Shown here: positions 1 to 64,000 of the stretch, in pieces
How positions within the stretch are numbered: position 1 is the stretch's first letter
How the letters are laid out: every line of letters begins with the position of its first letter
Source of the DNA: a virus
Virus record (IMG/VR): IMGVR_UViG_3300031111_000011
Span: 1 to 64,000 of that record
Length of the DNA: 64,000 nt
Direction: 5' to 3' (one strand)
Notes under the pieces: generated by a model
Told to the model about the DNA's origin: nothing
Database searches by the model: none
Seen by the model: only the letters and a program-made list of their open reading frames with translations
Made by a program: the position numbers and the translations under genes

Positions 1-94
1 GCAGGAGGGATCTTTGATCCCGTATGCCAGAATGGTGAACGAAAGTACCCCCAAGGTACTTTCGAATCACCTATGAAACTAATATACTAATAAA

Positions 95-126
95 CCCAGT
101 TCTTCAGGAACTGGGTTATTTTTTTT
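95..126 (+). terminator. rho-independent terminator hairpin (cccagttc/gaactggg) with T-tract
   Basis: 8-bp perfect stem, 5-nt loop, followed by ttatttttttt. Confidence 0.6.
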
Positions 127-281
127 GAAAAAAATAATATTATATTTTCTATTAGAGAACCCCTTTAGGGGTTCTAATAAATAATATTTAGTATTAATAG
201 AGCCGCCGCTCTATAAGCGGCGTCTATAGAGCCAACCTACCCCGACCCCCTATTTCCGAGTGTGTGCAGATCTGAGAACCA

Positions 282-311
282 GTTGCAAAAATTCCGTGTG
301 AGGGTGTATAT
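282..311 (+). promoter_or_regulatory. sigma70-like promoter TTGCAA-N18-TATATA
   Basis: Near-consensus -35/-10; a TGAGAA half-site lies just upstream at 266-276. Confidence 0.4.
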
Positions 312-340
312 ATACGCCTGAGAACTCGCGGGAGAACTTC

Positions 341-364
341 GGGGCACCCCCTCCGGGGTGCCCC
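341..364. repeat. perfect 10-bp inverted repeat GGGGCACCCC-ctcc-GGGGTGCCCC
   Basis: Strong GC hairpin in the non-coding leader; no T-tract, so not a classic terminator. Confidence 0.6.
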
Positions 365-370
365 CCCCAG

Positions 371-400
371 TATCTGACAACATCTGACAGTATCTGACCA
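371..400 (+). repeat. three tandem 10-bp direct repeats (t/c)ATCTGAC(a/c), iteron-like
   Basis: tatctgacaa / catctgacag / tatctgacca are head-to-tail; shares an ATCTGA core with the palindrome family. Confidence 0.55.
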
Positions 401-858
401 TCCTCATCCTCTCCGCACAAGGTGACTGGGCACCACACTGAGCCACCACTCACCCTGGTCATCATCCTGTACCACTACGACCACACCACACACAACACAC
501 TGAATACATGGCACATACTCACCTCTCACCCTGCGGTATTGTGACCACATTGTGACCTATGGTCCATAGACATCTAAAGGATCGGGAGAAGTGGGTTGTC
601 CTGGTCCTGGTATGGTCCAGGCTAATCACTGCTAATCGTGCGCCCTGGTACGTGAAATCGTATTTCATTATGACATGGCATGTGATGACATTTCACAAAA
701 AGTGTCTCACTATGTGTCTCACTGAGACAACACACCACACTAAGCACCTGATATTACAAGACCCACCTAAGTCACCTACTGGTGACTAATTACCTTCCTG
801 CATTTTATTTCATCTTTTTTGAGAAAAAGAGCATTTGTGAGGAAATCGGAGCTTTTTG

Positions 859-874
859 TGCTCATATCTGAGAA
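859..874. promoter_or_regulatory. palindromic element TGCTCA-tatc-TGAGAA (family copy 1)
   Basis: Matches 16-bp consensus TTCTCA-N4-TGAGAA; lies upstream of the ORF-free 880-1510 stretch. Confidence 0.5.
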
Positions 875-1477
875 GACACACCAAAAACCGGTCCTAATCG
901 GGTCTTATCAGACTTGAGAAGTTGAGTGGGGTTGCGTATAACCAAGCCACGTTGTGAGGGAAACCACAACGGACACGGCGCAAGCCACGTCGCTCTTTTA
1001 CATAGAAGGCCACACGGGATGAGAGGCACAGGGGAAACGGTGCCAGCGAGTAAACCCCATCAATAACATCTCACCTCGTGGCGATGACAAAGATCGGCAG
1101 GGATTTCCCCTGGGGAACGGCTACCCGTCAAGGTCTACTTACTCAAGCCTCAACTTGAGACGCCCAAAATAGTGGCTACGTAGATAAACGGTTAGGGCCG
1201 AGAGCCCAAACGATAACAAAACACACTCAACACGACTCACCATAGCTTGCTTACGGAAAAGTAAGGGATGCGGATGGTGGCAAGTTACTTGCCTTAATAT
1301 CCATTGAAAGCGTCATCCATCGGAAAAGTACGGGCTTCCTGGTGAGTTGTCTCTCCTCTGCTCTCTCATTGGAACATAGAACGGCGTCCCTTTTCATCCC
1401 TTGACATGGTTTCGACTAGGTCATGCGGACAGGATATCACGCCTCGTCGGTCCTTTCGAGGGAGTTGAGGGGAAACC

Positions 1478-1510
1478 AAAGCCCACCATTTAGGTGGTGG
1501 GCTCTGTTTT
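1478..1510 (+). terminator. rho-independent terminator (agcccaccat/ggtggtgggct + tctgtttt)
   Basis: 10-bp stem and T-tract just upstream of the first CDS; would end a non-coding transcript from the 880-1510 region. Confidence 0.6.
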
Positions 1511-1541
1511 CCCTTCAACCTAAGCACAAGGAGCACAGACT

Positions 1542-1847
1542 ATGAAAAAAACTGAACTCTACTTTGGCATGGAAGTCCACGGACGGGATGATGTTACCGA
1601 AGATGAATTCAACGAATTCCTGGAGAGGCATGTCTCCCCTGCTTTTCCTGACGGCCTGACCGTTACCGATGCGCAAGGCCAATGGCTTTCACCCGTGGCT
1701 GGTCTGGTCAAGGAAGGCTCGAAGATCCTGATTCTGCTCCACGATGGCGCGGACAACGCCATTGAATCCATCCGCAATATTTACAAAGCTCTCTTTGCTC
1801 AGGACAGCGTCCTTCGCATTGATCATGCCGTCAACGTCTCTTTCTAA
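1542..1847 (+). CDS. hypothetical protein (101 aa)
   Basis: ORF with SD aaggagcacagactATG. Confidence 0.55.
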   Translation: MKKTELYFGMEVHGRDDVTEDEFNEFLERHVSPAFPDGLTVTDAQGQWLSPVAGLVKEGSKILILLHDGADNAIESIRNIYKALFAQDSVLRIDHAVNVSF

Positions 1848-1857
1848 GGAGGAATCA

Positions 1858-2028
1858 TGACCACTTTTCTGCACTTCGCGGTCTGGATGACAATGTTGGA
1901 CGACCATCTCACTTTGGCAAGCACCAGCACCTGGACGGTCTATCGGTCTTTGCTTAGTCGGCAAACCAGCGAGGGAATCGACCCCTTCTGCAAAAGCATT
2001 GAGCGTTTCTACGGCGCGGATCGATAAC
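1858..2028 (+). CDS. hypothetical small protein (56 aa)
   Basis: Strong SD ctaaggaggaatcATG, 10 nt after previous stop. Confidence 0.45.
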
Positions 2029-2086
2029 CAAACACACCAGGGGAGCACCTTTAGGGGTGCTCCTCACTATGGAGGAGATCTACTAA

Positions 2087-2181
2087 TGAGCCCTGAGCAG
2101 GAGTACAAACGACAACGGGCGAAGATCCTGGCCGAAATCGAACGTAGACAACAACAGCAACAGAAGGAGCGAAAACGATGA
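2087..2181 (+). CDS. hypothetical mini-protein (31 aa, basic/Gln-rich)
   Basis: SD ggaggagatctactaATG; ATGA overlap with next gene. Confidence 0.3.
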
Positions 2182-2345
2182 AACACTTTTTGATCCACTA
2201 CAAGCGGCCCGACAGTGGCCGCATCTATCATGTCGAGGTCACGGGTGAAACCATCATGGATGCCTGGAAGTCCGCACCGGAGCGTGTTCAGTTCCTGGAA
2301 CGAGGGAAAGCGCACCGTCGCTACGGCATAACCGAAATCTGCTGA
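2178..2345 (+). CDS. hypothetical small protein (55 aa)
   Basis: ATGA start-stop coupling; SD aggagcgaaaacgATG. Confidence 0.4.
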   Translation: MKHFLIHYKRPDSGRIYHVEVTGETIMDAWKSAPERVQFLERGKAHRRYGITEIC

Positions 2346-2421
2346 CCGCTTTACGTCTCCGCATCGCCTGGGAATCGGTGCGGAGAGGCAAACCGATCAA
2401 CTCACTCAATAGGAGGTCATC

Positions 2422-2571
2422 ATGGATAACACCTGCGATCAATGTCTATGCAAGAATTGTGACCATCCGGACTGCCCGTACCCATGCAAGGCGCAGCACT
2501 GCTGCGAAGCACCAGTCACTCGATGCCAGGATCTGGAAGATTATCGAAATGCGAAGGGATACAACAAGTAA
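2422..2571 (+). CDS. Cys-rich mini-protein (49 aa, 8 Cys; zinc-ribbon-like)
   Basis: SD aataggaggtcatcATG; CxxCxxC...C...C motifs. Replaces the mis-framed long ORF 2378-2722. Confidence 0.45.
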   Translation: MDNTCDQCLCKNCDHPDCPYPCKAQHCCEAPVTRCQDLEDYRNAKGYNK

Positions 2572-2572
2572 T

Positions 2573-2722
2573 ATGACGGTACAAGACGCACTCGCCAAAT
2601 TGGAAGAGATCCACAGGCCGAAAGGCGAACCCAAAGAGGTGAAACCGTCCACCTTCCGCAGAACGTGGAATGTGAACGAATACCGACTCAGGAGGATGTC
2701 ATGGAAGAGAGGAAAATCATGA
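2573..2722 (+). CDS. hypothetical small basic protein (49 aa)
   Basis: In-frame ATG 2 nt after previous stop; C-terminal part of listed ORF 2378-2722. Confidence 0.35.
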   Translation: MTVQDALAKLEEIHRPKGEPKEVKPSTFRRTWNVNEYRLRRMSWKRGKS

Positions 2723-3003
2723 GCAATCCCAGACTGAACACTCACCTCAAAGGTGAGGAAAAAATCGGCAATTGCACAGTGAGAATGATCCGCAAAACTG
2801 CGAACGAGCAGACCTACGAGTATGTCATCGAGATCATCGGACCCATGCACGGGATCGGTGACACGTACCAGATGGTCAAGATCCACTTCAAAGCGGAGTG
2901 GGGAAACGTGGAAAGCGGCCAGGATGCAGCCATGGATGCGGCTCGAATGTTCCGGAATCTGCGGGAAAGCAACCTTTCCACATTCACCTTCAATGAATCG
3001 TAA
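2701..3003 (+). CDS. hypothetical protein (100 aa)
   Basis: SD aggaggatgtcATG; alternative ATG at 2719 with ATGA overlap. Confidence 0.5.
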   Translation: MEERKIMSNPRLNTHLKGEEKIGNCTVRMIRKTANEQTYEYVIEIIGPMHGIGDTYQMVKIHFKAEWGNVESGQDAAMDAARMFRNLRESNLSTFTFNES

Positions 3004-3019
3004 CCAGGAGGAGAGCAAC

Positions 3020-3175
3020 ATGAAGACCTACCGCATCAAACACCGTAAAGGCAAGAACACGAATCACTGGGCCATCTGGGAAGTCAAGAAGGGAAACAAG
3101 ACGGGACCGCCCAGGATCGTGGCAACGGGACCGTACAGCGAGGTCTGGGCCAAGTTCCAGGAGATCATCGGCTGA
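3020..3175 (+). CDS. hypothetical small basic protein (51 aa)
   Basis: SD ccaggaggagagcaacATG. Confidence 0.45.
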   Translation: MKTYRIKHRKGKNTNHWAIWEVKKGNKTGPPRIVATGPYSEVWAKFQEIIG

Positions 3176-3255
3176 TTGCCTTACGTCCCCACATGAGCGC
3201 TCAAGCGCTTGTGTGGGGAGGCAAGCCAATCAACACACTAAAAGGGGAGGATTTC

Positions 3256-3429
3256 ATGACGTACTGGAATTGGATGTTGGACCTGATCTTTGATTTCGCA
3301 CCATTTAACCATGATCTGGCTGCTTTTGTCCGGGATCTGGGAATGTCCGCTCAGGTCATGCCATTGCACCGGGATCACCACGAACTGTTCGGGGAAATCG
3401 TGGACAGTTGGCACGGTGACAACCGATAG
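3256..3429 (+). CDS. hypothetical small protein (57 aa)
   Basis: SD aaaggggaggatttcATG inside listed ORF 3193-3429. Confidence 0.45.
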   Translation: MTYWNWMLDLIFDFAPFNHDLAAFVRDLGMSAQVMPLHRDHHELFGEIVDSWHGDNR

Positions 3430-3438
3430 GAGGAAATC

Positions 3439-3831
3439 ATGGGACGAAGCGTAAGCACACCACCGAATTGCGAGGCCGTGGCCTACCAGCACATGGACTT
3501 TGAGGATGAAATCGACTGGGAAATGTTCGTTGAGGACATCCGCTTCATTGCCACCTCACTCTGGCCGTCTCTGGATGAGACGGACGAATGGGTGGGCCGT
3601 GAGGACCACGCACTCCTTGAGAATCAGCACTGCTACATCGGGGTGAGTGAGTACTGTGGACTCATCGCCATCTGGCTCCAGGTCAAGGAGGACATGAACA
3701 ACGATCATCCGGAGCTTTCCCGGCACTGGTGTGGTCAGATTAGCAAGCGGTTCGTGGAAACCTTCGGGGAACTGCGGAAGGTTGGAACATTCAGCAACGG
3801 GGAAGCCGTTTTCGAAAGGATCGCCGCATAA
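3439..3831 (+). CDS. hypothetical acidic protein (130 aa)
   Basis: SD taggaggaaatcATG. Confidence 0.55.
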   Translation: MGRSVSTPPNCEAVAYQHMDFEDEIDWEMFVEDIRFIATSLWPSLDETDEWVGREDHALLENQHCYIGVSEYCGLIAIWLQVKEDMNNDHPELSRHWCGQISKRFVETFGELRKVGTFSNGEAVFERIAA

Positions 3832-4010
3832 TGACCACCTATCTCATGTACATCGACTGGATGACCATCGGGTCAGGGCTGCTTTCTGCCGATGACCTGG
3901 ACTTTCTCACCCTAATGGTGGACCGATCCAGTCAGGTGAAGGTGCTCCTGGCTCAAAGGGATGCAGGAATTCAGAGAATCAGCAACCGATTCACGGGCAT
4001 TAGCCGATAG
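3831..4010 (+). CDS. hypothetical small protein (59 aa)
   Basis: TAATG start-stop overlap; ends with TAG just before an SD. Confidence 0.4.
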   Translation: MTTYLMYIDWMTIGSGLLSADDLDFLTLMVDRSSQVKVLLAQRDAGIQRISNRFTGISR

Positions 4011-4019
4011 GAGGAGCTA

Positions 4020-4439
4020 ATGGTATCAGCCCAGATAGCGGAGAAGATCCAAAAAGTCCACGCACTTGCCGAACGCGGCATCAACGGGGAAAAGGCAGCA
4101 GCAGAACGGCTGCTTGCCAGCCTACTCACCAAGCACGATGTCACCCTGGAGCAGGTGGGCATCTTCAATGCCAAGCGATCCTGGCACACATTCTCTTTCC
4201 AAGACAAACAACAGAAAGCTTTTCTCTCTCATATCATCGCAGCAGTAGTAAAACGGAAGTATAGTGCGGAGATAAATGGGAAGAAGTTTTTTGCATGGAT
4301 GACTGAAGACGAGGCCACAAACGCACGGCTTGCTTACGTTAAAGCGAAGAGATACTATAACCGGGAAGTAAAGTCTGCAAAAAACAGAACAGCGAATATG
4401 ATCATCAACTCACTCTACACCAAAGGAGAAGCACAATGA
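4020..4439 (+). CDS. hypothetical protein (139 aa)
   Basis: SD taggaggagctaATG. Confidence 0.55.
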   Translation: MVSAQIAEKIQKVHALAERGINGEKAAAERLLASLLTKHDVTLEQVGIFNAKRSWHTFSFQDKQQKAFLSHIIAAVVKRKYSAEINGKKFFAWMTEDEATNARLAYVKAKRYYNREVKSAKNRTANMIINSLYTKGEAQ

Positions 4440-5332
4440 CCCTCATGAAAAAGATCGAAAACGGAACTGATGCCATCCTCGCCATGGAAGAAGCCGGACA
4501 CAATTACACCGTCAGCAAGGTGCCCCTGGTTCTGCCCAACGGCGCGACGGTGCCCGATATGTGCGCCACGGTTACCGACGATGGCCGGTATCTGGGCACT
4601 GTGGGGCGGGACTTCCAACCCGTTCAGCCAGTGGACGTCTACGGGATTGCCCAGAACATGATCGATCTTTCCGGAGGCCAGATCACCAAGGTCGCAACTC
4701 TCCACGATGGTGGGTCGATGGCGATTTCCATCCACCTCCAACGGATGGAGCCGGTCACTGGGGACGTTGTGGATCTGGACTTCCTGCTCATGGCGGGGAA
4801 CAACGGCAAGATGGCGGTCCAGGGCCGATCCTTGTCAACCCGATTCTTTTGCATGAATCAACTTCCTTCGTCCACCTCACTCTTTTCCCTGAAGCACACC
4901 GTGAATGTTCTTTCTCGGATGGAGACGGCCACCAAGATGCTGGCCTACTACAACCGGGAACTCACCAAGTTCCAGGATGCCCTGCGGGTGCTCACTCGCT
5001 TCCGACATCCTGAAAAACAAGCGCTGGAATGGTTCACTGGGCTTCTCCCTGCTCCCCAGAAGGACAGCAAACGCAGTGCGTCCATCCACGAGAATACCGT
5101 GGAAACCTTCATCGAGCTACTCCACGACGGCCAGGGCGCAAATCATCCCGGTGTCCGTGGAACCGGATGGGGATCGCTGAATGCCCTGACGGAGTGGGTG
5201 AATCACCATCGGTCCACTCGTGTCCGGGGTGACCGTGATCCGGAGGAGGTCAAATTCACCTCCGTGACCATGGGGTCCGGTGATCAACTGATGCAGAAGG
5301 GGCTCAAGTCCCTACTCAAGATTGCCGTGTAA
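4436..5332 (+). CDS. hypothetical protein (298 aa), possibly DUF932-like
   Basis: ATGA overlap with upstream gene; size and composition resemble DUF932 proteins (unverified). Confidence 0.5.
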   Translation: MTLMKKIENGTDAILAMEEAGHNYTVSKVPLVLPNGATVPDMCATVTDDGRYLGTVGRDFQPVQPVDVYGIAQNMIDLSGGQITKVATLHDGGSMAISIHLQRMEPVTGDVVDLDFLLMAGNNGKMAVQGRSLSTRFFCMNQLPSSTSLFSLKHTVNVLSRMETATKMLAYYNRELTKFQDALRVLTRFRHPEKQALEWFTGLLPAPQKDSKRSASIHENTVETFIELLHDGQGANHPGVRGTGWGSLNALTEWVNHHRSTRVRGDRDPEEVKFTSVTMGSGDQLMQKGLKSLLKIAV

Positions 5333-5521
5333 ACCCGCAGAGGGTGCAAGGGAACCTCCACGGGGCGGGGTGGTCCTGCCCAGGCAACGTGTGACTCCCT
5401 GAGTGCCAAGAAGTGATGGGGAGGACCGGAGGAGCATCTCAGCAGGGTTCTTGCCAAACCCTGGCTCTTTGGATGGCTCCTCCCCTACTTCGCTCAAAAC
5501 CTACTAAATCGAGGAGGTACT

Positions 5522-5698
5522 GTGGAACCCGCACTGCTTGAAGAGATTCAAAACGGGCCAACTATTGATGGCTACAAAGAACTCGCCCGACAGATTGATT
5601 GGGTCCAGAGGCTTAATGGGATGAAAGATGATTTGACCATTAGTGCCCTGACCCACATTGTGGACAGGATGAAAAAGGGAGGTGTAAAGTGCCGCTGA
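5522..5698 (+). CDS. hypothetical small protein (58 aa, GTG start)
   Basis: SD aatcgaggaggtactGTG; overlaps next gene start. Confidence 0.35.
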   Translation: MEPALLEEIQNGPTIDGYKELARQIDWVQRLNGMKDDLTISALTHIVDRMKKGGVKCR

Positions 5699-5964
5699 CC
5701 AAAAACGATGCACGGGTACTTCGAGTGCTGGCCGATCATCTGAAATTCAACAAAGATTCTCCGAAGGTGGAAGCGGATCTTCGCCGCATTGCCGACGAGA
5801 TTGATCCTGGCCCATCGGTGCCCCTGCTGGAGCACCAGCTTGCCGCCGCCATCTCGAAGGTCCAGGAGGTTCCTGGTGTCTACATGTTGGATGCGTTCGG
5901 GCTCTTGTCCCAGATTCGAACCAAGATCATCCAGGGAAAGCTGCGGATCGATATCATCGAATAA
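5689..5964 (+). CDS. hypothetical protein (91 aa, GTG start)
   Basis: SD aaaaagggaggtgtaaaGTG. Confidence 0.5.
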   Translation: MPLTKNDARVLRVLADHLKFNKDSPKVEADLRRIADEIDPGPSVPLLEHQLAAAISKVQEVPGVYMLDAFGLLSQIRTKIIQGKLRIDIIE

Positions 5965-5974
5965 GGAGGAGTCC

Positions 5975-6331
5975 ATGGCCTGGACAGCACGGAAAAGCTA
6001 CATGATCAACGAGCGCTCAGATACAGATCTCAGTGTTCAGATTATTTTCTCACTGGAGAGCAACCTCCTCAACAACGCCTCACTCCCAAGAGTAATTCAC
6101 GAACTTCAGACGGTCCACACCAAGTGGTGCATCCTGAGTAACGAGCACCAGTGGAAGCTATTCGGTGGCAGTCCACGAGGGAAACTGGAACGTCAATACA
6201 AGGAGGACTGGATAATCTCACGCGATCCGTTCAAGGTGCAGATTACCTGCTGCTCTCGTGACTTCGACTCACTCGATGAACGTGACCGATACATTTCGTA
6301 TCTTCACACTCTGGGGTATATTCCCTGGTAA
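5975..6331 (+). CDS. hypothetical protein (118 aa)
   Basis: SD ataaggaggagtccATG within listed ORF 5789-6331. Confidence 0.55.
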   Translation: MAWTARKSYMINERSDTDLSVQIIFSLESNLLNNASLPRVIHELQTVHTKWCILSNEHQWKLFGGSPRGKLERQYKEDWIISRDPFKVQITCCSRDFDSLDERDRYISYLHTLGYIPW

Positions 6332-6468
6332 GGAGGAGCCACTGGCGAGACGTGCCCAGGTTGACAGTGTTGCCGCACCGGTTTTTCTGGAAGAGGTGCG
6401 GGACGAAGTCAGCGTCTACAATCTGAAACGGGCCAAAACCAGCATGGACGTGTAACCAAGGAGAAGAC

Positions 6469-6684
6469 ATGTTTTACATCAGGTTTCTTGAGCTATGGAA
6501 TCTGTCAACATCGGATTTTAGGATTTACGGGGCGACTTTTGCGACGGATGAAATCTGGTTTTTAATTGTGGAGAAAGGCCGTGGGCTCTCTCACTGGGGC
6601 CGATCTCTACAGGCCAGGATGAATCGTTACAACGGCGTTATCCACTCTGATGATCATCCCCTGAACAAACTCTATGGGAGGTAA
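6469..6684 (+). CDS. hypothetical protein (71 aa)
   Basis: SD aaggagaagacATG. Confidence 0.5.
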   Translation: MFYIRFLELWNLSTSDFRIYGATFATDEIWFLIVEKGRGLSHWGRSLQARMNRYNGVIHSDDHPLNKLYGR

Positions 6685-6686
6685 AC

Positions 6687-6974
6687 ATGAAAGAGCATCG
6701 ATTCACCATCGAAAGTGCGGCCCAGGTCAGAGCCAAGGTCAAGGCGTTTCAGGAACTGACCGATGCCAAGAAGGTTGAGGTTCGGGTTCGAGGCCCGTTC
6801 CAATTCGACAAGTCCAAGGATCAGCCCATCTTCATTTCCGCACCGGATGGGGATCTGGTCACCGTCTCGGATAAGGCGGGGACCGCTATCCACCGAGCCT
6901 CCAAGCAGGACATCAAACTGGGGGCCAATCCCGACCTGGATTTTCCCCAGGTCTGTATTCTGCGGGTCAGATAA
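6687..6974 (+). CDS. hypothetical protein (95 aa)
   Basis: SD atgggaggtaaacATG. Confidence 0.5.
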   Translation: MKEHRFTIESAAQVRAKVKAFQELTDAKKVEVRVRGPFQFDKSKDQPIFISAPDGDLVTVSDKAGTAIHRASKQDIKLGANPDLDFPQVCILRVR

Positions 6975-7041
6975 GCTCATTTCGTGGCGGGTCCGGTCCA
7001 CTGTGACCGGATCTGTCACACACACTCGATAAGGAGGATCG

Positions 7042-7176
7042 ATGCAAATAATCTATGTACACGACCAGAAAATTGTCATCAACGACAAAACGCCCAAACG
7101 ACGTGTCCGAAAACGTGTCAAACGACTGGAACCTTACCGACGAAAGGGCAAATACAAGGATCTTTTTGTTGATTAG
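7042..7176 (+). CDS. hypothetical basic mini-protein (44 aa)
   Basis: SD taaggaggatcgATG. Confidence 0.35.
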   Translation: MQIIYVHDQKIVINDKTPKRRVRKRVKRLEPYRRKGKYKDLFVD

Positions 7177-7179
7177 GGG

Positions 7180-7208
7180 TTGACCTACCGCCTGTAATTT
7201 ATATCATA
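7180..7208 (+). promoter_or_regulatory. sigma70-like promoter TTGACC-N16/17-TATCAT upstream of LuxR-family gene
   Basis: -35/-10 spacing; about 40 nt upstream of the ATG at 7249. Confidence 0.4.
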
Positions 7209-7248
7209 TTTCCAGTGAGTTGAACTCTCAACGGAAAGGGTCCAGGTC

Positions 7249-8028
7249 ATGGAAAAACTCAGAGAGGCAATGTCCAAGGTGCTACGAGACGTAGGCGAAG
7301 GGTACGAACTGTTCTTGCTGGTTACTTACCACAGTCAGACCACTGGGGTCACCATCTTGGACAAGGATCTGACCATCCTCTGGTACAACCCATATGTCCA
7401 AAAATACTTTGGCCTTGAGTTCATTAACACTAATTACCTTGACAGGTTTCCTGGGGAGCAGAGAGAGGCCACGAAGAGTCAACTGCGGCAAGCAGAAAGG
7501 ACCGGGGTCAGTGATCCTGCGCTCCTTCAGCCCCCAGGTGTTGAGATGGTTGTCGAAAGGCGCATCTGGGCAGTCTCAGGCGGGTACATCGCCGCATCCT
7601 ACGACCACACCGTACTCACTCAAGCAGAACAACGCACCAAGGATGTACAGACCACACTGACCCTCTTAGCTGAGGCGCGGGAGGGGCTGATACGGGATGC
7701 CCAACTCAAGACACTGGATATGATGGAAACTCACTGCAAGGCAATCTGCGGCAAATATGGGAACCGAAGCCCGTATGAGTGCAAGTCGAGAAAGAAAGTG
7801 CTGGCTGAGATCCTGGCAGGTAGGCCCAGGCTCCAGACCACACTCACTGACACTGAACTGGAGGTGGCTCGGCTCTACCAAGCGGGTCATCGGAGAAAGG
7901 AGGTTGCCGAGATCCTCGATGTGTCTGAGCATACGGTAAAAAATCATAGTACCTCCATCAGAAAAAAGCTTGGCATGAACAACCCAAGTGTGTCCCTTAT
8001 TGAGTATCTTCAACGGTTTACCTTATAG
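7249..8028 (+). CDS. LuxR/FixJ-family transcriptional regulator with N-terminal PAS-like sensor domain (259 aa)
   Basis: C-terminal HTH TDTELEVARLYQAGHRRKEVAEILDVSEHTVKNHSTSIRKKLGM matches the LuxR-type HTH signature; the N-terminal ~120 aa have PAS-like composition. Confidence 0.7.
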   Translation: MEKLREAMSKVLRDVGEGYELFLLVTYHSQTTGVTILDKDLTILWYNPYVQKYFGLEFINTNYLDRFPGEQREATKSQLRQAERTGVSDPALLQPPGVEMVVERRIWAVSGGYIAASYDHTVLTQAEQRTKDVQTTLTLLAEAREGLIRDAQLKTLDMMETHCKAICGKYGNRSPYECKSRKKVLAEILAGRPRLQTTLTDTELEVARLYQAGHRRKEVAEILDVSEHTVKNHSTSIRKKLGMNNPSVSLIEYLQRFTL

Positions 8029-8177
8029 GACCGGATTAGGACCAGAATGGGACTTAACAAAATATTCTGGCATTGTTAAGTATTTCCTAATCAGGTCGGA
8101 ACCCAGTGATTTAGAACCTTTGGAAGACGGAAGGAGGCAGACGCTCACTTAGGTCGATCTCCCATAAATGGTACACC

Positions 8178-8207
8178 TTGACATACGGAGATGTGAGAAG
8201 GTACAGT
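8178..8207 (+). promoter_or_regulatory. sigma70-like promoter TTGACA-N17-(G)TACAGT
   Basis: Consensus -35; the spacer contains the half-site aTGTGAGAAg of the palindrome family. Confidence 0.4.
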
Positions 8208-8268
8208 ACGTTGCTCTGCAACTAATAGCCAGAGAGCTACTACGCACTCACCAGAAAGGGAGTCAAGA

Positions 8269-8628
8269 ATGGAGATCCAAAAGAAAAAGGCCATCAAGAA
8301 TGTTCTCACTGCTTGCAAGCTCATCCGCAAGGAATTCGGTGACCTCCCCTACCCCCAGTTAATTTGTCTGCTGGAGGTCATGGTCGAGGAAGGGATTACA
8401 AAAAACCAAATCGGGGCAAATAACGATCCGACGATGCCAGTAAGCTCTATCAACAGATATGTTGCGAGGCTCACAGACGAGCACGAGCGCAGAAACGCAG
8501 CAGGAAAGCGGGTTCCCGGTCCCCTGACAGTGGATCGAGATCCTGACCTTCCCCAACGTCACCTCGTGAGTCTGACGTCTTTTGGCAAGTTGTTTCGGGA
8601 AGCCCTGGTCAATGAAATGGAGGCTTAA
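8269..8628 (+). CDS. putative winged-helix DNA-binding protein (119 aa)
   Basis: SD aaagggagtcaagaATG; helix-rich small protein downstream of a promoter and nested inverted repeats. Confidence 0.45.
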   Translation: MEIQKKKAIKNVLTACKLIRKEFGDLPYPQLICLLEVMVEEGITKNQIGANNDPTMPVSSINRYVARLTDEHERRNAAGKRVPGPLTVDRDPDLPQRHLVSLTSFGKLFREALVNEMEA

Positions 8629-8849
8629 TGACCAGCCAGGAAATCACTTTTCAGTTCGATGATAACACCCTTAGTGTTGAGGTGGCAGAGGACGGGATCA
8701 ACACTGAGGGTGCGCTATTCCGCTTGAATAAGATCTCTCTGGATGATCAAGAGGAATTGGGTAAGCTCAGGCGACACATAAATGATGCGCTCACCCGATA
8801 CCAAATGCTGCTCGAAAAATATCCAGAGGCAAAGGATGGAGAGATGTAA
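8628..8849 (+). CDS. hypothetical acidic protein (73 aa)
   Basis: TAATG overlap coupling. Confidence 0.5.
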   Translation: MTSQEITFQFDDNTLSVEVAEDGINTEGALFRLNKISLDDQEELGKLRRHINDALTRYQMLLEKYPEAKDGEM

Positions 8850-8865
8850 CAAAAGTGGTTTCGTG

Positions 8866-8898
8866 TGAGGAGGGGTTGGCACCTCTCCTCTTTTTTTC
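8866..8898 (+). terminator. rho-independent terminator (gaggagg...cctctcctc + T7)
   Basis: Stem followed by ttttttt; immediately precedes palindrome copy 2. Confidence 0.6.
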
Positions 8899-8906
8899 TC
8901 TTTAAC

Positions 8907-8922
8907 TTCTCATATCTAAGAA
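8907..8922. promoter_or_regulatory. palindromic element TTCTCA-tatc-TAAGAA (family copy 2)
   Basis: Between the terminator and the SD/ATG of 8937. Confidence 0.5.
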
Positions 8923-8936
8923 GGAGGAAAGCGACT

Positions 8937-9134
8937 ATGTCTATTTGTGATCGGTGTGCGACCGGGTGTTGGACAGCCCCGAGTGTCCGTTGTCAGGCTT
9001 GCAATGCAGGTAGTCTGTTCATTCCCAATGGGGAACCCCACAAGGTGATGCCCCCGGTGCTTCACAAGGAAACCGAGACGTTTGGGTGGATTCTCCGCAA
9101 ACAGCTTCGGGAGAGATGCTACGATGCAACTTGA
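8937..9134 (+). CDS. Cys-rich small protein (65 aa)
   Basis: SD aaggaggaaagcgactATG; CDRC...C..C...C motif. Confidence 0.5.
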   Translation: MSICDRCATGCWTAPSVRCQACNAGSLFIPNGEPHKVMPPVLHKETETFGWILRKQLRERCYDAT

Positions 9135-9942
9135 CGAGCGGTACTTCGACGTTGATGCACCCCAGGACGTGACGCTTCGGTATCTTCACGAAGGGTGCAG
9201 CGACGGCAAAGATACCTGTCTGGTAGTAACTAAGACCAACAGCGGGTGGGCGTACTATTGCCATCGGTGCAAACTCAAGGGGTTCAAGCCGGTACATGGT
9301 TTGCCGCCATCGAAAGTGGCAGCGCTCTTTCGAGCGCAACAGCGAAAGCAATCCACTCTGGTACGCCAAGTTCAGCTACCCAAAGACTTCACCACGGAGA
9401 TCCCTCCAGAGGGTCTGGTGTGGCTCTACCGTGTAGGGATCACTGATTATGAGATCTCCTTCTTTGGTATTGGGTGGAGCAAGTCCTACGGCAGAGTGAT
9501 CCTGCCGGTGTACCAAGGACGAAAGCTGATTTACTGGCAAGGCAGGTATGTAGGCAAAGACGAGAGCATGGAGAAGTACGTCAACCAGAAACAAGTGGGT
9601 CGTGAGGACACCTACTTTCGGAACGAACCTCGTGTCACCTCTGGTCGAATCGTCATGGTCGAGGACATCCTGTCTGCTATCAAGGTGGGACGGGTGAGCA
9701 ACTGTATCGGACTCCTCTACGCCTACGTCCCCGATGCCCTCGTGGTCAAGCTACGTGAACGATATGATGAAATCGTGATCTGGCTGGACCCTGACAAGAG
9801 CCTCTACACACTGCGCGTCCTGAAGCGTCTCAGAGCGTTTGGGCTACCAGTCCGGAGAGTCTACTCACCGAAAGATCCAAAATATTACAACGAGGAAGAG
9901 ATCGAAAGTTTTCTGGAAGGAGGACTGAATGGGAGGACGTAA
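9124..9942 (+). CDS. DNA primase (T7 gp4-like zinc-binding domain + TOPRIM)
   Basis: CxxC-x15-CxxC zinc ribbon (CSDGKDTC...CHRC) then TOPRIM-like VMVEDILSAIKVG...; SD gggagagatgctacgATG. Confidence 0.7.
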   Translation: MQLDERYFDVDAPQDVTLRYLHEGCSDGKDTCLVVTKTNSGWAYYCHRCKLKGFKPVHGLPPSKVAALFRAQQRKQSTLVRQVQLPKDFTTEIPPEGLVWLYRVGITDYEISFFGIGWSKSYGRVILPVYQGRKLIYWQGRYVGKDESMEKYVNQKQVGREDTYFRNEPRVTSGRIVMVEDILSAIKVGRVSNCIGLLYAYVPDALVVKLRERYDEIVIWLDPDKSLYTLRVLKRLRAFGLPVRRVYSPKDPKYYNEEEIESFLEGGLNGRT

Positions 9943-10222
9943 GAAAGGGAAGTGGGTAAATGAGTATGACGACCCAGATATGTATGACTCTGCTATCCCA
10001 AAACACCGGCACACCTGGGGTGGTGCCTACGACATGGTTCTGGAACTTGACGATGGTGATGACGGAAAGCTCACTCTCATGGAAACGGATGATTCCCCTG
10101 CGATTTACTTGGGGTCACTCGATGATGAAAAATTGCGAGGGTACTTCTGCTTTCACACTTCCAGGCATGTGGACTTGTTCTGCGAAAAGCTCAAGGAATT
10201 GCAACGTAAACTGAGGTCATAA
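9929..10222 (+). CDS. hypothetical acidic protein (97 aa)
   Basis: SD ggaaggaggactgaATG. Confidence 0.5.
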   Translation: MGGRKKGKWVNEYDDPDMYDSAIPKHRHTWGGAYDMVLELDDGDDGKLTLMETDDSPAIYLGSLDDEKLRGYFCFHTSRHVDLFCEKLKELQRKLRS

Positions 10223-10231
10223 GGAGGATAA

Positions 10232-10465
10232 ATGAAATATCCCACACTGGAAGAAGTGAATACGGCGAGTCACAGGGAGCTGGCCCGATGGTATCGGTTT
10301 CTACCCTCCCCCGGACTGAATGCCATCAATGATGGTCTTCCCAGGAAGGACTGGGAGAAAGTCGTGGAGCAGGAATGTGCCATCATGAACACCATCATAG
10401 AGCGATTCTCCGCAATGGGGGGTTTCAACCCCGCCCTGAGCAAGAAGATCGGGTGGAAGGCATGA
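10232..10465 (+). CDS. hypothetical protein (77 aa)
   Basis: SD taaggaggataaATG. Confidence 0.5.
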   Translation: MKYPTLEEVNTASHRELARWYRFLPSPGLNAINDGLPRKDWEKVVEQECAIMNTIIERFSAMGGFNPALSKKIGWKA

Positions 10466-10719
10466 GAATTCAACTCACTCCAGAGGAGATCGACGGACTG
10501 AAGACGTGGTTGGCGTACCCAAAGAAGGTCCGCAGAGGGGAATGTCCGTTTGTCTTTGTGCCGGGGAATACCTGTGCTCGTATCTGCCGCATGGTTTTTC
10601 CGGGTGATGAACTCGGCCTGTGCCCCTGTGACCAAGAGGGCGCAGACCATAAAAAAATCTATGAAGTTGCACGAGAAGGTGCGGAAAGGGGGTACATCAC
10701 AATTGGACTCGGACATTAA
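10462..10719 (+). CDS. hypothetical Cys-containing protein (85 aa)
   Basis: ATGA overlap; internal Met of listed ORF 10375-10719. Confidence 0.45.
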   Translation: MRIQLTPEEIDGLKTWLAYPKKVRRGECPFVFVPGNTCARICRMVFPGDELGLCPCDQEGADHKKIYEVAREGAERGYITIGLGH

Positions 10720-11713
10720 TGGCACGGTGATTTTTCTGACACCGTTTGGATCGCATCTCTACGGTACATCCACTCCGGAGTCGGATCTGGACTACAAGGG
10801 GGTGTATCTGCCGACAAAGGAGCAGATCCTGATCGGGAAGATCCCCAAGACTATCACTCGAAACACCAAGGTCGGAGAGGGGAAGAACAGCAAGGAAGAC
10901 ATTGACTTTCAACTTTATTCTCTCCCCTACTTTGTGGACCTTCTGGTCCAGGGTGAAACGTCGGCTATCGACATGATCCATGTCCGAAAGGATCAAGCTC
11001 TCGTGTGGACGGATGAGTGGGAACGGCTGCACCGCAACCGTCACATGAGCTACAGCAGAAATATGAAGGCGTTCGTCGGGTATGCCCGTAAACAAGCGGC
11101 CAAGTACGGGGTCAAAGGCAGTCGCCTTGCAGCCATGCAAGACGTCCTTGAATACCTGATGGCCTATATCCAGAAGGAGATTCTGTATGATTATGAACGT
11201 GATACCAAACTTCGAGACGTATGGGATGATCTTCCTGATGGTGATCATATTCATCGTCTTGATCCGACTGATCGAACTCCTTATCGCATGTATCAGGTCT
11301 GTGGGAAGAAGTTTATGGAGACAGTCAAGATTCGAGAAGTCTACGCTTCGATCAAGAAGTCCTATGATCAATACGGTCACCGGGCAGAACTGGCGAAGAA
11401 GAATCAGGGCATCGACTGGAAGGCAGTATCCCACGCACTCCGTGCGGCTTACCAACTGGTGGAAATCTTTGGGTCCGGGGATCTGGCCTTTCCACTCGCT
11501 GATGCGGCTTATCTGCGGAAAGTGAAGGAAGGCTCACTGGACTGGACCTCCTGGGTTCAACCCCACCTGGAGGAAATGATGGGCCGGGTGGAGTGTATGG
11601 CCTCTCTCTCCAAATTCCCAGAACAAGTGGACCGGACCTTCTGGAACAATCTGACTATCGACATCATGGAAACGTGGTTACTTACTCAAACTGTAGGAGG
11701 TGAATTATGCTGA
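10661..11713 (+). CDS. nucleotidyltransferase (Pol-beta/minimal NTase fold) of unknown specificity (~350 aa)
   Basis: TPFGSHLYGTSTPESDLDYKG fits hG[GS]-x9-13-D-x-[DE]; a third acidic motif EDIDFQLY lies ~45 aa downstream; start uncertain (ATG 10661 overlaps upstream gene). Confidence 0.55.
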   Translation: MKLHEKVRKGGTSQLDSDINGTVIFLTPFGSHLYGTSTPESDLDYKGVYLPTKEQILIGKIPKTITRNTKVGEGKNSKEDIDFQLYSLPYFVDLLVQGETSAIDMIHVRKDQALVWTDEWERLHRNRHMSYSRNMKAFVGYARKQAAKYGVKGSRLAAMQDVLEYLMAYIQKEILYDYERDTKLRDVWDDLPDGDHIHRLDPTDRTPYRMYQVCGKKFMETVKIREVYASIKKSYDQYGHRAELAKKNQGIDWKAVSHALRAAYQLVEIFGSGDLAFPLADAAYLRKVKEGSLDWTSWVQPHLEEMMGRVECMASLSKFPEQVDRTFWNNLTIDIMETWLLTQTVGGELC

Positions 11714-12774
11714 AGAACGTGACTATTTGTGGCTACAACGTGCGTGAAATCAATCTGGTACTGGCCGAGGACAACACCCCGCTTTACTCTGTGGGAGATC
11801 TCATGATGCCCATGGGGTTCACCCGCTACTCTGCGGCATCCAGGGTCAGGTCCATCCCGGAGCTTACCCACACCAAAATCAAGCTGCCCTCCACGGCCCA
11901 GGCGATTCATGTGGTGACCCCGGAGGGTGTCCTGGCCTTAGCCGAGACGGGGAAGTGTCGTACCAATTTCGTTTCGGAATTTCGATCCTATTGCCAGAAG
12001 GAGGGCATCCCCCTGCCCGATCCGGAAGTCACGCCGGATGGTCCCGCCGTCTTCAACGGCATCGAGATCACCTTCGAGGACGATGTCCTGGTGAGCCTGA
12101 CGGACATGTGGAAAGCGGACGGATCTCGTCAGGCCAAGAAACCCGTCCACTTCCTGAAAACGGATGGGACTGTGGAGTTTATCGAACAAATTCGGGAGGA
12201 AATAAAAGGTAAGGAATCTTACCTTTTACGATCTATCCCTGGTCGAGGTGGTGGAACCTACGCTCACTGGAAGATCGCTGTCCAGTATGCGGCTTTCCTC
12301 AGCCCCAAGTTCGCAAGCTGGATGGCCGATCTGGTCCGGGTCCGGTTCATCGAGATCAACGATCCGGAGCAGGGTGCCAAGCTGTACCGGGAACGTGCGA
12401 TCACCGACCGGATGAACAAGACCGGCTGCTCCCGTGAACAGGCAATCCACTATTTCGAGAAGAGCCTCGTCGCACGAAAAACGGTTTCGTCTCAGATCTG
12501 CCGGTTCGTTCCCAATGCGAGGAAACATATCGCTGAGATCACGGATCATCTCAATATGGGCTTTATCGGAATGAGAGCCCAGGACATCAAGAAAACCCGT
12601 GGGGTTTCCCAGACCCGTGAATCGTTTACCCTTGCGGAGCAGATGGGGGTGGCGTTTCTGGAACAGTGCATGATCGATCATATCGATCAAGTGAGATACG
12701 AAGCTGACCCGTACCACCTGCGGGATATGGCGTACTCCAACGGGCAAAAATGCCGAGCCATGATGGTGCGCTAA
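11707..12774 (+). CDS. Bro-N + KilA-N domain protein (antirepressor-like, 355 aa)
   Basis: N-terminal Bro-N-like LYSVGDLMMPMGF; central KilA-N-like GTYAHWKIAVQYAAFLSPKFASWMADL; SD ggaggtgaattATG. Confidence 0.6.
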   Translation: MLKNVTICGYNVREINLVLAEDNTPLYSVGDLMMPMGFTRYSAASRVRSIPELTHTKIKLPSTAQAIHVVTPEGVLALAETGKCRTNFVSEFRSYCQKEGIPLPDPEVTPDGPAVFNGIEITFEDDVLVSLTDMWKADGSRQAKKPVHFLKTDGTVEFIEQIREEIKGKESYLLRSIPGRGGGTYAHWKIAVQYAAFLSPKFASWMADLVRVRFIEINDPEQGAKLYRERAITDRMNKTGCSREQAIHYFEKSLVARKTVSSQICRFVPNARKHIAEITDHLNMGFIGMRAQDIKKTRGVSQTRESFTLAEQMGVAFLEQCMIDHIDQVRYEADPYHLRDMAYSNGQKCRAMMVR

Positions 12775-12794
12775 AAAAAATCGGGTTTCACCCC

Positions 12795-12824
12795 TTGACA
12801 ACTTACCAGATGTGATTATATTAT
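12795..12824 (+). promoter_or_regulatory. sigma70-like promoter TTGACA-N17/18-TATTAT overlapped by inverted repeat CCAGAT...ATCTGG
   Basis: Consensus -35; AT-rich -10 flanked by a 6-bp inverted repeat (operator-like). Confidence 0.45.
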
Positions 12825-12854
12825 ATCTGGTTTCGGGAAATAGTAATTAACTAA

Positions 12855-12881
12855 CAGACCCTTGAGGGTCTGTGTTTTTTT
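12855..12881 (+). terminator. rho-independent terminator (cagaccc ttga gggtctg + T7)
   Basis: Perfect 7-bp stem plus tgtttttttt; lies ~35 nt downstream of the promoter. Confidence 0.65.
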
Positions 12882-12890
12882 ACCTTCAAC

Positions 12891-12906
12891 TTATCAAATC
12901 TGAGAA
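12891..12906. promoter_or_regulatory. palindromic element TTATCA-aatc-TGAGAA (family copy 3)
   Basis: Between the terminator and SD aaggagg of 12918. Confidence 0.5.
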
Positions 12907-12917
12907 CAAGGAGGATT

Positions 12918-13223
12918 ATGAAAGAGTGTAACCGTTGCGGGAACCGGGAGTGTGACTTCATTCACGCTCCCAAGGAGCCGAAGGGCAAACCCAAAATGAG
13001 CTTTCCGAAGCTCCGGAAAGCCCCTCCAAAGGGGATCGCCCATGTTATGGGGCTTCCGTGCCCCATTTGGCGAAAAATCGACCCGATGCACAACCCTCTG
13101 TGGGAGAACCTGGACTCGGCCACCATCGTCAAGCTCCGGGATCTGCGGAAGGGGCTCGGCACACAGCGAAAAAACAAGGAGTGGAAAGGAGGCAAGAAGC
13201 GTAAACTTTGGAAAAACAGGTAG
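12918..13223 (+). CDS. hypothetical basic protein (101 aa)
   Basis: SD caaggaggattATG; Lys/Arg-rich. Confidence 0.55.
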   Translation: MKECNRCGNRECDFIHAPKEPKGKPKMSFPKLRKAPPKGIAHVMGLPCPIWRKIDPMHNPLWENLDSATIVKLRDLRKGLGTQRKNKEWKGGKKRKLWKNR

Positions 13224-14434
13224 TCTGTCTCCGTGGGCTGCTGGATCACGATGCGTACCTCCGCTACGGTCCAGCCCTCCACGGGCTTAAGGACACTGAG
13301 CGTGAAATCAAACAGATCTTGACAGCTATCCAGCAGTACTACAAGCGGTATCCTGAACAAAAGGCCATCTCAGTGGATGAACTGAGGGTCTTTTTCCACC
13401 AGCAGCATCCAGCACTCAAGGACAAAGATGTCTTTGACGTTCTGTTCGACCAGATCCAACACCTTGACATCTCAAATCCCGACCTATTGGAAGACGCACT
13501 GAGGGACGTAGTTGAGCAATATTACGTCGGAAAGCTTTGTGCTGTCGGACTCCCGTGTCTCAATGGGGAGTCCACAGGGGTCATCGAGAAAATGAAGGAA
13601 ATTCTCGAAGAGGGTCTTGAGAAGATGAGTAAGACCGGTGATCAGGACGATAACCGGTGCAATATGGATCTGGATTACCTACTCGATGAGACGTTCAAGA
13701 ACGGGCTCTACACACCTTTGAGGGATCTGCGGTCCCTCCTTGGGCCTATCTACCCAGGCACACTGGGCCACATCTTTGCACGTCCGGAGACAGGTAAGAC
13801 TTCGTTTGCTTCAGCGATGGCATCTGCCTTTGCTTATCAAGTGCGTGACACCTCCGACATCATCCTCTACCTCAACAATGAAGAGGACAAGCGGCGTATT
13901 GCACTTCGCATCTGGGTTTCCATGATCGGGCAACCGATCCAATTTCTCGACGGAAACCGAGAAGAGGCAAGGAGAATTTGGAGCGAACGAGGTGGTGATC
14001 GGATTGAAGTCATTGGTGGAGTCACACACATCTCGCAGGTCGAACAGTACATCAGTGAGTTCAGACCCCGTGCGGTGTTTGTTGACCAGGGGCCGAATGT
14101 TTCAATCCCTGGTGATATGTCCGGGACGGACAAGCTTACAAAGCTATACAAGACCTACCGGAAACTCGCAGGGAAGTATGAAACAATCTTCATCTCCATC
14201 GGACAGGCAGACAGTCAGGCTGAGAACAAACAATGGCTCACAATGAACAACATCGATTCCAGCAAGGTGGGTATTCCTGGCGCATGTGACTACATCATTG
14301 GCGTAGGGATGAAAGACGATCCGGGTATGGAAGAGATGCGGTACATCAACCTGCCGAAGAACAAACTCACTGGGCAAAAGGGAAGACTCGTCTGTAGGCT
14401 GGATGTTAACACGTCCCGGTACGTTTCTGTTTGA
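13208..14434 (+). CDS. replicative DNA helicase (DnaB/T7 gp4 helicase-like RecA-fold ATPase, 408 aa)
   Basis: Walker A ARPETGKTSF; Walker B-like FVDQG; TTG start overlapping upstream gene. Confidence 0.65.
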   Translation: MEKQVVCLRGLLDHDAYLRYGPALHGLKDTEREIKQILTAIQQYYKRYPEQKAISVDELRVFFHQQHPALKDKDVFDVLFDQIQHLDISNPDLLEDALRDVVEQYYVGKLCAVGLPCLNGESTGVIEKMKEILEEGLEKMSKTGDQDDNRCNMDLDYLLDETFKNGLYTPLRDLRSLLGPIYPGTLGHIFARPETGKTSFASAMASAFAYQVRDTSDIILYLNNEEDKRRIALRIWVSMIGQPIQFLDGNREEARRIWSERGGDRIEVIGGVTHISQVEQYISEFRPRAVFVDQGPNVSIPGDMSGTDKLTKLYKTYRKLAGKYETIFISIGQADSQAENKQWLTMNNIDSSKVGIPGACDYIIGVGMKDDPGMEEMRYINLPKNKLTGQKGRLVCRLDVNTSRYVSV

Positions 14435-14449
14435 TTTTTTACCATTTAC

Positions 14450-14465
14450 TTCTCACATTTGAGCA
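14450..14465. promoter_or_regulatory. palindromic element TTCTCA-catt-TGAGCA (family copy 4)
   Basis: Immediately upstream of SD taaggagag. Confidence 0.45.
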
Positions 14466-14478
14466 TAAGGAGAGTCAG

Positions 14479-14646
14479 TTGGCAGGAAAGCAGAAGAACA
14501 GCAAGAAGCCCAATGATACTCCCGCCCGTCGCCAGTACAAGCTGGAGAAACGAGCGGAGAAGAACAAGGAGCGGAGAGCAAAGCGTCAGGCGAAGCTCGA
14601 AGCAAAACACAAAGCCAAAAAAGAAAGGAGAAATGCTGATGATTGA
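14479..14646 (+). CDS. hypothetical highly basic mini-protein (55 aa, TTG start)
   Basis: SD taaggagag + TTG; KR-rich; overlaps next gene start. Confidence 0.3.
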   Translation: MAGKQKNSKKPNDTPARRQYKLEKRAEKNKERRAKRQAKLEAKHKAKKERRNADD

Positions 14647-15355
14647 GTTCAATAAAGGAGACAGGGTGGCCGTCAAGGATCTTGACATGTCCAATATTCT
14701 GTACTCGGTGTGTCCTGAGATGAAGCGGCTTCCTGGGAAGGAAGGCAAAGTCCTCGACACCTACCCCGTCTACAGCAGGGACGGCGCTCGGGTGGATTTC
14801 GACGGAGCAATCTACACCATCTACCTGGACGACCTACGGAAGGTTGAAACCTCCAAGAATCGCTTCAAAGACGGTGAACACGCTTTCGTGATCGGATTCC
14901 GAAATTCCCAGGCTGCTGGCATCCCCCTCACGGATGCCTTGAAAGCCCTCCGGAACAAGATTGTTCGATGCGCCGTGGGCAACGATGCTGTGGGCACCAG
15001 CAAGGTTTTCATCCAGCTTCCCACCGGGGCAACCCACCTGATCCATGCCGATGACCTGTGTGATCCGGAACAGATCGAGAAGGTCATCTACTACTACAAG
15101 CGGGACAAGAAGGGGAACCCCGTGGAAACCATCTGTCTCCTGATCAAGGACGGGGGGATGCACCGTGGTCGGTCCAAGTGCAATCGGGATGCCGGGGACA
15201 TCTTTCTCAAGAAGGAGGGCCGTCGGAAAGCTCGTGAACGTGCTGAGTTTGCCGCCCAGACCCAGTCGTCGGCCCGGTTCGCTCGTGGCGACCAGTTCAT
15301 GTTCGAGTACAAAACCAAACTCACCCCTCTGGAAAAGGAGATTGTCAAAGGATGA
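14633..15355 (+). CDS. hypothetical protein (240 aa)
   Basis: SD aaagaaaggagaaATG; trimmed from listed ORF 14459-15355. Confidence 0.55.
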   Translation: MLMIEFNKGDRVAVKDLDMSNILYSVCPEMKRLPGKEGKVLDTYPVYSRDGARVDFDGAIYTIYLDDLRKVETSKNRFKDGEHAFVIGFRNSQAAGIPLTDALKALRNKIVRCAVGNDAVGTSKVFIQLPTGATHLIHADDLCDPEQIEKVIYYYKRDKKGNPVETICLLIKDGGMHRGRSKCNRDAGDIFLKKEGRRKARERAEFAAQTQSSARFARGDQFMFEYKTKLTPLEKEIVKG

Positions 15356-15597
15356 AAATCAACACTGATATACCAAAACCTGGGGATCTGGTTCGTATTC
15401 TGAAAGTCTTTCGGACCAGTGCACACTTCGACGCATCTTATGATCTCCGTTTTCGGCAGCTTGTGGTGACGGATGTCCAGCGGTGCCACTGGGAAGGTCG
15501 TCACCTTCTGGCCTTAGTCGGCCACGCCCCTCTGGACCCGCTGAGTTCGTACTGCATTTTTGGGGTGGAGGTGGAGATCCTTCGGAAAGGAGAGTGA
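15352..15597 (+). CDS. hypothetical protein (81 aa)
   Basis: ATGA overlap. Confidence 0.5.
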   Translation: MKINTDIPKPGDLVRILKVFRTSAHFDASYDLRFRQLVVTDVQRCHWEGRHLLALVGHAPLDPLSSYCIFGVEVEILRKGE

Positions 15598-16151
15598 TGA
15601 ACCCTACTATCTTTTTGGATCTGGATGGAGTCGTTGTGGACTTCATCCAGGGGGTTATCGATTGGTACGGGCTGGATACCAGCTACGACCTGATGAACCA
15701 CTACCAGTCAATCCTGGAAGTCACTGGGATGAGCAAGTCAGCGTTCTGGAAGGGACTCACTGAGGAGTTCTGGAAGGATCTCAAGTGGACCTCAGAGGGC
15801 AAAGAGTTCTATTCCTGGCTCAAGACCTTGGGGGTTCCCATCGTGGTCCTCACAAAGCCCACGCTGAACCGTGCCACTGGCAAACAGCAGTGGATCATGC
15901 GGGAGATGCCCACCCTTTTCAAAGAGGGCCGATATCTCATTGGTGGTTCCAAGCACCACGTAGCCGGTCCTGGCAAACTGCTCATCGATGATGACTTCGA
16001 AGGCAACTACATCAAATGGAAGGAGCATGGCGGTACCGCAGTGCTCTATCCGCAACCTTGGAACCCGGAAAGGAAAACTCACTTCAACGGCAACAAGGTG
16101 GACAAGGTCAAAGAGGCGATCCTCACAACCTTGAGAGGTTGGGGGGTCTAA
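15597..16151 (+). CDS. HAD-family 5'(3')-deoxyribonucleotidase (184 aa)
   Basis: HAD motif I FLDLDGVVVDF; size fits phage 5'-deoxynucleotidases; TGATGA overlap. Confidence 0.65.
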   Translation: MNPTIFLDLDGVVVDFIQGVIDWYGLDTSYDLMNHYQSILEVTGMSKSAFWKGLTEEFWKDLKWTSEGKEFYSWLKTLGVPIVVLTKPTLNRATGKQQWIMREMPTLFKEGRYLIGGSKHHVAGPGKLLIDDDFEGNYIKWKEHGGTAVLYPQPWNPERKTHFNGNKVDKVKEAILTTLRGWGV

Positions 16152-16152
16152 T

Positions 16153-18165
16153 GTGCAACGCAATATTGGCCTTGACGTAGAGACGAGTAAGTTGCCTGTA
16201 TTTCGGCCCTGGCAGAAGGGTGCGTTCCTGGTTAGTGTGGGGATCGTAGACGAGTGGGGATTTAAGAAGACGTGGTACTTCAACCACCGGGATCTCCACA
16301 ACATTGATCAGGCCCAGGCCATCGCTGAAATTCAAGCTGAGATTAACTTATCCCACCGTATCGTGGGGCATAACCTTAAATTTGATCTCCAGTGGCTTGC
16401 TTCCATTGGGGTCAGATTTGACCACTGCAAGTTGTTTTGTACTCAGGTAGCTGAGTATCTGCTGAATGGACAGCAGAAGATCCCGTACACTCTCGCTGCT
16501 ACATCAGAGCGATACGAGATCGCCCCAAAGATCGACCGGGTCAAGATGTTCTGGGATAGCGGGTATGAAACCGACGAAATCCCAATCGAGATCCTCGATC
16601 CCTACTTGCTCCAGGACTGTATCAACACACTCGCCATTTTCCAGCGACAGGTCGTTAACATCAACCAGTTGGGGATGTCCAAGATTGTGTCACTCCAAAT
16701 GGAGTTGATGCGCGTCCTGGCCGAGATGGAAATGAACGGGGCTAAGTTTCACCCCCAACGTGCTCAACGATACGTCAAGGAATTGGACGATCAGCTTGAG
16801 GCTATCGAGAACGAGCTATTCACTCACTTCGGTGCAAGATTCAACCTGGGGTCTGGGGATGAGCTCAGTGCGTGGTTATTTGGTGGAGTGCTCAAACAGG
16901 ACGATGTCCAACCCTACGTCACCACCCGCAACGTCAAAATCAAGGAACCTTATGTGTTCCACTATGCAGATCCGAAGAAGCAGCCTGTGATCAAGTACAA
17001 GACCAGGACGTTGAAGGAACTGATTGTGAAAACCCGTAAGGTGAAGGTGGACGTTCCGATAGCTGGTGTGGGGTTTGAGCCTCCAAAAGGATCTGAACTC
17101 AAAAAGGAGGGATTTTACCGCACTGACAAGGACACCCTGTTCCGTCTCAAGTGCAAAAACAAAAAGCTGAAGGCTATCAAGAGACTCCTCGAAGAGAGGA
17201 GTGTCGTCGCAAAGGCAAAGGAGACTTTCATCGGGTCCGGTGAAGGTACAGGGCTCATCAACAAAGTCCAACACGACGGGCTGATCCATCCGAGCTTCAA
17301 TCAAACGATTGCCGCCACGGGGAGGCTGAGTTCGTCAAACCCGAATGGGCAGAATCTGCCTCGCAAAGGCACCTCGCCCATCAAAAAAACCATCATCCCA
17401 AGGTTCGATAAGATCCTGAATGCTGACCTTGCCCAGTTGGAGTGGCGAGTGGCTGCATTCATGTCCCAAGATCCAGTGGCGATGCAGGAGATCATCGACG
17501 GTGTGGACTATCACACTGACAACGCGATCAGATTCTTTGGCGCTGATCCCAATGGTGACCCTGCGGAGTTCAAGAAGCTCCGTACCACGGCTAAGATCTT
17601 CGGATTTCGTTTACTCTACGGTGGGTCTGCTTACGGGATGTACATGGACGCAAAGATGCCTAACTACAGCAAGAAGAAGTGGCAACGCATCGTTGATGAG
17701 TACTACGAGAAGTATGCTGTCTTGAAGGAGTGGCAGGAGAAGAATATTGCGATTACCAACCGAAACAAAGGGAAGCTCGTTAACCCCTCCGGTCGGTTCT
17801 TCCAATTTCCCATTCTTCCACCGAACCGTAGGAGTGAGGTTTATTCGGTAACGGCTATCAAGAATTACCCGGTTCAGTCGTTCGCCACTGCTGACATTAC
17901 TCCGCTTGCCATGGTTGTGATCCACAAGAGGATGAAAGCGAAGGGACTTCGGTCCCTGATGACCCTCCAGGTTCACGATTCGATTGTCATCGATGCTGTG
18001 GAATCTGAGATTCCCACTATCGCTGAGATCTGTGTCAATACCTTCAGAGAGTTGCCTCAGTTGATCGAGCAGTTCTGGGGGTTCGAGTTCAACGTGCCGC
18101 TCGATGGTGACGTTGAAGTCGGAGACGACTACGGGTCGCTGGAGGAGTACAAGATGGCTGCTTAA
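16153..18165 (+). CDS. DNA polymerase I family (family A) with 3'-5' exonuclease domain (670 aa)
   Basis: Exo motifs LDVET and GHNLKFD; pol motifs KLRTTAKIFGFRLLYGGSAYG and QVHDSIVID; GTG start. Confidence 0.9.
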   Translation: MQRNIGLDVETSKLPVFRPWQKGAFLVSVGIVDEWGFKKTWYFNHRDLHNIDQAQAIAEIQAEINLSHRIVGHNLKFDLQWLASIGVRFDHCKLFCTQVAEYLLNGQQKIPYTLAATSERYEIAPKIDRVKMFWDSGYETDEIPIEILDPYLLQDCINTLAIFQRQVVNINQLGMSKIVSLQMELMRVLAEMEMNGAKFHPQRAQRYVKELDDQLEAIENELFTHFGARFNLGSGDELSAWLFGGVLKQDDVQPYVTTRNVKIKEPYVFHYADPKKQPVIKYKTRTLKELIVKTRKVKVDVPIAGVGFEPPKGSELKKEGFYRTDKDTLFRLKCKNKKLKAIKRLLEERSVVAKAKETFIGSGEGTGLINKVQHDGLIHPSFNQTIAATGRLSSSNPNGQNLPRKGTSPIKKTIIPRFDKILNADLAQLEWRVAAFMSQDPVAMQEIIDGVDYHTDNAIRFFGADPNGDPAEFKKLRTTAKIFGFRLLYGGSAYGMYMDAKMPNYSKKKWQRIVDEYYEKYAVLKEWQEKNIAITNRNKGKLVNPSGRFFQFPILPPNRRSEVYSVTAIKNYPVQSFATADITPLAMVVIHKRMKAKGLRSLMTLQVHDSIVIDAVESEIPTIAEICVNTFRELPQLIEQFWGFEFNVPLDGDVEVGDDYGSLEEYKMAA

Positions 18166-18181
18166 TTTTTTTCACTTGTCA

Positions 18182-18197
18182 TTCTCAAATCTGAGAA
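18182..18197. promoter_or_regulatory. perfect palindromic element TTCTCA-aatc-TGAGAA (family copy 5)
   Basis: 13 nt upstream of SD aaaggagg of 18210. Confidence 0.55.
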
Positions 18198-18209
18198 GAA
18201 AGGAGGTGT

Positions 18210-18833
18210 ATGTACGCACACGTCGCAACCGCACAAGGCTTTGAGGAAGCCCTGTTTGGGATGGGTCTGAGCCATGGGGTGACGGATCTGAGCATGGTTT
18301 CTCACGGGGATCTCTCTCATGTCGCAGACAAGCTTCTCAAACGGGCAGATCTGCTGGCCCAGAAGGACGGGGGCCACAACAAGTTCCTCGAATCCATCCA
18401 GGTCTGGATTGTTATCCAGGCACCACGGTACTGGTGGCAGGAGTTTGACACCTACCGGATCGGGACCACCAAGCAGTCCGAATCTACCATGCACACCATC
18501 ATGGAGCGGGATCTGGTTCGGGGGGACTTCGAGGATGAGGAAATCTCAGTCTGCCAGTTGGAATACATCAACGACCTGAGAGCCGTTTATCTACGAGAGA
18601 AGACCCGTGGTGATCGGGAAGCCATGGACTCCATTTTCCTCCGCATGAAACGGAATCTCCCTGAAGGATTCCTCCAGACTCGCATGGTCAACGCCAACTA
18701 CAAGGTGCTTCGGAACATCGTGGCACAGCGAATCAATCACCGATTACCTGAATGGCAGGTATTCATCAACGCACTCCGAGAACTTCCGAAAGCGGAGTGG
18801 ATCAACCCCAAACTACTGGAAGGAGATGTGTAA
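18210..18833 (+). CDS. hypothetical protein (207 aa); weak ThyX-like resemblance
   Basis: APRYWWQEFDTYR...QSES faintly resembles the ThyX SRA..HQLVRHR...S region; not conclusive. Confidence 0.5.
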   Translation: MYAHVATAQGFEEALFGMGLSHGVTDLSMVSHGDLSHVADKLLKRADLLAQKDGGHNKFLESIQVWIVIQAPRYWWQEFDTYRIGTTKQSESTMHTIMERDLVRGDFEDEEISVCQLEYINDLRAVYLREKTRGDREAMDSIFLRMKRNLPEGFLQTRMVNANYKVLRNIVAQRINHRLPEWQVFINALRELPKAEWINPKLLEGDV

Positions 18834-18836
18834 CAA

Positions 18837-19454
18837 GTGAAGCAAGTGCAAGTGCGTATCACGAACGTGGAATTCGGAAAGAATCCCAGAGCGGGTAACC
18901 GTGATGGGGTGTTCGTCCATGCCTGGAATACCCGGCAGGACAAGCAGATCGCTCCAAAGTTCGTGTTCGCCAAACTTCCGAAGGGTGGAGACAATCCTCT
19001 CTACCAGCGGATCAAGAGTGAGTTGAGTGAAGGTGTGGAATGCACCTTTATCCTCGATGACCAGAACTACTGGAACCTGACGGACTTCCAGAATGTCAGT
19101 GGAGGTTCTGGTGGGCAGTCCAGCCCCCCTACTCCTGGTGGAGGAAACAAGACCTCCGGTGGTGGCGGGAAAGGACTGAGTGGGCAGTTCCGTAAGCCTG
19201 AAGAGATCTCTCGTACTGAGTGCCTCGTCATTGCGGAACGGATGGTTGCTAACGCCATGGGGAATGCCGAGCAGTTCGGTAAGGTCTTCAAAAAGACCTT
19301 GACCTTCGATCTGATTCGTTCCGAGGTTCTCTCCACTGCTGGTGAGCTCGTCAAGTTTGTGGAAGGCAAGCTCGACGTCGGTGCCCCCGAAGCATCCACA
19401 GGTGACCTGAATAGCCCTGGAGCCAACGCTCCTGACGACGACATCCCGTACTGA
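18837..19454 (+). CDS. ssb: single-stranded DNA-binding protein (205 aa)
   Basis: OB-fold-like N-terminus, Gly/Ser-rich linker, acidic C-terminal tail DDDIPY (bacterial SSB tails end DDDIPF). Confidence 0.75.
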   Translation: MKQVQVRITNVEFGKNPRAGNRDGVFVHAWNTRQDKQIAPKFVFAKLPKGGDNPLYQRIKSELSEGVECTFILDDQNYWNLTDFQNVSGGSGGQSSPPTPGGGNKTSGGGGKGLSGQFRKPEEISRTECLVIAERMVANAMGNAEQFGKVFKKTLTFDLIRSEVLSTAGELVKFVEGKLDVGAPEASTGDLNSPGANAPDDDIPY

Positions 19455-19642
19455 TGTCATTCACGCAGCTTGCTGCCTGGGTGGGTCTGCTCATTGGAAC
19501 CATCCTTATGTTCGGAGGGGTCATTGCACCCCTCCTGAACGCAACCGTTGATGTTCTTGTGATTGCCGGGATCACTGTCCTGGCTCTCACAGTCTGGGGA
19601 TTCTGCAAACTCGTCGTTCAGATCCTCGACAAACTCTACTAA
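19454..19642 (+). CDS. small membrane protein (62 aa, 2 predicted TM helices)
   Basis: TGATG overlap with ssb; hydrophobic throughout; directly precedes the SPFH gene. Confidence 0.5.
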   Translation: MSFTQLAAWVGLLIGTILMFGGVIAPLLNATVDVLVIAGITVLALTVWGFCKLVVQILDKLY

Positions 19643-19669
19643 TCCAACCAAAAAGGAGGACAACACACT

Positions 19670-20539
19670 ATGAAACGACTTTTTTTGATCGCTCTGACTA
19701 TCCTGATGGCCTTTTCCCTCTCCGCTTGCGGAGTTTCCCACGTCGATCCCAACGAGGAACTCGCCCTGGTGAGCAAACTGGGTGACGGCAAGGGCTCCAT
19801 CCAGGTCTACGGTACCGGGTGGCAGTTTTACAACCCGCTGAAGTGGACCGGCAAGACCTTCTCCCTGGCCCGAACCACCATCAAGTGGGTGACTGAAGAC
19901 CCCAACACCGGTGCTTTCACCTTCAACAGCAGCAAGGGGCTCAAGTTCCAAGTGGATGTCGGGGCTACTGTCCAGATGCGAAAGGGTGCGTCTGCCGAGG
20001 CGTACCGACTCTACAAGAAGGACATCAACGCTGTCCTGAACTCCGACTTCGGGAACAACCTGCGGGAGGCGTTCAACGACGCTGGTTCCCAACGCGCCAC
20101 AGAGGAAATCTACGGCGACAAGAAAGCCTTCGTGGATGCTGTCGAGGAAATCATGCAGAAGCGATTCTCCGTCCTCTTCCAGGACGTGGACATTTTCCTG
20201 CTCAATGACATGATTCTCCCGCCTTCGGTCAAGGCCGGTATCGAGCGTAAGGAAGCCGCCCGTCAGAAAGCCGAGCAGCGAGAGAACGAGATCGCTGAGG
20301 CCACCGCTGACCGGCTGAAGAAACAACAGGCCACCGATGCTGTTGCCTACGAGATCGAGCGCACTGCCCAGGCCAAGGCCAAGGAGATCACCTCCATTGC
20401 CGAAGCTGAGGCGAAAGCCATCATGCTGAAACGGGCTCAGATCACCCCTGAATACGTCGAGTACGTCAAGGTCAACGGATGGGACGGCAAGCTTCCCCAG
20501 GTCACGGGAGGCGCTGGCACCCTGATCGACTTGCGGTAA
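19670..20539 (+). CDS. SPFH/band-7 (HflK/HflC/prohibitin-like) lipoprotein (289 aa)
   Basis: Lipobox LSAC after a signal peptide; coiled-coil region QRENEIAEA...AKAKEITSIAEAEAKAI typical of SPFH proteins. Confidence 0.7.
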   Translation: MKRLFLIALTILMAFSLSACGVSHVDPNEELALVSKLGDGKGSIQVYGTGWQFYNPLKWTGKTFSLARTTIKWVTEDPNTGAFTFNSSKGLKFQVDVGATVQMRKGASAEAYRLYKKDINAVLNSDFGNNLREAFNDAGSQRATEEIYGDKKAFVDAVEEIMQKRFSVLFQDVDIFLLNDMILPPSVKAGIERKEAARQKAEQRENEIAEATADRLKKQQATDAVAYEIERTAQAKAKEITSIAEAEAKAIMLKRAQITPEYVEYVKVNGWDGKLPQVTGGAGTLIDLR

Positions 20540-20548
20540 CCCTCAACC

Positions 20549-20578
20549 GGGGAGGGGGAATCTGCCCCCCTCCCCTTC
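20549..20578 (+). terminator. terminator-like hairpin GGGGAGGGGG-aatct-gCCCCCCTCCCC
   Basis: 10-bp perfect GC stem after the SPFH gene; weak T-tract (ttctg). Confidence 0.5.
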
Positions 20579-20671
20579 TGAAAGGAAATAAAGATCCAAG
20601 ACTGTTTACCCCTCCGACTGGCATTCGAGGCATATAACACACCGTGGACTAAACCACGGAACACATACTAC

Positions 20672-21481
20672 GTGACGGAGCTTATCACTCCACCTCGAAT
20701 TGTTCAGCTTCGGACCCGACACAAGGACCGTATCCCGCTCACTTCCATCGATGATTCGGCCAAGGCACTTGAAGGTAACGGGTTCCATAGCATGATGGAA
20801 AGGTGGCTCTACCGTTCTCCCCGAAAGAGTGAGTTCCTGAACGAATTTCGTGTCTTCGACAAGATCCACGGAAGGAAGGTGGTCGGAAAACTCGATGTTT
20901 TCCATAAACCCTCCGGGACACTCTACGATTACAAATCTACGAGCATCTACAAGGCGATGTTCGGAGATGTCGAGGACTTCGAGAACCAGCTAAACATCTA
21001 CGCATGGTTCATGTCCCAGGAAGGGTACGATGTAAACGCCATCAAGGTCATCTTCTGGCACTTCATGTGGGACAAATTCCAGATGATGCGCGACCCAAAG
21101 TACCCTCGTCACAAGTATCATGAAATCGATATTCCCCTCTGGACTTTAGAAGAGAGAGAGGAGTTTCTTTTCAGCAAGGTGCGGCAGCACGTAGCGGCAG
21201 AGAGTCTTGCTGATGATGACCTCCCCTACTGCACTCCTTCGGAGATGTGGGAGAAGGACACCAAGTACGCCATCATGGAACCAGGAGCAAAACGTGCGGC
21301 GAGAGTTCTTGATACACCGGAAGACCTTGAGAAGTATGCGGAATGGAAGGAAACGTCGGGCAAACCACTCAAGAAAGGGTGGAAGATCGAAGAGCGGCCA
21401 GGGACTCGGATGCGATGTGAGCAGTTCTGCTCATGCAATGTCTTCTGCAACCAATACGCGGAGTGGCAGGGTGCGTGTTAG
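20672..21481 (+). CDS. PD-(D/E)XK nuclease with C-terminal Cas4-like Fe-S cysteine cluster (RecB/Cas4 family exonuclease, 269 aa)
   Basis: DVFHKPSGTLYDYKSTS (D...D-x-K) core; C-terminal CEQFCSCNVFC + upstream Cys; GTG start. Confidence 0.65.
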   Translation: MTELITPPRIVQLRTRHKDRIPLTSIDDSAKALEGNGFHSMMERWLYRSPRKSEFLNEFRVFDKIHGRKVVGKLDVFHKPSGTLYDYKSTSIYKAMFGDVEDFENQLNIYAWFMSQEGYDVNAIKVIFWHFMWDKFQMMRDPKYPRHKYHEIDIPLWTLEEREEFLFSKVRQHVAAESLADDDLPYCTPSEMWEKDTKYAIMEPGAKRAARVLDTPEDLEKYAEWKETSGKPLKKGWKIEERPGTRMRCEQFCSCNVFCNQYAEWQGAC

Positions 21482-21962
21482 AATTCCCTCTTCTTTTCGT
21501 TCACTGGCAAAGGCGATTGAGTTTTGGGAAAACGTCCCAAAGGGGCAAAGAACAAAGGCCAATGCTCGGAGGGTAGCCAATGTTGTAGGCTATCGTTCCA
21601 TGGCTGAAGTCAAGTTTGCTGCTGATCTGAAAGCAAAGAAGATCAAGTTTGACTATGAGCCGGAGAAGTTCCAGTACATCCCACCAGCGAAAAACTACAC
21701 ACCTGATTTCCGAATCAAGAAACGAAAGCGCTCTGGTGGGTATATGTACATCGAGTTCAAAGGGAATTTCAAAGGCTCTGATCGGACCAAAATGCTCTTA
21801 GTGAAGCGGGATCACCCAGAGATGGATCTTCGGCTTGTCTTTATGAAGGCTGACAACAGACTCAATCGGAACTCGAAGACCACTTATGCGAAGTGGTGTG
21901 ACAAAAACGGATTCAAATGGGCTGATGGTGGAGTGCTGCCGGATGCCTGGGCAAAGGAATAG
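21438..21962 (+). CDS. T7-type endonuclease I (Holliday-junction resolvase)
   Basis: FDYEPEKFQYIPPAKNYTPDF...IEFKG...KRDHPEMDLRLVF aligns with T7 gp3 (FEYEEWKVPYV...YTPDF...VETKG...REQHPELDIRIVF); only in-frame ATGs are 21438 (44-nt overlap with upstream gene) and 21600. Confidence 0.7.
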   Translation: MSSATNTRSGRVRVRIPSSFRSLAKAIEFWENVPKGQRTKANARRVANVVGYRSMAEVKFAADLKAKKIKFDYEPEKFQYIPPAKNYTPDFRIKKRKRSGGYMYIEFKGNFKGSDRTKMLLVKRDHPEMDLRLVFMKADNRLNRNSKTTYAKWCDKNGFKWADGGVLPDAWAKE

Positions 21963-21969
21963 GAGGTAC

Positions 21970-22404
21970 ATGCAACCTACCATTTACTTCAAGCAGTTGG
22001 ACAAGAGAGCCATCGTCCCTGTGTATCAGTCCCCTGGTGCCAGTGGGTTTGATTTCCATGCGCTCGACGGGGGCCAGATCCTTCCTGGTGAGATTGTCCT
22101 GTTTGAAACAGGACTCGCTTGTGAGATCCCGATTGGCCTGGAACTCCAAGTCAGACCCCGGTCTGGTCTTGCAGTGAAACACGGCATCACAGTGGTCAAC
22201 GCACCTGGGACGGTGGATTCAGATTACCGGGGTCCGATCATGGTCGGGCTGATCAACCTGGGTCGGACACACCACATGGTCAGGGCTGGAGATAGGATTG
22301 CACAGGGTGTTATCCAGGAAGTGAAAATCCCTCATATCCTTGTCGTAGAACATCTATCGGAGACGGAACGTGGATCGGGCGGTTTTGGATCAACAGGTCG
22401 ATAG
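21970..22404 (+). CDS. dut: dUTP diphosphatase (144 aa)
   Basis: dUTPase motifs PGTVDSDYRGPIMV, RPRSGLAVKHG, C-terminal RGSGGFGSTG; SD aataggaggtacATG. Confidence 0.9.
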   Translation: MQPTIYFKQLDKRAIVPVYQSPGASGFDFHALDGGQILPGEIVLFETGLACEIPIGLELQVRPRSGLAVKHGITVVNAPGTVDSDYRGPIMVGLINLGRTHHMVRAGDRIAQGVIQEVKIPHILVVEHLSETERGSGGFGSTGR

Positions 22405-22432
22405 AATTATCGAAGCTTCTGAGATCCTTCGT

Positions 22433-22528
22433 ATGAAGGGTACCAGCAACCCGACCCTGGATGATCTGACAGATCTTGCCGAAGAGCTTCAAGACGTCGC
22501 TGAAATTATCACGGAGGAATACCTATGA
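22433..22528 (+). CDS. hypothetical acidic mini-protein (31 aa)
   Basis: Fills the dut-next gene gap; stop overlaps next start; no clear SD. Confidence 0.2.
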   Translation: MKGTSNPTLDDLTDLAEELQDVAEIITEEYL

Positions 22529-22701
22529 ACGGAAAGAAAGCCAAAGCCATTCGGAAAGCGGTCTATCGAGATGTACCTGGAGGCTCCACTGGGGAGCAGC
22601 GCCGGTATGTCCAACACACCAAAACCAAGGTTGTCTACGTGACCGGCCATCGACGTGCCTACGTGGATGCCAAGAAACTCATCAAAGAAAGGGGGATCTA
22701 A
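22525..22701 (+). CDS. hypothetical basic protein (58 aa)
   Basis: SD cacggaggaatacctATG. Confidence 0.45.
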   Translation: MNGKKAKAIRKAVYRDVPGGSTGEQRRYVQHTKTKVVYVTGHRRAYVDAKKLIKERGI

Positions 22702-22916
22702 TGAAACACGCAATCAAACGCCGGGTCTTTTTCTGGAGAAACTTCAACTTCGTGATGCGGGGTTTTCGTCGGCTGAGTACCCGGCTGGAGCGGATTCAGA
22801 AGGAGCGAAAAGCGGAACTCATCGCCATGGCAATCAAGATGAATGCCCTGGAGCGGGAACATGAGGACACGTCGGTGACCCTCAAGAACCTCAAGGAGAT
22901 GTTTCCGGCCCTGTAA
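22701..22916 (+). CDS. hypothetical basic protein (71 aa)
   Basis: TAATG overlap; trimmed from listed ORF 22476-22916. Confidence 0.45.
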   Translation: MKHAIKRRVFFWRNFNFVMRGFRRLSTRLERIQKERKAELIAMAIKMNALEREHEDTSVTLKNLKEMFPAL

Positions 22917-24823
22917 TGTTCCCAACGCTGTACCAGGAGTTCATCTACAAGCGAACCTATTCTCGGTGGCTGGATGAACTCCTTCGGAGAGAGGAGTGGG
23001 AGGACACGGTAGCTCGGTACCAAGAGTTCTTCCTGGACGGTAAACTCAAGGATATTCCCGATGCAGCTAAGGTGGAATTCCTTGAGGCTACCGGTGCAAT
23101 CTACAACCTCGAAGTTATGGGGTCCATGCGGACCCTGTGGACTGCTGGTCCTGCCTTGGCCCGTGAAAACATCTGCGGGTACAACTGTGCTTACAAGGCA
23201 GTCAATACTGTGCGAAGCTTCGCTGAGATCCTGTACATCCTGCTCTGTGGTACTGGGGTTGGGTACAGTGTGGAGCGGCAGGAGATCAACCAACTCCCTG
23301 AAGTCCCGCCTTACTTCTCCACTCCAGAACGCACCGTTGTGTTCTCTGATTCGAAGAAGGGATGGGCTGAGGGATTTCTCAAGTGGATGAACGCCCTCTA
23401 TAAGGGTGAGTTGCTTGAGTACGACCTCTCCCGAATCCGTCCTGCTGGATCACGGCTGAAGACCTTCGGGGGCAGAGCCAGTGGACCTGAGCCCCTCCAG
23501 GAACTTCTGGAATTCGCCAAACGCATTTTTCTCAGTGCCAAGGGACGGAAGCTAACGAGCCTGGAATGTTACGACATCTGCTGCAAGATCGCTGAGGTGG
23601 TTGTCGTAGGAGGTGTGAGACGGTCTGCCTGTATTTGCCTCACCAACCTGTCCGATGACCGGATGGCTAAGGCCAAGACGGGTGAGTTCTGGCTTCTCAA
23701 CCCCCAGAGATCCCTGTCCAACAATTCGGTGGCGTACACCGAGAAGCCTCAAGTGCGGAAGTTCATGAGTGAGTGGCTCAAGCTCATGGAGTCCCAGACC
23801 GGAGAGCGGGGGATCTTCAATCGAAGAGCAGCAGAGGTTGCTGTGCAGCGCACCCTACGCCGAAAGGGAGGGTTCGCTTGGGGCTGCAATCCTTGCGGGG
23901 AAGTGATTCTCCGTCCGTCTGGTCAGTTCTGCAACCTGAGCGAGGCGATCATTCGGGCTGAGGACACTCTTGAAACAATTCTCAAGAAGGTCCGATACGC
24001 AACCATCCTGGGTTGTGTCCAGGCCACACTCACTGCGTTCAAATTTCTGGGGAGTTCATGGACAGTGAACACCGAGGAGGAGCGACTCCTTGGGGTGTCT
24101 CTCACAGGTCTTATGGACCATCCAATTCTTAGTGAGGTGTCGGACAAGGCCAAGGCATGGCTTGTCAAGATGAAAGGAGAGGCCATTGAAACAGCGGAAA
24201 GGTGGTCGGAGATTCTTGGAATTCCGATGCCGAAAGCGATTACGACCGTCAAGCCGTCTGGAACAGTCAGTCAACTGGTTGACTCTGCATCCGGACTTCA
24301 CCCTCGCTTTGCTCCTTTCTATGTACGCCGGGTTCGTGTCTCTGCGACAGATCCTGTAGCGAAGATGCTTGTTGACCAGGGAGTTCCCTGTAGCCCTGAA
24401 GTCGGACAGGACACGGTAAGTCCATCCACTTGGGTCTTTGAGTTCCCGGTTAAGTCTCCGGACAACGCGAAGGTAGCCAGCGCAATCACTGCTCTGGAGC
24501 AGTTGGAGTACTGGCTGATGCTCAAACAGCATTGGTGTGAACACAACCCCTCTTGCACGGTCTATGTGGGAGAGGATGAGTGGTTGGAAGTGGGTGCATG
24601 GGTGTGGAAACACTGGGATGAGATTTGCGGTCTTACCTTCATGCCTCGCAGTGACGCAGTTTACAAACTTGCTCCTTATGAGGAGGTAGATGCGAGGACT
24701 TACTACGATCTTGTTGACGCTCTTCCTGACATCAATTTTGGTGAATTGTCTCGATACGAAACCGAAGACCTCACTGAAGGGAGCAGAGAATTCGCCTGTC
24801 AGGGAGGAGCTTGCGAACTATGA
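22916..24823 (+). CDS. nrdJ: ribonucleotide reductase, class II (adenosylcobalamin-dependent NrdJ-like, 635 aa)
   Basis: N-terminal FIYKRTYSRW; active-site GCNPCGEVIL (NPCGE); size typical of NrdJ. Confidence 0.8.
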   Translation: MFPTLYQEFIYKRTYSRWLDELLRREEWEDTVARYQEFFLDGKLKDIPDAAKVEFLEATGAIYNLEVMGSMRTLWTAGPALARENICGYNCAYKAVNTVRSFAEILYILLCGTGVGYSVERQEINQLPEVPPYFSTPERTVVFSDSKKGWAEGFLKWMNALYKGELLEYDLSRIRPAGSRLKTFGGRASGPEPLQELLEFAKRIFLSAKGRKLTSLECYDICCKIAEVVVVGGVRRSACICLTNLSDDRMAKAKTGEFWLLNPQRSLSNNSVAYTEKPQVRKFMSEWLKLMESQTGERGIFNRRAAEVAVQRTLRRKGGFAWGCNPCGEVILRPSGQFCNLSEAIIRAEDTLETILKKVRYATILGCVQATLTAFKFLGSSWTVNTEEERLLGVSLTGLMDHPILSEVSDKAKAWLVKMKGEAIETAERWSEILGIPMPKAITTVKPSGTVSQLVDSASGLHPRFAPFYVRRVRVSATDPVAKMLVDQGVPCSPEVGQDTVSPSTWVFEFPVKSPDNAKVASAITALEQLEYWLMLKQHWCEHNPSCTVYVGEDEWLEVGAWVWKHWDEICGLTFMPRSDAVYKLAPYEEVDARTYYDLVDALPDINFGELSRYETEDLTEGSREFACQGGACEL

Positions 24824-24966
24824 AAATGATTCTGGAGTACGTCGCAGGGATTTTTATCTCACTTGGGGCCATCATCGGAGCGGGTGCGGTGATGGTTATT
24901 GCAACTTTGGCCGCAACGTGGCCCTTTTGGGTTGCTCTTGCCTGTATCGTTTACATCTTCTTTTAG
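24820..24966 (+). CDS. small membrane protein (48 aa, 2 TM)
   Basis: ATGA overlap with RNR stop; wholly hydrophobic. Confidence 0.4.
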   Translation: MKMILEYVAGIFISLGAIIGAGAVMVIATLAATWPFWVALACIVYIFF

Positions 24967-24975
24967 GAGGCCAAC

Positions 24976-25080
24976 ATGACAATCGAACGCTTTATGGAGT
25001 GGGTCATGGTGGGGATCATCGTTGTTGCGGGGATCTTCATCACTCTCGGTATCGACTCACTCTCCAACATCCTGAGTTAG
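24976..25080 (+). CDS. small membrane protein (34 aa, 1 TM)
   Basis: SD ttttaggaggccaacATG. Confidence 0.4.
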   Translation: MTIERFMEWVMVGIIVVAGIFITLGIDSLSNILS

Positions 25081-25089
25081 GAGGTGGCC

Positions 25090-25329
25090 TTGAATCAGAA
25101 GGGATTCACTTTGATCGAACTGATGATTGTGGTTGCGATCATTGGGATCTTGGGCGCTGTGGCCGTCCCCAATCTCGTTTCTTACAAGCAGAAAGCGGAG
25201 TCGGCAGCACTGGAAATCAAGATCAACCGAGAGAACATGAAAAAGGCGGGGGAGGATCTGAGGGACACCTTCAAGTCCCTCCTCCCCCGGAAGACTTACT
25301 CGAACGAAGTTATTGTGACAAGGGAGTAA
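25090..25329 (+). CDS. type IV pilin-like (prepilin-type N-terminal methylation motif) mini-protein (79 aa, TTG start)
   Basis: MNQKG|[22 protein letters not shown] matches the prepilin leader + N-methyl-Phe + hydrophobic helix signature; SD aggagg 5 nt upstream of TTG. Confidence 0.55.
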
Positions 25330-25331
25330 CA

Positions 25332-25862
25332 TTGGCAATTGACAAAGACCAGATGCGAGATCTGGTTCGGGATGTCCTGATGTACCTGGACCCTGAGATC
25401 CCCTTCTCTGCTGATGCAGTGGAGTTGATCATGCTCACTATGGCTCAGGAATCCCACATGGGAACATACATTAAGCAGCTTGGTACAGGACCGGCCAAGG
25501 GTGTGGTTCAGATGGAACCCTCTACTGAGGAAGACATCTGGGACAATTACCTGCGGTACAAGAAGGATCTGGCAACTAAGGTACGTGCGCTCTATGCAGC
25601 CATGCAAATCGGGCGTGACTTTGAGCTTGATCCTCTTCGACACAACCTCGCCTACCAGATCGCCATGGCGAGGGTTCACTATCGGAGAGTGAGTGACCCT
25701 CTTCCCAAGGTCCATTTCCAACTTCAGTTTGAGGCTGATGGGATCATCACAGAGAACAGTGTGAAGCGACTCGCTGAGTATTGGAAGGAGCATTACAACA
25801 CACCACTTGGAAAGGGAAAACCTGAAGAGGCGGTGTACAACTATGTGAGGTTCGCTGTATGA
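25332..25862 (+). CDS. putative lytic transglycosylase/lysozyme-like protein (176 aa, TTG start)
   Basis: MAQESHMG (catalytic E-S), GVVQM and AYQIAMA resemble SLT-domain motifs; SD aagggag + TTG. Confidence 0.45.
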   Translation: MAIDKDQMRDLVRDVLMYLDPEIPFSADAVELIMLTMAQESHMGTYIKQLGTGPAKGVVQMEPSTEEDIWDNYLRYKKDLATKVRALYAAMQIGRDFELDPLRHNLAYQIAMARVHYRRVSDPLPKVHFQLQFEADGIITENSVKRLAEYWKEHYNTPLGKGKPEEAVYNYVRFAV

Positions 25863-26383
25863 GGAACTGCGATAACTGTCGGTACTTAGAGGTTTCTCTA
25901 CGGGATGAGCCGTGCTTCGGGTGTGTAGGGTACAGTAACTGGAAACCCGAACTCCCTCCCAGTGGAGAGGGACAGAAAGGACGAGAAGTAATCGTGAATA
26001 ACTGTGTTCTCCCCGACAGCGGGAAACGAGAAGGGTTCGATAGTGGATCGATTCGAGATAGCCGAGAAGGGAAAGGCCGGTACGATCTGATCAGCCCCTT
26101 CGCTCTGAAGCGGATCGCAGTCCACTACGAAAATGGTGCCAAGAAGTACGCTGACCGGAACTGGGAGAAAGGCCAACCGATCATGCGGTACTTCGACAGT
26201 GCCGTGCGTCACCTCTTCACATGGGTCACAGACAAACTCTGTGGCCGTCCCCATGCGGAGGATCACCTCGCTGCTGCGGCCTGGAACGTCATGGCAATGC
26301 TGGACCACGAGGAACGTATCGCTATTGGCCGACTCCCTACCGGGATCGATGATAGCCCTGGTCCTGCATGGAAGCCCGAATAA
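25859..26383 (+). CDS. hypothetical protein with N-terminal zinc ribbon (174 aa)
   Basis: CDNC...CFGC ribbon; segment RIAVHYENGAKKYADRNWEKG recalls phage dATP/dGTP pyrophosphohydrolase-associated domains (unverified). Confidence 0.5.
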   Translation: MRNCDNCRYLEVSLRDEPCFGCVGYSNWKPELPPSGEGQKGREVIVNNCVLPDSGKREGFDSGSIRDSREGKGRYDLISPFALKRIAVHYENGAKKYADRNWEKGQPIMRYFDSAVRHLFTWVTDKLCGRPHAEDHLAAAAWNVMAMLDHEERIAIGRLPTGIDDSPGPAWKPE

Positions 26384-26393
26384 ACAACCCACT

Positions 26394-26422
26394 GGAAGGG
26401 GCATATATTTTTTGCCCCTTCC
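26394..26422 (+). terminator. terminator-like hairpin GGAAGGGGCA-tatattttt-TGCCCCTTCC
   Basis: Perfect 10-bp stem with T-rich loop, immediately followed by palindrome copy 6. Confidence 0.5.
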
Positions 26423-26438
26423 TTCTCAATATTGAAAA
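26423..26438. promoter_or_regulatory. palindromic element TTCTCA-atat-TGAAAA (family copy 6)
   Basis: Directly upstream of SD aaaaggagg of rtcB. Confidence 0.45.
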
Positions 26439-26446
26439 GGAGGACT

Positions 26447-27661
26447 ATGGAAAAGGTCATGTTTTCATCAGGCAGAATCCCTGCCTACTCATGGTTACCA
26501 GTGGACAAACTGGAGGAAGGCGCTCTGGAACAGATCCAGGCTTGCACTGCCCACCCCAAGGCTTACCACCACATGGCTGTGATGCCCGACTGTCACCAGG
26601 GATATGGGATGCCCATTGGCGGTGTGGTTGCCCTGGACGGCGCAATCAGCCCCAACATGGTGGGGGTGGACATCGGCTGTGGGATGAGTGTGGTCCGCAC
26701 CAACGCCAAATTCGTTCACACTTATCAAATCAAGGAAATCCTGAACCGACTCAAGACCATGGTTCCTGTCGGTGAGGGGAAGTTTCGATCTGACCCCGTC
26801 TCCTGGCCCAAGTGGGTGGAGTATCTGGACAAGGTCAAGGAGCGTCCTGACTGGATGAAGGGCTCTAACTGGCATCGGTTCAAGTGCAGCATGGGAACTC
26901 TGGGAGGTGGGAACCACTTTCTGGAGCTTCAGCGGGATGAAGAGGGTTACCTCTACATGATGCTCCACTCCGGTTCCCGTGGCCTGGGGTACGCCATTGC
27001 CAAGTACTACAACGAACTGGCCCAGACCTACTGCGTCAACCTAGACATCCCCAACAAAGATCTGGCTTACCTGCCGACCGATCACAAGTGGGGGCAAGCC
27101 TACATCCGGGACATGAACTTCGCCCTGGCTTTTGCCAAGGAAAACCGCAGGGTCATGATGGATGCCTTCAAATTCGCTTTCTTCCACGTTCTTGGATCTC
27201 CTGTCCGGGAGGACATTGATGTTGTCGATGAGATCGACATCCACCACAACTACGCGGCATTGGAGCACCACTTCGGCAAGGATCTGTGGGTTCACCGGAA
27301 AGGCGCGACTTCGGCCCAGTCTGGACAACTGGGGATCATTCCCGGTTCCATGGGAACCCACTCCTACGTCGTCGCTGGTAAGGGGAACCCGGACTCCTTC
27401 AAGTCCTGCTCCCACGGTGCTGGTCGAGTGAAGGGTCGGATGGCCGCTACTCGTGAACTCGACCGGATGGAGCAGGAGAGGAAGATGGACGGCATTGTCT
27501 TTGACGGGTTCAAAACCCTGAAGAAGGGTAAGCTGAAAGGTGCGTATGACCTGGGCGAAGCCCCTGATGCCTACAAAAATATTGATACTGTCATGTGGCA
27601 CCAGGGGGATCTGGTGGACGTGGTAGTAAAACTCAAACCGATAGGAGTCTTGAAAGGGTGA
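26447..27661 (+). CDS. rtcB: RNA-splicing ligase RtcB (3'-phosphate/5'-OH RNA ligase, 404 aa)
   Basis: RtcB signatures HMAVMPDCHQGYG, GGNHFLELQ, MLHSGSRGLG, CSHGAGR; ATG 4 nt after SD. Confidence 0.9.
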   Translation: MEKVMFSSGRIPAYSWLPVDKLEEGALEQIQACTAHPKAYHHMAVMPDCHQGYGMPIGGVVALDGAISPNMVGVDIGCGMSVVRTNAKFVHTYQIKEILNRLKTMVPVGEGKFRSDPVSWPKWVEYLDKVKERPDWMKGSNWHRFKCSMGTLGGGNHFLELQRDEEGYLYMMLHSGSRGLGYAIAKYYNELAQTYCVNLDIPNKDLAYLPTDHKWGQAYIRDMNFALAFAKENRRVMMDAFKFAFFHVLGSPVREDIDVVDEIDIHHNYAALEHHFGKDLWVHRKGATSAQSGQLGIIPGSMGTHSYVVAGKGNPDSFKSCSHGAGRVKGRMAATRELDRMEQERKMDGIVFDGFKTLKKGKLKGAYDLGEAPDAYKNIDTVMWHQGDLVDVVVKLKPIGVLKG

Positions 27662-28053
27662 TCCTTGACCACGAAAAGCTCTACGAGCATTCCGTAGAGT
27701 ATTGGGCGAAGCATAGACCTGACCCTCATCCGAGGGTCTTCTATGTGATGCTCGATGTTGCGAATCTTCTTGTAAAAGCAGGAGTAACAAACTGCCTCTA
27801 CGATAGATACAAACATCGAAGATTGGGGATGCACGTACCATACAAGTATGTGCTCACTCTTTCCGAGCCGGAAATTGAATCTGCGTTTAAGAAGAGGTTC
27901 TGTCATCTCAAGAAGGAGGATTCCGGCACGGAAACCTTCTACGCAACCAAGGAGCTACGGGACTGGATCGAGTGGGTTCAAGGTCTTCAAAATGCCAATC
28001 TTCTTCCGTTTGAAATCAGACACCGTATCTGGGAATCCCTCGAAGTGAAATGA
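27658..28053 (+). CDS. hypothetical protein (131 aa, GTG start)
   Basis: GTGA overlap with rtcB stop; SD taggag 10 nt upstream. Confidence 0.45.
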   Translation: MILDHEKLYEHSVEYWAKHRPDPHPRVFYVMLDVANLLVKAGVTNCLYDRYKHRRLGMHVPYKYVLTLSEPEIESAFKKRFCHLKKEDSGTETFYATKELRDWIEWVQGLQNANLLPFEIRHRIWESLEVK

Positions 28054-28328
28054 AACCAATCGAAACCTTCCTGCTACGAGGAGATAAACTCGCTCGTAGA
28101 CGGTACGGTTTTGTGTTCGACCCGGAATCTTGTGAGTTGGTCTTGTCCTACTACTACGAGGAGGACCGGCCAACTCCAAGACATCGGTGGACAATCCACA
28201 AACAATGGTCAACGGAACTCAGCGATATTCTCGTTGGGGGCATCACTCTGGAGAAGATCAAAATACCAGAACCAGTAGTGAATGCTGTTCGTCTGAAATT
28301 CGCTAAACAGATAGGAGTGAGAAAATGA
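28050..28328 (+). CDS. hypothetical protein (92 aa)
   Basis: ATGA overlap. Confidence 0.5.
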   Translation: MKPIETFLLRGDKLARRRYGFVFDPESCELVLSYYYEEDRPTPRHRWTIHKQWSTELSDILVGGITLEKIKIPEPVVNAVRLKFAKQIGVRK

Positions 28329-28483
28329 AAGTCAAAATTTATTACGGGTACTTCAGTAGCGTGGAAATGAAGTTTAATGAAGTTTTTGGGGAGCGAAAGG
28401 ACATACGCATCTCTCATGTCCGGCAGACTCCTATTGGAGACACCCGCTACATTATGCTCAGTGTCTTCTATGAGGAGGTCTAA
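28325..28483 (+). CDS. hypothetical small protein (52 aa)
   Basis: ATGA overlap; ends 2 nt into the next gene. Confidence 0.4.
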   Translation: MKVKIYYGYFSSVEMKFNEVFGERKDIRISHVRQTPIGDTRYIMLSVFYEEV

Positions 28484-28638
28484 TGAACTTCTGCAAGAAG
28501 TGCAAGCATTACCAGAAGCTTCCCAGGCATGTGAGCAAGTGCCCCAGTGAGAAGGTGGGCTGGTGTCAGCTTCTGGTCCGGTATGTCGCAGCAGAGGATC
28601 GGTTCAACAAATGCTTCGAGAAACGTGAGGAAGCATGA
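28483..28638 (+). CDS. Cys-rich mini-protein (51 aa, zinc-ribbon-like)
   Basis: TAATG overlap; CKKC...C...C...C. Confidence 0.4.
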   Translation: MNFCKKCKHYQKLPRHVSKCPSEKVGWCQLLVRYVAAEDRFNKCFEKREEA

Positions 28639-28937
28639 AGCTGATCTGCTGTCCCTCTTGTTGGGACGTGTTCAAACTCGCCAAGGAAGAGCGCACCTGC
28701 TCATGCGGACGGTGCTCAGGCAGGTACCTCAACAACACCTACGCCGAGACAAATGGTGAGGGAATCAACCTCGCCATTGGCAACGGGTCACTCCTGCAAG
28801 CGGCTTACAACCTCGACCACTTTGCGAAGGACGCAGAGCGTCACGAGTTCATCGACCACAACCCCGTGATCTGTTGGGTCCGTCCTCCAGAAGGACCGGG
28901 AAACCCACACACCACTGTACGAAAGGAGGAATCATGA
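28635..28937 (+). CDS. Cys-rich protein (100 aa)
   Basis: ATGA overlap; CCPSC...CSCGRC cluster. Confidence 0.5.
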   Translation: MKLICCPSCWDVFKLAKEERTCSCGRCSGRYLNNTYAETNGEGINLAIGNGSLLQAAYNLDHFAKDAERHEFIDHNPVICWVRPPEGPGNPHTTVRKEES

Positions 28938-30322
28938 ACCCCATTCTGAATACTGACTCTTACAAAGCGAGTCATTACAGGCAGTACCCTGAAGATGTGG
29001 CCTGGGTGAGTTCCTATATCGAAGCACGGGGTGGAAAATACCCTGAGACGGTTTTCTTCGGGCTGCAAGCCTTCCTGAAGGAGTACCTAAGCAAACCCTT
29101 CACCCAGGCTCATATCAATGAGGCAGAGGACTTCTGGGAGGCTCACGGCCTCCCGTTCAATCGGGGAGGGTGGGAATACATCCTCGCCAGATACCGGGGC
29201 TATATGCCTATTTTGATCCAGGCGGTGGATGAGGGCTCGGTGGTTCCCACTGGCAATGTTCTTGTTCAGATTATTAACACTGACCCTGAAGTTCCCTGGA
29301 TCACCAGCTACGTGGAAACCGCTCTGCTCCGGGCAATCTGGTACCCCACCACGGTGGCTACCCTTTCCCACTTCTGCAAGCGAGATCTCTACAACTACTG
29401 GAAGGAGTCGAGTGACGCTCCTATTGAGTCCCTGGACTTCAAACTTCACGACTTCGGTGCTCGTGGGGTGAGTTCCCTGGAATCTGCTGGACTGGGTGGG
29501 ATGGCCCACCTCGTCAACTTCAAAGGCACCGATACGGTGGAAGGGGTTCTCGCTGCAAGACGGTACTACAACGAGCCCATGGCAGGATACTCAATCCCTG
29601 CTGCCGAGCACTCCACCATCTGCTCCTGGGGCGGTCCAGGACGAGAAATGGATGCCTTCCGAAACATGATCAGCCAGTTCGGTGGAGACTATCCACTGAT
29701 CGCTGTGGTCAGCGATTCGTACAATATCTGGGACGCAGTGGATAACAAATGGCCTTACCTGGATACCGAGATCAGTGCCAGTGGGTCCACCATCGTGGTC
29801 CGTCCGGACAGTGGAGATCCCCACATCGTACCTGTCGAGGTGATCAGCCGTCTCATGCAGAAGTTCGGATTCACGGTCAATAGCAAGGGCTACCACGTCC
29901 TTCCGGATCGAATTCGAGTTATCCAAGGCGACGGGATTACCGGCGATAGCCTGAATCGCATCCTGTTCAACCTCCGGATGAAGCGTCTCAGCATCGACAA
30001 TATTGCCTTTGGTATGGGTGGTGGGCTGCTCCAGCAGATCAACCGGGATACCTGCAAGTTCGCCATGAAGTGCAGTGCGGTTGCTGGCAAGAGCAACCAA
30101 TGGCAACCGGTGTTCAAGCAACCTGTGGATCAGCCTGACAAGGTGAGCAAAAAGGGTCGGCTGAACCTGATCCGGAACTCGGATGGTGAGTTCGAGACGG
30201 TCCCGGAGAAGTGGGAAGAGTCGCGGGGGGTTATGCCCATCCGGAGCATTAACGGGCTCCGCTACCACACCACAACTTTCGAGGAAATCCGGGGACGGGT
30301 CCAGGAGCACCTCATTGCTTAG
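28934..30322 (+). CDS. nadV: nicotinamide phosphoribosyltransferase (NAMPT/NadV, 462 aa)
   Basis: MNPILNTDSYKASHYRQYPE N-terminus and overall length typical of NAMPT; SD aaaggaggaatcATG. Confidence 0.85.
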   Translation: MNPILNTDSYKASHYRQYPEDVAWVSSYIEARGGKYPETVFFGLQAFLKEYLSKPFTQAHINEAEDFWEAHGLPFNRGGWEYILARYRGYMPILIQAVDEGSVVPTGNVLVQIINTDPEVPWITSYVETALLRAIWYPTTVATLSHFCKRDLYNYWKESSDAPIESLDFKLHDFGARGVSSLESAGLGGMAHLVNFKGTDTVEGVLAARRYYNEPMAGYSIPAAEHSTICSWGGPGREMDAFRNMISQFGGDYPLIAVVSDSYNIWDAVDNKWPYLDTEISASGSTIVVRPDSGDPHIVPVEVISRLMQKFGFTVNSKGYHVLPDRIRVIQGDGITGDSLNRILFNLRMKRLSIDNIAFGMGGGLLQQINRDTCKFAMKCSAVAGKSNQWQPVFKQPVDQPDKVSKKGRLNLIRNSDGEFETVPEKWEESRGVMPIRSINGLRYHTTTFEEIRGRVQEHLIA

Positions 30323-30821
30323 AGTCGGAGTCTTTGTTGGCAGATGCCAACCTTTCCACAAGGGGCATGAGCAGATCATCCGTCAGATGCTCCATGAACG
30401 TGGAACAGAGCGGTGTGTCATTCTCTTGGGGAGCATCAATGCTCCCCTTTCCGCTAAGAACCCTTTCCCCTACCCCACTCGTTATCAGTGGGTGAAGAAC
30501 ACCTTCCAGTATGTCCATGTCTTGGGCATTCCGGACTTCCCCGACAATGATGACTACTGGCTCTTCCATATCATGCAAGTTCTCAAGCTCCCTTACGTGG
30601 AGAGTGTTGACCCTTATTTCTACGTAGGCAGTGAGAGAGACGGTCGGGTCTACCACGAGCGTGGATTCACAACCATGATCGTTCCGCGCAGTAAGCAGTA
30701 CAGTGGGACTGAGATCCGAAGACGGCTTGCAGCCGGTGAGGACTTCAGTGAATTGGTGAGCGACCCTGAGTACGCTCAGTCAGTGAAGAGTGTGTGGGAC
30801 ACTGTGAAACATGCAATTTGA
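30315..30821 (+). CDS. nicotinamide/nicotinate mononucleotide adenylyltransferase (NMNAT, NadM-like, 168 aa, TTG start)
   Basis: Nucleotidyltransferase (H/T)xGH motif VGVFVGRCQPFHKGH; size fits archaeal/phage-type NMNAT; only in-frame start preserving the motif is TTG 30315 overlapping the nadV stop. Confidence 0.7.
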   Translation: MLRVGVFVGRCQPFHKGHEQIIRQMLHERGTERCVILLGSINAPLSAKNPFPYPTRYQWVKNTFQYVHVLGIPDFPDNDDYWLFHIMQVLKLPYVESVDPYFYVGSERDGRVYHERGFTTMIVPRSKQYSGTEIRRRLAAGEDFSELVSDPEYAQSVKSVWDTVKHAI

Positions 30822-30834
30822 AAGGAGGAAACAA

Positions 30835-31128
30835 ATGGCAAATAAGGTCAAACTCACCCAAGAGGAACTCAACGACATCGTCTTTGAAGACGGCGGTGAA
30901 TTCTTCGAGATCATCGAAAAAAGCGAGTGGGAGGATAACGGTAAATGGCAACACCAGGACATCATCTTCAAGTGGAAAGCTGATGGCAAGATCTACTCCC
31001 TCGCCCATGGACGTTCAGGCTCCTACTACACGGATTGGTACTGGGAGGTCCAGGAGGGTGATCACGACGGAATGGTTACCGAGGTCCGTCAGGTCGAGAA
31101 GGTTGTCAAGACCTGGGAGGCAGTGTGA
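30835..31128 (+). CDS. hypothetical acidic protein (97 aa)
   Basis: SD gaaaggaggaaacaaATG. Confidence 0.5.
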   Translation: MANKVKLTQEELNDIVFEDGGEFFEIIEKSEWEDNGKWQHQDIIFKWKADGKIYSLAHGRSGSYYTDWYWEVQEGDHDGMVTEVRQVEKVVKTWEAV

Positions 31129-31343
31129 CGCACTTCTTCACCAAGGAGTCGATCCCAAGAGGACCGTGGGTGACGTACCGCAAGAAACACCTCACTCAGG
31201 CAATGAGGATCGACGGGCCTTTCGGAGTGGAAACCAGGGAGGGCCGAGTGCATTGCCCTGATGGTTATCTGGCAGTGGATGCCCACGGTTATCCTTATCC
31301 AATCGCAACGGATGAGTTCGAAATGATTTACGAGGAGGTGTGA
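31125..31343 (+). CDS. hypothetical protein (72 aa, GTG start)
   Basis: GTGA overlap. Confidence 0.45.
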   Translation: MTHFFTKESIPRGPWVTYRKKHLTQAMRIDGPFGVETREGRVHCPDGYLAVDAHGYPYPIATDEFEMIYEEV

Positions 31344-31720
31344 TGAAAACAATCCTATACGTGATTCAGCACAAGACCACCAAAGAGTTCCTGTCGGGGA
31401 GTGGAATGTACTCCGAGTTGACTTCAAATTTGGGGGAAGCCCGATACCACCACGCGCCAGGGTATGCCAAACTCCACCTGGGGCATTATCTCCGGGGTTA
31501 CCGCAACAGAAGCCACACCAAGGCTTCCTTCGAGATCGTCCCTGTGACGGTCAGCCTGGGGGAAGAACCCCCTGTCCCTGACGACTACGAGTACCTCCAT
31601 TGGTTTAGGGTTGAGGCTGATTTCGGTCCTGCTGACGGTGATGTGAAAGCCATCATGGACGAGCAGTACGAAGCGGAGACAGGGAATCCGGTTCCTGAAA
31701 ACTGGAGACGGGAGGAATAA
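31343..31720 (+). CDS. hypothetical protein (125 aa)
   Basis: SD gaggaggtgtgATG. Confidence 0.55.
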   Translation: MKTILYVIQHKTTKEFLSGSGMYSELTSNLGEARYHHAPGYAKLHLGHYLRGYRNRSHTKASFEIVPVTVSLGEEPPVPDDYEYLHWFRVEADFGPADGDVKAIMDEQYEAETGNPVPENWRREE

Positions 31721-31941
31721 TGTCAAAGATCAATTTACTGACCATGGTCTATGGCAATAAGAGGCTTGAGGTCAAAGCCTCGGACTGTTGGACCAAGAAT
31801 GACAGGCCCATCCTTTTCTGGTGCAAGCGGGTTCGTCAGGAGGGCTATGAGGACATCTGTTTGATTTCCTTTGTGTTCCTCATCTTTGCCATTTGGTTTG
31901 GGTGGAAAACCCCAGATGGCTCACCAGTGAGGATTCCGTGA
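31720..31941 (+). CDS. small membrane protein (73 aa, C-terminal TM)
   Basis: TAATG overlap; hydrophobic ICLISFVFLIFAIWFGW. Confidence 0.5.
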   Translation: MSKINLLTMVYGNKRLEVKASDCWTKNDRPILFWCKRVRQEGYEDICLISFVFLIFAIWFGWKTPDGSPVRIP

Positions 31942-32087
31942 TGCCCAAATACGTCTACGAACCACACACTCCCGTGAAGTTCAAGTGGTGCAAGTGGATG
32001 GTCTGTAAGCATTGTGGCCTTGTCTACTTGCGAAATAAATCGACCAAGAAAGCCGTCCAACTGGGATGCAACTGGAGGGACCGATGA
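31941..32087 (+). CDS. Cys-rich mini-protein (48 aa)
   Basis: TGATG overlap; CKWMVCKHCG. Confidence 0.4.
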   Translation: MPKYVYEPHTPVKFKWCKWMVCKHCGLVYLRNKSTKKAVQLGCNWRDR

Positions 32088-32251
32088 GCGAGAGTGAGTT
32101 GGACATTCTGATGAAAAGGTTAGAGCCCTTTGCAAAAGGACTCTTTTCGGGACAGGTCTGTGAGTGGCCCCAACTTAAGCCTCTTTTGGCAGATCTGTAC
32201 GGATATCTGGAAAGAGAAAAACGCAGGAAGGAGTTTGATGGAACGACGTGA
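32084..32251 (+). CDS. hypothetical protein (55 aa)
   Basis: ATGA overlap. Confidence 0.4.
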   Translation: MSESELDILMKRLEPFAKGLFSGQVCEWPQLKPLLADLYGYLEREKRRKEFDGTT

Positions 32252-33398
32252 AACTTTCCCCACCATATACACCTTATCCAGGGTGGGGAAGCCACAGAGG
32301 TGGCGTGTAGAAGTCAACGAGACTCCCGTCAACGAGTATGCCTTACTGGTAGTTCAGTACGGGCAAGTTGACGGCAAACTCACCCAGAGCGTCAAGAAGA
32401 TCAAAGGCAAGAACATTGGCAAAGCCAATGAGACAACCCCTTACGAACAAGCCCTGAAGGAAGCCAAGGCGAAGCACCTCAAGCAACTCACTCAGGGTGG
32501 ATACTTCGATCACATTCCCACCAAGCAGGAGATGGATGACCTCCTCCTGCCGATGCTGGCTCAACCCTTCGAGAAGCGTAAGAAACATATTGAGTACCCT
32601 GCCATCGTTCAGCCCAAGCTGAACGGAGTGAGGTGTATGGTTCGACGGGTCAGTGAGTCGAGGGTGATCTTCAGATCCCGCCTGGGGAAAAGCTATGACA
32701 AGGTAACGAAACATCTGGTCCCTCACCTTCTCCAGTTGCTTTCTGTTGGGGAAACCTGGGACGGGGAACTCTACGTCCACGGGTGGACCTTCCAGCGCAT
32801 CGTCCGTGCTGTCAAGAAGTTCAGAGAGGACGACACTCCAAAGCTTGAGTTCTGGGTCTACGACAAGGTTAGTGACGAAGATTACGCCGACAGATACAAC
32901 TACCTTTGGAAAAAGATCCTTGAGCACGGAGTACCCGATCTCAGTCCTGTCAAGTGGACTAACAGCCAGATTGTGATCAGGGAAGCTGAGATAAGACAGT
33001 ACCACGACTTCTACGTGCAGCACGGCTTTGAGGGGATCATCATCCGGAACCGGAAGGGTGGTTATCAGACCGTTTACCGGTCCAACAACCTCCAGAAGTA
33101 CAAGGAGTTCATCGACCATGAGTTCATCATTATCGATGGGCGGTCCTCCGAGGGGAACCAGGAAGGGTGTGTGGTATTCACTGTAGAGGGTGTTGCCATT
33201 GACGCCAAAAAGAAAGAGCACCCGGCTGGTGTGGTTCGGTTTGAGGTTGTGCCTCGTGGCACCTTCGAGCAGAGACGCAAATACCTCACCGATATCGATG
33301 ACCTGATTGGCGAGGAGATTACAGTACGTTACCAGGAACTCTCTGAAGATGGTGTGCCTATCTTTCCGGTGGGTGTAGCCATCAGGGACTATGAGTGA
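32238..33398 (+). CDS. ATP-dependent DNA ligase (T7 gp1.3-like, 386 aa)
   Basis: Motif I KLNGVRC (KxDG variant), nucleotidyltransferase motifs FEGIIIRN and EGCVVF; SD aggaaggagtttgATG. Confidence 0.8.
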   Translation: MERRETFPTIYTLSRVGKPQRWRVEVNETPVNEYALLVVQYGQVDGKLTQSVKKIKGKNIGKANETTPYEQALKEAKAKHLKQLTQGGYFDHIPTKQEMDDLLLPMLAQPFEKRKKHIEYPAIVQPKLNGVRCMVRRVSESRVIFRSRLGKSYDKVTKHLVPHLLQLLSVGETWDGELYVHGWTFQRIVRAVKKFREDDTPKLEFWVYDKVSDEDYADRYNYLWKKILEHGVPDLSPVKWTNSQIVIREAEIRQYHDFYVQHGFEGIIIRNRKGGYQTVYRSNNLQKYKEFIDHEFIIIDGRSSEGNQEGCVVFTVEGVAIDAKKKEHPAGVVRFEVVPRGTFEQRRKYLTDIDDLIGEEITVRYQELSEDGVPIFPVGVAIRDYE

Positions 33399-33604
33399 TG
33401 CAATGGATTCATAGGAGTTCTGTGCTGCGGAAGGCAGAATGGCACCGTTGGTTTGCTTGGCACCCCGTGGCTGTGAAAACATATCCGGATGGTTCCGAGA
33501 AGATGATCTGGTGGGAACCTGTTCTCCGTCGAGGAGAGCTTCAACTTGTATTGGATGGTGTCGAGTGGGTCTACGAATATAAGGAGATCGAAGGGGATGA
33601 CTGA
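33395..33604 (+). CDS. hypothetical Trp-rich protein (69 aa)
   Basis: ATGA overlap. Confidence 0.45.
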   Translation: MMQWIHRSSVLRKAEWHRWFAWHPVAVKTYPDGSEKMIWWEPVLRRGELQLVLDGVEWVYEYKEIEGDD

Positions 33605-33764
33605 AGAAAAGAAAAGTATCACCTGCAAGTGCGGTCACTTCAGTGAGTTTCCTGCCTACGTTTACGCTCACTGGTACCACCAGCTTGTTTGGAGATGCCC
33701 GGAATGTGGAACAAGATACGACCTGTTGGCGGGTGTCTACAAGGAGGATGAATATGAAGACTAA
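33597..33764 (+). CDS. Cys-rich mini-protein (55 aa, C4 zinc ribbon)
   Basis: CKCGHF...CPECGTRY. Confidence 0.4.
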   Translation: MTEEKKSITCKCGHFSEFPAYVYAHWYHQLVWRCPECGTRYDLLAGVYKEDEYED

Positions 33765-34032
33765 TCACATGAATGCCTGTTACAAGTGCAAGTGGAGCAG
33801 ACGGGTTCCAGGCAGCAGCCATCACCAGTGCTGCATCCTGGGGCTACATTATGTTGAACGCACTGAGGGTAGGGGATTCGTTGCTCCCACCAGTATGCAC
33901 CCTGTGGAGAAGGGTTGGTTCCTCTGGCCTTTCAACTTTGATCCGGTGTGGCTTGAGTTCTGTGTAGAGTGGGAACGCCAGCGTGAAATCCTGTTCCGGA
34001 AGTTTGACAATATTCTGAGAAAGGAGGCTTAA
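33751..34032 (+). CDS. Cys/His-rich protein (93 aa)
   Basis: CYKCKW...HHQCC. Confidence 0.45.
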   Translation, partial: NMKTNHMNACYKCKWSRRVPGSSHHQCCILGLHYVERTEGRGFVAPTSMHPVEKGWFLWPFNFDPVWLEFCVEWERQREILFRKFDNILRKEA

Positions 34033-34235
34033 TGCCTGTTCGACATCTCACTGCAACAAAGGATGGTCCAAAGGAAGTGGACCTGACTCCTGTCAAAGCC
34101 ATTCGCCTTCACTGCCTTGAGTGTATGGGGTGGGAGGTGACTGAAGTTCGTAAGTGTACTCGCCCAACTTGCCCTCTATTTCCGTTTAGACTTGGAAAGA
34201 ATCCTGGGCGTAAGGGTGTCGGCCCTCAGTCGTAA
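34032..34235 (+). CDS. Cys-rich protein (67 aa)
   Basis: TAATG overlap; CLECMGWE...C..C. Confidence 0.45.
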   Translation: MPVRHLTATKDGPKEVDLTPVKAIRLHCLECMGWEVTEVRKCTRPTCPLFPFRLGKNPGRKGVGPQS

Positions 34236-34250
34236 GTAGGACACTCTACT

Positions 34251-34367
34251 ATGAAGACCCACCGCTATAAGTGTCATAGATGCGGCTACGTGACCTACGT
34301 CACTTACCTGGACGGTGAGGATGGAGTTTGTCCTCATTGCCTCACTCCGATCATTCTACCTATCTAA
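34251..34367 (+). CDS. zinc-ribbon mini-protein (38 aa)
   Basis: CHRCGY...CPHC; last gene before the terminator. Confidence 0.35.
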   Translation: MKTHRYKCHRCGYVTYVTYLDGEDGVCPHCLTPIILPI

Positions 34368-34372
34368 TAGAA

Positions 34373-34409
34373 AAGCCCCCTTCCCTTAACCGGGTTGGGG
34401 GCTTTTTTG
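34373..34409. terminator. bidirectional intrinsic terminator (aagccccc...gggggctttttt)
   Basis: A-tract, 7-bp GC stem, T-tract; separates the + block from the - strand int module. Confidence 0.6.
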
Positions 34410-34420
34410 CGTTCCAGGGC

Positions 34421-34648
34421 TTAGTGGATGGGGTCACCAAGGAACACGTAGAAGGGCAAACCACAATGCTTACACCACGCATCCATGCCCCACGAACCAT
34501 CACCAAGTTCCCGGTACTCACCGACTTCAGTGATCATCTCAGAGCACTGGATGCACTCGATCTCGATGGATGCAACGGACATGTCGTCGGACATGTCCAC
34601 AGTCCCAATTTCCTGGCCGACCACATTAAGAGCTTTGTATTTTGTCAT
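34421..34648 (-). CDS. small Cys-containing protein coupled to integrase (75 aa)
   Basis: ATG overlaps the integrase stop (ATGA); CIQC...CKHC. Confidence 0.45.
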   Translation of the reverse strand: MTKYKALNVVGQEIGTVDMSDDMSVASIEIECIQCSEMITEVGEYRELGDGSWGMDAWCKHCGLPFYVFLGDPIH

Positions 34649-35940
34649 TAGCCCACCTTTCCGAAGAGGGGAATCACCTGGGCTGTCTTGGGTGCGTGGA
34701 CCCCGTCATCCTCCCAAGGATGGAACTGAGCAGCCCACTCATCGATGAGCCTCTTCCCCTCCTCCTTGAGGGTCTTCTCAAAGTGGATGTAGTCCTGGGT
34801 GATCAGTGCTCCCATCTGGATTGGGTCACCCTTCTTCTGGATCGTATGAGAGAGCATCACACTCACCAGACGTTCGTTCCCAGACACCTCATAGAGTTTG
34901 GTAGCCAGAGTGTGTCGGAACTTGTGGAAGGATTCACTCTCCTTCCTACTCTTGCCCTTCTGGACCCCAAACAACAGTTCCCTGGCCTGATTGATTGGTC
35001 GTCGAGAGTGCCATTTGAACCGGAACACCTTACCAGTGTATTTGGCCGATCCGTGTTTTTTGGACTGTACCAATTTAATAGCGTCCTTGACGATCTCAGG
35101 CATGTAGAACCATGCCCACTTCCCGTCATTCGGACCCTTTCGCAGGAACTTGAGGGTTCCTTCCTTCCAGTCGATCCGGTCCCACCACACTCCCACATCC
35201 TTCTTATGGTTCCCGTTCCCAGTGAGTTCATGGACTCGGAACCCCATGAAGAAGCCCAGGCAGACCTGGGCGTAAGCTTCGGCCCATCGGAGTCCATCCA
35301 CCCCCTCAGTTTGTCTGTACAGGAACCGTAGCAGCTTGGCTACTTCCTCATCCGTGAACGTCCGGACATCCTCCATCAATTCCTCCTCAGTAGGTTCGGT
35401 GCTGACAGGTTTGACCAGATCAGCCGGGTTAGCCCCGGCGTACAGACCCTCCCCAAGGGCAAACTTGTACAGGTTCCGGATCGTGCTGATGAAGGCGTTG
35501 ATCGTGGTCGGTGCGTAGTGCCCCTCCTTGACCAAAGCCCTCTGAAACACCCGGAGCTTGCCTGGGGTGATTGCCGCCAGGGGCTCATGTGCGAACCATT
35601 TCTTAAACCGCTGGTTGTACTTGGATTGGTAGTTCGGCACAGCCGATGCTCCCACCTTTTCCATGTGCTCCAGCCACAACTTGTACGCCCGACTGAAAGT
35701 GATCGCTTCGAGCTTGTCCGGGATGGCCTGTCCCAGTTTGAGCTTCTGAAGCATCTTATTCCGCTCCTCCTCAGCGATCTGAAGGGAGAATCCGTTGTCC
35801 TCCCTGCCCACCTGGAACCGCTTGTTCTTACCATCCACCTTCACCATGAAGCTGAAGGTCTTGCCATCCCTGCCGTGGTAGGTGTAACAGCCCCGGTGCC
35901 GCTTGCTTGCTACGTGTGTCCCGATTTTCCCCTTTGCCAT
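34648..35940 (-). CDS. int: tyrosine-type site-specific integrase (431 aa from SD-supported start)
   Basis: C-terminal catalytic motifs R...HKFRHTLAT...LSHT...Y; start set at MAKGK with SD aaaggaggtagaATG (listed ORF extends 23 codons further upstream without an SD). Confidence 0.85.
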   Translation of the reverse strand: MAKGKIGTHVASKRHRGCYTYHGRDGKTFSFMVKVDGKNKRFQVGREDNGFSLQIAEEERNKMLQKLKLGQAIPDKLEAITFSRAYKLWLEHMEKVGASAVPNYQSKYNQRFKKWFAHEPLAAITPGKLRVFQRALVKEGHYAPTTINAFISTIRNLYKFALGEGLYAGANPADLVKPVSTEPTEEELMEDVRTFTDEEVAKLLRFLYRQTEGVDGLRWAEAYAQVCLGFFMGFRVHELTGNGNHKKDVGVWWDRIDWKEGTLKFLRKGPNDGKWAWFYMPEIVKDAIKLVQSKKHGSAKYTGKVFRFKWHSRRPINQARELLFGVQKGKSRKESESFHKFRHTLATKLYEVSGNERLVSVMLSHTIQKKGDPIQMGALITQDYIHFEKTLKEEGKRLIDEWAAQFHPWEDDGVHAPKTAQVIPLFGKVG

Positions 35941-36107
35941 TCTACCTCCTTTCGTGGGGTAACAAACCCCGGTTTGATTGTGACTTTCTTGTGACTTTTG
36001 GCCCGTCATGACTTACTGCAATAATTCAATTTTTCAAGTCTGGGCAAATATAACAACTCCGCAAACCTTTGTCAATAGCGAACTTCTCGTGTGTTATCAG
36101 TACCTTC

Positions 36108-36123
36108 TGCTCACATCTGAGAA
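36108..36123. promoter_or_regulatory. palindromic element TGCTCA-catc-TGAGAA (family copy 7)
   Basis: In the int-structural intergenic region. Confidence 0.45.
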
Positions 36124-36173
36124 GCTCGATTCGTTACCCCTGCGTCCAGAACCACTCACTCTAATTTACTCAA

Positions 36174-36212
36174 TAAAAAAAGGGACATAGCCTATAATTT
36201 GGCTATGTCCCT
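36174..36212 (-). terminator. intrinsic terminator at the end of the minus-strand structural operon (agggacatagcc...ggctatgtccct + T7 on - strand)
   Basis: 12-bp stem; the aaaaaaa on + is the U-tract on -. Confidence 0.65.
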
Positions 36213-36244
36213 CGTGTGTGTTTGTGACCTATAGGTGACTTTAG

Positions 36245-36260
36245 TTCTCAATATTGAGAA
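36245..36260. promoter_or_regulatory. perfect palindromic element TTCTCA-atat-TGAGAA (family copy 8)
   Basis: Abuts the stop codon of the last minus-strand gene. Confidence 0.5.
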
Positions 36261-36587
36261 TTAGGAACCACCCTCTGGTTGGGCAGGTTGGATAATGGCT
36301 GGTGGAGTGGATGGTAGGACAACTGGGGGCAGTTCCTTGACCATCGTGAATCCCATACCCACAAGTCCAGCAATGAAAGCGGCCAGTCCACCGAACAGTA
36401 CCTTCCGCTGATTACCCCGGAGTGTGTCTACCTCACCCCTGAGATCCTCAATGTGAGCCCGGTTGGTCGCGCACCGACTCCATCCACCGTTATTGGCTTT
36501 GGCATGAATCTCATCCACCTTGCTCTGGACAGACATAAGCCTTTCGTCAATGCGAACCAGGAGTTCGCCCATCTCAGCAGGATTCAT
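36261..36587 (-). CDS. membrane-anchored protein with coiled-coil N-terminus and C-terminal TM (108 aa); lysis/spanin-like candidate
   Basis: TM LFGGLAAFIAGLVGMGFTMV then Pro-rich tail; ATGA overlap with upstream gene. Confidence 0.5.
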   Translation of the reverse strand: MNPAEMGELLVRIDERLMSVQSKVDEIHAKANNGGWSRCATNRAHIEDLRGEVDTLRGNQRKVLFGGLAAFIAGLVGMGFTMVKELPPVVLPSTPPAIIQPAQPEGGS

Positions 36588-36997
36588 TACACCCCCTTCT
36601 TGAGCGCCATGAAGTCAGCGATCTTGCGGTAACCGAAAGCAGATCCTACGGCGATGCCGAGCATCCATTGGTACCACTGTGGGCAGGTAGCCAGGGCAGC
36701 AAACCCGACTGTGACCCACCCTGCTCCGGTTGGAAAGAAACAGAGGATGGCAGGAATCGAAAGGACAATGGTAAACCATTCATCCTTCCACCCGCTCTGG
36801 TTGATGGAGGTGTTCTCCCAGGCGATGTCCCCCTGCTGTTGGGTGAGCATCTTATTAATGGTAGCTTCGGTTTTCGCCTCAGTCACCTTGACCTTGGATT
36901 CAACCTCCACCTCTTTGATACGTTGCCGATGTCGGAACCAATCTGTGACGGGGGCCATCAGACCCCCGACCAGATCACCAAGGATCTTACCGACCAC
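36587..36997 (-). CDS. putative holin/membrane protein (136 aa, C-terminal TM helices)
   Basis: Hydrophobic segments FTIVLSIPAILCFF, WVTVGFAALATC, MLGIAVGSAFGY; last of the structural cluster. Confidence 0.5.
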   Translation of the reverse strand: MVGKILGDLVGGLMAPVTDWFRHRQRIKEVEVESKVKVTEAKTEATINKMLTQQQGDIAWENTSINQSGWKDEWFTIVLSIPAILCFFPTGAGWVTVGFAALATCPQWYQWMLGIAVGSAFGYRKIADFMALKKGV

Positions 36998-39900
36998 TTC
37001 GTGACTCCTTCATAGTTTCCTTGATGATGTCGTGACGCTCCAGGATTAACAGGTCGATCTCTTCCCGCTTCTCCTGGGCAGTCATATCCTCATCAAGTTG
37101 GATAGCATCGATTTCCTTATTGATGGCTCTCACCTGTTTCATTGAGGCATTCATCAGTGGTCGGAGTTCGATCTTATCCTGGTTGTTGTCATAGTAGTTG
37201 TCAGCTTCAAGATCATCCTTTGCACTCCAAGATCTGAACGCTGTGTCTACCTCGGCAGCGAGGTCGTAGAACCGTTCGTAGTGCTTGGTGTACCCAGGAG
37301 TGTCGTGTCGCATCATTCCACCATTGAGCAGGTAGTAGTCCTCTTTTACGAGGGCTGGATCGGTTGGGAAGGACATCAGGTGCGGCATCACAATGTGGTC
37401 CGTCAGGGTGAGAGCGAGACGACCCACTGTTGCGAATTGGCTGTTGATGAAGTGGTCAAGGCGCTGTGGTGAAATAAACCCAGTGAGTTTACCAATGCCA
37501 CGAGCGGTCTTGCTGGTGCGGTGAGTCCACTGCATGTCAGGGTCAAGACTCTGTTTGCTCCGACTTACAATAGGAGCCCCCGTGTACCCGTCCTCACCCC
37601 CTTCACCGTCAGTCTGGGCCAGGACTTCCTCCATGAGAGGAGGAAAGCCAACTGCGAAGGTTTCCCGGAGGGTCTTCCAGGCAAACTTACCGACACTACC
37701 GTACTCACCTTCCTGCCAAGCTTCTGCCATGGCAGTTGGGAGTCCACTGAAGATCGCGCCTACCTCGAAAGGCATCGGGATCTGGAAGCGTTCTCCAAAG
37801 GCGTAGACATGGTAGTATCCCCACTTCTGGTGATACGGCAGATCACGATACTTGACCTTACGGTCTTCATCGTCATCGTGTGCCGTGTTCCATGCGTGGA
37901 GTGCCAGGGTCAGAGCCGAGAGCATTGCCCCTTTGTAGAGGATCTGCTTGCGGATCATCCCCAGAGCCCGTTTATCTTTACGGGCTTCACGAGCAAGTTT
38001 GTACAGACCCTGGATTCGAGCGTTGAGGAATGGGACCGTTCTTGTGAATACAGCAACGAATCCACTCTCTCCGCTCAGTCCGAAGTCCAGGATGTCCTTC
38101 GCTTCGAAAGCAGCCTCGAAGGAACTCTTGCCTTGAGCTTTTGTATTCTGGTAGAGGGCAACTCGCGTTGCCGACTCACTGAGCTCCATGAGCTTGCCCA
38201 GTTTACCTTCGCCCTTCATTGCCTTCTTGATTGCCTTCTGAGCACCCAGTGGATTGTCCGCACGGTAGTACCCACCAGAGAACCCACCACCCTGACTCAT
38301 CATCTCGACAACGTCTGGATGATTCCGCAGAGTAGCCCACATCCCCTTAGCCGTATCCACAACAGGAATGAACCCGTCCTTCATCACACCGGTAGCCATG
38401 GTGTCCCTGGTCATGTTTCGAACATGGAACCACGGGTTAGCGGTCACACCAAAGGTGAGCCCTCGCTTGAGTCCACCCATGATCTGGAAGACGGTGTTGT
38501 TCAGCCCCTTATGGTTAAGCTCCGTGAGAGCCTGGAACACATCGTTATCCTCGACCTTATAATACCGGGCCTTACCATCCACCCGAATCGAAATCAGATC
38601 GTTGCGTTTGGCAAGATCCTTCGGGTTACCCAGTACCCTGGTCATGAATGCCGATGTCCCCTTCTTCTCGCTCACCATGCCATTGGCTTTCAGTGAGTTG
38701 TAGAGCTTCTTGCGGGAGATGTTCTTGAGACTCTGGTCGATCAGGTACGTGTAGTTCATGACGAGATTCTCGATAGGATCACCGATCATCCCTTCCTTTT
38801 CACCTTCCTTGAGAGCCTTCACCGTACCCACGAACTTGTCGAGGGCTGTCGGTGCTTGGCTACCAAAGACCCCCTCTTCCTCCAGGTCGAAGACCCGGTT
38901 CAGAGGAATGTACACGTCCTTACGCCATGCCTTTTCCCATTCAGGATTCCAGATACCCGCCTTCCGGCAGAACTCTTTTACCGATTCATTATACTCCTTC
39001 AGGTGAGCCTTGACTTTGTCGTACTCACCGGCCTTGAGTTGATTATCAGCAGCCGCTCTGAGCTTTGCGATCTCAGCGTCAGTGTCGATGCCTTTACCAA
39101 AGATCCCGTCAGCAAACTCGCTACCTTTGACCCGTTTCAGTTCATCCACGGTGTCGGCAACAAGCCGAGCTTTGACGGCTTTCATGGTCTGGGCATCCAT
39201 ACCTTCAAACACACTGAGGAGCCCCTTCGAAGCATCCGGACGAGTAATGACCCAGTGGGTTGCCTTGTTGTACATTGGCTTGCCATGATGCAGGATCGTA
39301 CCCATGATTGCTGGCATCGATTGATGGAGACGACGGGACATGTACGCCGACATCTCAGCACCAACCCCAAGCTTCTCTTCGAGGGTCTTGAGCTTCCGGA
39401 ACCGGTCAACGCCCGTCAGGATTGTCCACTCCTTGAAGGCAGTGGCTGTGTCCACGGGATGACTCACTCCATCCAGGATCTTGGCAGCAGCACCCTTGAT
39501 GGTGTCCATCTTGGTTTTCCCCTCGCTCAGAGCGAGGTTCTTGGTAGCCTCATCCAGATCACGGGCCTTAGAATACTTACCCTTGATCCCTCGATCTTCA
39601 AGATGCTTGCGGTAAAGCTTATCCAACTCACTCTGGTCGCTGTAGAGCTTCTCAGGCAGGTTGAACTTCTTATGGAGTTGACCAATAGGGTCACCACCCG
39701 CCTCTCGTTTGAGGTATTCAAGCGGAGTCAGACCATCATGTTTCCATGGATTTCCTTTCACCTTAGTAGATCGGTGTTCAGTAAGGCCGTACTCGAAGTC
39801 GTATTTAAAGTCCTCCAGCGTTTTTCCTTGGGCTTCGGCAACGACCTTCATCCAGATAGCAGCCTGAACCTCTCTCGGGGACCACTCGTGATCAGTCTCC

Positions 39901-42900
39901 TCGCTGAGTTCATGAGCAAGTTGAAACAGCTTACGACGAGAAGCAGTATGCTCATCAGCCAGGAAGTTGGAGTCCAGAGTGGCAATCTCGAAGTTATGAG
40001 GAGCCTCTTCACCGTCCTTGAGAAGCCCTGCGTCCTTCCGCTCTCTGTACTCAGTCACCTCATTCCTGCTCTTGATGGCTGCGCGTACATTGGAAGCTGA
40101 GAGCAGAACGTGGCCGAAAAAGGCCCGATGCATCCACATATCATTCGTGGTTGCCTCAGTGTCACCTGTGAGAGCCCGGATAAACTCATCGACCTTATAA
40201 TTCTTGCTGAACGTCAGGTCGCCTGACAGAATCCGATCAAGGGCTTTCTTAACATTGGATGGGTATTTGCCTCCTGGTTTGTCACGCTTACCCATAAGGT
40301 AGAGGTACGTGTCCACCGCAAACTGGGTGTTGGTAGTAGCCTTCGCGTTAGGCGAAGTGAGCCCAAGGAGAATGTTGAAGAGAGGGGCATCCTTACCGAA
40401 GACCCTCTTAACTGTCTCCTGGTGGTTACTATACCATGTGACGGCTCGTGGGTTCTCCACGAGAACCTGCTTACACCAGTCCTTGTACTCTTTGTCAGTG
40501 TGTTTAAACTCACTCCACTCTCGCATATCCTTATGGATCAGCCGGTTCTTAGCAACCTCAAGGAGGTTGTCGATGTCCTTCATAGTAAGGGACACTTTGT
40601 CATCCGAGAACCCCATCACCTTTTTCAGCCATGCGTTCATGAACTCAAGGAACTTCTGGAAAACTTGCTTGCGCTTCATCGGGTTAAGTTTTTCGGCCCG
40701 ACGAGCGATCACCTCTTCGACAATGAGTCGGCGTTTCTCGATCTCCTTCTGTTCAGGAGTGAGGTCTTTCCGACCAGCGATATTCTTAAGGTCATCAGCA
40801 TAGAGATCCTTGACCTCCGCGTAAGCCTTCTTGGATTTCCTGATAGCAACATAAGCGCTGTCAAGGAACTCCTTGAAGAGTTTACCCGCCTCGTCCTTGG
40901 TGCTGCGAGTGTCAAACAGCTTGAGAAGCCCCCGGTGACCCACTTGCTCGTGGAGCCACACTTGGGTTGCACGTTTGGTGTCAGACAGACTGTCGGCCAC
41001 AAAGTAGATCTTGTCGGCCTCTTCATCCCACACTGCTTCCACACGGACCCCATTATTGGTGTCCTCTTTGGAGAGACGGTGCTTCTCAGGAAGCTGGTCA
41101 TGAGACTCAACCAATTCAATCTTGGCACCGCGACTACCCACCAGCTTCTGGAGTGTGTGGAGCTTGTCAAAGATCTGCTTTGAGGACTCTTTCTTGAGTT
41201 TACTCCGAGCCATCTTAGCAGCCTTGCTGTAACGAGGATTCCCTTCCTCGTCGTACTTCAGAGGGGTCTTCCTGTCGTTTGTCCCTTCAGGAGCAACATT
41301 CCCCGAACTATCCTCTTCGTAGGTCACACCTTCCTTGAGATCGTGTTTGACTTTAACCTTGCCCGATCCCTCGTACTTCTTCCTACCCCACTCCCTAAGA
41401 GGTTTCTCCTCAACCTCCCAGGTTCCATCAGCCTGTTCCACTGGCTGGTGCGTAAGTGGGTCTTCAAATTTCCGGATAGCTCGTTTGGCTGCTTCCTTGT
41501 TCTTATAGACCTTGCCTACGGTCTTGCTGACCGTAGGGGCTGGTTCGGATGTGACATTCGACGGAACATTTTCAACCTGCTTAGACTTCGGAGTGAGGAT
41601 TTCCTTGGTCTTGTCACCCAGGCCGAGCTCCATGTTGGCTTTCTCAGCCAGAGCCTCAGCGTCAGCTTTACGTTGAGCATCGACCTTCCTGCTTTCCTCA
41701 GCGGCTTTCCGTTTTTCAACAGCAGCTACCTGGGAAGGATGGAGGGCTGGTTTCGCCTCAAGCTTTGCGCCTTCTTTTTGGAAGAAGGCAGCATCGCTCT
41801 TGGCCTTCTGATCCACGACCTTGGCTTGTTGACTTTGTTGTTCTGCCTCGATGCCAGAGCGCACCTCTCCCGCCATCTGGGATTTCTGGACAGATCGTTT
41901 TTGCTCACTTGCCCGTTTAGTAGTCGCTGCTTTCTCAGCGATCTCAGCACGGGCTTTCTCGTTGGCACGAGCTTCACGTTCAGCCTTCCCTCGTGTCGTA
42001 GAAGGGTTCCCAGGTTGTTTACTTGCTTCCTTACGCGCCTGTTCCTGACGAGCTTGAACCTCAAGACGATCCACTTGCTCTTCGAGACGTTGGGCAAGAC
42101 CATCTGTGAGGACACCCATCCGAGGATCTCCAGTGGATGCTTTGAGAGCACTCAGGTCGTACATGACTCCCTTGAGTTTTGGGATACTCTCCTCACCAAC
42201 CACGAGAGCCCGGTGAGCAGCACGGAGAGACTTGGCAGCAGCCTTGTGCTCCTTAACCTCACTACCTTCCAGAGCGGGGAGCATGTTGTGGACAGCACCC
42301 ATCAGCCCTTTCGGAGTAGACACAAAGTCAACGAACTGCTGGAACTTATCTCGTTCCGCAGCAGCAGCGTCCATCTGAGCTTCACGGTTCGCACGTTGAA
42401 GTTGCTCCTCCTGCATACGAGCCTCAGCAGCCATGGTCGCTTCGATCTGGCGCTGACGATCACGAGCAGTCTGTTGACGGGCTACCTCAGCCTCTGCTTG
42501 GAGTTGTTCCTTGGTTTTCGCCTCGACCTTTTCTTCAGTAGATCCTCCAACACTGAAGGCTCCAGCGTCCTCCTCGACCTTGATTCCACCTTGGTCATCA
42601 TCCTTAGCAAAAGCCGTATCCAAATCTTCAGGAACTGAAGGCGCAGTTGTCTTGTTGGTTTCCGCATCAGCATTGGTTTCACCCTCCGCATCTGCTTCGG
42701 TTTGTTTCTTTGCCTTGACATGGGCGATGACATCGAATGGAGCTTTCACAGCAACACCGGCACCTGGGAGAAGCATACCGCCCACTGCACCGATCTTCAT
42801 GCTCTCGTTCCGGGAAGCTTTGAACTCCTCAGAACCTACCACCTCTTTGAAATCGTCAATGAGTTCCCCAACAGGAGCATCAGGGTTGGCCGCATACACA

Positions 42901-43694
42901 TCAGCAGCAGCCTCAGTGTACGCCTGGATTCCTTCTTCAAGACCCTCTCCAGCAGCACCTTGCATAAGCTTGCCGATGTAGAGCTTGAGCTTGTCACCCA
43001 TTTTCAGGGATTTTCCGAAGGCTCCTGCGACACGCTTCAGTGAGTTGATTTGGAGAAGGTTCCCGGCCATTTCAGCAGGGGTTCCAAGGGCAGCGTGAAT
43101 CAGAGCAGCATTGAACCGCACGTCCTCATCCTCGATCCCCTTGTCAATGAGATCCTTGTCCTTTTCCCCCATCATCTGCATGAAGGTAGTGGCTGTTCCG
43201 ACTGGAGCACTGAGTGCAGACGCAACCATAGAGGCACCATAGCGGCTCAGGCCAACACCAGCTTCTTCGATGGTTCCGAGAATGGTCCCTTTTTTGGAAG
43301 GGTCCATTTCATCCACTTTGTCTGGAAGGGCTTCTTCTACAGAGCCAATGTCCTCAACAGCTTGTTTACGCTTTGCTGTGTGTGGGTCATCCTGCGCAGC
43401 TTCAGCGGATCGCTTACGCATCTGAGCAAGATATCCACCGGAATTTAGTTCGACAGGCTTACCATCAAGGGTCCGATCCTGGAGCACCTTTGTGCCGTGG
43501 ATTGCATCTGAAAGGCCAACCCCAAGGGATTGGCCCATTCGTTTCAGGGCACCTGAGTGTTCTTCTTCGGGTTCGGATGTATTGAGTTGCTCGATCTCAG
43601 ACTCATCCACGTCCTCGATCACAAAGGTTTGTGTTTTTGGTTTTTCAGCTTCAAACTCGTCTTGATCGATATCCTCAATAATGAACTTTGCCAC
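36987..43694 (-). CDS. giant internal virion/ejection protein (2235 aa), T7 gp16-like position
   Basis: Acidic N-terminus, glycine-zipper-like hydrophobic patch, long coiled coils; follows two gp14/gp15-like proteins. Confidence 0.7.
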   Translation of the reverse strand: MAKFIIEDIDQDEFEAEKPKTQTFVIEDVDESEIEQLNTSEPEEEHSGALKRMGQSLGVGLSDAIHGTKVLQDRTLDGKPVELNSGGYLAQMRKRSAEAAQDDPHTAKRKQAVEDIGSVEEALPDKVDEMDPSKKGTILGTIEEAGVGLSRYGASMVASALSAPVGTATTFMQMMGEKDKDLIDKGIEDEDVRFNAALIHAALGTPAEMAGNLLQINSLKRVAGAFGKSLKMGDKLKLYIGKLMQGAAGEGLEEGIQAYTEAAADVYAANPDAPVGELIDDFKEVVGSEEFKASRNESMKIGAVGGMLLPGAGVAVKAPFDVIAHVKAKKQTEADAEGETNADAETNKTTAPSVPEDLDTAFAKDDDQGGIKVEEDAGAFSVGGSTEEKVEAKTKEQLQAEAEVARQQTARDRQRQIEATMAAEARMQEEQLQRANREAQMDAAAAERDKFQQFVDFVSTPKGLMGAVHNMLPALEGSEVKEHKAAAKSLRAAHRALVVGEESIPKLKGVMYDLSALKASTGDPRMGVLTDGLAQRLEEQVDRLEVQARQEQARKEASKQPGNPSTTRGKAEREARANEKARAEIAEKAATTKRASEQKRSVQKSQMAGEVRSGIEAEQQSQQAKVVDQKAKSDAAFFQKEGAKLEAKPALHPSQVAAVEKRKAAEESRKVDAQRKADAEALAEKANMELGLGDKTKEILTPKSKQVENVPSNVTSEPAPTVSKTVGKVYKNKEAAKRAIRKFEDPLTHQPVEQADGTWEVEEKPLREWGRKKYEGSGKVKVKHDLKEGVTYEEDSSGNVAPEGTNDRKTPLKYDEEGNPRYSKAAKMARSKLKKESSKQIFDKLHTLQKLVGSRGAKIELVESHDQLPEKHRLSKEDTNNGVRVEAVWDEEADKIYFVADSLSDTKRATQVWLHEQVGHRGLLKLFDTRSTKDEAGKLFKEFLDSAYVAIRKSKKAYAEVKDLYADDLKNIAGRKDLTPEQKEIEKRRLIVEEVIARRAEKLNPMKRKQVFQKFLEFMNAWLKKVMGFSDDKVSLTMKDIDNLLEVAKNRLIHKDMREWSEFKHTDKEYKDWCKQVLVENPRAVTWYSNHQETVKRVFGKDAPLFNILLGLTSPNAKATTNTQFAVDTYLYLMGKRDKPGGKYPSNVKKALDRILSGDLTFSKNYKVDEFIRALTGDTEATTNDMWMHRAFFGHVLLSASNVRAAIKSRNEVTEYRERKDAGLLKDGEEAPHNFEIATLDSNFLADEHTASRRKLFQLAHELSEETDHEWSPREVQAAIWMKVVAEAQGKTLEDFKYDFEYGLTEHRSTKVKGNPWKHDGLTPLEYLKREAGGDPIGQLHKKFNLPEKLYSDQSELDKLYRKHLEDRGIKGKYSKARDLDEATKNLALSEGKTKMDTIKGAAAKILDGVSHPVDTATAFKEWTILTGVDRFRKLKTLEEKLGVGAEMSAYMSRRLHQSMPAIMGTILHHGKPMYNKATHWVITRPDASKGLLSVFEGMDAQTMKAVKARLVADTVDELKRVKGSEFADGIFGKGIDTDAEIAKLRAAADNQLKAGEYDKVKAHLKEYNESVKEFCRKAGIWNPEWEKAWRKDVYIPLNRVFDLEEEGVFGSQAPTALDKFVGTVKALKEGEKEGMIGDPIENLVMNYTYLIDQSLKNISRKKLYNSLKANGMVSEKKGTSAFMTRVLGNPKDLAKRNDLISIRVDGKARYYKVEDNDVFQALTELNHKGLNNTVFQIMGGLKRGLTFGVTANPWFHVRNMTRDTMATGVMKDGFIPVVDTAKGMWATLRNHPDVVEMMSQGGGFSGGYYRADNPLGAQKAIKKAMKGEGKLGKLMELSESATRVALYQNTKAQGKSSFEAAFEAKDILDFGLSGESGFVAVFTRTVPFLNARIQGLYKLAREARKDKRALGMIRKQILYKGAMLSALTLALHAWNTAHDDDEDRKVKYRDLPYHQKWGYYHVYAFGERFQIPMPFEVGAIFSGLPTAMAEAWQEGEYGSVGKFAWKTLRETFAVGFPPLMEEVLAQTDGEGGEDGYTGAPIVSRSKQSLDPDMQWTHRTSKTARGIGKLTGFISPQRLDHFINSQFATVGRLALTLTDHIVMPHLMSFPTDPALVKEDYYLLNGGMMRHDTPGYTKHYERFYDLAAEVDTAFRSWSAKDDLEADNYYDNNQDKIELRPLMNASMKQVRAINKEIDAIQLDEDMTAQEKREEIDLLILERHDIIKETMKESRSGR

Positions 43695-43705
43695 TGTAGT
43701 CCTCG

Positions 43706-44800
43706 TTACTGTTCATTTGCGGTTTTATATACCTGCCACTGGCCGCGCACCTTCTTGTAAAATTGATCACCAATTTTCTTCATCGCCCCGTCCGGAGAAT
43801 CCGGAAAAGCTTTGGCGAGTGCACCTTCAGGGGTGTCTGCGTCAACCTCAGCAGGTTTCGGTTTCCCTTTACCACCCACTCCGTAGCCGCCACCTCCCTT
43901 GAGATCCTCCCTGGTGAAGCCAGTGAGTTCCAGGGCATCATCGATGATTTGCTCTCTACGGTTTCCGCGAACATCTTTAGCTCCGGAAACGAGACTCTTC
44001 AGGATTGCCATCCGATCACTCCTGTCTTTCTTAGAGAGTGTCCGGATGATGGCTTCCTTACGTTTGCTTCCGTCAGGAAGATTGAGAGCCTCTTCGAGGA
44101 GAGCGGCGTCTTTCGCAGCAGCACCCTTGTTCGGGTCAGTCTTACGAGCCTTAGCGTTGATACCTGCAACACCAAGAGAGGTTTTCGAACTGAGCTTCGC
44201 ACGGTCCATCGCGGCAGTGTTGTTCGCATCAGCAATATTTTCACGGGAGGTACGATCTGCGGCTCTCTCTGTGGAATCATGTTTCAGCTTGTCGTCCTGG
44301 AGTTTCTTGGCGTTCTTGTGCTTCATGTTCAGCACTTCCTGCTGGAAAAACAGCTTGCCGTCAGACACATAGTTATCCATCTGTTTCTGCATCTGTTCCA
44401 CTGTTTGGAACTGCATCACTGGTTTTGCCTCTGGATCGTAGACTGCATTTCCGTTCTCGTCGTATTTCCCTTTATAGAAGCTTATGATCCCATTTTCACC
44501 GACTTCACCAGGGACAACGGTCTGACCATCTTCGAGGTGAGTGTTGTAAACCTTTGCAGCAGCGTTGGCACTGCGATCACCAAGCATCCAATCCTTACGA
44601 GCAGCGAGACTTTTCTGAGCAGCACGTTGAGCAGCGATTTTCATCTCATGCTCATCCTTCTTCATCTGATGCGTTTCCTCTTGCATCTCCAGAAGTTTGT
44701 CGTCTTTCTTCTTCTTCTGTGCGTCTTTGTAGCCTTGGATTCCGATCTTAAGACCGCTATCAAAACCTTCAGCCATTGAATCCCAAATTCCTGGCATCAT
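43706..44800 (-). CDS. internal virion protein (364 aa, charged/coiled-coil; gp15-like position)
   Basis: KE-rich coiled coils, Gly-rich C-terminus. Confidence 0.6.
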   Translation of the reverse strand: MMPGIWDSMAEGFDSGLKIGIQGYKDAQKKKKDDKLLEMQEETHQMKKDEHEMKIAAQRAAQKSLAARKDWMLGDRSANAAAKVYNTHLEDGQTVVPGEVGENGIISFYKGKYDENGNAVYDPEAKPVMQFQTVEQMQKQMDNYVSDGKLFFQQEVLNMKHKNAKKLQDDKLKHDSTERAADRTSRENIADANNTAAMDRAKLSSKTSLGVAGINAKARKTDPNKGAAAKDAALLEEALNLPDGSKRKEAIIRTLSKKDRSDRMAILKSLVSGAKDVRGNRREQIIDDALELTGFTREDLKGGGGYGVGGKGKPKPAEVDADTPEGALAKAFPDSPDGAMKKIGDQFYKKVRGQWQVYKTANEQ

Positions 44801-44807
44801 TTACTCC

Positions 44808-45668
44808 TTATCCCCCAAAGAGGCTTGCGCCATAAGCTGAACCAGCGCCACCGGCCAGGGCACCGAGCCCTGTTCCTGCGACCTTTCCAAGGAGACTTCC
44901 AATGCCTCCTCCACCAGATGTGCTCTGTGTGGAACTCATGACACGAGATGCCAGAGTGCCGTAAGACCCGGCTGCTCCCTGCATACCGGCCATGGCACGA
45001 TTGGCTGGATCTGCGGTGGCGAGTTGCTGAGTTCCGTTACCTTGGGTGGATTGGATTCCAGGCAGTCCTTGGGCTGACCGGTTGGCGTTCATAGCAAGTC
45101 CCAGACGGCTGAAGCTTTCAGTTTCAGCGGCCTTACCTGCTGCATACCGAGCACCACCGATGGCTTTGGCTCTTTCCAGACCAGAGGTCTTGAGCATAGA
45201 TGCCATCTTGCTACCATCGACGTTGATGCCCATTCTGGCCGCATCCCGACGTGCTTGCGCTTCAGAGGCACCCAGTGCCTGGGCTACATCCGCTTGAGCC
45301 TCGTTCTGCCAATCAGCTTTATTCACACCCCTGAGTGCCTCATCATAGAACTTAGACGAGATCTCCTTCCCACGGGAAAGTTCTGCCGCTTGGTTTTCAC
45401 GCATCAGGTCTTTGATTGGCTGATTCAGTTCCAGGTCACGGACCTGTTCCTGCATCGTCAGTTTCGACGCTTCAGTAATGTACGGTAGGAGTTCTTTGTT
45501 TGCTTCAGCAGCCTGGATTTCGTAATCCTGGAAATACTGCTTATACATTTCCCATTGATCTTCGGCCATGTCTTGCTGACGTTCAGCGACAGCGGCCATC
45601 TTCCGGGAAGAAACAGCATCGTAGGTATTCGTTGTGGTTTGGCTACTACCTTTTCCACCACCACCCAT
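44808..45668 (-). CDS. internal virion protein (286 aa; gp14-like position)
   Basis: Gly-rich termini (MGGGGKGSS..., ...GAGSAYGASLFGG). Confidence 0.6.
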   Translation of the reverse strand: MGGGGKGSSQTTTNTYDAVSSRKMAAVAERQQDMAEDQWEMYKQYFQDYEIQAAEANKELLPYITEASKLTMQEQVRDLELNQPIKDLMRENQAAELSRGKEISSKFYDEALRGVNKADWQNEAQADVAQALGASEAQARRDAARMGINVDGSKMASMLKTSGLERAKAIGGARYAAGKAAETESFSRLGLAMNANRSAQGLPGIQSTQGNGTQQLATADPANRAMAGMQGAAGSYGTLASRVMSSTQSTSGGGGIGSLLGKVAGTGLGALAGGAGSAYGASLFGG

Positions 45669-45672
45669 TGAT

Positions 45673-46203
45673 CTACTCCTTATAGAAATCCCTGGTGACG
45701 TAACTTACGACCCCAGGAACAGATGTTGTTTGGTCATCGATCCAACAGGCATTCGGAACCTCTCCAACCTTCTTCATCCCAGTCAGGAAGATCCACTTGG
45801 CTGCTTTGATCGTGGTAGGTGTAAGGCCGGTGATCACATCGAACAGGAAGTATCCATCCCTATCCTTTAGGTGGATCAGTTCCTTGACAACCCACTTACC
45901 TACTTCCACACTCTTCTCTCCCCACACCTCTTTGAATAGACAGAAGTGAATCTGTGCGCTTCGTTCTCGCATATTGTTCAGCCAAACAATTCCTACTGGA
46001 ATACCGGCATCGGTAATGACCCAGAGTGCGTTGTCCGGATTCTTGAACATGGCGAGGAAGGTTGGGAAGGTAATCTTGCTCTCATAGAAAACGGTGTCCA
46101 GTGTTCCGTCTTCTTCCATCTTCTGAAAGATGCGGAGAAGCTGACTGTCTTTCAGTGTGGGGATTCCATCGTTTACGATGTACGGATAAAGAGAGAGTTC
46201 CAA
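45673..46203 (-). CDS. hypothetical structural-module protein (176 aa)
   Basis: ORF with tight upstream/downstream coupling. Confidence 0.55.
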   Translation of the reverse strand: MELSLYPYIVNDGIPTLKDSQLLRIFQKMEEDGTLDTVFYESKITFPTFLAMFKNPDNALWVITDAGIPVGIVWLNNMRERSAQIHFCLFKEVWGEKSVEVGKWVVKELIHLKDRDGYFLFDVITGLTPTTIKAAKWIFLTGMKKVGEVPNACWIDDQTTSVPGVVSYVTRDFYKE

Positions 46204-46204
46204 T

Positions 46205-46447
46205 TTACTCCTTCGGAAAGCGTTCCTTCACAGCTTGACACTGCGAGATATATGTTTCAATCTGAATGGCATCGTTCTTTACGATGCCGTCCAGGTAGTC
46301 AGCCATTGGTGGGTAAGCGAGTTGTCGGAGAAGAACATAATTTTCGACTTTCCACGCTGCCACATTGTTGACGTAGTTTGAAAGATAACTGTCAAGGAGA
46401 GTTGTAGTACTCTCCTTTGCATATTTAGCAATCAGTTGTCCGTCCAT
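46205..46447 (-). CDS. hypothetical protein (80 aa)
   Basis: 1-nt intergenic spacing to neighbours. Confidence 0.5.
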   Translation of the reverse strand: MDGQLIAKYAKESTTTLLDSYLSNYVNNVAAWKVENYVLLRQLAYPPMADYLDGIVKNDAIQIETYISQCQAVKERFPKE

Positions 46448-46448
46448 A

Positions 46449-48368
46449 TTATTTCCCCATTATAATCCAGGCCACTTGCCCGTCTGTAGAAAGAGACGGG
46501 GAAGTACCAAGTACAACAGTTCCAGAAACACTCGGCAAAATAACTCGGTAATAATATGTCGGGGATGCAGGAGGAGATAGAAAGGAAGTTGTCGTTCCGT
46601 TACTCCAAGTAGAGCACCACGAACTGATTGTGATGTAAACCCTCATATGGGTAATAGCCGACGCTTGAGTTCCTGTATCAAAAGAAACCAAAAGCTGGTC
46701 CGGACCAAAAACCCCCGGCCCGTTAGTACCAGTGTTTGTGCCACTACCACAAGTGGTCCACGATGACCCATTGTTCAGAGAGTACTGAACATATGCCGAG
46801 TACGTGCAGTTGCGGGTTCTGTAGTAAAGCCATGTCGGGTGTGACCCATCAGGAGCCTCATATCGCCCGTAGACCATAAATACGAGATTCGTACCATAAA
46901 ATCTTCGGACATCAGAAATATGCACTGGATCATCGGCAGCAGCGCCGGAACTACTTGGCCCGTAGTACGTGCCAGATTGGGCAGAAGACCCCTCAACGAA
47001 TCTGTCTGTATCAGCGCTGTTCGGATAAACAGTTGATCCAAGTTCGAGAGTTGCTACTACGTCGAACTCCCACTTAGCGGGTGAACCGGCGCTGTAGCCA
47101 CTTTGTCTCTGAACATTCATCGGCTGGAGATTGAAAGTCTGGTCGTACCCGCTATACGTTTGATCGTAGACTGGCACGATCTTCGGCATGAGCATAATCT
47201 TCGGTTGCTCAATGAACAGGGTATCAGGTTGAACCGTATCCCCGTTGTCTGCTTCCCCATATTCAATACCAGTGACCATACCTTGCGTAGCATGGAGCCC
47301 AGTAGTGGTATCATAGTACTTCTGAGAAATTTGGCCCTCATCGATCAGGACATAGTTCTGACCCGAAATTCCTCCATTTGGGGCAACAATAATCCGTCCC
47401 TCAGTATCCCCATTATCGCTCGTTTCGATAATGACATTGCTGTCACCGAAGGTGGCTTTCCCTCCTTCAGAGAGGTTGATCTCGGCAGAGGCATTGAACT
47501 CATCACCAGTGAATGTTCCAGCCTTGACGTGTCGAGCCAGGATCGTGTCATCGACAATGAGATTCCCGTCAATGGCTACTGTAGGAGTCCCGTCAACATC
47601 ACCGGTCATGAGGATTCCAGCACGTTCCCAATACGCTGTGTCTGTGCCGGGAAGTTTAGGGTCAGCAGATCCATTGGCCTGGATACACCGGTACCGGCGA
47701 ACAGAGGTTCCGGTGGTCACCTTCACCAGATCCGACACGGAGTACTCATTCCCGCTGTTGTACTCACTTGGATCTGTCCCCTTCAGGATGTCCACAACAC
47801 CATCGATGGTTTCACCAATGGATTCGTCCCCCGGAATCACATACCCACCTTGAGAGGGTCTTGGGGTCCAGGGGCTGTACACACCGGAGTAAGCAATGGC
47901 CCGAATCCAGTAGTAGTGGTCGTTCGTGTAGTCACCAAAGGAGTGTTCGTAGGTGTTGGCTGGACCTGTGACAATCGCCACACGGGTGGCTGAAGTCACA
48001 CTGTCGGTAGTGTTCACCCATACTTCGATATGGCTAAAGTGGACGTCTGTTGGGTTAGTCCACGAGAGGTGGTTCTTCCACACACCCTTAGTTATGGAGA
48101 GATTGGTAGGAGAATTGATCGGAGAGGAGTCAGCAATGAGTGTGTCGTCCTGATCCTTAGTGAGTCCGAGTGAGGTGTAAGCTGAGGCTGCTTCGAGGTT
48201 ATCGTAGGTGACGAAGCGGTCCCCGCTTTCCCCACGGGTGCCTTCACGAGTCTCCACCACCTCCTTGAGTGCAAGGAGAAAGTTCTGGAGTTCGGGTGAG
48301 GCATCCGCAGGGACATCAGGAATTGGAGGGAGGTTAGACATGTGATAGCTCCACTGGAGACGCCGCAA
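46449..48368 (-). CDS. tail fibre/receptor-binding protein with fibronectin-III-like domain (639 aa)
   Basis: FN3-like VWKNHLSWTNPTDVHFSHIEVWVN; Gly/Ser/Thr-rich beta-rich C-terminus. Confidence 0.65.
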   Translation of the reverse strand: MRRLQWSYHMSNLPPIPDVPADASPELQNFLLALKEVVETREGTRGESGDRFVTYDNLEAASAYTSLGLTKDQDDTLIADSSPINSPTNLSITKGVWKNHLSWTNPTDVHFSHIEVWVNTTDSVTSATRVAIVTGPANTYEHSFGDYTNDHYYWIRAIAYSGVYSPWTPRPSQGGYVIPGDESIGETIDGVVDILKGTDPSEYNSGNEYSVSDLVKVTTGTSVRRYRCIQANGSADPKLPGTDTAYWERAGILMTGDVDGTPTVAIDGNLIVDDTILARHVKAGTFTGDEFNASAEINLSEGGKATFGDSNVIIETSDNGDTEGRIIVAPNGGISGQNYVLIDEGQISQKYYDTTTGLHATQGMVTGIEYGEADNGDTVQPDTLFIEQPKIMLMPKIVPVYDQTYSGYDQTFNLQPMNVQRQSGYSAGSPAKWEFDVVATLELGSTVYPNSADTDRFVEGSSAQSGTYYGPSSSGAAADDPVHISDVRRFYGTNLVFMVYGRYEAPDGSHPTWLYYRTRNCTYSAYVQYSLNNGSSWTTCGSGTNTGTNGPGVFGPDQLLVSFDTGTQASAITHMRVYITISSWCSTWSNGTTTSFLSPPASPTYYYRVILPSVSGTVVLGTSPSLSTDGQVAWIIMGK

Positions 48369-50025
48369 TGAGAAGACGATCTACCTGGGGCTTTCCTTCG
48401 AGTTGGAATTCCCAGTCATTGGGTCGGGAACCAGCGGGTAGCCGAAACATTTTCTCATCGCTAATTGTAGCTGTGTGAACAAGAGATCCGTTCAGGTAGA
48501 CCTTCAGGGTCAGATTCCCGTTTGTGAAATCCCCGTGGACACGACCACAACTGTAAAGGTTGCGGTCTTCAAAGACCTTTGATTTCCAAGTGAAGTCCTT
48601 GTACCCAGTGCCACCTTCCCACTTACGGATCGAGTAGGTGGTCCCACTCTTATCCACCACATAGAGGTCGTTCTGGTCTGGGTGGATGAATCCGCAGTAG
48701 ATAGGATCACCTCCTGTGACGTCGATCAGGGAGGGTGTGTCTGCCATGTCAATGACGATCCCGGTGTTGGTCCCTTGGAAAAACCCGTAGTAGGAGTCGT
48801 CGTAGAAGAACCCAATCAGTGTCTCAGGACTGAGGGCTCTCCACTGTTTTGCAGTGAAAATCGCTTCAGTAGCGTTAACAGCTTGACCAGCGCTTGTGAC
48901 TTGGTACAGACCTTCAGGGGATGGATAGAAGACTCCATACGGTGATGAAACGAGCCCTCGTTTGCTGAGGCACTTCTGTTTCACCTCGATCCGCTTCTTC
49001 GTCATGGTGCTTGGGTCAGAACCCTGGATGATATACGGGTAAGCATCCGTAGCGACCACCAGAGTTGAGCCATGTACGCCCAGAGCGACGATCTCGTAGT
49101 CAACCGTATGTCGGTATGCTTCAGGCCATGCGTATGGAATATGGGGCTCTGAGACGCAGACTTCTTGCCCAGAAAATCCCGCCAGGATTCCGTTCTGAAA
49201 CTGGATCAAACCGGCCATGTCGCTCGGTGGCACAACCCAAGACTCTGTTGGACACACTTCTCCGAGATCCGAGGTCAGGGCTGTGGGAGAGGAATCATCG
49301 TCGGCATCATAGACGTAGATTTCGTCAGATGTGACAAGAGTAGCCGGGATATCCCAAACGGGAGTTCCGGAGAGGTTTACAGGACGTGCCTTTACCAGTT
49401 GGTAGGCAGCAGTCCCAGAAGTGCCAGTAAGAAGGCGATACAGGCGAAAATGAGTGATATCGTTTCCATTGGACACCAGAGTTGGTTTCACAAAACCCTT
49501 GAGCCGGATGTGTTGATCTTCCTCCAGAGTACTCACACCAGTTACGGGACTTGGGGCAGACTCCTCACCCCAGGCTGTCACATAAGTATAGATGTAGGAG
49601 TAGGTCACACCCAGTTCCCCGCTACCGGTGCCTTGAGGCTCTACGGTGAGAGCAGCGTCCGGAGGGACAACTCCGAGTCGGCGGGTTTCAGTTGGGTAGG
49701 TGGAAGCTGCCCCGGACGTTGCCAGGGTCAGGTTGGTCTGTTTCGGGTACCCGTCCCCTGTGAAATACGACCGATAATCAGAGTCTTGGACCTGGGCTTT
49801 TACCACATCCACATCTGAGTCCCAGGCAAGCCATGCGGTGTTCAGTTTGTGAACGGTTCGGATGTCTCCCGCCTGGGCAACCGTTTGGATCAGACTCAGA
49901 TCTTTGATTGGCTTGAGATTCCCCGACTGGAGGTCACAGTTAGTGGCGACCTGGGCGAGGTTGCTTTCGAGCAGTTTGGCTGAGATCCGTGGGATTCGTT
50001 TCCCAAAGACGGTAACATCGATCAT
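48334..50025 (-). CDS. tail protein (563 aa; tail tubular protein B-like position)
   Basis: Large beta-rich protein between gp11-like and fibre genes. Confidence 0.55.
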   Translation of the reverse strand: MIDVTVFGKRIPRISAKLLESNLAQVATNCDLQSGNLKPIKDLSLIQTVAQAGDIRTVHKLNTAWLAWDSDVDVVKAQVQDSDYRSYFTGDGYPKQTNLTLATSGAASTYPTETRRLGVVPPDAALTVEPQGTGSGELGVTYSYIYTYVTAWGEESAPSPVTGVSTLEEDQHIRLKGFVKPTLVSNGNDITHFRLYRLLTGTSGTAAYQLVKARPVNLSGTPVWDIPATLVTSDEIYVYDADDDSSPTALTSDLGEVCPTESWVVPPSDMAGLIQFQNGILAGFSGQEVCVSEPHIPYAWPEAYRHTVDYEIVALGVHGSTLVVATDAYPYIIQGSDPSTMTKKRIEVKQKCLSKRGLVSSPYGVFYPSPEGLYQVTSAGQAVNATEAIFTAKQWRALSPETLIGFFYDDSYYGFFQGTNTGIVIDMADTPSLIDVTGGDPIYCGFIHPDQNDLYVVDKSGTTYSIRKWEGGTGYKDFTWKSKVFEDRNLYSCGRVHGDFTNGNLTLKVYLNGSLVHTATISDEKMFRLPAGSRPNDWEFQLEGKPQVDRLLIAASPVELSHV

Positions 50026-50673
50026 TTATCCGAAGCTCCGAGGGTAGACCATCGAAGACTGGTTGGTGGCGTTTTTGCCCACCTTGTTTCGGGCAGACAC
50101 CACACCCCTACGAAACTCTCGCTGATTCTCAGGAACCAGTTCGAAATTCGTCCAGGTCTTTCCTGGCATCTTGAACAGCCTCTCTCTGGCTCCAGCCAGG
50201 ATTGGGTCGAGCCAATCATCAAAAAGGATGTCCTCGAATGTGGTTGCCGAGCCAAGAGGGGCTACCGCGACGTCAAGATAGATGTCACAAGCAGCAGTGA
50301 TGGGGTACACCAGGGCAGTCTGATAGTCTGGAAAGTAATAGAATTTCTTGGTGGATTCACTGGCAACGTGATCAGCGTGATTAACAACCTCTCGCTTTTC
50401 AAGTTCCCAGGCGACACTGTTGACGAGGAACCCGCTGATCCCAACCGGCTTCCGGGTGGATGCAACGAGTTCCCCAAGGTCAATTTCGATGCTGTTGTTC
50501 AGAGAGGTGTCGATGTCCGATTGGACAACAGATTGGACCATCCCTTTGCTGAGAATCCAAGTCTTGGTACAGAACTTCGTAATGGAATCCCTGATCGCAT
50601 TCTCCACCATGGGAGTTGGGCAACCGAGAACATCGGGAAGAACCCGTTTTACAAATTCACTGATGGAAATCAC
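50026..50673 (-). CDS. tail protein (215 aa; tail tubular protein A-like position)
   Basis: Size and order as T7 gp11 relative to MCP and gp12. Confidence 0.5.
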   Translation of the reverse strand: MISISEFVKRVLPDVLGCPTPMVENAIRDSITKFCTKTWILSKGMVQSVVQSDIDTSLNNSIEIDLGELVASTRKPVGISGFLVNSVAWELEKREVVNHADHVASESTKKFYYFPDYQTALVYPITAACDIYLDVAVAPLGSATTFEDILFDDWLDPILAGARERLFKMPGKTWTNFELVPENQREFRRGVVSARNKVGKNATNQSSMVYPRSFG

Positions 50674-50681
50674 GATGACCT

Positions 50682-51401
50682 CTACTTAAGGGATGGGGAA
50701 GGGTTGACTCTGAGATTGGGATCTACTTCTTGTTCTTTAAGATCCTGTCTCCCAAGTGTGTCGAGGAAGGTGTTGTAGTAAGCTGCTGCACGACCAGCAC
50801 TGTCCGCAGCATCTCCGTCTTTCGAGTAGGCTCGATAGAGGATGTAATCGATCAGAGCAGATTCATAATGATCAGGCAGATCAATATAAGTGCTTGCTCC
50901 ATAAGATGCACAGGCAGTTGGCAGAGCAGAGTATACAATCTCGACATAACCTTGTCCGGAAGTGGGTTGTGGTGGGTAAACAGAAAAGATCTGCGGAAGT
51001 TTCTCATTATACATGTAATGAGAGACAACCGCTGATGCGTCAGCCGATGCCCAATCCGGGTCCATGGCATCCAGTAGATCTTGATCGATGATACGGATTG
51101 ACTTACCAGGAGTGGTGCCACCGACACCCAGATTCCTTGTCAGGGCAAGCAGATAAAGACCCGCACGAAGGGTAGCACCACTATGATCCTGGTAAGTAGA
51201 GGAGCCATCAGGAAGGGACTGACTTGTTCCAGCCGCAAGCTGGACATCAGTCTTAACAACGTTGGCATCGGGCTTGAGGATGACAATCACCCCCTGGCCG
51301 ATGTTCAGCCATCCGAGAAGCTCATCCGTAGACCATCGAACATTGCTCGTGTCCTGGAGAAGGATCGACACCTTGTCAATGATGGTCTTGGTGGAAATCA
51401 A
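50682..51401 (-). CDS. virion structural protein (239 aa)
   Basis: In head-tail module downstream of MCP. Confidence 0.5.
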   Translation of the reverse strand: MISTKTIIDKVSILLQDTSNVRWSTDELLGWLNIGQGVIVILKPDANVVKTDVQLAAGTSQSLPDGSSTYQDHSGATLRAGLYLLALTRNLGVGGTTPGKSIRIIDQDLLDAMDPDWASADASAVVSHYMYNEKLPQIFSVYPPQPTSGQGYVEIVYSALPTACASYGASTYIDLPDHYESALIDYILYRAYSKDGDAADSAGRAAAYYNTFLDTLGRQDLKEQEVDPNLRVNPSPSLK

Positions 51402-51848
51402 TTACAGGGTTCCTTTATCAATCACCTGATAGGAGAGTTGCGGGACTCTGATACTCTGCCACTTGATCTTGCCGTCAGAAGTTGTGGTCATAACACTCTT
51501 GTAAGAAACAGCATCTTTGACCACACTCATGAACTCAGCCGGGATACGGCAGACAACCTCACGAGGCAGATAGAGACTCCGACCATTTAGGCCGAGGAAA
51601 ACATACTTGGGCTGTCCCTCTTGGTTGTTGAAGATGATATCCACGTACTCCCGCACAGGTTTTGGTTTCTCATCGAGTTCAACAGCTTCACCAAGGTTAC
51701 CCGCTTTCGCATCCGCTTCGATCAGCATGGGGATAACAGTTTTTCGGTCCAGGTTGTCCGGATCGACCGGCACATCCCGCTCTGCACAAGCAGCGAGAAG
51801 GTCTTCCTTCTTCATTCTCCAATAATCGGATTTGGTTGGTTCGGTCAT
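51402..51848 (-). CDS. structural-module protein with Rho-N/SAP-like N-terminal motif (148 aa)
   Basis: KKEDLLAACAERDVPVD resembles a Rho N-terminal/SAP helix-hairpin. Confidence 0.5.
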   Translation of the reverse strand: MTEPTKSDYWRMKKEDLLAACAERDVPVDPDNLDRKTVIPMLIEADAKAGNLGEAVELDEKPKPVREYVDIIFNNQEGQPKYVFLGLNGRSLYLPREVVCRIPAEFMSVVKDAVSYKSVMTTTSDGKIKWQSIRVPQLSYQVIDKGTL

Positions 51849-51870
51849 TTGCTCCTCTTGTCAGTTAAAT

Positions 51871-51900
51871 ATTACAAAAGGGGAGGCCGAAGCCTCCCCC
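51871..51900 (-). terminator. strong intrinsic terminator after the major capsid gene (ggggaggcttcggcctcccc + U-tract on - strand)
   Basis: 8-bp GC stem + tetraloop, then ttttgtaat on the minus strand; analogous to T7 T-phi after gene 10. Confidence 0.7.
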
Positions 51901-51909
51901 CAGGTTGTG

Positions 51910-52971
51910 TTACGCGAGGTCGGAAACAGCCACCTCAGCCCGTGCCATAAAGTGCTGGTTCAGGATGACGGTTGCGCTGTAAGCCTTCCATCCGGCGTGG
52001 CCTCTCTGACCCAGAGGGTCGCTGTCGGAAGGAGTGTTAGGGTTGATCACCATAGGAGTGATCGCACTCTTTCCTTTGAGAGGAACGATGCCGAAAGCGT
52101 CACGAGCGAAGAAAAAGATAGGATAGACGTAAGCCTTGTCCCCTGTTCCTTCGAGCACGTCTGTTCCTCCGGTTGCACCGACTGCGCCGAAGCTCTTCAC
52201 CACGGTGCTAACGATGTACCGCACACTTTCGACCTTGCCGATTTCGCCTTCCCAAGCTGTCATGGTTCCGTACTTTTCAGCCGGAACGAACCCTGCGAGG
52301 CCACGGATGTCCGCTTCACAGTCAGGGTGGCAAACAGCGACGAATGCCGGACTGATAGCTTCAGTTCCGTAGTTCGCAGTGGAACGAACAACATTGGTGA
52401 TAGGTTTGGCGAGGTTCCGCTTGAGTTGACGAGTGATCTGACGCTGGAGGTTCAGGGTCAGGCCGCTGTTCACCTCATCCCGTGCATCCCCGTTGGCGTA
52501 GAACACGTTGGTTCCACCCACCAGGGCGTTGTACCGGGTCATCTCGATCAGATAAGCGGCTTGTTCTCCGAGGATCTCAACAGCTTCCTGGAGAACAGGA
52601 TCTTCGTGTGTATCCTCGACCACGTCAGAGATCTCGGTACGGTCACCGTACTGAGTGAGAGTAGCGGTGATGTCTTCACTTTCAAGATCCGTTGCATCAG
52701 GCGTGATACCTTCGCTCAGGGTCTTGGCAGTGAGGTTGAAGATCTCGTCAGTCCCGTCTTGACCGTAGTATTCATACGGATTGAAGCTCGAACCCGTGAA
52801 TGGGTTGGAGTTCAGGAAGTACCGTCTGAACTTGATGGTCTTGGAACTGCGTTTCGGCAGAGGCCGAGCTTGTCCGAATTTCTCGAAAACGAGGTAAGGG
52901 GTACCTCGTTTCAGCAGGTCACGAACAACGTAAGCAGCGGTACGGGGAGAAAGAGAACCATAGGTATTCAT
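51910..52971 (-). CDS. major capsid protein (HK97-fold, 353 aa)
   Basis: Size and position (after scaffold, before terminator); Gly-rich beta-strand composition. Confidence 0.75.
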   Translation of the reverse strand: MNTYGSLSPRTAAYVVRDLLKRGTPYLVFEKFGQARPLPKRSSKTIKFRRYFLNSNPFTGSSFNPYEYYGQDGTDEIFNLTAKTLSEGITPDATDLESEDITATLTQYGDRTEISDVVEDTHEDPVLQEAVEILGEQAAYLIEMTRYNALVGGTNVFYANGDARDEVNSGLTLNLQRQITRQLKRNLAKPITNVVRSTANYGTEAISPAFVAVCHPDCEADIRGLAGFVPAEKYGTMTAWEGEIGKVESVRYIVSTVVKSFGAVGATGGTDVLEGTGDKAYVYPIFFFARDAFGIVPLKGKSAITPMVINPNTPSDSDPLGQRGHAGWKAYSATVILNQHFMARAEVAVSDLA

Positions 52972-52996
52972 TTGTTACTTGTGCCTTTCTATCAGC

Positions 52997-53932
52997 CTAC
53001 TTGACAGCTTCTTCCCAAGCAGCGTCAAAGTCTTCTTTGGCTGGACCGTCCTTTGGGGGTCCACCAGATGACCCTGGCACTGCCAACAGGTCTTGGGCTC
53101 TCCTGCTGGCCGATGGAGTTGGTTTTGGTTTTGGTTTGGATTGAGGAGACGGGGTGTTGACTCTCTTGTAAGAGTCGAACATCTCGATAACCTCTGAAGC
53201 GGACCCTGATTGGGCAACTCTCTGGAGCCCTTCCCGGAGGAAGGCAGGTTGGGCGTTGATCCAAGCTTCGAGTTTTCCTGACTCTACAATTTCGGAGAAG
53301 TCAGGGTGTTTCTCGGCAATGGCATCAAAGTGTGCCTTTGTGTCGTCTGCCTGTGATCTCTGCTCAATAGACTCGATCTTCGGGGTGATCTTCTGGAGAC
53401 GTTCATCGACCAGTGCTTCCGCTTCCTTACGTGCCAGAGCACGGAACGGACTTTCCAGGTCAGGATATTCCTTGAAGAATGCTTCAAGGTCTTCCTCACT
53501 GGCTCCATCAGGGAGGGTTGGTGTTTCACCCTTAGCCTTCAGTGCTTCAGCGAGTTTCGCTTCCGCTTCTTCAGCCCGTTTGTTGGCTGCGCGGATGCGT
53601 CCTTCCCAAGAACTGGTGCGTTGTTTCTCCTTCTCATACAGATCCTTGTAGTCTGTCTCATCAGATGACTCTGGGTTCTCCTCCTCCCCGTCACTTGCCT
53701 GACCGTCGTCAGGGGTGCGGTTGAAAAGTTCAGTGTCTTCCTCTTGAGGGACTTCAGTGTCCGTACTTTCCTGCTCAGACGTTTCCTTCTCAGAGGGATT
53801 GGCCGGTTCCTCTTCAAATTCTACGTCATCAGCAGGAGTCTCCTCCTTGATCGCTTCATCGAAAAAATCTTCAAATGTGGGGTCTTTCTTTTTTTCGTCC
53901 TTCTCCAAAGTGTGCTCCTCTACGGGGTCCAA
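52997..53932 (-). CDS. scaffolding protein (311 aa)
   Basis: Highly acidic, alpha-helical/coiled-coil; lies between portal and MCP. Confidence 0.7.
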   Translation of the reverse strand: MDPVEEHTLEKDEKKKDPTFEDFFDEAIKEETPADDVEFEEEPANPSEKETSEQESTDTEVPQEEDTELFNRTPDDGQASDGEEENPESSDETDYKDLYEKEKQRTSSWEGRIRAANKRAEEAEAKLAEALKAKGETPTLPDGASEEDLEAFFKEYPDLESPFRALARKEAEALVDERLQKITPKIESIEQRSQADDTKAHFDAIAEKHPDFSEIVESGKLEAWINAQPAFLREGLQRVAQSGSASEVIEMFDSYKRVNTPSPQSKPKPKPTPSASRRAQDLLAVPGSSGGPPKDGPAKEDFDAAWEEAVK

Positions 53933-53992
53933 TACGGATATCCCTGGTTATTGGGTGATAGGTGTCCAGGCAGGAAACCTGGGCCGGGGTGG

Positions 53993-54241
53993 TTACAGAC
54001 CGAGTGGGTTGTCGATAGTCGGGGCAGATTTGTAGGCGGGATTCGAAGACCTTCGGATACTCTGAATGAGTTGCTTATGTTCTCTGATTGCGCCTTGATT
54101 TTTCATAACGTCTTCAGTAGACGCCGAATCGTTTGCCCTGCGAAGTTTTTCAATGCGGAAGTCAAGAAGCTTCATGAAGACCTGAAAACTTTCGGTCCCA
54201 CTATGCCTACTGACTTCCCGCATCAGTTGTCTCTCATCCAA
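53993..54241 (-). CDS. hypothetical small protein (82 aa)
   Basis: Fills the portal-scaffold gap; start overlaps portal stop by 8 nt. Confidence 0.35.
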   Translation of the reverse strand: MDERQLMREVSRHSGTESFQVFMKLLDFRIEKLRRANDSASTEDVMKNQGAIREHKQLIQSIRRSSNPAYKSAPTIDNPLGL

Positions 54242-56291
54242 CAGTCACCTCTGGGATTGCGCCCTGTTCAAGTTGCTCAGGTGGTAGCTGCTCCATGTGG
54301 GGAAGCCCAGGCCGCTCTGTTGACCCTTCGTCGTTAACATGGCCGCTTGATTTAGCCTTCATGAGTTCCAGTTCGCGCATGAACTGTTTTTCCTCCTCAG
54401 CAGCGGCAGCAGCCCTTTGCTGCTCATCAGCAACCTGATCCGGATTCTTGATGAGGTTCATCTCATCCAAGTCAAGTGCCTTGGCGATTTCTCGGAGGAT
54501 CGCATCACGATTCACGAACTGCATATCGATCTCGTTGTTCGTGAGGGCAAGGAACTGGTTAAGCTGTTCGGCTCGAACTTCTTTAGCAATCAGAGAGGCA
54601 GATCCCTCGGCATTAACGCTGAAGTCGCCCTTGATTTCCGGTTTCGGATTGAACTCCATGTTCCAGAAATACATGCTCTTGATGAAGGGCTTTGTGATCC
54701 CATCATCGAAGTTCTTGACCTGATCCTTAATGGTGATGTTGGCTGATCCCATCAGGAGGCTTAGGCCAGTAGCTGTCTTGCCAGCACCTCCGAGGTGCGC
54801 CTGATCTCCGTACATATAACGGGGAACAGTGGTAACCTCGTCAGCAGTCTTCAGGAAGAATTCCACCATGGTGAGAAATTCAGAGGTATGTGACGGAATC
54901 TGGTTGACATTGATTGCCTTGGCTGAGGCTTCCATGCCCTGGCCGTTACGTCTGAAAACTCTGAATGGGTAGATGTCTTGCGGATCTTCAGCCGAGTCCA
55001 GAAGGTCGATGTTGGCCTCGATAATAGGACCGGCAGAGATGGCAGCATTATCGAGCAGAGCACGAACACTGGCGTTGAACAGGCTCTGCGGATCACGCAT
55101 GATCCGGGGGATGCCTTCACCGAAAATGCTCGTCTCGTCCTTCTCGTAGTAGTAGGTGAAATATGGGAAAGTGACCCCTTCCAGGGGACTGATCACCGCC
55201 TTGATCACTACGTCACCGAGAAGCCACACGTTGGCAGCAACCTCCATACCGAGCCTTTCCTCATCAATCTCAACGCCGTAATCCTTGAGATCCTGAGTAC
55301 TTACGAACCCCCAAAACTCAAGGAGTTCATATCGGCCTTTGGCCCCCATCTGAGTAGCCGCCTTGCTCTCACCATCCTGGCTGAGGGTCCGGAGGTCACT
55401 CTCATGGTTCTTGTACTCGACATCGCCGTCGTGGTGTGCTCGAAGGTATGCTCGAATAGCGTCCCCTTTGAAGTCCTTCCGGCCAGCAAGCTGGTAAACC
55501 TGATGCCGGTTCTTGACGTGTCGCTGGAACACAAATCGGGCATCGTCAACCCGGTTCACAGACATGTCAGGGTAAAAGTCCCAAATAGGGACAAACTCAC
55601 AGTAAGGTGAGTAGGACGTCATGGACATTGTGGCCCAGGTACCACTCTCATGTGGAACCCATCGTTTCGCCACGTTCTGTTTAATCAGTGGGCCTTTGAG
55701 AATACCCGTTCCGTAAACATTCCCGGAATGGATGACATTCCGAATGATCTCTCGATACTTGATCTCAGCGAGTTGATCTTCGATCTCCTTTTGCATCGAA
55801 TCAGATCTACGTTTCGCTTCATCAAAAAGAACTTGCTTGATCTGGTGAGGAGATGGCTCCTGGCCGTTGATTTCGGTGAGTTGGGCGTAAATCTGTTCGA
55901 CCAAATCTGGGCTCAACTCCGGAAGCGGAGTCGGGGTAATCCCCCAGTTACGGTCCCCGTTCGCTGGAAAGAGTATGTCACACACCCTGGCACTGACTGT
56001 TTTGACCTTTGTGCGTGTGATGGAAAGATTCGCCTTCGACCGTTTTGGGTGCATTTTTGAGAGAATACCAGGGTCATACTGCCCCTTGTATTGGCGAAGA
56101 TCCTTGATCCACTCCTGTTCGATTTGACGACGATCTGATTCCACTTGATCGAAGAGCCCACGGATATACAGGCCGAGAGGGGACATATAGTCCGCATACA
56201 TCGCTTTCTTTTCAGTGAGTTCTGGACTTGCCTCTTCCTCTTTCACAGCAGCGACGTAGGTCTTGTCAAACATCTGCTTTTCATGTTCCAT
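54234..56291 (-). CDS. portal (head-tail connector) protein (685 aa)
   Basis: Size and position immediately upstream of scaffold-MCP; acidic helical protein. Confidence 0.6.
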   Translation of the reverse strand: MEHEKQMFDKTYVAAVKEEEASPELTEKKAMYADYMSPLGLYIRGLFDQVESDRRQIEQEWIKDLRQYKGQYDPGILSKMHPKRSKANLSITRTKVKTVSARVCDILFPANGDRNWGITPTPLPELSPDLVEQIYAQLTEINGQEPSPHQIKQVLFDEAKRRSDSMQKEIEDQLAEIKYREIIRNVIHSGNVYGTGILKGPLIKQNVAKRWVPHESGTWATMSMTSYSPYCEFVPIWDFYPDMSVNRVDDARFVFQRHVKNRHQVYQLAGRKDFKGDAIRAYLRAHHDGDVEYKNHESDLRTLSQDGESKAATQMGAKGRYELLEFWGFVSTQDLKDYGVEIDEERLGMEVAANVWLLGDVVIKAVISPLEGVTFPYFTYYYEKDETSIFGEGIPRIMRDPQSLFNASVRALLDNAAISAGPIIEANIDLLDSAEDPQDIYPFRVFRRNGQGMEASAKAINVNQIPSHTSEFLTMVEFFLKTADEVTTVPRYMYGDQAHLGGAGKTATGLSLLMGSANITIKDQVKNFDDGITKPFIKSMYFWNMEFNPKPEIKGDFSVNAEGSASLIAKEVRAEQLNQFLALTNNEIDMQFVNRDAILREIAKALDLDEMNLIKNPDQVADEQQRAAAAAEEEKQFMRELELMKAKSSGHVNDEGSTERPGLPHMEQLPPEQLEQGAIPEVTVG

Positions 56292-56626
56292 TAGACAACT
56301 TTGACCTTGTAGAAGTAGAAGACGTGCTTGGCCCCTGAGTCCAGAGTTACTTCAAAGAGAAGTGTGTTGCTGGTTCCCTTGTAAGTGTCTCCTGGATACT
56401 GAAATGTGACCGAAACTGCGTCAGTGTGGACAGTAACCGTGTCAATAATGTCTTCCGTAATCTCTGTAGTGAGATCATCCCCTGGTTTGACTTTCCCCGT
56501 GTAGCACTTCACGTCACAACTACTGAGAGCCGTTCCGTCTGGAAGAGAGTCACTGAAGTCAAACCGGAATGGACCCCACTCATCCGAAAAGTATCGGATC
56601 TCAATGGTGTCGTTAGGGAAATCCAT
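56291..56626 (-). CDS. hypothetical protein (111 aa)
   Basis: ATGA-type coupling. Confidence 0.5.
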   Translation of the reverse strand: MDFPNDTIEIRYFSDEWGPFRFDFSDSLPDGTALSSCDVKCYTGKVKPGDDLTTEITEDIIDTVTVHTDAVSVTFQYPGDTYKGTSNTLLFEVTLDSGAKHVFYFYKVKVV

Positions 56627-57096
56627 TATGCGTACTCTACGGTGATGCCAAAGGTGTCGTTGGCGAGGTTCGGAGCACCCGCAGTGACAGTCCGACGAAT
56701 CCAGACACGTTGAGCACCTGATGCCGCAATATCGCTGATAGAGAGCTTCGAACCACTAAGAGGATGGGAGAACGAAACTCCGGAAGGTGCTGATCCTTCA
56801 GCCCCAATAGTCTGGGTTGTGCTGTCCAGGCCGATATCAAACTGGGTGTAGGAACTGGTTGACTCTGTGTCGATCCAGATCTTAACCACCACAGCGGTGG
56901 CATCCCCGGCGTTGTAAAGGTCGATAGCCCGATACTCAACATCGCCAGCAATAGCCTCAGCGGGCTCCACGTTGTCGAACAGGTTGTTGAGAGCGGTTCC
57001 ACTTACCTGATTTGAACTCCCGACACCTCCGAGAGAGGCATCGGGGTCAGAGTTAGATGCACCACCAGTGAGCCGAAACTGGAGAGAAGCAGCCAT
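56626..57096 (-). CDS. virion structural protein (156 aa)
   Basis: MAASLQFRLTGGASNSDP...; Gly/Ser/Thr-rich beta protein coupled to the 978-aa gene. Confidence 0.5.
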   Translation of the reverse strand: MAASLQFRLTGGASNSDPDASLGGVGSSNQVSGTALNNLFDNVEPAEAIAGDVEYRAIDLYNAGDATAVVVKIWIDTESTSSYTQFDIGLDSTTQTIGAEGSAPSGVSFSHPLSGSKLSISDIAASGAQRVWIRRTVTAGAPNLANDTFGITVEYA

Positions 57097-57108
57097 TGTT
57101 TCTCCTTA

Positions 57109-60045
57109 TTAATTTGGAAATGGTGTCACGCACCCGAAGGTGAACGGGATACTCTTCCCTGGCCCGATGGCCGTGGGAAGAATCAGTCCGGTGTTCTGGA
57201 AGGTGACAGGTTGTGATTCGAAACCGGCAGCAAGAGCCTCAGCTACCCGTTCGAGTTGAAGGACATTTGGTGGATTCACCAGGAACTGCTTCGAGATCGT
57301 GGAAACAATCCCTACCGCATTCGGATAAATGTTCGAAAAGATTTTGCTATTCGAGATCAACTGGAGCCAGAGCGGGATGTGGTAAGCAAAGTCCCTCGTG
57401 ATCTGGTTCAGTAGATGAAGAGCGAAATCAGAATCCACCTCTGTGAGGATGTGAGAGGCGATCTGGTTTGCGTCTACCCGGAGGATATGGGACGCACCAG
57501 GGATGCTTTGTGACTCCAGAATATGAGCCCCTGAGAGCCCTGTGGTAGCCCTCAGCAGATGAGCCGCCGAATCCATTGCTCCACTGATGAGAATATGGCT
57601 ATCAAACGACTTGGACCCGTCCACCAGGAGGTGTACCGATCCGCTCATCTGAGCAGCAGCCAAAATATGGGCAGCAGCCGAAAGGAGTGAGTTGTACCGG
57701 TCAAAAACCTGTGCGGCAAAGTCTTGTGAAACTTGATTCAGGATATGCGAAGCACCATCAATTGATCCACCCACCAGAAGGTGGTTGGCAATGTCCCTGG
57801 ACACCCCATTCAGAACGTGAGCAGCACCGTCAAAACTCTCACCAGCCATAATATGTGCTGCAAGGTCCAGATAGCGGTATTGGGTAGAAAGCTCAAAATT
57901 GGCAGTGTAGCTTCGATTCTGGTAAACACTCGTTGCAGTGAGTGGGTTGCTCGTTGTAGTAGCGTACCCTGTCCAGTTGACAAAGGCATAGCCACTGTTC
58001 GGGACAGCCGTGACAGCAGTGGAGTTGCCACCGTAAGAAACGGTTTGACTGGTGGTCCCGCTTAGTGTCCCACCTGTTCCAGCAGAAAAGGTCACATTAT
58101 AACTGGGAAACGTAGCAGTGACACTAAGGTACAGTTGGTTCGCAGTGCCATCTGGACCGTAGAAAATCGAGACAGGTTTAGGGGTTGAGGTCGGGGGCGA
58201 ATTAACCGCATCGTGGTAATCCCTGAGACAAAGCTTGGTGTCCCCGGTCTTGTTAATGTGGGATCGTCCAGCAGCGTTAAAAGTGATCGTTTTCCAAACA
58301 TTCGCCGTGGTACCGGATGCTACTGTCCCAAAAATAGTTGACCCGAAACTATTGTAGTCACTGGTTGTAAGTGACGAACTCTGTGTACCTGCGTAGCAAT
58401 ATACAGTAGAGCCTGTGGTTACTGCCGAGTCTCCTTGATTCGTGTGTGTCTTTGCCTTGAAAGAAACCGCAGTAATCGTAGCAGCACTTAAGGCCGATGT
58501 ATCGTGACGTGTGAAAGCTCGGACAATTTGGTACTTAGTACCAGCGTACGTTGACTTACAAGAGATATTGGTTGCGCTATCGACAACATACCCACCAGTA
58601 CTCCTGGCGACTCCCCAACTTGAATCCCCCAACATAGTATTACTAATTGTGCCAGCACCAGTGAGTTCCCCGTAGTAGGTGTAAGCATCAATGTATGAAG
58701 TGTTACGCAGAACTCCTGAAGTAATAGTCTCAGAAGTTGGGTATTTCACATACTCAAGAGTCCCATCGGGATTGTCACAAAGAGTATGTAGAACTGTTGC
58801 TGTAAGGGGAGTAAACTCCGCGTCAATAAGAATTGGTTGGCGAATGGTAAACTTAACGCTTCCATCCATGTCAGTGATAATGTACCTGCCGAATTCATCC
58901 GGTTGGTAATACTCCCCTGTAACTGACAGGGAATTGGCCTTCTTAACCCGCGTAATAATATGATCCTGAACAACTTGAACAAATTGCTCATAGGTTGTAT
59001 CCAGGTAACCAACCTTGCTAATATCCCACCATCGGTTTGGGTCTTTGTATACCTTCGGGATTTCACCAGTGAGGTCTTTGGTGTCAATCGCAGCACCGAT
59101 CCAACCGGGGCCACCTACGTACCCACCGATCAACTTACCGTCGCAAATGTAACCATACCCCTCAGTGGTAACGGGCTTACCGGCCAGAATCGATAGCGCC
59201 TCACAAAAAATTCGATTGATACCTCGCTTCATTGGAGCGTCTTTGATAAGAATATGGATCTTACCATCATTCATGTAGGAGGTACACGCACCAACTTGAG
59301 TCTGGTCTACAAAGTAGCCCTCTGGAAGTGTTTCGCAGATATCATCTTCAGTCCCTTTTGTTACGGACTTCCCAACCTGTTGACCAAAGCTAATTGAAAA
59401 GCGAGACTCTGCCATACGAGCAAAGACAACATTGTACCACTCAGCCGTGGTAACAATCCCGTGGGCAGACACGTCTGGATCGATAAAAGCCTCCCGAAGC
59501 ACCTGTGTGCCGGATACTTTTGGATTCTGGACTTTCAAACCCTTAAGGTGAATCTTGTATGACACCTTAAAGTCTTCAATAGGCCGGTCAACCTTAACCA
59601 TTTGGCGGGTGGAGACACGGCTGTTTTGTACAACACAATTACCGAGGTCAATAGTACATGGGTTTACTTGTGTGTTCTTTGTGAGATCTACCGGAACGTC
59701 TTGACCGTCAAACTCAATGCCCTCAATCGAAAACTCAAGTTGTTCGGTCCCAAGCTTCTGGTTTTCATCAGGTCGAAGTCCAAGGTACTTCGTTGGAGTG
59801 CCATCCGTTCGAATACCAGCACTAACAATGTTCTTATCACGTAGAAGAATCCTACCGACAGTGCTCTCAGTTTGGGCAACTTCCTCTAAAATGATTGGTC
59901 TGAGAGTCCCGTTTTCATCCTGGTAGTACTCTGGAGAACTCACGTCAAAGCACCGGTACTCCGCAAAGCCATCGTCATACGGAAGTACATCAGTAAATCT
60001 ATTTACAGGAGCATGTGAAGGAAGAAGAGGGGTTCTCTCGGTCAT
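57109..60045 (-). CDS. large repeat-containing virion protein (978 aa): beta-rich N-terminal region + InlB-B-repeat-like domain + 13 tandem 12-aa A-H-[IL]-L repeats
   Basis: Listeria/Bacteroides-repeat-like NVTFSAGTGGTLSG...SGYAFVNWTGY; then (x7-[AS]-H-[ILV]-L)x13; sits between TerL and portal. Confidence 0.7.
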   Translation of the reverse strand: MTERTPLLPSHAPVNRFTDVLPYDDGFAEYRCFDVSSPEYYQDENGTLRPIILEEVAQTESTVGRILLRDKNIVSAGIRTDGTPTKYLGLRPDENQKLGTEQLEFSIEGIEFDGQDVPVDLTKNTQVNPCTIDLGNCVVQNSRVSTRQMVKVDRPIEDFKVSYKIHLKGLKVQNPKVSGTQVLREAFIDPDVSAHGIVTTAEWYNVVFARMAESRFSISFGQQVGKSVTKGTEDDICETLPEGYFVDQTQVGACTSYMNDGKIHILIKDAPMKRGINRIFCEALSILAGKPVTTEGYGYICDGKLIGGYVGGPGWIGAAIDTKDLTGEIPKVYKDPNRWWDISKVGYLDTTYEQFVQVVQDHIITRVKKANSLSVTGEYYQPDEFGRYIITDMDGSVKFTIRQPILIDAEFTPLTATVLHTLCDNPDGTLEYVKYPTSETITSGVLRNTSYIDAYTYYGELTGAGTISNTMLGDSSWGVARSTGGYVVDSATNISCKSTYAGTKYQIVRAFTRHDTSALSAATITAVSFKAKTHTNQGDSAVTTGSTVYCYAGTQSSSLTTSDYNSFGSTIFGTVASGTTANVWKTITFNAAGRSHINKTGDTKLCLRDYHDAVNSPPTSTPKPVSIFYGPDGTANQLYLSVTATFPSYNVTFSAGTGGTLSGTTSQTVSYGGNSTAVTAVPNSGYAFVNWTGYATTTSNPLTATSVYQNRSYTANFELSTQYRYLDLAAHIMAGESFDGAAHVLNGVSRDIANHLLVGGSIDGASHILNQVSQDFAAQVFDRYNSLLSAAAHILAAAQMSGSVHLLVDGSKSFDSHILISGAMDSAAHLLRATTGLSGAHILESQSIPGASHILRVDANQIASHILTEVDSDFALHLLNQITRDFAYHIPLWLQLISNSKIFSNIYPNAVGIVSTISKQFLVNPPNVLQLERVAEALAAGFESQPVTFQNTGLILPTAIGPGKSIPFTFGCVTPFPN
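57379..57849 (-). repeat. in-frame tandem repeat (about 13 x 36 bp) encoding the A-H-I/L-L dodecapeptide array
   Basis: Periodic motifs atatgggc/atgtgagc in the DNA; protein period 12 aa. Confidence 0.55.
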
Positions 60046-60047
60046 GG

Positions 60048-61646
60048 TTAGTATCCTGCTCCGCTATCAGCGGGGGTGTTGTATCTGCTGTGACTGGACG
60101 GTCGGGCTTTGCGCTTCATTGTCCGTCCCTCACTCAATTCGAGACAAGCATACTGAAGGGCATCGTGAACGTGGGAATAGATGTTCTTCTCTGGCTTTTC
60201 CTTGTACTTCTCACCGAGACGTACACTCTGGACCACCTTTGCAAATTTGTACTCGCTGATGAATCCCTTACGAAGTGTGTTGGCAGTGAGTTGAGAAAGC
60301 TGGAATCCACTCTGCTTACGAAGAAAGAAGTTCACCGCTTCACGACGAGCCAGTTCGTTGTTTGTCTTGGCGAGTCGAGTGGGTAGTCCCGCCTGGACCA
60401 GAATGTCCATGGCAGACCGCTTGTCATTCTGCGACCTGTTCCGGGCAGCAGGGTCAATGACAAGCTCAAAGTTGAACCGCATGTACTTGTTCTTGATCAG
60501 GGGCCAAAGGTGATCTTCTGCAAACTCCTGAATAGAGGTGTTCTCTGTGACAATCTCGTCAAGGATTATCAGAGATCCTGTCGGAGTGAGTTGGCAGAAA
60601 GCCGCAGCAGGAGTGAGCCCAACGTCCACACCGATGGTGATTGGCAGACCTTCAAGGGGTTTGATTGGGCGGTCGGTCGCGTGGTACTTGTCTTGGTAAG
60701 CCTTGTAGACAGGTCTTCCCTGTCGCAGAGCGCCATAGTTATTCAGGATGAAAATATTCACCCAGTCGGGGTCAGCACCCGCTACCTGATCCACGTAATA
60801 GTCTGGATCAAGATGTTTGAACCAGACGTCAATCAAATCCCCAGTGAGTGTTCCGGATGGGTTCCTTCGGAGTGGAGTCCCGTCCTGGGTGTAGGCTGCT
60901 GCCTGGGCTGGAGGACAAAGCTCAAACAAACCACGGTCTACCGCTTCCCAGTGTCCGAGGTTGTCAGCTTCAGGATTGATCCGATAAAAGTTGTTCTCGG
61001 CATCAGCTACGATCCCATCAGCCTCACTGCACATGAGCAGTGCGGGTGGTTGGTGATAGAAGCTGTGGCGATTGGGCTGCACCTCTTCGGCAAGTCTGTA
61101 CAGCCAGTGATCCACGTCTACAGAGTTGTAGTCGCAGATAATGAAGGGATCGATGGCACCCCCGTCCATAGATGCAGGAAACCGATTGACACGGGATTTG
61201 AGCATCTGGTGGACTCCAGGAGGGATTTCAGCCGCCTCGTTGATGTGGCTTGCGGTCAACTCCAGGGACTGTAGCTTATTGACATCTTCCTCCCGGTCGA
61301 GAGCGATGAAGTTCAACTCCATGTTGACCCTGGTTCCGTCCGGAAGAGGCAACGCAACAGTCCCACGGATGGGCGCACCCATCACGATTTTGATCATGTC
61401 CTTGAACCACTGTTTCCAGGACTTCACGACTGTCGTTGCAAGAGCCGGGTAAGACGCACGAATGATCGCATATCGACTATTCCGAACCCCATCCGAGTCG
61501 GGTACCTGCTTAAGAGCATTCATGAACAGATGAAGGATACATCCACTGGACTTCCCAGATCCCACCGGGCCTCTAACGAAGAGGAACCTGTTGGGATCAC
61601 GATGGACTTTCATGAACGTATTGTTTGCGACATAGTTGATTTGCAT
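60048..61646 (-). CDS. terL: terminase large subunit (532 aa)
   Basis: Walker A VRGPVGSGKSSG near N-terminus; nuclease-domain acidic residues C-terminal. Confidence 0.85.
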   Translation of the reverse strand: MQINYVANNTFMKVHRDPNRFLFVRGPVGSGKSSGCILHLFMNALKQVPDSDGVRNSRYAIIRASYPALATTVVKSWKQWFKDMIKIVMGAPIRGTVALPLPDGTRVNMELNFIALDREEDVNKLQSLELTASHINEAAEIPPGVHQMLKSRVNRFPASMDGGAIDPFIICDYNSVDVDHWLYRLAEEVQPNRHSFYHQPPALLMCSEADGIVADAENNFYRINPEADNLGHWEAVDRGLFELCPPAQAAAYTQDGTPLRRNPSGTLTGDLIDVWFKHLDPDYYVDQVAGADPDWVNIFILNNYGALRQGRPVYKAYQDKYHATDRPIKPLEGLPITIGVDVGLTPAAAFCQLTPTGSLIILDEIVTENTSIQEFAEDHLWPLIKNKYMRFNFELVIDPAARNRSQNDKRSAMDILVQAGLPTRLAKTNNELARREAVNFFLRKQSGFQLSQLTANTLRKGFISEYKFAKVVQSVRLGEKYKEKPEKNIYSHVHDALQYACLELSEGRTMKRKARPSSHSRYNTPADSGAGY

Positions 61647-61648
61647 AG

Positions 61649-62065
61649 TTACTTAGTTCCGGAGAGTGGAATAACCTTCCCTGCGATAGGAGGAGCAGCC
61701 TTTGGTTGCTCTTGGGTAGGATTGCCAAGCATGAGATTGAGAACAGTTGTGTCCCCAGAACCCAGATTGACTTCGGTGGATTTGAGACGAGGAAAGCAGT
61801 ACCCCATCAGATCTTTCTCGATTGAGCGTCTCCACTTGATCTGATCTTCCAAACCTTCGAGTTCACCTGCCATCATGTAAGTGAAAAGAACCTGATCAAT
61901 CAGATCGAACTGATGGTCTTCCTTCAGTTGCTTCAGGAGAACTTTGGCCCGTTTCTGCTTATTATAGATCTGAGGCTTACGAGGTTTGCGTTTCGCTGCT
62001 TTCTTCTTCGGGGCTTTTTTCTTCGGAGGGGATTGACCTTCAACGGTCCACTCTTGGTCAGACAT
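61649..62065 (-). CDS. terS: putative terminase small subunit (139 aa from Met16)
   Basis: Basic KKKAPKKKAAKRKPRKP DNA-binding-like region; precedes terL with 2-nt spacing; start trimmed to avoid tRNA-Gln. Confidence 0.5.
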   Translation of the reverse strand: MSDQEWTVEGQSPPKKKAPKKKAAKRKPRKPQIYNKQKRAKVLLKQLKEDHQFDLIDQVLFTYMMAGELEGLEDQIKWRRSIEKDLMGYCFPRLKSTEVNLGSGDTTVLNLMLGNPTQEQPKAAPPIAGKVIPLSGTK

Positions 62066-62076
62066 GAAGTTCCTTT

Positions 62077-62151
62077 TGGAAGGGGCAGAAGGAATCGAAC
62101 CTTCCTGCACAGGTTCAAAGCCTGTTGGTTAAGCCGCTCACCCATACCCCT
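62077..62151 (-). tRNA. tRNA-Gln(TTG)
   Basis: 7-bp acceptor AGGGGTA/TGCCCCT, T-arm GGTTCGATTCC, anticodon loop CTTTGAA, CCA encoded. Confidence 0.7.
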
Positions 62152-62157
62152 ATAAGC

Positions 62158-62232
62158 TGGTCAGGGATGCTGGAATCGAACCAGCCGCCCCAAGCTTCCA
62201 AAGCCCAGGAGACTCCTTGCCGTTATCCCTGA
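62158..62232 (-). tRNA. tRNA-like gene, anticodon uncertain (possibly Pro-TGG); irregular stems
   Basis: Good acceptor TCAGGGA/TCCCTGA and T-arm GCTGG-TTCGATT-CCAGC, but D and anticodon arms pair only with several G-U wobbles; possible pseudo-tRNA. Confidence 0.4.
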
Positions 62233-62243
62233 TGATTTGCAGA

Positions 62244-62318
62244 TGGCTCCAGAACCTGGACTCGAACCAGGATTTCAACGGTTAACAGCCGCGCGTGTTA
62301 CCTTGACACTATTCTGGA
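62244..62318 (-). tRNA. tRNA-Asn(GTT)
   Basis: Acceptor TCCAGAA/TTCTGGA, D-arm GTGT-CAAGGTA-ACAC, anticodon loop CTGTTAA, T-arm CCTGG-TTCGAGT-CCAGG, CCA. Confidence 0.7.
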
Positions 62319-62329
62319 GTGAGGAGAGA

Positions 62330-62406
62330 TGGTTGGAGCGAGAGGATTCGAACCCCCACTTAACGGGTTAAAAGCCCGTTGTGCTAACCGTTGACACTAC
62401 GCTCCA
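62330..62406 (-). tRNA. tRNA-Lys(TTT)
   Basis: Acceptor TGGAGCG/CGCTCCA, anticodon arm ACGGG-CTTTTAA-CCCGT, T-arm GGGGG-TTCGAAT-CCTCT. Confidence 0.75.
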
Positions 62407-62416
62407 ACAAAAAAGA

Positions 62417-62492
62417 TGGTCGCACCACCAGGACTCAAACCTGGGTCTGTCGCTTATCAGGCAACTGTTCTAATCTGTTGAACTATGGTGCA
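62417..62492 (-). tRNA. tRNA-Ile(GAT)
   Basis: D-arm GTTC...GAAC, anticodon arm GTTGC-CTGATAA-GCGAC, T-arm CCAGG-TTTGAGT-CCTGG. Confidence 0.75.
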
Positions 62493-62495
62493 ATG

Positions 62496-62569
62496 TGGCA
62501 CCCCGCTAAGGAATCGAACCCTACCAATGCACCGGGTTGGAACCGGGCCGCACCCATGTGCTGCGAGGT
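62496..62569 (-). tRNA. atypical tRNA (possible Trp-CCA) with truncated D-arm
   Basis: Acceptor ACCTCGC/GCGGGGT (1 G-U), T-arm TAGGG-TTCGATT-CCTTA, candidate anticodon loop TTCCAAC; D-region only CAC-ATGG-GTG. Confidence 0.4.
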
Positions 62570-62583
62570 GTGAGATGTAGAAA

Positions 62584-62659
62584 TGGGGTGAGCGGAGGGA
62601 ATCGAACCCTCTACAACAGGGCCACGACCTGTCGGCTCAACCTTTTGCTCTTCGCCCAC
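62584..62659 (-). tRNA. atypical tRNA (possible His-GTG) with short D-arm
   Basis: Acceptor GTGGGCG/CGCTCAC, T-arm GAGGG-TTCGATT-CCCTC, candidate anticodon arm ACAGG-TCGTGGC-CCTGT (C33); a 6-bp hairpin sits in the downstream spacer. Confidence 0.4.
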
Positions 62660-62696
62660 AGTTGGACCACTCACTAAGAGTGGCTCACCCCACGAA

Positions 62697-62796
62697 ATGG
62701 ACGATGACCGTGGGACTCGAACCCACGCTCCCAAGAGGTGTCTCCCGGCGATCAACCCGTAACTGCCCCCCAGTGTGTTATCCAGCTACACCAGAC
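62697..62796 (-). tRNA. ~100-nt tRNA-like gene with ~25-nt internal insertion (isotype undetermined)
   Basis: Acceptor CGATGTC/GTCATCG (6/7), family D-arm GTGT-AGCTGGATA-ACAC, T-arm GTGGG-TTCGAGT-CCCAC and encoded CCA, but the anticodon/variable region is ~25 nt too long. Confidence 0.4.
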
Positions 62797-62808
62797 ATCG
62801 ATATTTGT

Positions 62809-62883
62809 TGGTACTCCCTGATGGAATCGAACCACCCTCTACTGCTTGTAAGGCAGTCGTTATAGCCACTCTACTAAGGGAGT
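62809..62883 (-). tRNA. tRNA-Val(TAC)
   Basis: Acceptor ACTCCCT/AGGGAGT, anticodon arm ACTGC-CTTACAA-GCAGT, T-arm GGTGG-TTCGATT-CCATC, CCA. Confidence 0.75.
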
Positions 62884-62954
62884 ATGTGCCGGTGGCAGTG
62901 ATTAACGACCTTTGCTCTTATCATCGGGACGGTCATGCGAGGACCGGCAGAAAA

Positions 62955-63028
62955 TGGACTCCCTGAGAGGATTCGAACCTCCATCCAACGGTTCGTAGCC
63001 GAATGCTCATCCGTTGAGCTACAGGGAG
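62955..63028 (-). tRNA. tRNA-Arg(ACG)
   Basis: Acceptor CTCCCTG/CAGGGAG, D-arm GCTC-AACGGAT-GAGC, anticodon loop CTACGAA (3-bp stem + 2 mismatches), T-arm GGAGG-TTCGAAT-CCTCT. Confidence 0.6.
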
Positions 63029-63075
63029 TGAGTTGGTTTTGCCCTAAAAATAGGGGCGTTTTTGTGGCAAAACTA

Positions 63076-63151
63076 TGGTCTGCCTGGGAGGAGTCGAACC
63101 CCCTACTCTGGGGGTAGAAACCCCAAGCTCTGTCCGATGAGCTACAGGCAG
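63076..63151 (-). tRNA. tRNA-Arg(TCT)
   Basis: Acceptor CTGCCTG/CAGGCAG, D-arm GCTC-ATCGGACA-GAGC, anticodon arm TGGGG-TTTCTAC-CCCCA. Confidence 0.75.
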
Positions 63152-63156
63152 TGAAG

Positions 63157-63231
63157 TGGAGCCTCGTGGAGGACTTGAACCCCCGTCCCAAGCTTACAAG
63201 GCACGTATTCTACCAGTTGAACTAACGAGGC
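63157..63231 (-). tRNA. tRNA-Thr(TGT)
   Basis: Acceptor GCCTCGT/ACGAGGC, anticodon loop CTTGTAA, T-arm GGGGG-TTCAAGT-CCTCC, CCA. Confidence 0.7.
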
Positions 63232-63238
63232 AAAGAAG

Positions 63239-63312
63239 TGGAGCGGTCACCAGGAATCGAACCTGGATCTGCCATCGGGGAGACAGCTATGCTACCATTA
63301 CACCATGACTGC
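63239..63312 (-). tRNA. tRNA-Gly(CCC) (tentative)
   Basis: Acceptor GCAGTCA/TGACCGC (1 mismatch), D-arm TG-GTGT-AATGGTA-GCAT, anticodon arm GCTGT-CTCCCCG-ATGGC, T-arm CCAGG-TTCGATT-CCTGG. Confidence 0.55.
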
Positions 63313-63323
63313 TCAAAAATTGA

Positions 63324-63400
63324 TGGAGCGGATACAGGGACTCGAACCCTGACCATCTGGTTGGAAGCCAGATATGCTTGCCGTTGAACACCATACCCGC
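63324..63400 (-). tRNA. tRNA-Gly(TCC)
   Basis: Acceptor GCGGGTA/TATCCGC, anticodon arm TCTGG-CTTCCAA-CCAGA (perfect), T-arm CAGGG-TTCGAGT-CCCTG. Confidence 0.75.
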
Positions 63401-63404
63401 TCAG

Positions 63405-63488
63405 TGAGCCAAGGGGAGACTCGAACTCCCAAACCTTCCAGATCAGGGCCATGGTGACCTGGATATGCACCCTATACACCAGCTTGGC
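63405..63488 (-). tRNA. atypical tRNA-like gene with 17-nt anticodon-region loop (10-nt insertion)
   Basis: Acceptor GCCAAGC/CTTGGC, family D-arm TG-GTGT-ATAGGGT-GCAT, T-arm GGGAG-TTCGAGT-CTCCC; anticodon stem TCCAG/CTGGA closes a 17-nt loop containing CCATGGTGACC. Confidence 0.4.
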
Positions 63489-63496
63489 GTGTTCGA

Positions 63497-63572
63497 TGGT
63501 GGACCAAGAGGGACTCGAACCCTCAGCGTCCTCCTTGCAAGGGAGGAGTGTTCCCGATTACACCACCGGCCC
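63497..63572 (-). tRNA. tRNA-Ala(TGC)
   Basis: Acceptor GGGCCGG/TTGGTCC with G3:U70 Ala identity pair; anticodon arm CCTCC-CTTGCAA-GGAGG; T-arm GAGGG-TTCGAGT-CCCTC; CCA. Confidence 0.75.
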
Positions 63573-63661
63573 ACAGGACAGATTTCCTTTTTGACGTCTT
63601 GGGCCAGGAATACTGTCTAAGAACCCAATGGAACCACAGGGGTATCTCCCCATGGCGGTTT

Positions 63662-63735
63662 TGGCGGTCCATACGGGACTCGAACCCGTCTTGCATGATC
63701 GACAGTCACGCACCTTCCCTGATGGCTAATGGACC
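63662..63735 (-). tRNA. tRNA-Asp(GTC)
   Basis: Acceptor GGTCCAT/ATGGACC, anticodon arm CGTGA-CTGTCGA-TCATG, T-arm ACGGG-TTCGAGT-CCCGT, CCA. Confidence 0.65.
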
Positions 63736-64000
63736 GAAAATGTTACCCTGTGTAAAACTCCTCCGCGTTTCCATGGTCACCAGAGGAGAAAACCCGGTCG
63801 CACAGGGGTATCGAAGACTCCGGGTTTTGGCTTATGGCTCGACTCAGGGGAGTTTCACCCCCACACTCTATGGTCACTTTGTCTGACCAGGACCAGGGAC
63901 TTCCATTGGAGTGTTTAAGCAGTGAGCGGTCTTACGGTCATCCGCACTGCGAGTCGCATATGCTTGCTCTCCACTCATAGCGAGAATACTTACAACCATT

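Follow-up and report, generated by a model that had tools for sequence, protein, structure and literature searches.

What purpose might a phage have for a gene-free stretch of DNA that is crowded with short repeats and lies at the border between its early and its late genes? The question arises for positions 200-800 of the window, by which we mean the whole 64,000 bases of phage genome analyzed here, position 1 being the window's first letter. An initial annotation had listed a cluster of direct and inverted repeats there and had read it as a replication origin, a partition or packaging site, or an early regulatory region comparable to the left end of phage T7. Our analysis supports a control region that acts in cis, has no genes but many repeats and directly precedes the early genes. 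Regions of this kind are found at phage genome ends, and the initial interpretation is supported in part.

The impression of a left end, by contrast, is due to the way the window was cut. The ENA contig k141_1898663 (67,073 bp) encodes the exact product of the window's first gene and joins the two ends of the window by 2,932 bases (L001 8460 corresponds to window position 1 and L001 5527 to position 64000). Its length equals 66,932 + 141, from which it follows that MEGAHIT assembled a circular genome of 66,932 bp here. The cut at window position 1 falls arbitrarily within the gene-free gap of this circle, so that the supposed left end is an artifact of the window start and no physical end is shown there. 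In two Logan contigs from the identical phage, breaks occur at 87|88 and 207|208 of the window, whereas the sequence is uninterrupted across the conserved module described below. These breaks fall within an AT-rich hairpin block and show only that this block is hard to assemble.

The gap, itself about 1.4-1.6 kb long, separates a leftward late block of tRNA, terminase and structural genes from a rightward early/replication block. The plus-strand genes extend from 1542 to about 34 kb and encode early proteins, a T7-like replication set (primase, DnaB-like helicase, family-A DNA polymerase, exonuclease, ligase and ribonucleotide reductase) as well as RtcB and NAD-salvage enzymes. A LuxR-type HTH protein (7249-8028) and a KilA-N protein (11707-12774) are also encoded in this part of the window. 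On the minus strand, from about 34.6 to 62.1 kb, are the genes for a 2235-aa virion protein, tail, internal virion protein, capsid, portal and the large and small terminase, followed by the tRNA array. We found no phage RNA polymerase in the genome. Read rightward, the neighborhood starts with the leftward late genes and 21 tRNAs, followed by a divergent pair of near-consensus sigma-70 promoters to the left of the window (TTGACA-16-TATATT leftward, TTGACA-16-TAGAAT rightward), a 68-aa ORF, about 230 nt of successive hairpins, a strong terminator that closes this short rightward unit, the gene-free positions 126-1541 and the first early gene. Window positions ~126-1541 together with about 0.6 kb to the left of the window are referred to as the control region in this text. 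It is the only large gene-free control region of the phage, with positions 200-800 as its core; its features are listed in Table 1.

As far as can be told, positions 200-800 are non-coding: none of the ORFs in the gap is longer than 76 aa, the ten longest have no PHROG family match, and the Rfam covariance models gave no gap match at gathering thresholds, nor did any of them reach its family gathering score in an E-value scan. The long hairpin that precedes the first early gene is a candidate processing or attenuation hairpin. We also considered a large structured RNA at 880-1541, where the global fold z-score is -8.0 on the plus strand and -3.9 on the minus strand. This was rejected as unsupported, since 200-nt windows are unremarkable, the excess stems largely from the same hairpin and nothing aligns in relatives.

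Table 1. Features of the control region and its borders in window coordinates ("new": not among the repeats listed initially)
Feature	Position	Strand	Remarks
Rho-independent terminator	93-125	+	11-bp stem AACCCAGTTC..GAACTGGGTT plus T8 (L001 8552-8576 plus T-run)
AT-rich block	118-200		18% G+C; palindromes, e.g. ATTAGAGAACCCCtttAGGGGTTCTAAT at 151-178
Interleaved inverted repeats TAGAGCCGCCGCT / AGCGGCGTCTATA	198-210 / 216-228 (span 198-233)		with direct repeat ATAGAGCC
CTCTATA / TATAGAG	209-215 / 225-231		nested in the larger TAGAGCCGCCGCT/AGCGGCGTCTATA inverted repeat
TGAGAA(G/C), four of six same-strand copies	273, 319, 869, 915 (span 273-921)	+	other two 406 and 495 nt left of window position 1
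Conserved single-copy module	285-368	+	AAAAA 285-289, GTGTG 296-300, GTGTATAT 304-311, 49-nt G+C-rich spacer, GGTGC8 357-368
Tandem pair CGCCTGAGAACT / CGCGGGAGAACT	315-338		new
Perfect 10-bp G+C hairpin GGGGCACCCC ctcc GGGGTGCCCC	341-350 / 355-364		runs into C8 tract 361-368
ATCTGAC x3	372-398 (starts 372, 382, 392)	+	period 10, iteron-like
C/A-rich, G-poor tract	~405-535	+	C minus G = +21 per 100 nt
ATTGTGACC x2	538-546, 549-557	+	11-nt phase
TGGTCC x3 and GCTAATC x2	596-637 (~600-620 and 621-637)	+	short tandem repeats, lineage-specific; new
Inverted repeat GTGAAAT / ATTTCAC	652-658 / 690-696		encloses ATGACAT x2 (670-676, 684-690)
GTGTCTCACT x2	702-711, 714-723		12-nt phase; ends in palindrome GTCTCAcTGAGAC 716-728
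Palindrome GTCACCtactGGTGAC (GTCACC tact GGTGAC)	771-786		new
Long imperfect hairpin	1464-1519	+	25-nt arms, 88% complementary; 22 nt upstream of the first early gene
First early gene, DUF3574	1542-1847	+	right border of the gene-free gap

All repeats that had been listed are present in the sequence, some of them about 10 nt away from the positions given for them. Corrected in Table 1 are the CTCTATA/TATAGAG pair (initially 212-234), the GTGAAAT/ATTTCAC pair that encloses ATGACAT (641-685), the GTGTCTCACT pair with its palindrome (693-722) and the extent of the CA-rich tract (440-540), while the GC hairpin was confirmed as a perfect 10 bp. It folds as DNA with -15 kcal/mol (z -2.4). The repeat density of the region is indeed exceptional. 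When 600-nt segments were stepped through the 64 kb (n=635, overlapping) and scored for 7-mer direct and inverted repeats within 60 nt, the six starting at 1-501 took ranks 1-6 of 635. The segment 201-800 contains 26 direct and 11 inverted 7-mer repeats, compared to 3.0±2.2 and 2.4±2.0 in 500 dinucleotide shuffles, and its summed repeat score was reached in 0 of the 500. TGAGAA(G/C) is found in 6 copies in 1,454 nt of the control region, where 0.39 would be expected, a 15-fold enrichment on one strand (Poisson 3.6e-6, for a motif chosen post hoc). GTCTCA is depleted genome-wide yet clustered in the control region, and copies of CAMCACACT occur at 431 and 493, within the C/A-rich tract, and further on at 733.

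Megablast and blastn did not reveal close GenBank phage relatives at the DNA level. The large terminase, however, has many homologues with 50-62% identity on metagenomic contigs of 60-66 kb. These relatives encode portal and adaptor domains of the SU10 type, and they often have a Ro60/TROVE gene next to the tRNAs. Using first the terminase and then TROVE as anchors, we recovered equivalent junctions from three other uncultured genomes (L004, L009 and L010), each with a gene-free gap between the early genes and the TROVE/tRNA side (1.9 kb in L004, 2.4 kb in L009 and at least 1 kb in L010). DUF3574 failed as an anchor, as it returned mostly Streptomyces proteins; L006 and L007 proved to be chance matches in AT-rich giant contigs; and searches of IMG/VR with the hairpin pattern, DUF3574, the terminase, a DUF932 alignment or the module pattern yielded no usable relatives.

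BLAST of the gaps of the four uncultured genomes aligned almost nothing besides two main conserved blocks, namely window positions 283-316 and the leftward sigma-70 promoter outside the window. The first block belongs to a module with the four-genome consensus A-tract, 4-5 nt, GTGT(G), 5-7 nt, TGTAT(A/G)T, 46-49 nt of G+C-rich sequence and (GGT)GC7-9, plus a G-run/C-run hairpin; TGTATRT and the C-run are always 46-49 nt apart (4/4 genomes). The 3' part of this module is formed by the perfect GC hairpin. Other than the C8 run, the 66.9-kb genome has no G/C homopolymer of at least 7, compared to 14.6 7-mer matches expected, and the only exact copy of GTGTATAT on the plus strand is that in the module, with one further exact copy on the minus strand of the genome. 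An AT-rich palindrome block is located immediately upstream of the module in all four genomes. In the window, L004 and L009, these blocks display strongly negative fold z-scores on both strands, which argues for symmetry at the DNA level and not for a strand-specific RNA. The functional core is not set apart by its repeat density: the conserved element consists of a motif missing from the initial annotation (GTGTATAT), the GC hairpin and the C-run. Of the repeats listed initially, the GC hairpin is conserved in relatives as part of the module, but most others (ATCTGAC x3, TTGTGACC x2, ATGACAT, CTCTATA) are not. As far as these searches show, the conserved module of about 85-110 bp is undescribed, while the kind of element is ordinary for phages.

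The repeats outside the module differ between lineages. The relatives keep a G-run/C-run hairpin of 6-9 bp, which is not better than in shuffles in L004 and L009. A counterpart of the ATCTGAC array is found only in L010 (ATCTGA, GTCTGAC and an inverted ATCTGAC at the same place), with none in L004 and L009. In L004, two copies of ATTGTA are at the place of the ATTGTGACC pair and four copies of TGTCTCA at the place of the GTGTCTCA copies, in the same order, and the TCTATAGA-type motif of window positions 198-233 is repeated there also. The remaining listed repeats are private to this genome. The excess of C over G in the C/A-rich tract is inconsistently placed in the relatives; a conserved C-rich Rho-loading tract after the hairpin, which is strong here, was rejected because of such inconsistent placement. 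Each relative has its own dense short repeats phased at ~9-12 nt, for example GGAACTAAA x3 in L010 and TTGACAACC x2 in L009, and in L009 the sequence is nearly pure A+T over ~250 nt upstream of the module. Such a pattern would be expected if the repeats were binding sites that evolve together with proteins specific to each lineage. Slippage in unconstrained DNA can explain part of the repeat pattern.

Judged by portal or polymerase, HMO-2011-type phages, phiM6, the RHph_N3_13 group, MQM1 and Rollin come closest among cultured phages (28-36% identity). phiM6 and the RHph phages have a homologous portal (~30-32% identity) and a homologous family-A DNA polymerase, but neither their large nor their small terminase displays detectable homology to those of our phage. 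An equivalent gene-free gap between divergent early genes and the small-terminase/terminase block is present in phiM6 (2.55 kb), RHph_N3_13 (2.68 kb) and MQM1 (~1.6 kb). In phiM6 and RHph, its position between early genes and the terminase/structural block is the same as here, and its size class of 2.5-2.7 kb can be likened to that of our gap. All three gaps are filled with dense short repeats of their own (at least 8 copies of ACTTGAA in phiM6). Both phiM6 and RHph carry ATTGAAAAAT-N9-GTGTATA(C/T)AACTATAAGTACCC(C)ACCC, that is, as in the window, an A-tract, ~9-12 nt and GTGTATA followed by a C-rich stretch, with the same orientation toward the early genes in each. AAAA.T, G and TGTAT.T are invariant in the six-genome alignment, and we estimate the chance of such a motif match in a 2.6-kb gap at ~0.01, a low value but one that cannot be neglected. 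There are also differences: a C7+ run or 10-bp GC hairpin is absent from phiM6 and RHph, and their small terminase gene directly follows the gap, whereas a 21-tRNA array lies between in our phage. The gap of MQM1, another member of the wider portal group, holds TGTATATACA and, 60 nt later, C14. In the ends of Pseudomonas phage Rollin and HMO-2011 we saw no convincing module.

For phiM6, PhageTerm predicted a terminally redundant genome, with the initiating pac cleavage taken as position 1 (PMC6256558), and its authors concluded that packaging is headful and not of the DTR type (PMC6256558). This position 1 is located 88 nt downstream of the TGTA|TA motif, heading toward the late genes. Three RHph records (RHph_N3_13, RHph_I3_11 and RHph_N3_19) start inside TGTA|TATA and head toward the early genes, in two slightly different registers (TATAAC... 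in two records, TATATAAC... in one). These records carry a circular flag, and we found no paper on how their starts were chosen. The motif is thus 0-88 nt from the chosen position 1 in phiM6 and RHph. MQM1 has 327-bp direct terminal repeats (DTRs) and T7-like packaging, reported with no coordinates given (PMC10410586). We also tried to derive the packaging type from the terminase relatives BcepC6B, KL4 and MEP301, for which the literature gave no termini.

The best reading of these data, which we put forward tentatively and by analogy, is that the control region combines terminus/packaging initiation with early entry, in the manner of the T7 left end. The module together with the adjacent array (A-tract, GTGTG, TGTA|TATAT, ~48 nt, GGTGC8, ATCTGAC array; ~285-400) would mark the site where the ends of the virion DNA are formed, be it by a short terminal repeat or by a pac cut. 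The AT-rich palindromes upstream and the repeats and palindromes downstream, with their 10-12-nt phase, could be binding sites for the small terminase and early regulators. We infer that the phiM6 and RHph positions are true termini, that the same holds for our phage and that the repeats bind proteins; the packaging or record starts of phiM6 and RHph do fall in the equivalent gap. Taken together, the phiM6 and RHph starts have the look of the two boundaries of a 77-88-bp terminal unit, which is our own view of them and not a published one. Transferred to the window, such a unit would extend from ~309 to ~396-400 and would cover the hairpin, the C-run and the ATCTGAC array.

The left end of T7 contains the terminal repeat, arrays of short repeats, early promoters and an RNase III site before gene 0.3. 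The likeness of our region to it is one of style and not of a physical end: about 1 kb or more of gene-free, repeat-rich DNA lies directly ahead of the first early gene, as at T7-type ends, hairpins and many short phased direct repeats are found, the latter on a C/A-rich, G-poor strand, and the first gene is immediately preceded by a long hairpin. Other parts of the genome encode a T7-like replication module as well as internal virion proteins, and with these and no phage RNA polymerase, a T7-style entry end with non-coding DNA is plausible. The lack of a phage RNA polymerase is at the same time a difference from T7, as are the lack of sequence similarity, a terminal repeat that is only proposed here, the absence of canonical strong sigma-70 promoters within window positions 126-1541, and the location of the late genes on the opposite strand, which makes the locus a divergent junction rather than simply one end.

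Two observations do not fit a classical pac site. The small terminase candidate (61649-62110) is ~5 kb from the module, with 21 tRNA genes and four small ORFs between, and the module is not in or next to that gene. Nor does the putative recognition element co-vary with the terminase, as the motif is common to phiM6 and RHph despite non-homologous TerL and TerS. With unrelated terminases, a shared terminase recognition site is unexpected, which favors an element of the host polymerase or of replication. The assemblies pass straight through the module. The readings as terminus, promoter and origin are not mutually exclusive.

It is possible, if somewhat doubtful, that the module is the main host-RNA-polymerase promoter of the early genes and that the downstream repeats and palindromes are operators for early regulators. 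The promoter would consist of the A-tract as UP element, TTGCAA (283-288) located 18 nt upstream of TATATA (307-312), a G+C-rich discriminator and a 5' stem-loop, and the transcript would have a leader of ~1.2 kb with the processing hairpin at its end, ahead of the first gene. In every case the module is oriented toward the early genes, with 1.17-1.58 kb between C-run and first early gene in 4/4 genomes, although an untranslated leader of 1.2-1.6 kb is unusually long. Some promoter is needed there, since the terminator at 93-125 closes the upstream unit and the sigma-70 scan showed no other plus-strand promoter in 126-1541. Hexamers can also be read in the motif of RHph (TTGAAA-17-TATAAC) and phiM6 (TTGAAA-17-TACAAC), and a host-polymerase element would fit the conservation of the motif in phages whose terminases are unrelated and whose hosts differ. 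There are also operator-like palindromes, one of them on the -35 of the upstream rightward promoter. However, the -10-like hexamers of the 6 genomes (TATATA, TATATG, TATGTG, TATAAC, TACAAC) all lack the final T, and TTGCAA or TTGAAA as -35 is found in only 3/6, with no -35 at a workable distance in L004 and L009. A scan of L001 7800-10100 for canonical sigma-70 promoters (hexamers 16-18 nt apart, A2 and T6 in the -10) rejected the site. The real sigma-70 promoters of these genomes are near-consensus (TTGACA-16-TAGAAT, TTGACA-16-TATATT), so that the host polymerase looks canonical, and in L009 and L004 the gap contains better promoter-like sites farther downstream.

Two other promoter types were rejected. 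GTGTATAT is not enriched in the genome as a multi-copy phage-specific element would be, and an N4-style hairpin promoter with a virion RNA polymerase found no counterpart in the 2235-aa virion protein, for which neither a PDB nor an RNA polymerase match was obtained. N4 promoters also differ in stem and loop size from what is seen here.

We consider it unlikely that the locus is a replication origin, in which the AT-rich palindrome block would serve as unwinding element while the module and the phased repeats bind an initiator or load the primase/DnaB-like helicase. An AT-rich block directly precedes the module in 4/4 genomes, the iteron-like repeats have the phase of one helical turn, and the candidate element is single-copy. 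The replication module (family-A DNA polymerase, primase and helicase) is common to the phiM6/HMO-2011 group and would explain why the motif is conserved despite a terminase swap. Iteron origins such as lambda ori, P1 oriR and plasmid origins likewise have an AT-rich stretch beside phased direct repeats and palindromes, once per genome. Typical iterons are 17-22 bp, however, while the repeats here measure only 7-10 nt, come in 2-3 copies and are mostly unconserved among relatives (the three 10-nt ATCTGAC units are absent from L004 and L009). The origin idea found no specific support: we recognized no initiator gene among the early genes or adjacent to the repeats and no convincing DnaA boxes, and the likeness of GTGTATAT to a DnaA box (6-8/9 positions, never better in any genome) is no better than chance, with ~12 such matches expected in the gap. 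GTC/GAC, the T7-type primase site, is only mildly enriched (21 vs 13.7±3.7, rank 78/3178). The cumulative GC-skew, proposed earlier as a check, does have its minimum at 1-2 kb and its maximum at ~34 kb, but both coincide exactly with switches of the coding strand and are inseparable from them, which makes the check uninformative.

An extension of the terminus reading, which we regard as improbable, is that an ~80-90-bp terminal unit (TGTA|TATAT, ~48 nt, C-run and adjacent repeat array) has kept its boundaries in lineages that exchanged their terminases. If true, end formation would be specified by something other than sequence recognition by the terminase, possibly by the host polymerase or another conserved protein complex stalled at the motif and hairpin. 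In T7, pausing of the RNA polymerase is thought to cue concatemer processing.

It seems very improbable that, the module apart, the short tandem duplications are the product of replication slippage in an unconstrained spacer and have no function: most of the repeats are two adjacent copies of 7-12 nt, and most are absent from relatives with a 55-62% identical terminase, in a gap that is otherwise unalignable, but each of these relatives, as well as phiM6, RHph and MQM1, has dense phased repeats of its own at the same place, ATTGTRA pairs and multiple GTCTCA copies follow one another in the window as they do in L004, within unalignable DNA, GTCTCA is clustered in the gap against its genome-wide depletion, TGAGAAS is 15-fold enriched on one strand, and the length of the gap is maintained.

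The phages concerned form a clade of largely uncultured podophages of ~60-68 kb with an SU10-type portal, a family-A DNA polymerase, tRNA arrays and often Ro60/TROVE, for which the region is the likely location of the genome's cis-acting control center. The succession of A-tract, GTGTG, TGTATAT, 46-49 nt and C7-9 provides a searchable signature of this region, and the terminus reading leads to a concrete prediction, with termini at window positions ~309 and ~396-400. Both could be used for orienting metagenomic assemblies and for designing read-based terminus calls; the general view of phages is unchanged by them. When metagenomes and genomes were searched with the module pattern, L013, L015 and L028 were matched by chance, L028 being a bacterial locus, and L014 is no more than a possible relative.

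Left of the window start, the gene-free control region holds two divergent sigma-70 promoters, both close to consensus (Table). The -35 element of the rightward promoter is overlapped by a perfect palindrome, AGTGTGTTGaCAACACACT, which looks like an operator. The leftward promoter block is kept in three relatives (L004, L008 and L010). The window has nine copies of CA(A/C)CACACT, a half-site of the palindrome, where 1.2 would be expected. Eight are on the local genes' coding strand, and two are found directly at ribosome-binding sites.

Coordinates of features in and around the control region and elsewhere in the phage (L001, ENA contig k141_1898663 of the same phage; L002, L004, L009, L010 and L017, relatives)
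Feature	Location	Strand	Remarks
Leftward sigma-70 promoter	L001 8022-8049	-	pair is 343-438 nt before the window begins
Rightward sigma-70 promoter	L001 8090-8117	+	
CA(A/C)CACACT copies	window 431, 493, 733, 3231, 16623, 19661, 35183, 56361, 60274		
Run of ~5 successive hairpins	L001 8357-8580 (~100 nt left of window plus window 1-125)		3' of a 68-aa ORF; last hairpin is the terminator (93-125)
Imperfect hairpin, 25-nt arms	window 1464-1519		22 nt upstream of first early gene
RlaP-type nucleotidyltransferase	window 10550-11713		
RtcB	window 26432-27661		
NAD-salvage genes	window 28874-30821		nicotinamide phosphoribosyltransferase; nucleotidyl/cytidylyltransferase-type enzyme
2235-aa virion protein	window 36987-43694	-	only LPD38 domain and weak DUF7178 match
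tRNA array	window 62077-63735 plus L001 5686-7947		21 genes, 12 inside window
Ro60/TROVE loci	L002 1-452; L004 5235-6764; L009 8001-9470; L010 8001-9482; L017 20-1381		

The run of hairpins to the left has fold z-scores of -5 to -7 on both strands, and L004 carries a similarly structured stretch at the equivalent position. A search of Rfam gave no match for it; a small RNA is one possibility, a structured 3' UTR another. At the other end of the control region, much of the apparent structure in window 880-1541 is due to the imperfect hairpin before the first early gene, a possible signal for processing or attenuation.

For the identical phage in SRR8554445, two Logan contigs stop at window 87|88 and 207|208, leaving an AT-rich hairpin block (window 88-207) unassembled between their ends, and contigs of several relatives also stop inside or beside the control region. 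The L008 contig ends 1,143 nt from the gene for the Ro60/TROVE protein, and those of L017 and L018 end 19 nt from it.

This TROVE gene adjoins the control region and the tRNAs in relatives; none was seen in the window's phage within the parts of its genome examined. In L004, a tRNA model matched 4817-4878 over its positions 6-65 only, and the match is located among repeated flanks (CGAAGTAAC...CTCACTGCC). The partial match together with these flanks suggests Y-RNA-like genes. The window's phage encodes RtcB, an RlaP-type nucleotidyltransferase and the tRNA array, with an extra tRNA match at window 62587-62659 found by Rfam only.

Across the whole window, GTCTCA/TGAGAC is depleted (24 copies versus 52.5+-7.4 expected), suggesting avoidance of a GTCTC-type restriction site. 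Despite this depletion, three copies cluster at window 704-728. G/C homopolymers of at least 7 are also avoided, with 2 overlapping matches against 14.6 expected. Among the other genes, the 2235-aa virion protein had no PDB match by sequence, and the nucleotidyl/cytidylyltransferase-type enzyme showed a weak match to nicotinamide-nucleotide adenylyltransferase.

Two of the contigs deserve comment. L004 (ENA contig_59086) lies on a contig of 91 kb, versus 60-67 kb for other relatives; its genome may be larger, or the contig may be concatemeric or misassembled. L014 (Ga0316193_10036865, 3.8 kb) matched the full pattern of the conserved module (window 285-368), being identical to the L010 motif at 22 of 26 positions and sharing the 11-mer CTGAGAACTCG with window 317-327. 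It is without the GC hairpin, and a lipoprotein-like gene comes next after the match; L014 is only a possible relative.

Follow-up and report, generated by a model that had tools for sequence, protein, structure and literature searches.

A family of promoter-overlapping and gene-leading palindromes in a phage genome as candidate operators and roadblock sites of a MarR-like repressor

The window analysed here, the whole stretch of 64,000 nucleotides at positions 1 to 64,000 of IMG/VR virus record IMGVR_UViG_3300031111_000011, carries a family of 16-bp palindromes, TTCTCA-N4-TGAGAA, that has a fixed architecture, recurs in related phages with phage-specific arms, and overlaps promoters. We favour, with a probability of roughly 0.55, the reading that these palindromes are operators of a dimeric MarR-like phage repressor and serve in addition as roadblocks of the kind known as stoperators in mycobacteriophage L5.

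At one mismatch or fewer, nine copies are present in the window against 0.34 expected, a number reached in none of 100 shuffles, and two of them are perfect against 0.00 expected; with up to two mismatches, there are 10 copies against 4.2, a comparison that carries no information. An earlier, sequence-only reading had listed eight copies, and all of them are found where it placed them, two being perfect (18182-18197 and 36245-36260) and six having one mismatch (starting at 859, 8907, 12891, 14450, 26423, and 36108), but it missed a ninth one-mismatch copy at 905-920. The frequency check that it proposed thus yields an enrichment far over the shuffle expectation at one mismatch or fewer. Two further copies lie in 2.9 kb of phage genome beyond the window, for a total of 11. 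When the reconstructed 66.9-kb genome was scored with a half-site weight matrix, the 11 sites obtained 18.7-26.2 bits and the runner-up 13.9 bits; most shuffles peaked at 9-16 bits, and one of 20 attained 20.5 bits. All 11 sites are non-coding, in a window that is about 91% coding. The site is a symmetric 8+8 arrangement of the half-site TTCTCA(A/G)A with a partly conserved centre, and the half-site centres are 10 bp apart, as for helix-turn-helix dimers.

Five copies, W1 to W5, lie close to genes.

8907 to 8922, plus strand: palindrome W1, TTCTCATATCTAAGAA, abutting the SD of a small Cys-rich gene that starts at 8937
12795 to 12822, plus strand: sigma-70-type promoter TTGACA-16-TATATT, 11 of 12 consensus matches, heading the W2 unit
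12891 to 12906, plus strand: palindrome W2, TTATCAAATCTGAGAA, final element of its unit, followed by an SD and the gene at 12918
14450 to 14465, plus strand: palindrome W3, TTCTCACATTTGAGCA, directly past the helicase stop codon and before an SD and a TTG start at 14479
18182 to 18197, plus strand: palindrome W4, perfect, TTCTCAAATCTGAGAA, with a 9-nt spacer behind a T-run (18166-18172) immediately past the DNA polymerase stop
26423 to 26438, plus strand: palindrome W5, TTCTCAATATTGAAAA, upstream of rtcB

Their position before the SD of leading genes agrees with the earlier description, although the measured gap is 0-2 nt instead of 2-15 nt. In every one, exactly 9 nt separate a run of six or seven T from the palindrome. 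W1 follows a terminator hairpin (8867-8890) and a T7 run (8891-8897), and the W2 unit consists, in order, of the promoter, a terminator (12854-12873), a T7 run (12875-12881), the spacer, and the palindrome. W3 has its T-run at 14435-14440 in the absence of a terminator hairpin, and W4 has no canonical hairpin. At W5, the T-run (26408-26413) forms the loop of the hairpin 26394-26422, whose 3′ arm is the 9-nt spacer; because of this loop position, only two of the three terminators previously assigned upstream of palindromes, those before 8907 and 12891, are canonical. Of 11 plus-strand T-runs of at least six in positions 1-36400, five belong to the gene-proximal copies. The layout of T-run, 9-nt spacer, and palindrome, read in the sense of transcription, is fixed in six copies, the sixth being a flipped unit on the opposite strand, in which the T-run is again upstream and which precedes tRNA-Glu rather than a ribosome-binding site. 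A degenerate unit also occurs, in which a terminator (1480-1503) and a short T-run are followed by the spacer cccttcaac and then a decayed 16-mer.

1507 to 1535, plus strand: degenerate unit before the first early gene (1542), decayed 16-mer CTAAGCACAAGGAGCA

The same layout is used, with palindrome arms of their own, by at least seven related metagenomic phages. Allowing 9 (+/-1) nt for the spacer, about 18-20 occurrences were counted in nine phages, and the arms differ in most of these.

Window: TTCTCA/TGAGAA
L001: ATTACG/CGTAAT
L083: GTTAC/GTAAC, the asymmetric centre being reversed in one site
L287: GTTGCC/GGCAAC
L290: ACTAC/GTAGT
L084 and L002: CTTAC/GTAAG
L085: TATTAC/GTAATA

At the DNA polymerase junction, the position of W4, L287 and L290 have their own palindromes. 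At least seven of 18 units have the T-run but no terminator hairpin, indicating that the T-run belongs to the element itself. Three units lie about 40-80 nt downstream of consensus promoters, and are therefore transcribed leaders, not promoters. The fixed T-run spacing, the promoter-terminator-site units, and the phage-specific variants all go beyond the first description of the family.

The remaining window copies, the weaker sites, and the integrase promoter are listed here.

859 to 874, plus strand: palindrome copy, TGCTCATATCTGAGAA, in a gene-free region upstream of early genes, the next copy being 46 bp off
905 to 920, plus strand: palindrome copy, TTATCAGACTTGAGAA, right arm overlapping a -35-like TTGAGA
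36108 to 36123, plus strand: palindrome copy, TGCTCACATCTGAGAA, centred some 75 bp ahead of where the minus-strand integrase promoter starts
36047 to 36075, minus strand: sigma-70-type promoter of the integrase gene, downstream of the 36108 copy, 11 of 12 consensus matches
36245 to 36260, plus strand: perfect copy, TTCTCAATATTGAGAA, which adjoins the stop codon of the final late gene (36261-36587, minus strand) and lies shortly ahead of the late-operon terminator 36213-36180
263 to 278, plus strand: weak copy, TGTGCAGATCTGAGAA, 13.9 bits, with 3 nt between its end and the -35 of the 282-311 promoter
8184 to 8199, plus strand: half-site, AGATGTGAGAA, weak score, in the spacer of the promoter 8178-8207 that drives the MarR-like gene

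Promoter overlap is observed in this phage and its relatives. Outside the window, a palindrome copy covers the -35 of the consensus promoter heading the tRNA/late operon; the copy at 8043-8058 of L289 contains the -35 of a minus-strand promoter with 11 of 12 consensus matches. In L001, a perfect palindrome occupies all 16 nt between the two elements of a consensus promoter, TTGACA-N16-TATAAT, and in L287, a promoter read by eye ahead of the MarR-like gene has its -35 and spacer overlapped by a copy. The promoter-associated sites of the window score 8-14 bits, which is within shuffle noise. This holds for the half-sites that had been pointed out in the 8178-8207 spacer and beside 282-311, which are present but, taken alone, do not stand out; the former is a candidate autoregulation site, and for the weak copy at 263-278, where an extra TGAGAA (319-324) occurs just beyond the -10, only the context speaks for a site. 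The spacer of the 12795-12822 promoter likewise holds a degenerate copy (12803-12818). The -35-like element at 905-920 may be part of a possible promoter, TTGAGA-17-TATAAC at 913-941, which was read by eye and which the promoter scan did not report.

The gene beside the first site encodes a member of the MarR family.

8269 to 8628, plus strand: MarR-family winged-helix protein of 119 aa, proposed binding protein

In a Pfam scan, the window's own protein alone falls below every threshold, and its single-sequence structure model has a mean pLDDT of 48 and is unusable; among its orthologues, however, five of six members match Pfam MarR_2/MarR, the family profile matches MarR structures down to E=1e-8, and the protein matches PHROG 9665, 'transcriptional regulator'. 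In six phages, the first site closely follows a MarR-family gene, and the palindrome arms change in step with the recognition helix of its product, a co-variation that comprises six protein/site pairs, all drawn from the MarR-like proteins. For example, the KTTRAxVSR helix is common only to L001 and L083, and so is the TTACG half-site. L003 has a MarR-like gene, and recognisable units were not found in it. The co-variation, together with the overlap of same-design palindromes with promoter -35 and spacer sequences in this phage and in relatives, makes the operator of a dimeric regulator, as first suggested, the best supported reading, with the 8269-8628 protein as its candidate.

It is doubtful that the same DNA operator is bound by another phage protein, such as the PAS-LuxR (GerE) protein (7249-8028), which had also been named as the regulator, a 73-aa protein (8628-8849), or a KilA-N protein. 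GerE-type dimers do target inverted repeats of 16-20 bp, the PAS-LuxR gene adjoins the MarR-like gene, and the 73-aa gene, directly downstream of the latter, is conserved in relatives. On the other hand, it is the MarR-like recognition helix that tracks the arms, and only the window and L001 show a GerE gene; L083, L286, L287, and L290 keep the units, and the 20 kb fetched from them contain no such gene, which disfavours PAS-LuxR.

The palindromes would act as double-stranded DNA, as operators of a phage-encoded dimeric regulator that is most likely the MarR-family protein, and two classes of site could be distinguished. In the first class, copies or half-sites overlapping core promoter elements would block initiation, most clearly at the -35 of the tRNA/late-operon promoter and less clearly at the 282, 913, and 12795 promoters and within the spacer of the promoter that drives the regulator (8178-8207). 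In the second class, comprising the six copies that head transcription units 9 bp downstream of a T-run, the bound protein would roadblock the polymerase. The fixed 9-bp spacing would set the active site of the blocked polymerase onto the T-run, where the weakness of the rU:dA hybrid would help the transcript to come off, whether or not a hairpin lies upstream, and leaky terminators would thus turn into protein-dependent stops. In the EcoRI-Q111 literature, the polymerase is reportedly stalled at a distance of about 14 bp.

It is unlikely that the element works as RNA, namely as a hairpin of a 6-bp stem and a 4-nt loop before the SD, which would be processed in an RNase III-like way, stabilise the 5′ end, or bind a phage-encoded RNA-binding translational repressor, with the pyrimidine-rich spacer sequestering the SD. 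This reading accords with the location of sites in transcribed leaders abutting the SD, with arms that vary among phages yet remain complementary, with predicted folds in which the spacer pairs with the SD in four of five cases, and with folding significantly above shuffles in two contexts, 26423 (z = -3.2) and 36245 (z = -3.1). However, the other seven of nine contexts fold no better than shuffles, and the hairpin is predicted to be absent (dG >= -0.3) in five of the 11 window copies and in 11 of 29 across all phages examined, the strongest among the window copies reaching only -4.4 kcal/mol. Pairing, G-U included, is kept in none of eight one-mismatch copies, so arm changes are uncompensated. 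Moreover, one canonical unit precedes a tRNA gene instead of a ribosome-binding site, the best copies of L001 and near L289 8050 are promoter -35/spacer DNA, and RNase III needs a stem much longer than 6 bp. The earlier suggestion of a processing or translational hairpin is therefore not borne out, although, given the pairing of spacer and SD, RNA may contribute to some degree.

A positive action of the bound protein, at a loading or antitermination site past leader terminators or at an activator site, appears quite unlikely. Terminators 12-25 nt after consensus promoters are a design that calls for regulated read-through, and two promoters do have copies at about -74 and -75, but the sites are downstream and not upstream of terminator hairpins, a protein bound 9 bp beyond the T-run would obstruct the polymerase, -35/spacer overlap is typical of repression, and the gap from palindrome to SD is too small for any promoter. 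Very improbable is a phage-specific promoter used by an RNA polymerase or sigma factor of the phage that has escaped recognition: a conserved and, in the window, directional motif of some 32 nt, right upstream of gene starts and placed after terminators, does recall T7-type promoters, and many ORFs are without annotation, but conservation is limited to the symmetric arms and does not extend to the spacer and N9, one L083 site is inverted, and units lie just past consensus sigma-70 promoters. Furthermore, Pfam/PHROG scans covering 50 ORFs, every large one among them, found no RNA polymerase or sigma domain, in line with the earlier statement that a single-subunit RNA polymerase gene is absent, and a 2235-aa protein has no match among solved structures. 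Equally improbable are module-boundary or recombination sequences for gene shuffling (T4-type PeSL cassettes, lambdoid boundary sequences) with no regulatory protein partner, since recombination substrates should be common to phages, whereas here, despite sites at gene-module junctions and downstream genes that differ among relatives, the arms mostly differ while the geometry is conserved, and the palindromic symmetry and promoter overlap are left unexplained.

The MarR-like operator and roadblock reading can be compared with several known systems. Mycobacteriophage L5 has repressor sites at promoters as well as intergenic, elongation-blocking sites, the 'stoperators' (PMC9283540). As with the L5/cluster A repressor (gp71 family), one motif has many copies in the genome, at promoters and in short intergenic gaps heading genes; in both, the intergenic copies are proposed to halt elongating polymerase, and orientation is tied to the direction of transcription (PMC9283540). 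However, L5 has more than 20 sites per genome, each an asymmetric 13-mer recognised by a monomeric protein that carries two DNA-binding domains, whereas the present sites are 16-bp palindromes, 11 per genome, which implies a dimer, and the candidate binder is of the MarR family rather than gp71-like. The T-run fixed 9 bp upstream of the palindrome is a further difference, and we know of no description of such a fixed upstream T-run for stoperators. MarR-family proteins such as MepR, SlyA, OhrR, and MexR are small winged-helix dimers on (pseudo)palindromes of 16-20 bp overlapping -35/-10 elements. These repressors are often autoregulated, and the profile of the phage protein family matches MarR structures, but cellular MarR proteins usually act at one or two divergent promoters, in contrast to about 11 genome-wide sites here, most of them off promoters.

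The SAS/ESAS repeats of cluster K mycobacteriophages, whose function is unknown, similarly lie right upstream of some non-structural gene starts, the ESAS being inverted (PMC3203893). SAS, an asymmetric 13-mer, encompasses the ribosome-binding site and shows cluster-wide conservation, and ESAS has 17-bp arms with a variable spacer; unlike these, the present sites differ among related phages and are found at promoters and ahead of a tRNA gene as well. The RNase III sites of T7, an analogy drawn in the sequence-only reading, are likewise intergenic, between transcription units, but are irregular hairpins of at least about 20 bp acting as RNA, whereas the stems here are at most 6 bp, often mismatched, and uncompensated. 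Finally, LacI, CodY, CcpA, and EcoRI-Q111 roadblocks resemble the proposed mechanism in that a DNA-bound protein within a transcription unit stops the polymerase, the efficiency of the block varying with the speed at which the stalled enzyme is cleared (PMC4132739). Cooperation among several polymerases allows LacI roadblocks to be passed unless the paused polymerase is taken away (PMC4132739), which provides a rationale for a release-promoting T-run. Known roadblocks rely on removal by Mfd or Rho and have no conserved U-tract built in where the polymerase stalls, whereas here a T-run stands at a fixed 9 bp in about 18-20 units from nine phages.

The 16-bp palindrome TTCTCA-N4-TGAGAA forms a true site family in this phage, as the sequence-only reading had held: there are two perfect copies against 0.00 expected, and nine with at most one mismatch against 0.34, a number reached in none of 100 shuffles. 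All eight copies of that reading were recovered, together with one at 905-920 that it had missed. Two more lie outside the window, at 7954-7969 (perfect) and 8043-8058 of L289, a second assembly of the same phage. A half-site matrix built from the 22 half-sites reads TTCTCA(A/G)A, and the centres of the two arms are 10 bp from each other; the 11 sites score 18.7-26.2 bits, and all other positions score at most 13.9 bits, which is the level of shuffled sequence. All 11 sites are non-coding, though about 91% of the window is coding. The site centre is symmetric by half-site analysis, and the sites are built like operators of a dimeric helix-turn-helix repressor: inverted repeats whose symmetric positions are conserved and whose half-site centres are separated by roughly one turn of the helix.

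The window covers 64 kb of a metagenomic phage genome of about 67 kb, to which L289 adds the missing 2.9 kb; the map closes at about 66.9 kb, and the DNA polymerase is identical to a protein on a 67,101-bp JGI contig. The closest sequenced phages reach at most 35% identity in this polymerase (tblastn, GenBank phages), BLASTN against GenBank phages gave no match, and neither did an IMG/VR search with the polymerase protein. In the polymerase alignment against IMG/VR and metagenomes, only distant marine relatives were kept among the matches listed. A scan of GTDB genomes found relatives only at 23-30% identity over the full-length match, mostly in Verrucomicrobiota, and gave no clue to the host.

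Gene blocks of the phage
1542-34235, plus strand: early and replication genes, including DUF932, PAS-LuxR, MarR-like, primase, RlaP, KilA-N, DnaB-like helicase, family A DNA polymerase, RNR, RtcB, NAMPT and ligase
34648-36009, minus strand: integrase
after the integrase, minus strand: structural genes with 21 tRNA genes at their head; among the products are an SU10-type portal and a 2235-aa LPD38 protein

The 21 tRNA genes form one minus-strand cluster with interspersed small ORFs at the head of the structural operon (L289 5528-8459 and window 62077-63735), and the consensus promoter of the cluster stands opposite a divergent consensus promoter with a T8A7 tract between them. Genes for RNA repair and NAD salvage, also present in relatives, are found at 10550-11713, 26447-27661 and 28934-30322 (RlaP-type nucleotidyltransferase, RtcB ligase and NAMPT); this set may counter host defences that cleave tRNA or deplete NAD.

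Six of the 11 copies head transcription units, outside promoter cores. Five of these, at 8907, 12891, 14450, 18182 and 26423 on the plus strand, are each separated by exactly 9 nt from a T6-T7 run upstream; these five runs are among only 11 plus-strand T-runs of at least six nt in the early half of the genome. The same five palindromes had been described as preceding Shine-Dalgarno (SD) sequences, which is borne out, as they end 0-2 nt ahead of the SD. The three terminators said to precede them stand in part: a G+C-rich hairpin comes before the T-run at 8907 and 12891, and at 26423 the T-run lies inside a hairpin loop. The T-runs at 14450 and 18182 come after a stop codon and lack a canonical hairpin. 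A terminator hairpin with its U-run is thus found upstream of 8907 and 12891, weakly at L289 8003-7987, and not at 14450, 18182 or 26423. Because the canonical hairpin is absent from these last three, the T-run is not simply the tail of a terminator. A sixth unit of T-run, 9-nt spacer and palindrome lies outside the window.

Sixth unit, in the order of transcription (L289)
8049-8022, minus strand: consensus promoter, its -35 inside palindrome 8043-8058
8003-7987, minus strand: short hairpin
TTTTATTTTT, minus strand: T-run, followed by the 9-nt spacer
7969-7954, minus strand: perfect palindrome
7947-7870, minus strand: tRNA-Glu

The T-run is on the upstream side in all units, including this flipped one. 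Since the sixth unit is on the minus strand and ahead of a tRNA gene, the orientation of the unit flips with transcription and a ribosome-binding site is dispensable. The 12891 unit has the same order, with an 11/12 promoter (12795-12822), terminator, T-run, 9 nt and palindrome.

A decayed unit and a terminator at 1480-1503 close a 680-nt stretch without a credible gene (860-1541), which separates the 859/905 palindromes from the first early gene. Within it, CTTACGGAAAAGTAAG at 1250-1265 is perfectly palindromic and of the TTAC-N6-GTAA type that relatives use, and a whole-window Rfam scan matched no family to the stretch. A separate palindrome, GTTGAACTCTCAAC at 7219-7232, stands just downstream of a promoter at 7180-7207 and ahead of the PAS-LuxR gene; TCAAC also ends the 9-nt spacer in several units (12891, 1511-1519, and the relatives' contigs L084 and L290).

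Other sites are associated with promoters. The L289 8043-8058 copy holds the -35 of an 11/12 consensus promoter, and in the relative L001 the sole perfect palindrome (6961-6976) is the entire 16-nt spacer of TTGACA-N16-TATAAT, with a second unit at about +11 to +42 from the estimated start of that promoter. Half-sites had been reported in the promoter spacer of the MarR-like gene and beside the promoter at 282-311, and they are present (8184-8199; 263-278 and 319-324) as weak copies or half-sites; another lies in the spacer of the 12795 promoter. These promoter sites within the window score weakly with the half-site matrix. The 905-920 copy overlaps a -35-like hexamer read by eye, and the 36108 copy precedes the start of the consensus integrase promoter by about 75 bp. 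Positions 371-399 hold ATCTGAC three times as a direct repeat of 11-nt period (TATCTGACAACATCTGACAGTATCTGACC); these repeats resemble the ATCTGAG portion of the half-site and could be iterons or additional half-sites.

Roughly 60 relatives of the DNA polymerase reach 45% identity or more. Comparison with 12 contigs whose DNA polymerase is 50-60% identical to that of the window gave a divided answer to the motif scan that the earlier reading had proposed: the window motif occurs in none of the 12, and the same unit with palindromes of its own occurs in eight (L001, L002, L083, L084, L085, L286, L287 and L290). Units are absent from three more distant contigs, L003, L288 and L291.

Palindromes of the units and recognition helices of the MarR-like protein, by phage
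Window: TTCTCA-N4-TGAGAA; helix PTMPVSSINRYV
L001: ATTACGAAATCGTAAT, 4 sites against 0.12 expected; helix KTTRATVSRSV
L083: GTTACGAGTTGGTAAC, 3-4 sites against 0.16 expected; helix KTTRAAVSRNV
L287: GTTGCC-N4-GGCAAC, four intergenic copies and one at a promoter read by eye; helix RSNKGTISRIV
L290: ACTAC-N4-GTAGT, 3 sites against 0.26 expected; helix LLQGTVSKNC
L084, L085, L002 and L286: one or two copies each

In 18 pooled units, to which L290 adds two or three, the T-run is 5-9 nt long and the spacer mostly 9 nt, with a measured range of 9-12 in which two entries counted at 10-11 began one or two nt inside the palindrome. Only about six of the 18 have a strong terminator hairpin. The units occupy equivalent junctions across phages: after the MarR-like operon and before the Cys-rich/primase genes, before the helicase module, and directly after the stop codon of DNA polymerase. 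The asymmetry at the palindrome centre runs the same way in the window and L287 and is reversed in one L083 site. The spacer varies in sequence across phages, which rules it out as a conserved motif or IHF site, and an IMG/VR scan for the T-run with the spacer sequence gave chance hits only.

Within the rtcB coding sequence of L001 (19345-19390) and L084 (11071-11110), a T7 run is followed after 9 nt by an operator-related palindrome (TCGTTACGAAAGTGCAACGA and CCCTTACGTGTAAGTAAGGG, respectively). A 22-kb locus of L002 contains the 8-mer ACACTTAC, which includes the CTTAC half-site of its palindrome; there are 13 occurrences on one strand and 7 on the other, where about 0.3 would be expected on each, in coding and non-coding sequence. 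Paired palindromes of the TTCTCA-N4-TGAGAA type, intergenic and 33 bp apart, were also seen in unrelated IMG/VR contigs (L445 556-604, L453 4143-4191, L468 2278-2326, L406 6896-6944 and L454 1651-1699). A tblastn search of these found no homologue of the MarR-like protein; another phage group may use the same operator sequence, and these contigs do not bear on the present question.

In the window, L001, L083, L286, L287 and L290, the first unit is closely preceded by a gene whose product has about 110-120 aa; L003 has this gene as well. Five of six aligned orthologues match Pfam MarR_2/MarR (PF12802/PF01047; best E = 1.4e-9), and the family profile matches MarR structures almost exclusively, down to E = 9.6e-9. 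The window protein (8269-8628) is 23-30% identical to its orthologues and by itself has no Pfam hit; a homologue search with it returned only itself, and its single-sequence AlphaFold model (mean pLDDT 48) was too low for use. Across six phages the recognition helix co-varies with the palindrome arms, differing wherever the arms differ and being alike only in L001 and L083, the two phages with a common TTACG half-site. Both this protein and the PAS-LuxR protein had been named as candidate regulators, and the co-variation, a sequence correlation, favours the MarR-like one. PAS-LuxR is the poorer candidate because it is missing from the fetched regions of four phages that keep units. Its gene (7249-8028) adjoins the MarR-like gene; by sequence, solved structures match its HTH domain only, and its PAS and GerE/LuxR domains are arranged as in regulators that sense ligands or light, such as EL222 or VqmA. 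Six phages whose proteins share only 25-60% identity have kept a non-coding element of some 22 nt, TCGATCTCCCATAAATGGTACACC (core CCATAAATGG), shortly ahead of the MarR-like gene or its promoter.

Positions of the 22-nt element
Window: 8154-8177
L001: about 3300
L083: about 2560-2590
L286: about 6845-6870
L287: about 4440-4465
L290: about 4275-4300

The palindrome had alternatively been read as an RNA hairpin in front of the ribosome-binding site. The pyrimidine-rich spacer pairs with the SD in four predicted folds, and a minor effect at the RNA level may arise through this pairing. For the palindrome itself, five of the 11 window copies and 11 of all 29 yield no predicted hairpin, the most stable one in the window has only -4.4 kcal/mol as RNA, and seven of nine contexts fold no better than shuffles. 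None of eight single-mismatch copies keeps pairing, even counting G-U, which with so few events is an absence of support rather than a disproof; the best copies are located in untranscribed promoter DNA. A T7-type RNase III site, which needs a stem of about two helical turns, is incompatible with stems of at most 6 bp and with the five copies that lack a predicted hairpin. The suggestion that a single-subunit RNA polymerase gene is lacking agrees with Pfam and PHROG scans of 50 ORFs, which found neither an RNA polymerase nor a sigma factor, some small ORFs being without annotation; an N4-like virion RNA polymerase in the 2235-aa protein gains no support from these scans or a PDB search. The classes of RNase III site, SAS/ESAS element and phage-polymerase promoter are all rejected for these palindromes. 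A sigma-70 promoter inside the unit was rejected, since -10 and -35 fit in no register and the gap between palindrome and SD is too small; alternative-sigma, MerR-type and class-II activator geometries were rejected too, by reasoning, as they place the predicted start within the SD or coding region. DNA looping between paired sites is dismissed by spacings, taken from site coordinates, of 46, 56, 88-89 and 137 bp, which are out of helical phase.

The reading that we prefer, and hold somewhat more probable than not, takes the palindromes as operators of a dimeric phage repressor, most likely the MarR-like protein, that would also serve as roadblocks. A bolder and less probable reading is a dedicated protein-dependent terminator, in which a MarR-type repressor stops polymerase on a U-tract and transcript release needs neither a hairpin nor Rho nor Mfd, with about six units per genome and a specificity of its own in each phage. 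We give this tentative proposal roughly three chances in ten. Repression of initiation is proposed because sites overlap the -35 or spacer of promoters. The position of the leader units downstream of consensus promoters suggests that elongating polymerase would be blocked there. Polymerase halted by EcoRI-Q111 stops about 14 bp ahead of the site; here, the invariant 9-bp gap would put the active site of a polymerase colliding with the bound dimer on the T-run, where a U-rich hybrid should make release of the transcript faster. Unless the stalled enzyme is taken away, polymerases queuing behind it get past a roadblock (PMC4132739). Weak or hairpin-less T-runs would in this way become regulator-dependent terminators, one guarding each module, and the strong promoters at 12795 and of the tRNA/late operon would be double-locked. 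In this uncultured temperate phage clade, such conditional terminators could silence or time whole gene modules, the tRNA/late operon included, and the MarR-like protein may be either the lysogeny repressor or a timer of the lytic cycle; the presence of an integrase and a KilA-N/Bro/ANT-type gene would fit the former. If the proposal is correct, these modular units of about 32 bp, with at least six orthogonal specificities and matching small regulators, would be attractive as programmable conditional terminators. The result also offers a practical rule for annotating the regulatory architecture of metagenomic phage genomes.

Among known systems, the closest likeness is to the stoperators of mycobacteriophage L5, where repressor bound in small gaps between genes stops elongation (PMC9283540); here too, many copies lie in short intergenic gaps and at promoters. 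The L5 stoperators are asymmetric 13-bp sites for a monomeric gp71-type repressor, whereas the present sites are 16-bp palindromes with a MarR-family candidate. Its palindromic site and different protein family place the element outside the L5 family, as a functional analogue only; it would work like repressor operators combined with stoperators. What is new is the T-run/9-bp geometry, which is conserved, and the set of specificities that belong to individual phages. If correct, the operator-and-roadblock reading would carry the stoperator principle beyond actinobacteriophages, into an uncultured and unrelated phage clade whose repressor is of another family. Under that principle, a single repressor shuts down a phage genome both by stopping elongation at many places and by preventing initiation at promoters. 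The U-tract placed where the polymerase would stall is a further mechanistic feature that can be tested.

Follow-up and report, generated by a model that had tools for sequence, protein, structure and literature searches.

The stretch at positions 880–1541 is probably the regulatory front end of an early operon, comprising a promoter and an untranslated leader of ~590 nt, rather than a free-standing RNA gene. It lies in the 64,000-nucleotide window analysed here, which derives from a novel, uncultured, podovirus-like phage of ~67 kb, and positions 880–1540 make up the 3′ third of a non-coding block of 1.64 kb. The region is very probably transcribed as RNA on the plus strand and, judged by its likeness to characterized systems, most likely represents an unusually long version of the early leader type known from phages lambda and T7. 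A sequence-only reading had proposed a discrete non-coding RNA closed by a strong intrinsic terminator. Its non-coding assignment stands and a leader RNA was among its options; the discrete RNA and the terminator found no support in the comparison with related phages. The elements concerned are the following:

859–874, no strand: palindrome TGCTCATATCTGAGAA of the TTCTCA-N4-TGAGAA family, candidate operator for a phage regulator
905–920, no strand: degenerate palindrome TTATCAGACTTGAGAA, overlapping the −35 hexamer
914–942, plus strand: predicted sigma70-type promoter (−35 TTGAGA at 914–919, N17, −10 TATAAC at 937–942)
950–971, plus strand: 5′-terminal stem-loop CGUUGUG/AGGGAAAC/CACAACG, beginning at predicted +1/+2
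972–991, plus strand: small hairpin GAC..GGC-GCAA-GCC..GUC with a GNRA-type loop, present in minimum free energy (MFE) folds alone
992–1002, plus strand: BoxA-like GCTCTTTTACA, at +43 of the predicted transcript
1003–1463, plus strand: untranslated leader body, ORF-free, moderately structured, not conserved in sequence
1025–1044, plus strand: hairpin GGCAC/AGGGGAAAC/GUGCC, the second loop containing GGGAAAC
1464–1519, plus strand: conserved long hairpin with base GUUGAGGG...CCCUUCAAC (GUUGUGGG...CCCACAAC in relatives)
1528–1533, plus strand: Shine-Dalgarno (SD) sequence AAGGAG serving the first early gene, 9 nt past the hairpin
1542–1847, plus strand: first early CDS (101 aa, DUF3574), ATG at 1542

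As had been stated from the sequence, 880–1540 holds no ORF of at least 60 codons on either strand; the largest, both on the minus strand, encode 56 aa (1366–1536) and 55 aa (862–1029). Nor is any plus-strand ORF of at least 10 codons in this interval preceded by an SD sequence, unlike the neighbouring genes, all of which have strong ones. Gene callers also left the corresponding part of seven related contigs empty.

Which phages can this locus be compared with? Searches with 1–2400 and 100–1545 against 50,697 phage records (megablast, and blastn with word size 11) returned chance matches only. The first CDS, used as an anchor, retrieved no phage relative from IMG/VR, its closest protein matches (P0002 and P0003) being high-GC bacterial contigs, and the best match of the terminase protein TerL among GTDB genomes (46%) gave no clue to the host. 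Pseudomonas phage Rollin, a cultured but distant relative, was too divergent and too poorly annotated to serve as a comparator. Further downstream, an Arg-rich ORF of 31 aa is found at 2086–2181. The comparison comprises eight metagenomic phages—that of the window, L088, L212/L292, L293, L294, L295, L297 and L228—with TerL proteins 50–62% identical. They share an order of elements: AT-rich palindromes, an AAAATT(CC)GTGTG..GTATATA box, a G/C hairpin with poly-C and iterons, a repeat block that resembles an origin or terminus, are followed by the promoter, the ORF-free leader, an SD sequence and the first early CDS. In L294 and L297 some of the middle elements could not be made out, and a long hairpin precedes the SD sequence in four of the eight.

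Measured from the end of the best sigma70-like promoter to the first CDS, the ORF-free leader is 385–640 nt long across the group: 599 nt in the window, 620 nt in L088, 589 nt in L294 (which has a perfect TTGACA-N17-TATAAT), 638 nt in L297, 615 nt in L293 (from a weak promoter), 519 or 385 nt in L295 (two candidates) and about 440 nt in L228 (TTGACA-N17-TATAAC, its −10 hexamer identical to the window's). If our reading is correct, this clade begins infection with an unusually long leader, of about 590–640 nt in five of the eight. Our model does not account for this length, nor for the retention of ~600 untranslated nucleotides whose sequence is free to drift.

The predicted promoter matches TTGACA and TATAAT at five of six positions each, with a 17-nt spacer inside the 16–18 range. 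Its position weight matrix (PWM) score of 11.0 is the highest between 100 and 1560, against a background in which 51 of ~320,000 plus-strand placements in the 64-kb window score at least 8; a stricter scan demanding T at the last −10 position omits it. From the consensus, transcription is predicted to start near 949. The 16-bp palindrome reported just upstream of the stretch is indeed present at 859–874, and further family members occur at 905 (degenerate), 8907, 12891, 14450, 18182, 36108 and 36245. The copies at 859–874 and 905–920 look like operator sites for a phage regulator. The phage encodes a LuxR/GerE+PAS protein at 7249–8028. Reading the palindromes themselves as sigma70 promoters of the genes after them was rejected, as hexamers and spacing misfit.

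The hairpin CGTTGTG/CACAACG, formerly placed at about 943–966, exists but lies at 950–971, where it would form the very 5′ end of the transcript; a hairpin ~7 nt past the −10 hexamer is also found in L088, L212, L294, L297 and L228. Next to it, GCTCTTTTACA agrees at 10 of 11 positions (T rather than A at position 8) with the BoxA consensus GYTCTTTAANA, which is that of gamma-proteobacteria (PMC5725501) and may not be the host's. Since matches of this 10/11 stringency are no more frequent in the whole window than expected (5 versus 5.3), position rather than presence bears the signal. Counting from predicted starts, sites with at most one mismatch occur in three of the eight leaders, at +43 in the window, +10 in L228 and +33 in L294, where 0.02 would be expected in 8 × 60 nt (background 4e-5 per nt; the test is post hoc). 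L088 has a site with two mismatches at +55, and four to five of the eight leaders (L293, L292, L295, L297) have none with up to two. Transcripts that are not translated are subject to Rho termination, and BoxA shields long ones (PMC7665894); the element at 992–1002 may recruit NusB/NusE.

At the other end of the leader, the proposed terminator proved to be part of something larger. Its 10-bp G+C-rich stem (1480–1503, six G-C pairs, 4-nt loop) is real and is followed by CTGTTTTCCC, but it is the tip of a hairpin of 24–25 bp in which 1464–1488 pairs with 1495–1519 and the T-run lies within the 3′ arm. The 3′ flank of the tip, CUGUUUUCCC, has four consecutive U after CUG and pairs with GGGGAAACCA in the extended 24-bp hairpin, the longest clean hairpin of the 64 kb apart from an AT-rich palindrome. 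A covariance model (R1) finds one site per genome above noise, with homologues in L293, L212/L292 and L228, in each case just before the first early gene; in all four phages the hairpin lies ~20–40 nt upstream of the start codon. Its fold z is −5.05 in the window, −6.96 in L293, −4.80 in L212 and −4.08 in L228, and its 24–27 bp span the two or so helical turns (at least 20 bp) of mostly Watson-Crick dsRNA that mark an RNase III processing hairpin. When three of the sequences were aligned, 96.6% of cells paired and compensatory double changes were seen in 10 of the 20 pairs; none of 500 shuffles was as good, and sliding the 3′ partners by 1–3 columns left ~45% of cells paired. L294 and L295 have terminal hairpins that are not homologous, and none is significant in L088 and L297 (z ~0).

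Is this hairpin a terminator? The window's inner stem plus CUGUUUU fits the terminator consensus, and partial attenuation there is possible. The homologous hairpins of L293 and L212, however, are flanked by CUUAACGAACCC and UCGGAUCGAAUCC with no T-tract, so that termination is not the conserved role. A terminator ahead of the first early start codon would also block the whole early operon; the hairpin is thus probably not one. More generally, a G+C-rich stem with a T-run just ahead of a first gene calls for a look at homologues before it is labelled a terminator. By analogy with known phage leaders, RNase III-type processing at 1464–1519 appears plausible. Folding energy alone is no proof of a plus-strand role at the RNA level, since the minus-strand hairpin is about equally stable in the window and more stable in L293; a strand-preference argument from G-U pairs was dropped once both strands had been folded. 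Neither IMG/VR nor the GTDB genomes contain exact 24–26-mers of the hairpin, the pattern of its base retrieved just two IMG/VR contigs, both already known, and the 14-mer AAAAATTCCGTGTG gave chance matches in IMG/VR at loci none of which encodes a relative. As a new conserved RNA motif, GUUG(A/U)GGG...CCC(U/A)CAAC could help to find where the early operon begins on related contigs.

How might such a front end work? We propose that a host-type sigma70 promoter at 914–942, flanked and overlapped by two operator-like palindromes, fires near 949 and yields a transcript that would open with the stem-loop at 950–971, shielding the RNA end, and continue into the BoxA-like element at +43. This element would draw host Nus factors and thereby keep Rho from stopping RNA polymerase on a long RNA of which ~590 nt stay untranslated. 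The hairpin of 24–25 bp, 9 nt ahead of the first gene's SD sequence, might then act as a site of RNase III-type processing, as an insulating structure, or both, parting leader from first cistron; the processed mRNA would keep a defined, structured 5′ end, and a leader fragment of ~0.55 kb would be left as a by-product. If true, one leader would seem to unite two classical devices, an anti-Rho element of the BoxA type and, before the first gene, a hairpin of the RNase III type, and phages never cultured and seen in metagenomes only would gain a concrete model of how their early genes are controlled.

This arrangement is reminiscent of the lambda pL leader, where nutL lies ~200 nt upstream of N and the intervening leader is highly structured and modulated by RNase III (PMC5725501). 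Both have an early promoter (a predicted one here) followed within tens of nucleotides by a BoxA-type sequence beside small hairpins, then an untranslated structured leader and a long hairpin just ahead of the first early gene's ribosome-binding site. Here, in contrast, the leader is ~3-fold longer (590 versus about 220 nt), BoxA matches at 10 of 11 positions, sequence homology is nil, and the phage is lytic and podovirus-like rather than lambdoid. Unlike in a lambda nut site, no BoxB could be demonstrated, as the flanking hairpins either have 8–9-nt loops (not GNRA-like pentaloops) or lie 22 nt off, and no homologue of N, an arginine-rich protein, was identified in this phage. The T7 early leader, from promoters A1, A2 and A3 through R0.3 to gene 0.3, likewise opens the early region of a podovirus and combines host RNA polymerase promoters, several hundred untranslated nucleotides and a long hairpin directly before the first early gene. 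RNase III cleaves the polycistronic RNAs of T7 at particular hairpins (PMC6938266). Those sites are bulged hairpins with characterized cleavage, whereas cleavage here is putative; moreover, we found no similar hairpins between downstream genes of the window and no phage RNA polymerase in this phage.

Leaders of rrn operons and BoxA-protected CRISPR leaders also offer a long untranslated transcript with a hairpin and a BoxA-like sequence near the promoter, and further on, as here, a long RNase III-type helix (25–40 bp). The 5′ strand GUUGUGGG of L293 and L212 resembles boxC, UCUGUGUGGG (PMC10250234), which is a resemblance and nothing further. Unlike in these systems, the hairpin is local instead of a leader–trailer helix, the downstream product is mRNA, and BoxA and helix are ~460 nt apart versus 18–19 nt.

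Could the stretch instead give rise to a discrete structured RNA of ~0.55–0.6 kb, starting at 880–950 and ending at the 1480–1510 hairpin by termination or processing, and working in trans to sponge up or decoy a host factor or defence system, or as a scaffold or ribozyme-like RNA? We regard both the RNA and such functions as unlikely, even though folding at first speaks for them: the predicted transcript 949–1545 has a fold z of −4.6, and in the nearer relatives L293, L212, L088 and L297 the plus strand of the leader body (−3.4, −3.8, −4.7 and −2.8) folds better than the minus strand (coding controls, ~−1). Without the terminal hairpin, however, the window's value shrinks to −2.2, which falls among those of 23 coding controls taken from this genome (+1.4 to −6.9, averaging about −1.3), and the leaders of L294 and L295 are unstructured (+0.6 and −0.2). 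A length of 589–638 nt in five phages despite zero sequence identity and the terminator-like tip, which is real in the window, also favour such an RNA; against this, relatives have not kept the T-tract, and the RNA runs right up to the SD sequence of the first gene, which has no separate promoter. Nor is the leader-body sequence conserved among relatives whose tRNAs, proteins and a 30-nt DNA box still align, so that covariation for a complex fold cannot be demonstrated; when MAFFT plus RNAalifold was applied to entire leaders, nothing but the terminal hairpin aligned credibly.

The local features first cited for a structured RNA fared unevenly. The GGCAC/GTGCC hairpin exists at 1025–1044 (formerly about 1027–1046), GGCAAG/tta/CTTGCC was found as described at 1279–1293, and the direct repeat is longer than reported (CGGAAAAGTA(A/C)GGG, at 1254–1267 and 1321–1334). 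Small hairpins and two-copy repeats of this kind occur at chance level: by our own estimate, 630 nt should hold ~1.6 inverted 11-mers if one mismatch is tolerated. AGTTGAG (920–926) and CTCAACT (1149–1155) are both present, but their suggested long-range pairing is absent from the MFE fold, and the former, which sits in the spacer of the predicted promoter, is for this reason probably not transcribed. Folds of the stretch contain several GNRA-type loops, and the plus strand carries GGGAAAC three times (958, 1032 and 1470; 0.06 expected), two of them in hairpin loops, which would suit a discrete RNA, but relatives do not share the enrichment and we rejected it as a family-wide motif. An enrichment of CsrA-type GGA was likewise discarded (~14 copies counted by eye, ~11 expected).

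The suggestion of a ribozyme or known sRNA found no support, as 880–1540 has no Rfam 15 match at gathering score. Even at E ≤ 10, the sole match was mir-H20 (17.8 bits), a chance hit on the hairpin, and Rfam covariance models found no hammerhead or other ribozyme in the window. GOLLD and ROOL, large ornate RNAs that phages carry near tRNA arrays, set a precedent in size class (~0.6 kb), phage context and a tRNA array ~1.5–2 kb from the leader; unlike them, this stretch matches no covariance model at the thresholds used and its body is conserved in neither sequence nor structure among relatives. A free-standing functional RNA is unsupported.

A role at the DNA level is similarly doubtful. The stretch might be part of an origin, terminus or packaging site, or the first-entering spacer of a genome ejected as in T7, the hairpin repeat then being a cruciform or protein site. 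It adjoins a 0.8-kb block (120–880) of AT-rich palindromes, iterons, a poly-C hairpin and the conserved DNA box, within which the contigs of two relatives begin or finish; yet all recognizable origin-like repeats are upstream of 880. T7 itself starts with ~850 bp that are non-coding and promoter-bearing, this phage encodes T7-like internal virion proteins, and a spacer's body would be as unconserved as this one; the predicted promoters, however, face this stretch from a conserved distance, and the BoxA-like motifs, which are orientation-specific, lie close to predicted 5′ ends. In two of four phages, the opposite strand forms the hairpin with equal or greater stability, but the compensatory changes in its variable 25-bp stem suggest a folded nucleic acid rather than a sequence-specific protein site, and the stronger plus-strand folding in L293, L212, L088 and L297 also points to RNA. 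A DNA-level role and transcription of the leader are mutually compatible.

An extension of the leader reading is more speculative still: the first transcript of this ~60–67-kb phage family might be a structured leader RNA, up to ~600 nt long and evolving fast, that is freed at the 25-bp hairpin and acts in trans. We consider this quite unlikely, and equally so the notion that it soaks up Rho/Nus, RNases or RNA-sensing defence before any phage protein is made, the GGGAAAC loops of the window's phage serving as binding modules. That very small ORFs or a decayed gene have been overlooked is highly improbable: this phage and its relatives have many early genes of 31–60 aa, and plus-strand ORFs of 20–46 aa exist at 926–1066, 1078–1158 and 1401–1493, but these have no SD sequence, and tblastx against the leaders of seven relatives, which looked for a protein frame conserved in homologous phages, was negative (best E = 0.3).

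To return to the early-operon leader, processing of early RNA may extend beyond the window's phage. In L293, two hammerhead ribozymes of type II lie between early genes, which suggests that early polycistronic RNA processing is a theme in the group.

What is the role of the stretch between 880 and 1540? Its best-supported reading, and to us a fairly probable one, is a promoter followed by an untranslated early leader of ~590 nt. The window takes up the greater part of a metagenomic phage genome of ~67 kb (ENA ERZ27252236 k141_1898663), with early and replication genes on the + strand from 1542 to ~34 kb (including DNA polymerase A, ribonucleotide reductase, NAMPT, ligase and a LuxR/GerE-PAS regulator) and late genes on the − strand (TerL, an SU10/T7-like portal, major capsid protein, an internal virion protein and a 2235-aa protein). 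None of the genes was identified as a phage RNA polymerase. The nearest cultured phages share only 35–40% capsid identity, no nucleotide similarity to deposited phages was found, and the collections searched held no close relative (best TerL identity 62%). Searches anchored on TerL and DUF932 gave us the early regions of seven metagenomic relatives (L088, L212/L292, L293, L294, L295, L297 and L228), which share one order of elements with the window, the middle ones not all being evident in L294 and L297.

Elements common to the window and its relatives, in order (window coordinates)
Promoter with short RNA and terminator
135–196: AT-rich palindromes, part of an origin/terminus-like block (120–880)
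286–312: conserved AAAATT(CC)GTGTG..GTATATA box, here AAAAATTCCGTGTG..GTATATA, kept in at least five relatives
341–368: G/C hairpin with poly-C
702–727: GTGTCTCAC iterons, in the origin/terminus-like block
914–942 (+): predicted sigma70-type promoter
~949 onward (+): ORF-free leader
1528–1533 and 1542–1847 (+): SD and first early gene

A DUF3574 protein is the product of the first early gene; outside phages, its nearest homologues come from Streptomyces and other bacteria. In L088, the domain belongs to the fifth gene of the early operon.

The best sigma70 site in 100–1560, TTGAGA (914–919)-N17-TATAAC (937–942), scores 11.0 on a simple weight matrix on which the phage's strong upstream promoter reaches 13.5; only 51 of the window's ~320,000 placements score at least 8. 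Transcription is predicted to start at ~949, at once followed by a stem-loop (950–971); in most relatives, a hairpin starts ~7 nt past the −10. Promoter-to-CDS distances lie within 589–638 nt in five of the eight phages, while blastn, nhmmer and tblastx detected no primary-sequence similarity between their leaders, and leader length is thus far better conserved than leader sequence. A length of ~600 nt is kept while the sequence drifts freely.

Distance from best promoter end to first CDS, and + strand z-score (folding energy against shuffled sequences) of the leader body, terminal hairpin excluded
Window: z −2.2
L088: 620 nt; z −4.7
L212: z −3.8
L293: 615 nt, weak promoter; z −3.4
L297: 638 nt; z −2.8
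L294: 589 nt, perfect consensus; z +0.6
L295: promoter ends at 519/385 nt; z −0.2
L228: ~440 nt, −10 TATAAC as in the window

A TTCTCA-N4-TGAGAA palindrome occurs at 859–874 and 905–920, the second copy overlapping the −35. Other 16-bp copies lie at 8907–8922, 12891–12906, 14450–14465, 18182–18197, 36108–36123 and 36245–36260, and four copies fall precisely between a T-run terminator and the following + strand gene's SD. The palindromes may be operators for the LuxR/GerE-PAS protein (7249–8028); alternatively, they may act as RNA hairpins or mark an unusual promoter class.

At its 3′ end, the leader contains a 24–25-bp hairpin (1464–1488 paired with 1495–1519), the longest clean one in 64 kb apart from the AT-rich palindrome at 135–196. 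The sequence-only reading had placed a strong intrinsic terminator here; its stem (1480–1503) and CTGTTTTCCC are real, but form merely the tip of the longer hairpin, with the T-run in the 3′ arm. L293, L212 and L228 have homologues of this hairpin, with the base GUUG(A/U)GGG...CCC(U/A)CAAC, 20–40 nt before their first start codon (z-scores −4.1 to −7.0). In a three-sequence alignment, the 20 pairs were 96.6% paired and half of them (10/20) changed on both sides; none of 500 shuffles was as good, and sliding the 3′ partners by 1–3 columns gave ~45% of cells paired. The covariance model built from the three sequences had one match per genome and recovered L228. Since L293 and L212 lack a T-tract after the hairpin, termination is not the conserved function. 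Hairpin stability is similar on both strands, so that position and promoter direction, not energetics, decided the strand assignment. At the equivalent site, L088 and L297 lack a significant hairpin, and L294 and L295 have different ones. Most likely, this conserved double-stranded end would serve RNase III-type processing and/or insulation of the first ribosome-binding site. L293 carries two type II hammerhead ribozymes (Rfam RF02276; 2172–2242 and 3784–3859, +; 56.3 and 37.1 bits) in intergenic gaps of its early operon, making processing of early polycistronic RNA plausible in this clade; Rfam found none in the window.

Is the leader body folded as well? Region 880–1540 has a z-score of −2.2 without and −3.9 with the terminal hairpin, and the predicted transcript (949–1545) one of −4.6; 23 coding segments of equal length, folded as controls, range from +1.4 to −6.9 (average ~−1), the strongest being 37500–38130 (−), within the 2235-aa ORF. 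In L293, L212, L088 and L297, for which the hairpin-free body was folded on both strands, the − strand gave weaker folding; the window's strand comparison included the hairpin (−3.9 on + vs −2.95 on −). These computed energies suggest that, in the nearer relatives, selection has favoured a folded and perhaps Rho-resistant RNA, with no specific conserved fold demonstrated; aligning whole leaders gave no credible result. A discrete trans-acting structured RNA appears unlikely: no Rfam family matches the region. The small hairpins, two-copy repeat and long-range pairing put forward by the sequence-only reading exist, but at chance level. GGGAAAC (three copies vs 0.06 expected) is locally enriched in this phage, an enrichment not found across the family.

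RNA that is not being translated is subject to termination by Rho, and long transcripts of this kind, among them rRNA and CRISPR arrays, are protected by BoxA/Nus complexes (PMC7665894; PMC10250234). At +43 of the predicted transcript, right after two small hairpins, GCTCTTTTACA (992–1002) matches BoxA GYTCTTTAANA at 10/11 positions (PMC5725501), a gamma-proteobacterial consensus that may not be the host's. L228 has a site with no more than one mismatch at +10 (GTTCTTTGACA) and L294 one at +33, and L088 has a two-mismatch site at +55; four of the eight leaders have no such site near the predicted start. Across the eight sequences, the background rate of 4e-5 per nt gives 0.02 expected in 8 × 60 nt, in a post hoc test on predicted start sites. 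As a secondary inference, the element might act against Rho.

The first 0.8 kb of the non-coding block resembles an origin or terminus region. Block 120–880 has a CA-rich strand bias and two copies of CAGTATCTGAC at 368–398, and the contigs of L293 and L294 start or end within its equivalent. A purely DNA-level role for the leader stretch too, as origin, terminus or entry spacer, seems improbable. Further upstream, at −369 to 117 (8090–8576 of the source contig), a strong sigma70 promoter (TTGACA-N16-TAGAAT) precedes a 68-aa ORF, an element with repeated (A/C)TGCCGG and a strong terminator (93–117); L088 and L212 have a similar repeated CTGCCGG element after the equivalent promoter.

Hidden coding sequence is very improbable: the largest ORF in 880–1540 has 56 codons, no + strand ORF of at least 10 codons is SD-preceded (the neighbouring genes all have an SD), no gene is called in the corresponding stretch of any of the seven relatives, and tblastx finds no similarity. 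The features listed by the sequence-only reading are present, with offsets up to 7 nt. The stretch, the 3′ part of 1,644 nt in which no gene was called (source contig 8357–10000), is real and for the most part accounted for: we read it as a long early leader that carries one new conserved hairpin motif, rather than as a novel non-coding RNA capped by a terminator.

The closest known arrangements are the lambda pL-nutL-structured leader-N region (PMC5725501) and the A1-R0.3-gene 0.3 region of T7, a phage whose polycistronic RNAs are cut by RNase III (PMC6938266); by sequence, the stretch belongs to neither. A 31-aa ORF with a good SD (2086–2181, +; MSPEQEYKRQRAKILAEIERRQQQQQKERKR), absent from the source annotation, is mentioned solely for its richness in arginine, a trait of N-type antiterminators.

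Between TerS and the non-coding block, directly past TerS, lies a − strand tRNA array (62077–63735, on to source contig 7947) with 21 tRNAs called by ARAGORN, extra tRNA matches from Rfam, and interspersed small ORFs and unassigned, structured-looking spacers. In relatives, a TROVE (Ro60-like) protein gene adjoins the array (L088 5235–6764; L090 1–452); none turned up among those window proteins that were scanned, and the motif CGAAGTAACC..CTCACTGCC is absent from the window. In L088 and L292, this motif follows each of four tRNA-like units on the opposite strand, and these units are candidate Y-RNA-like partners.
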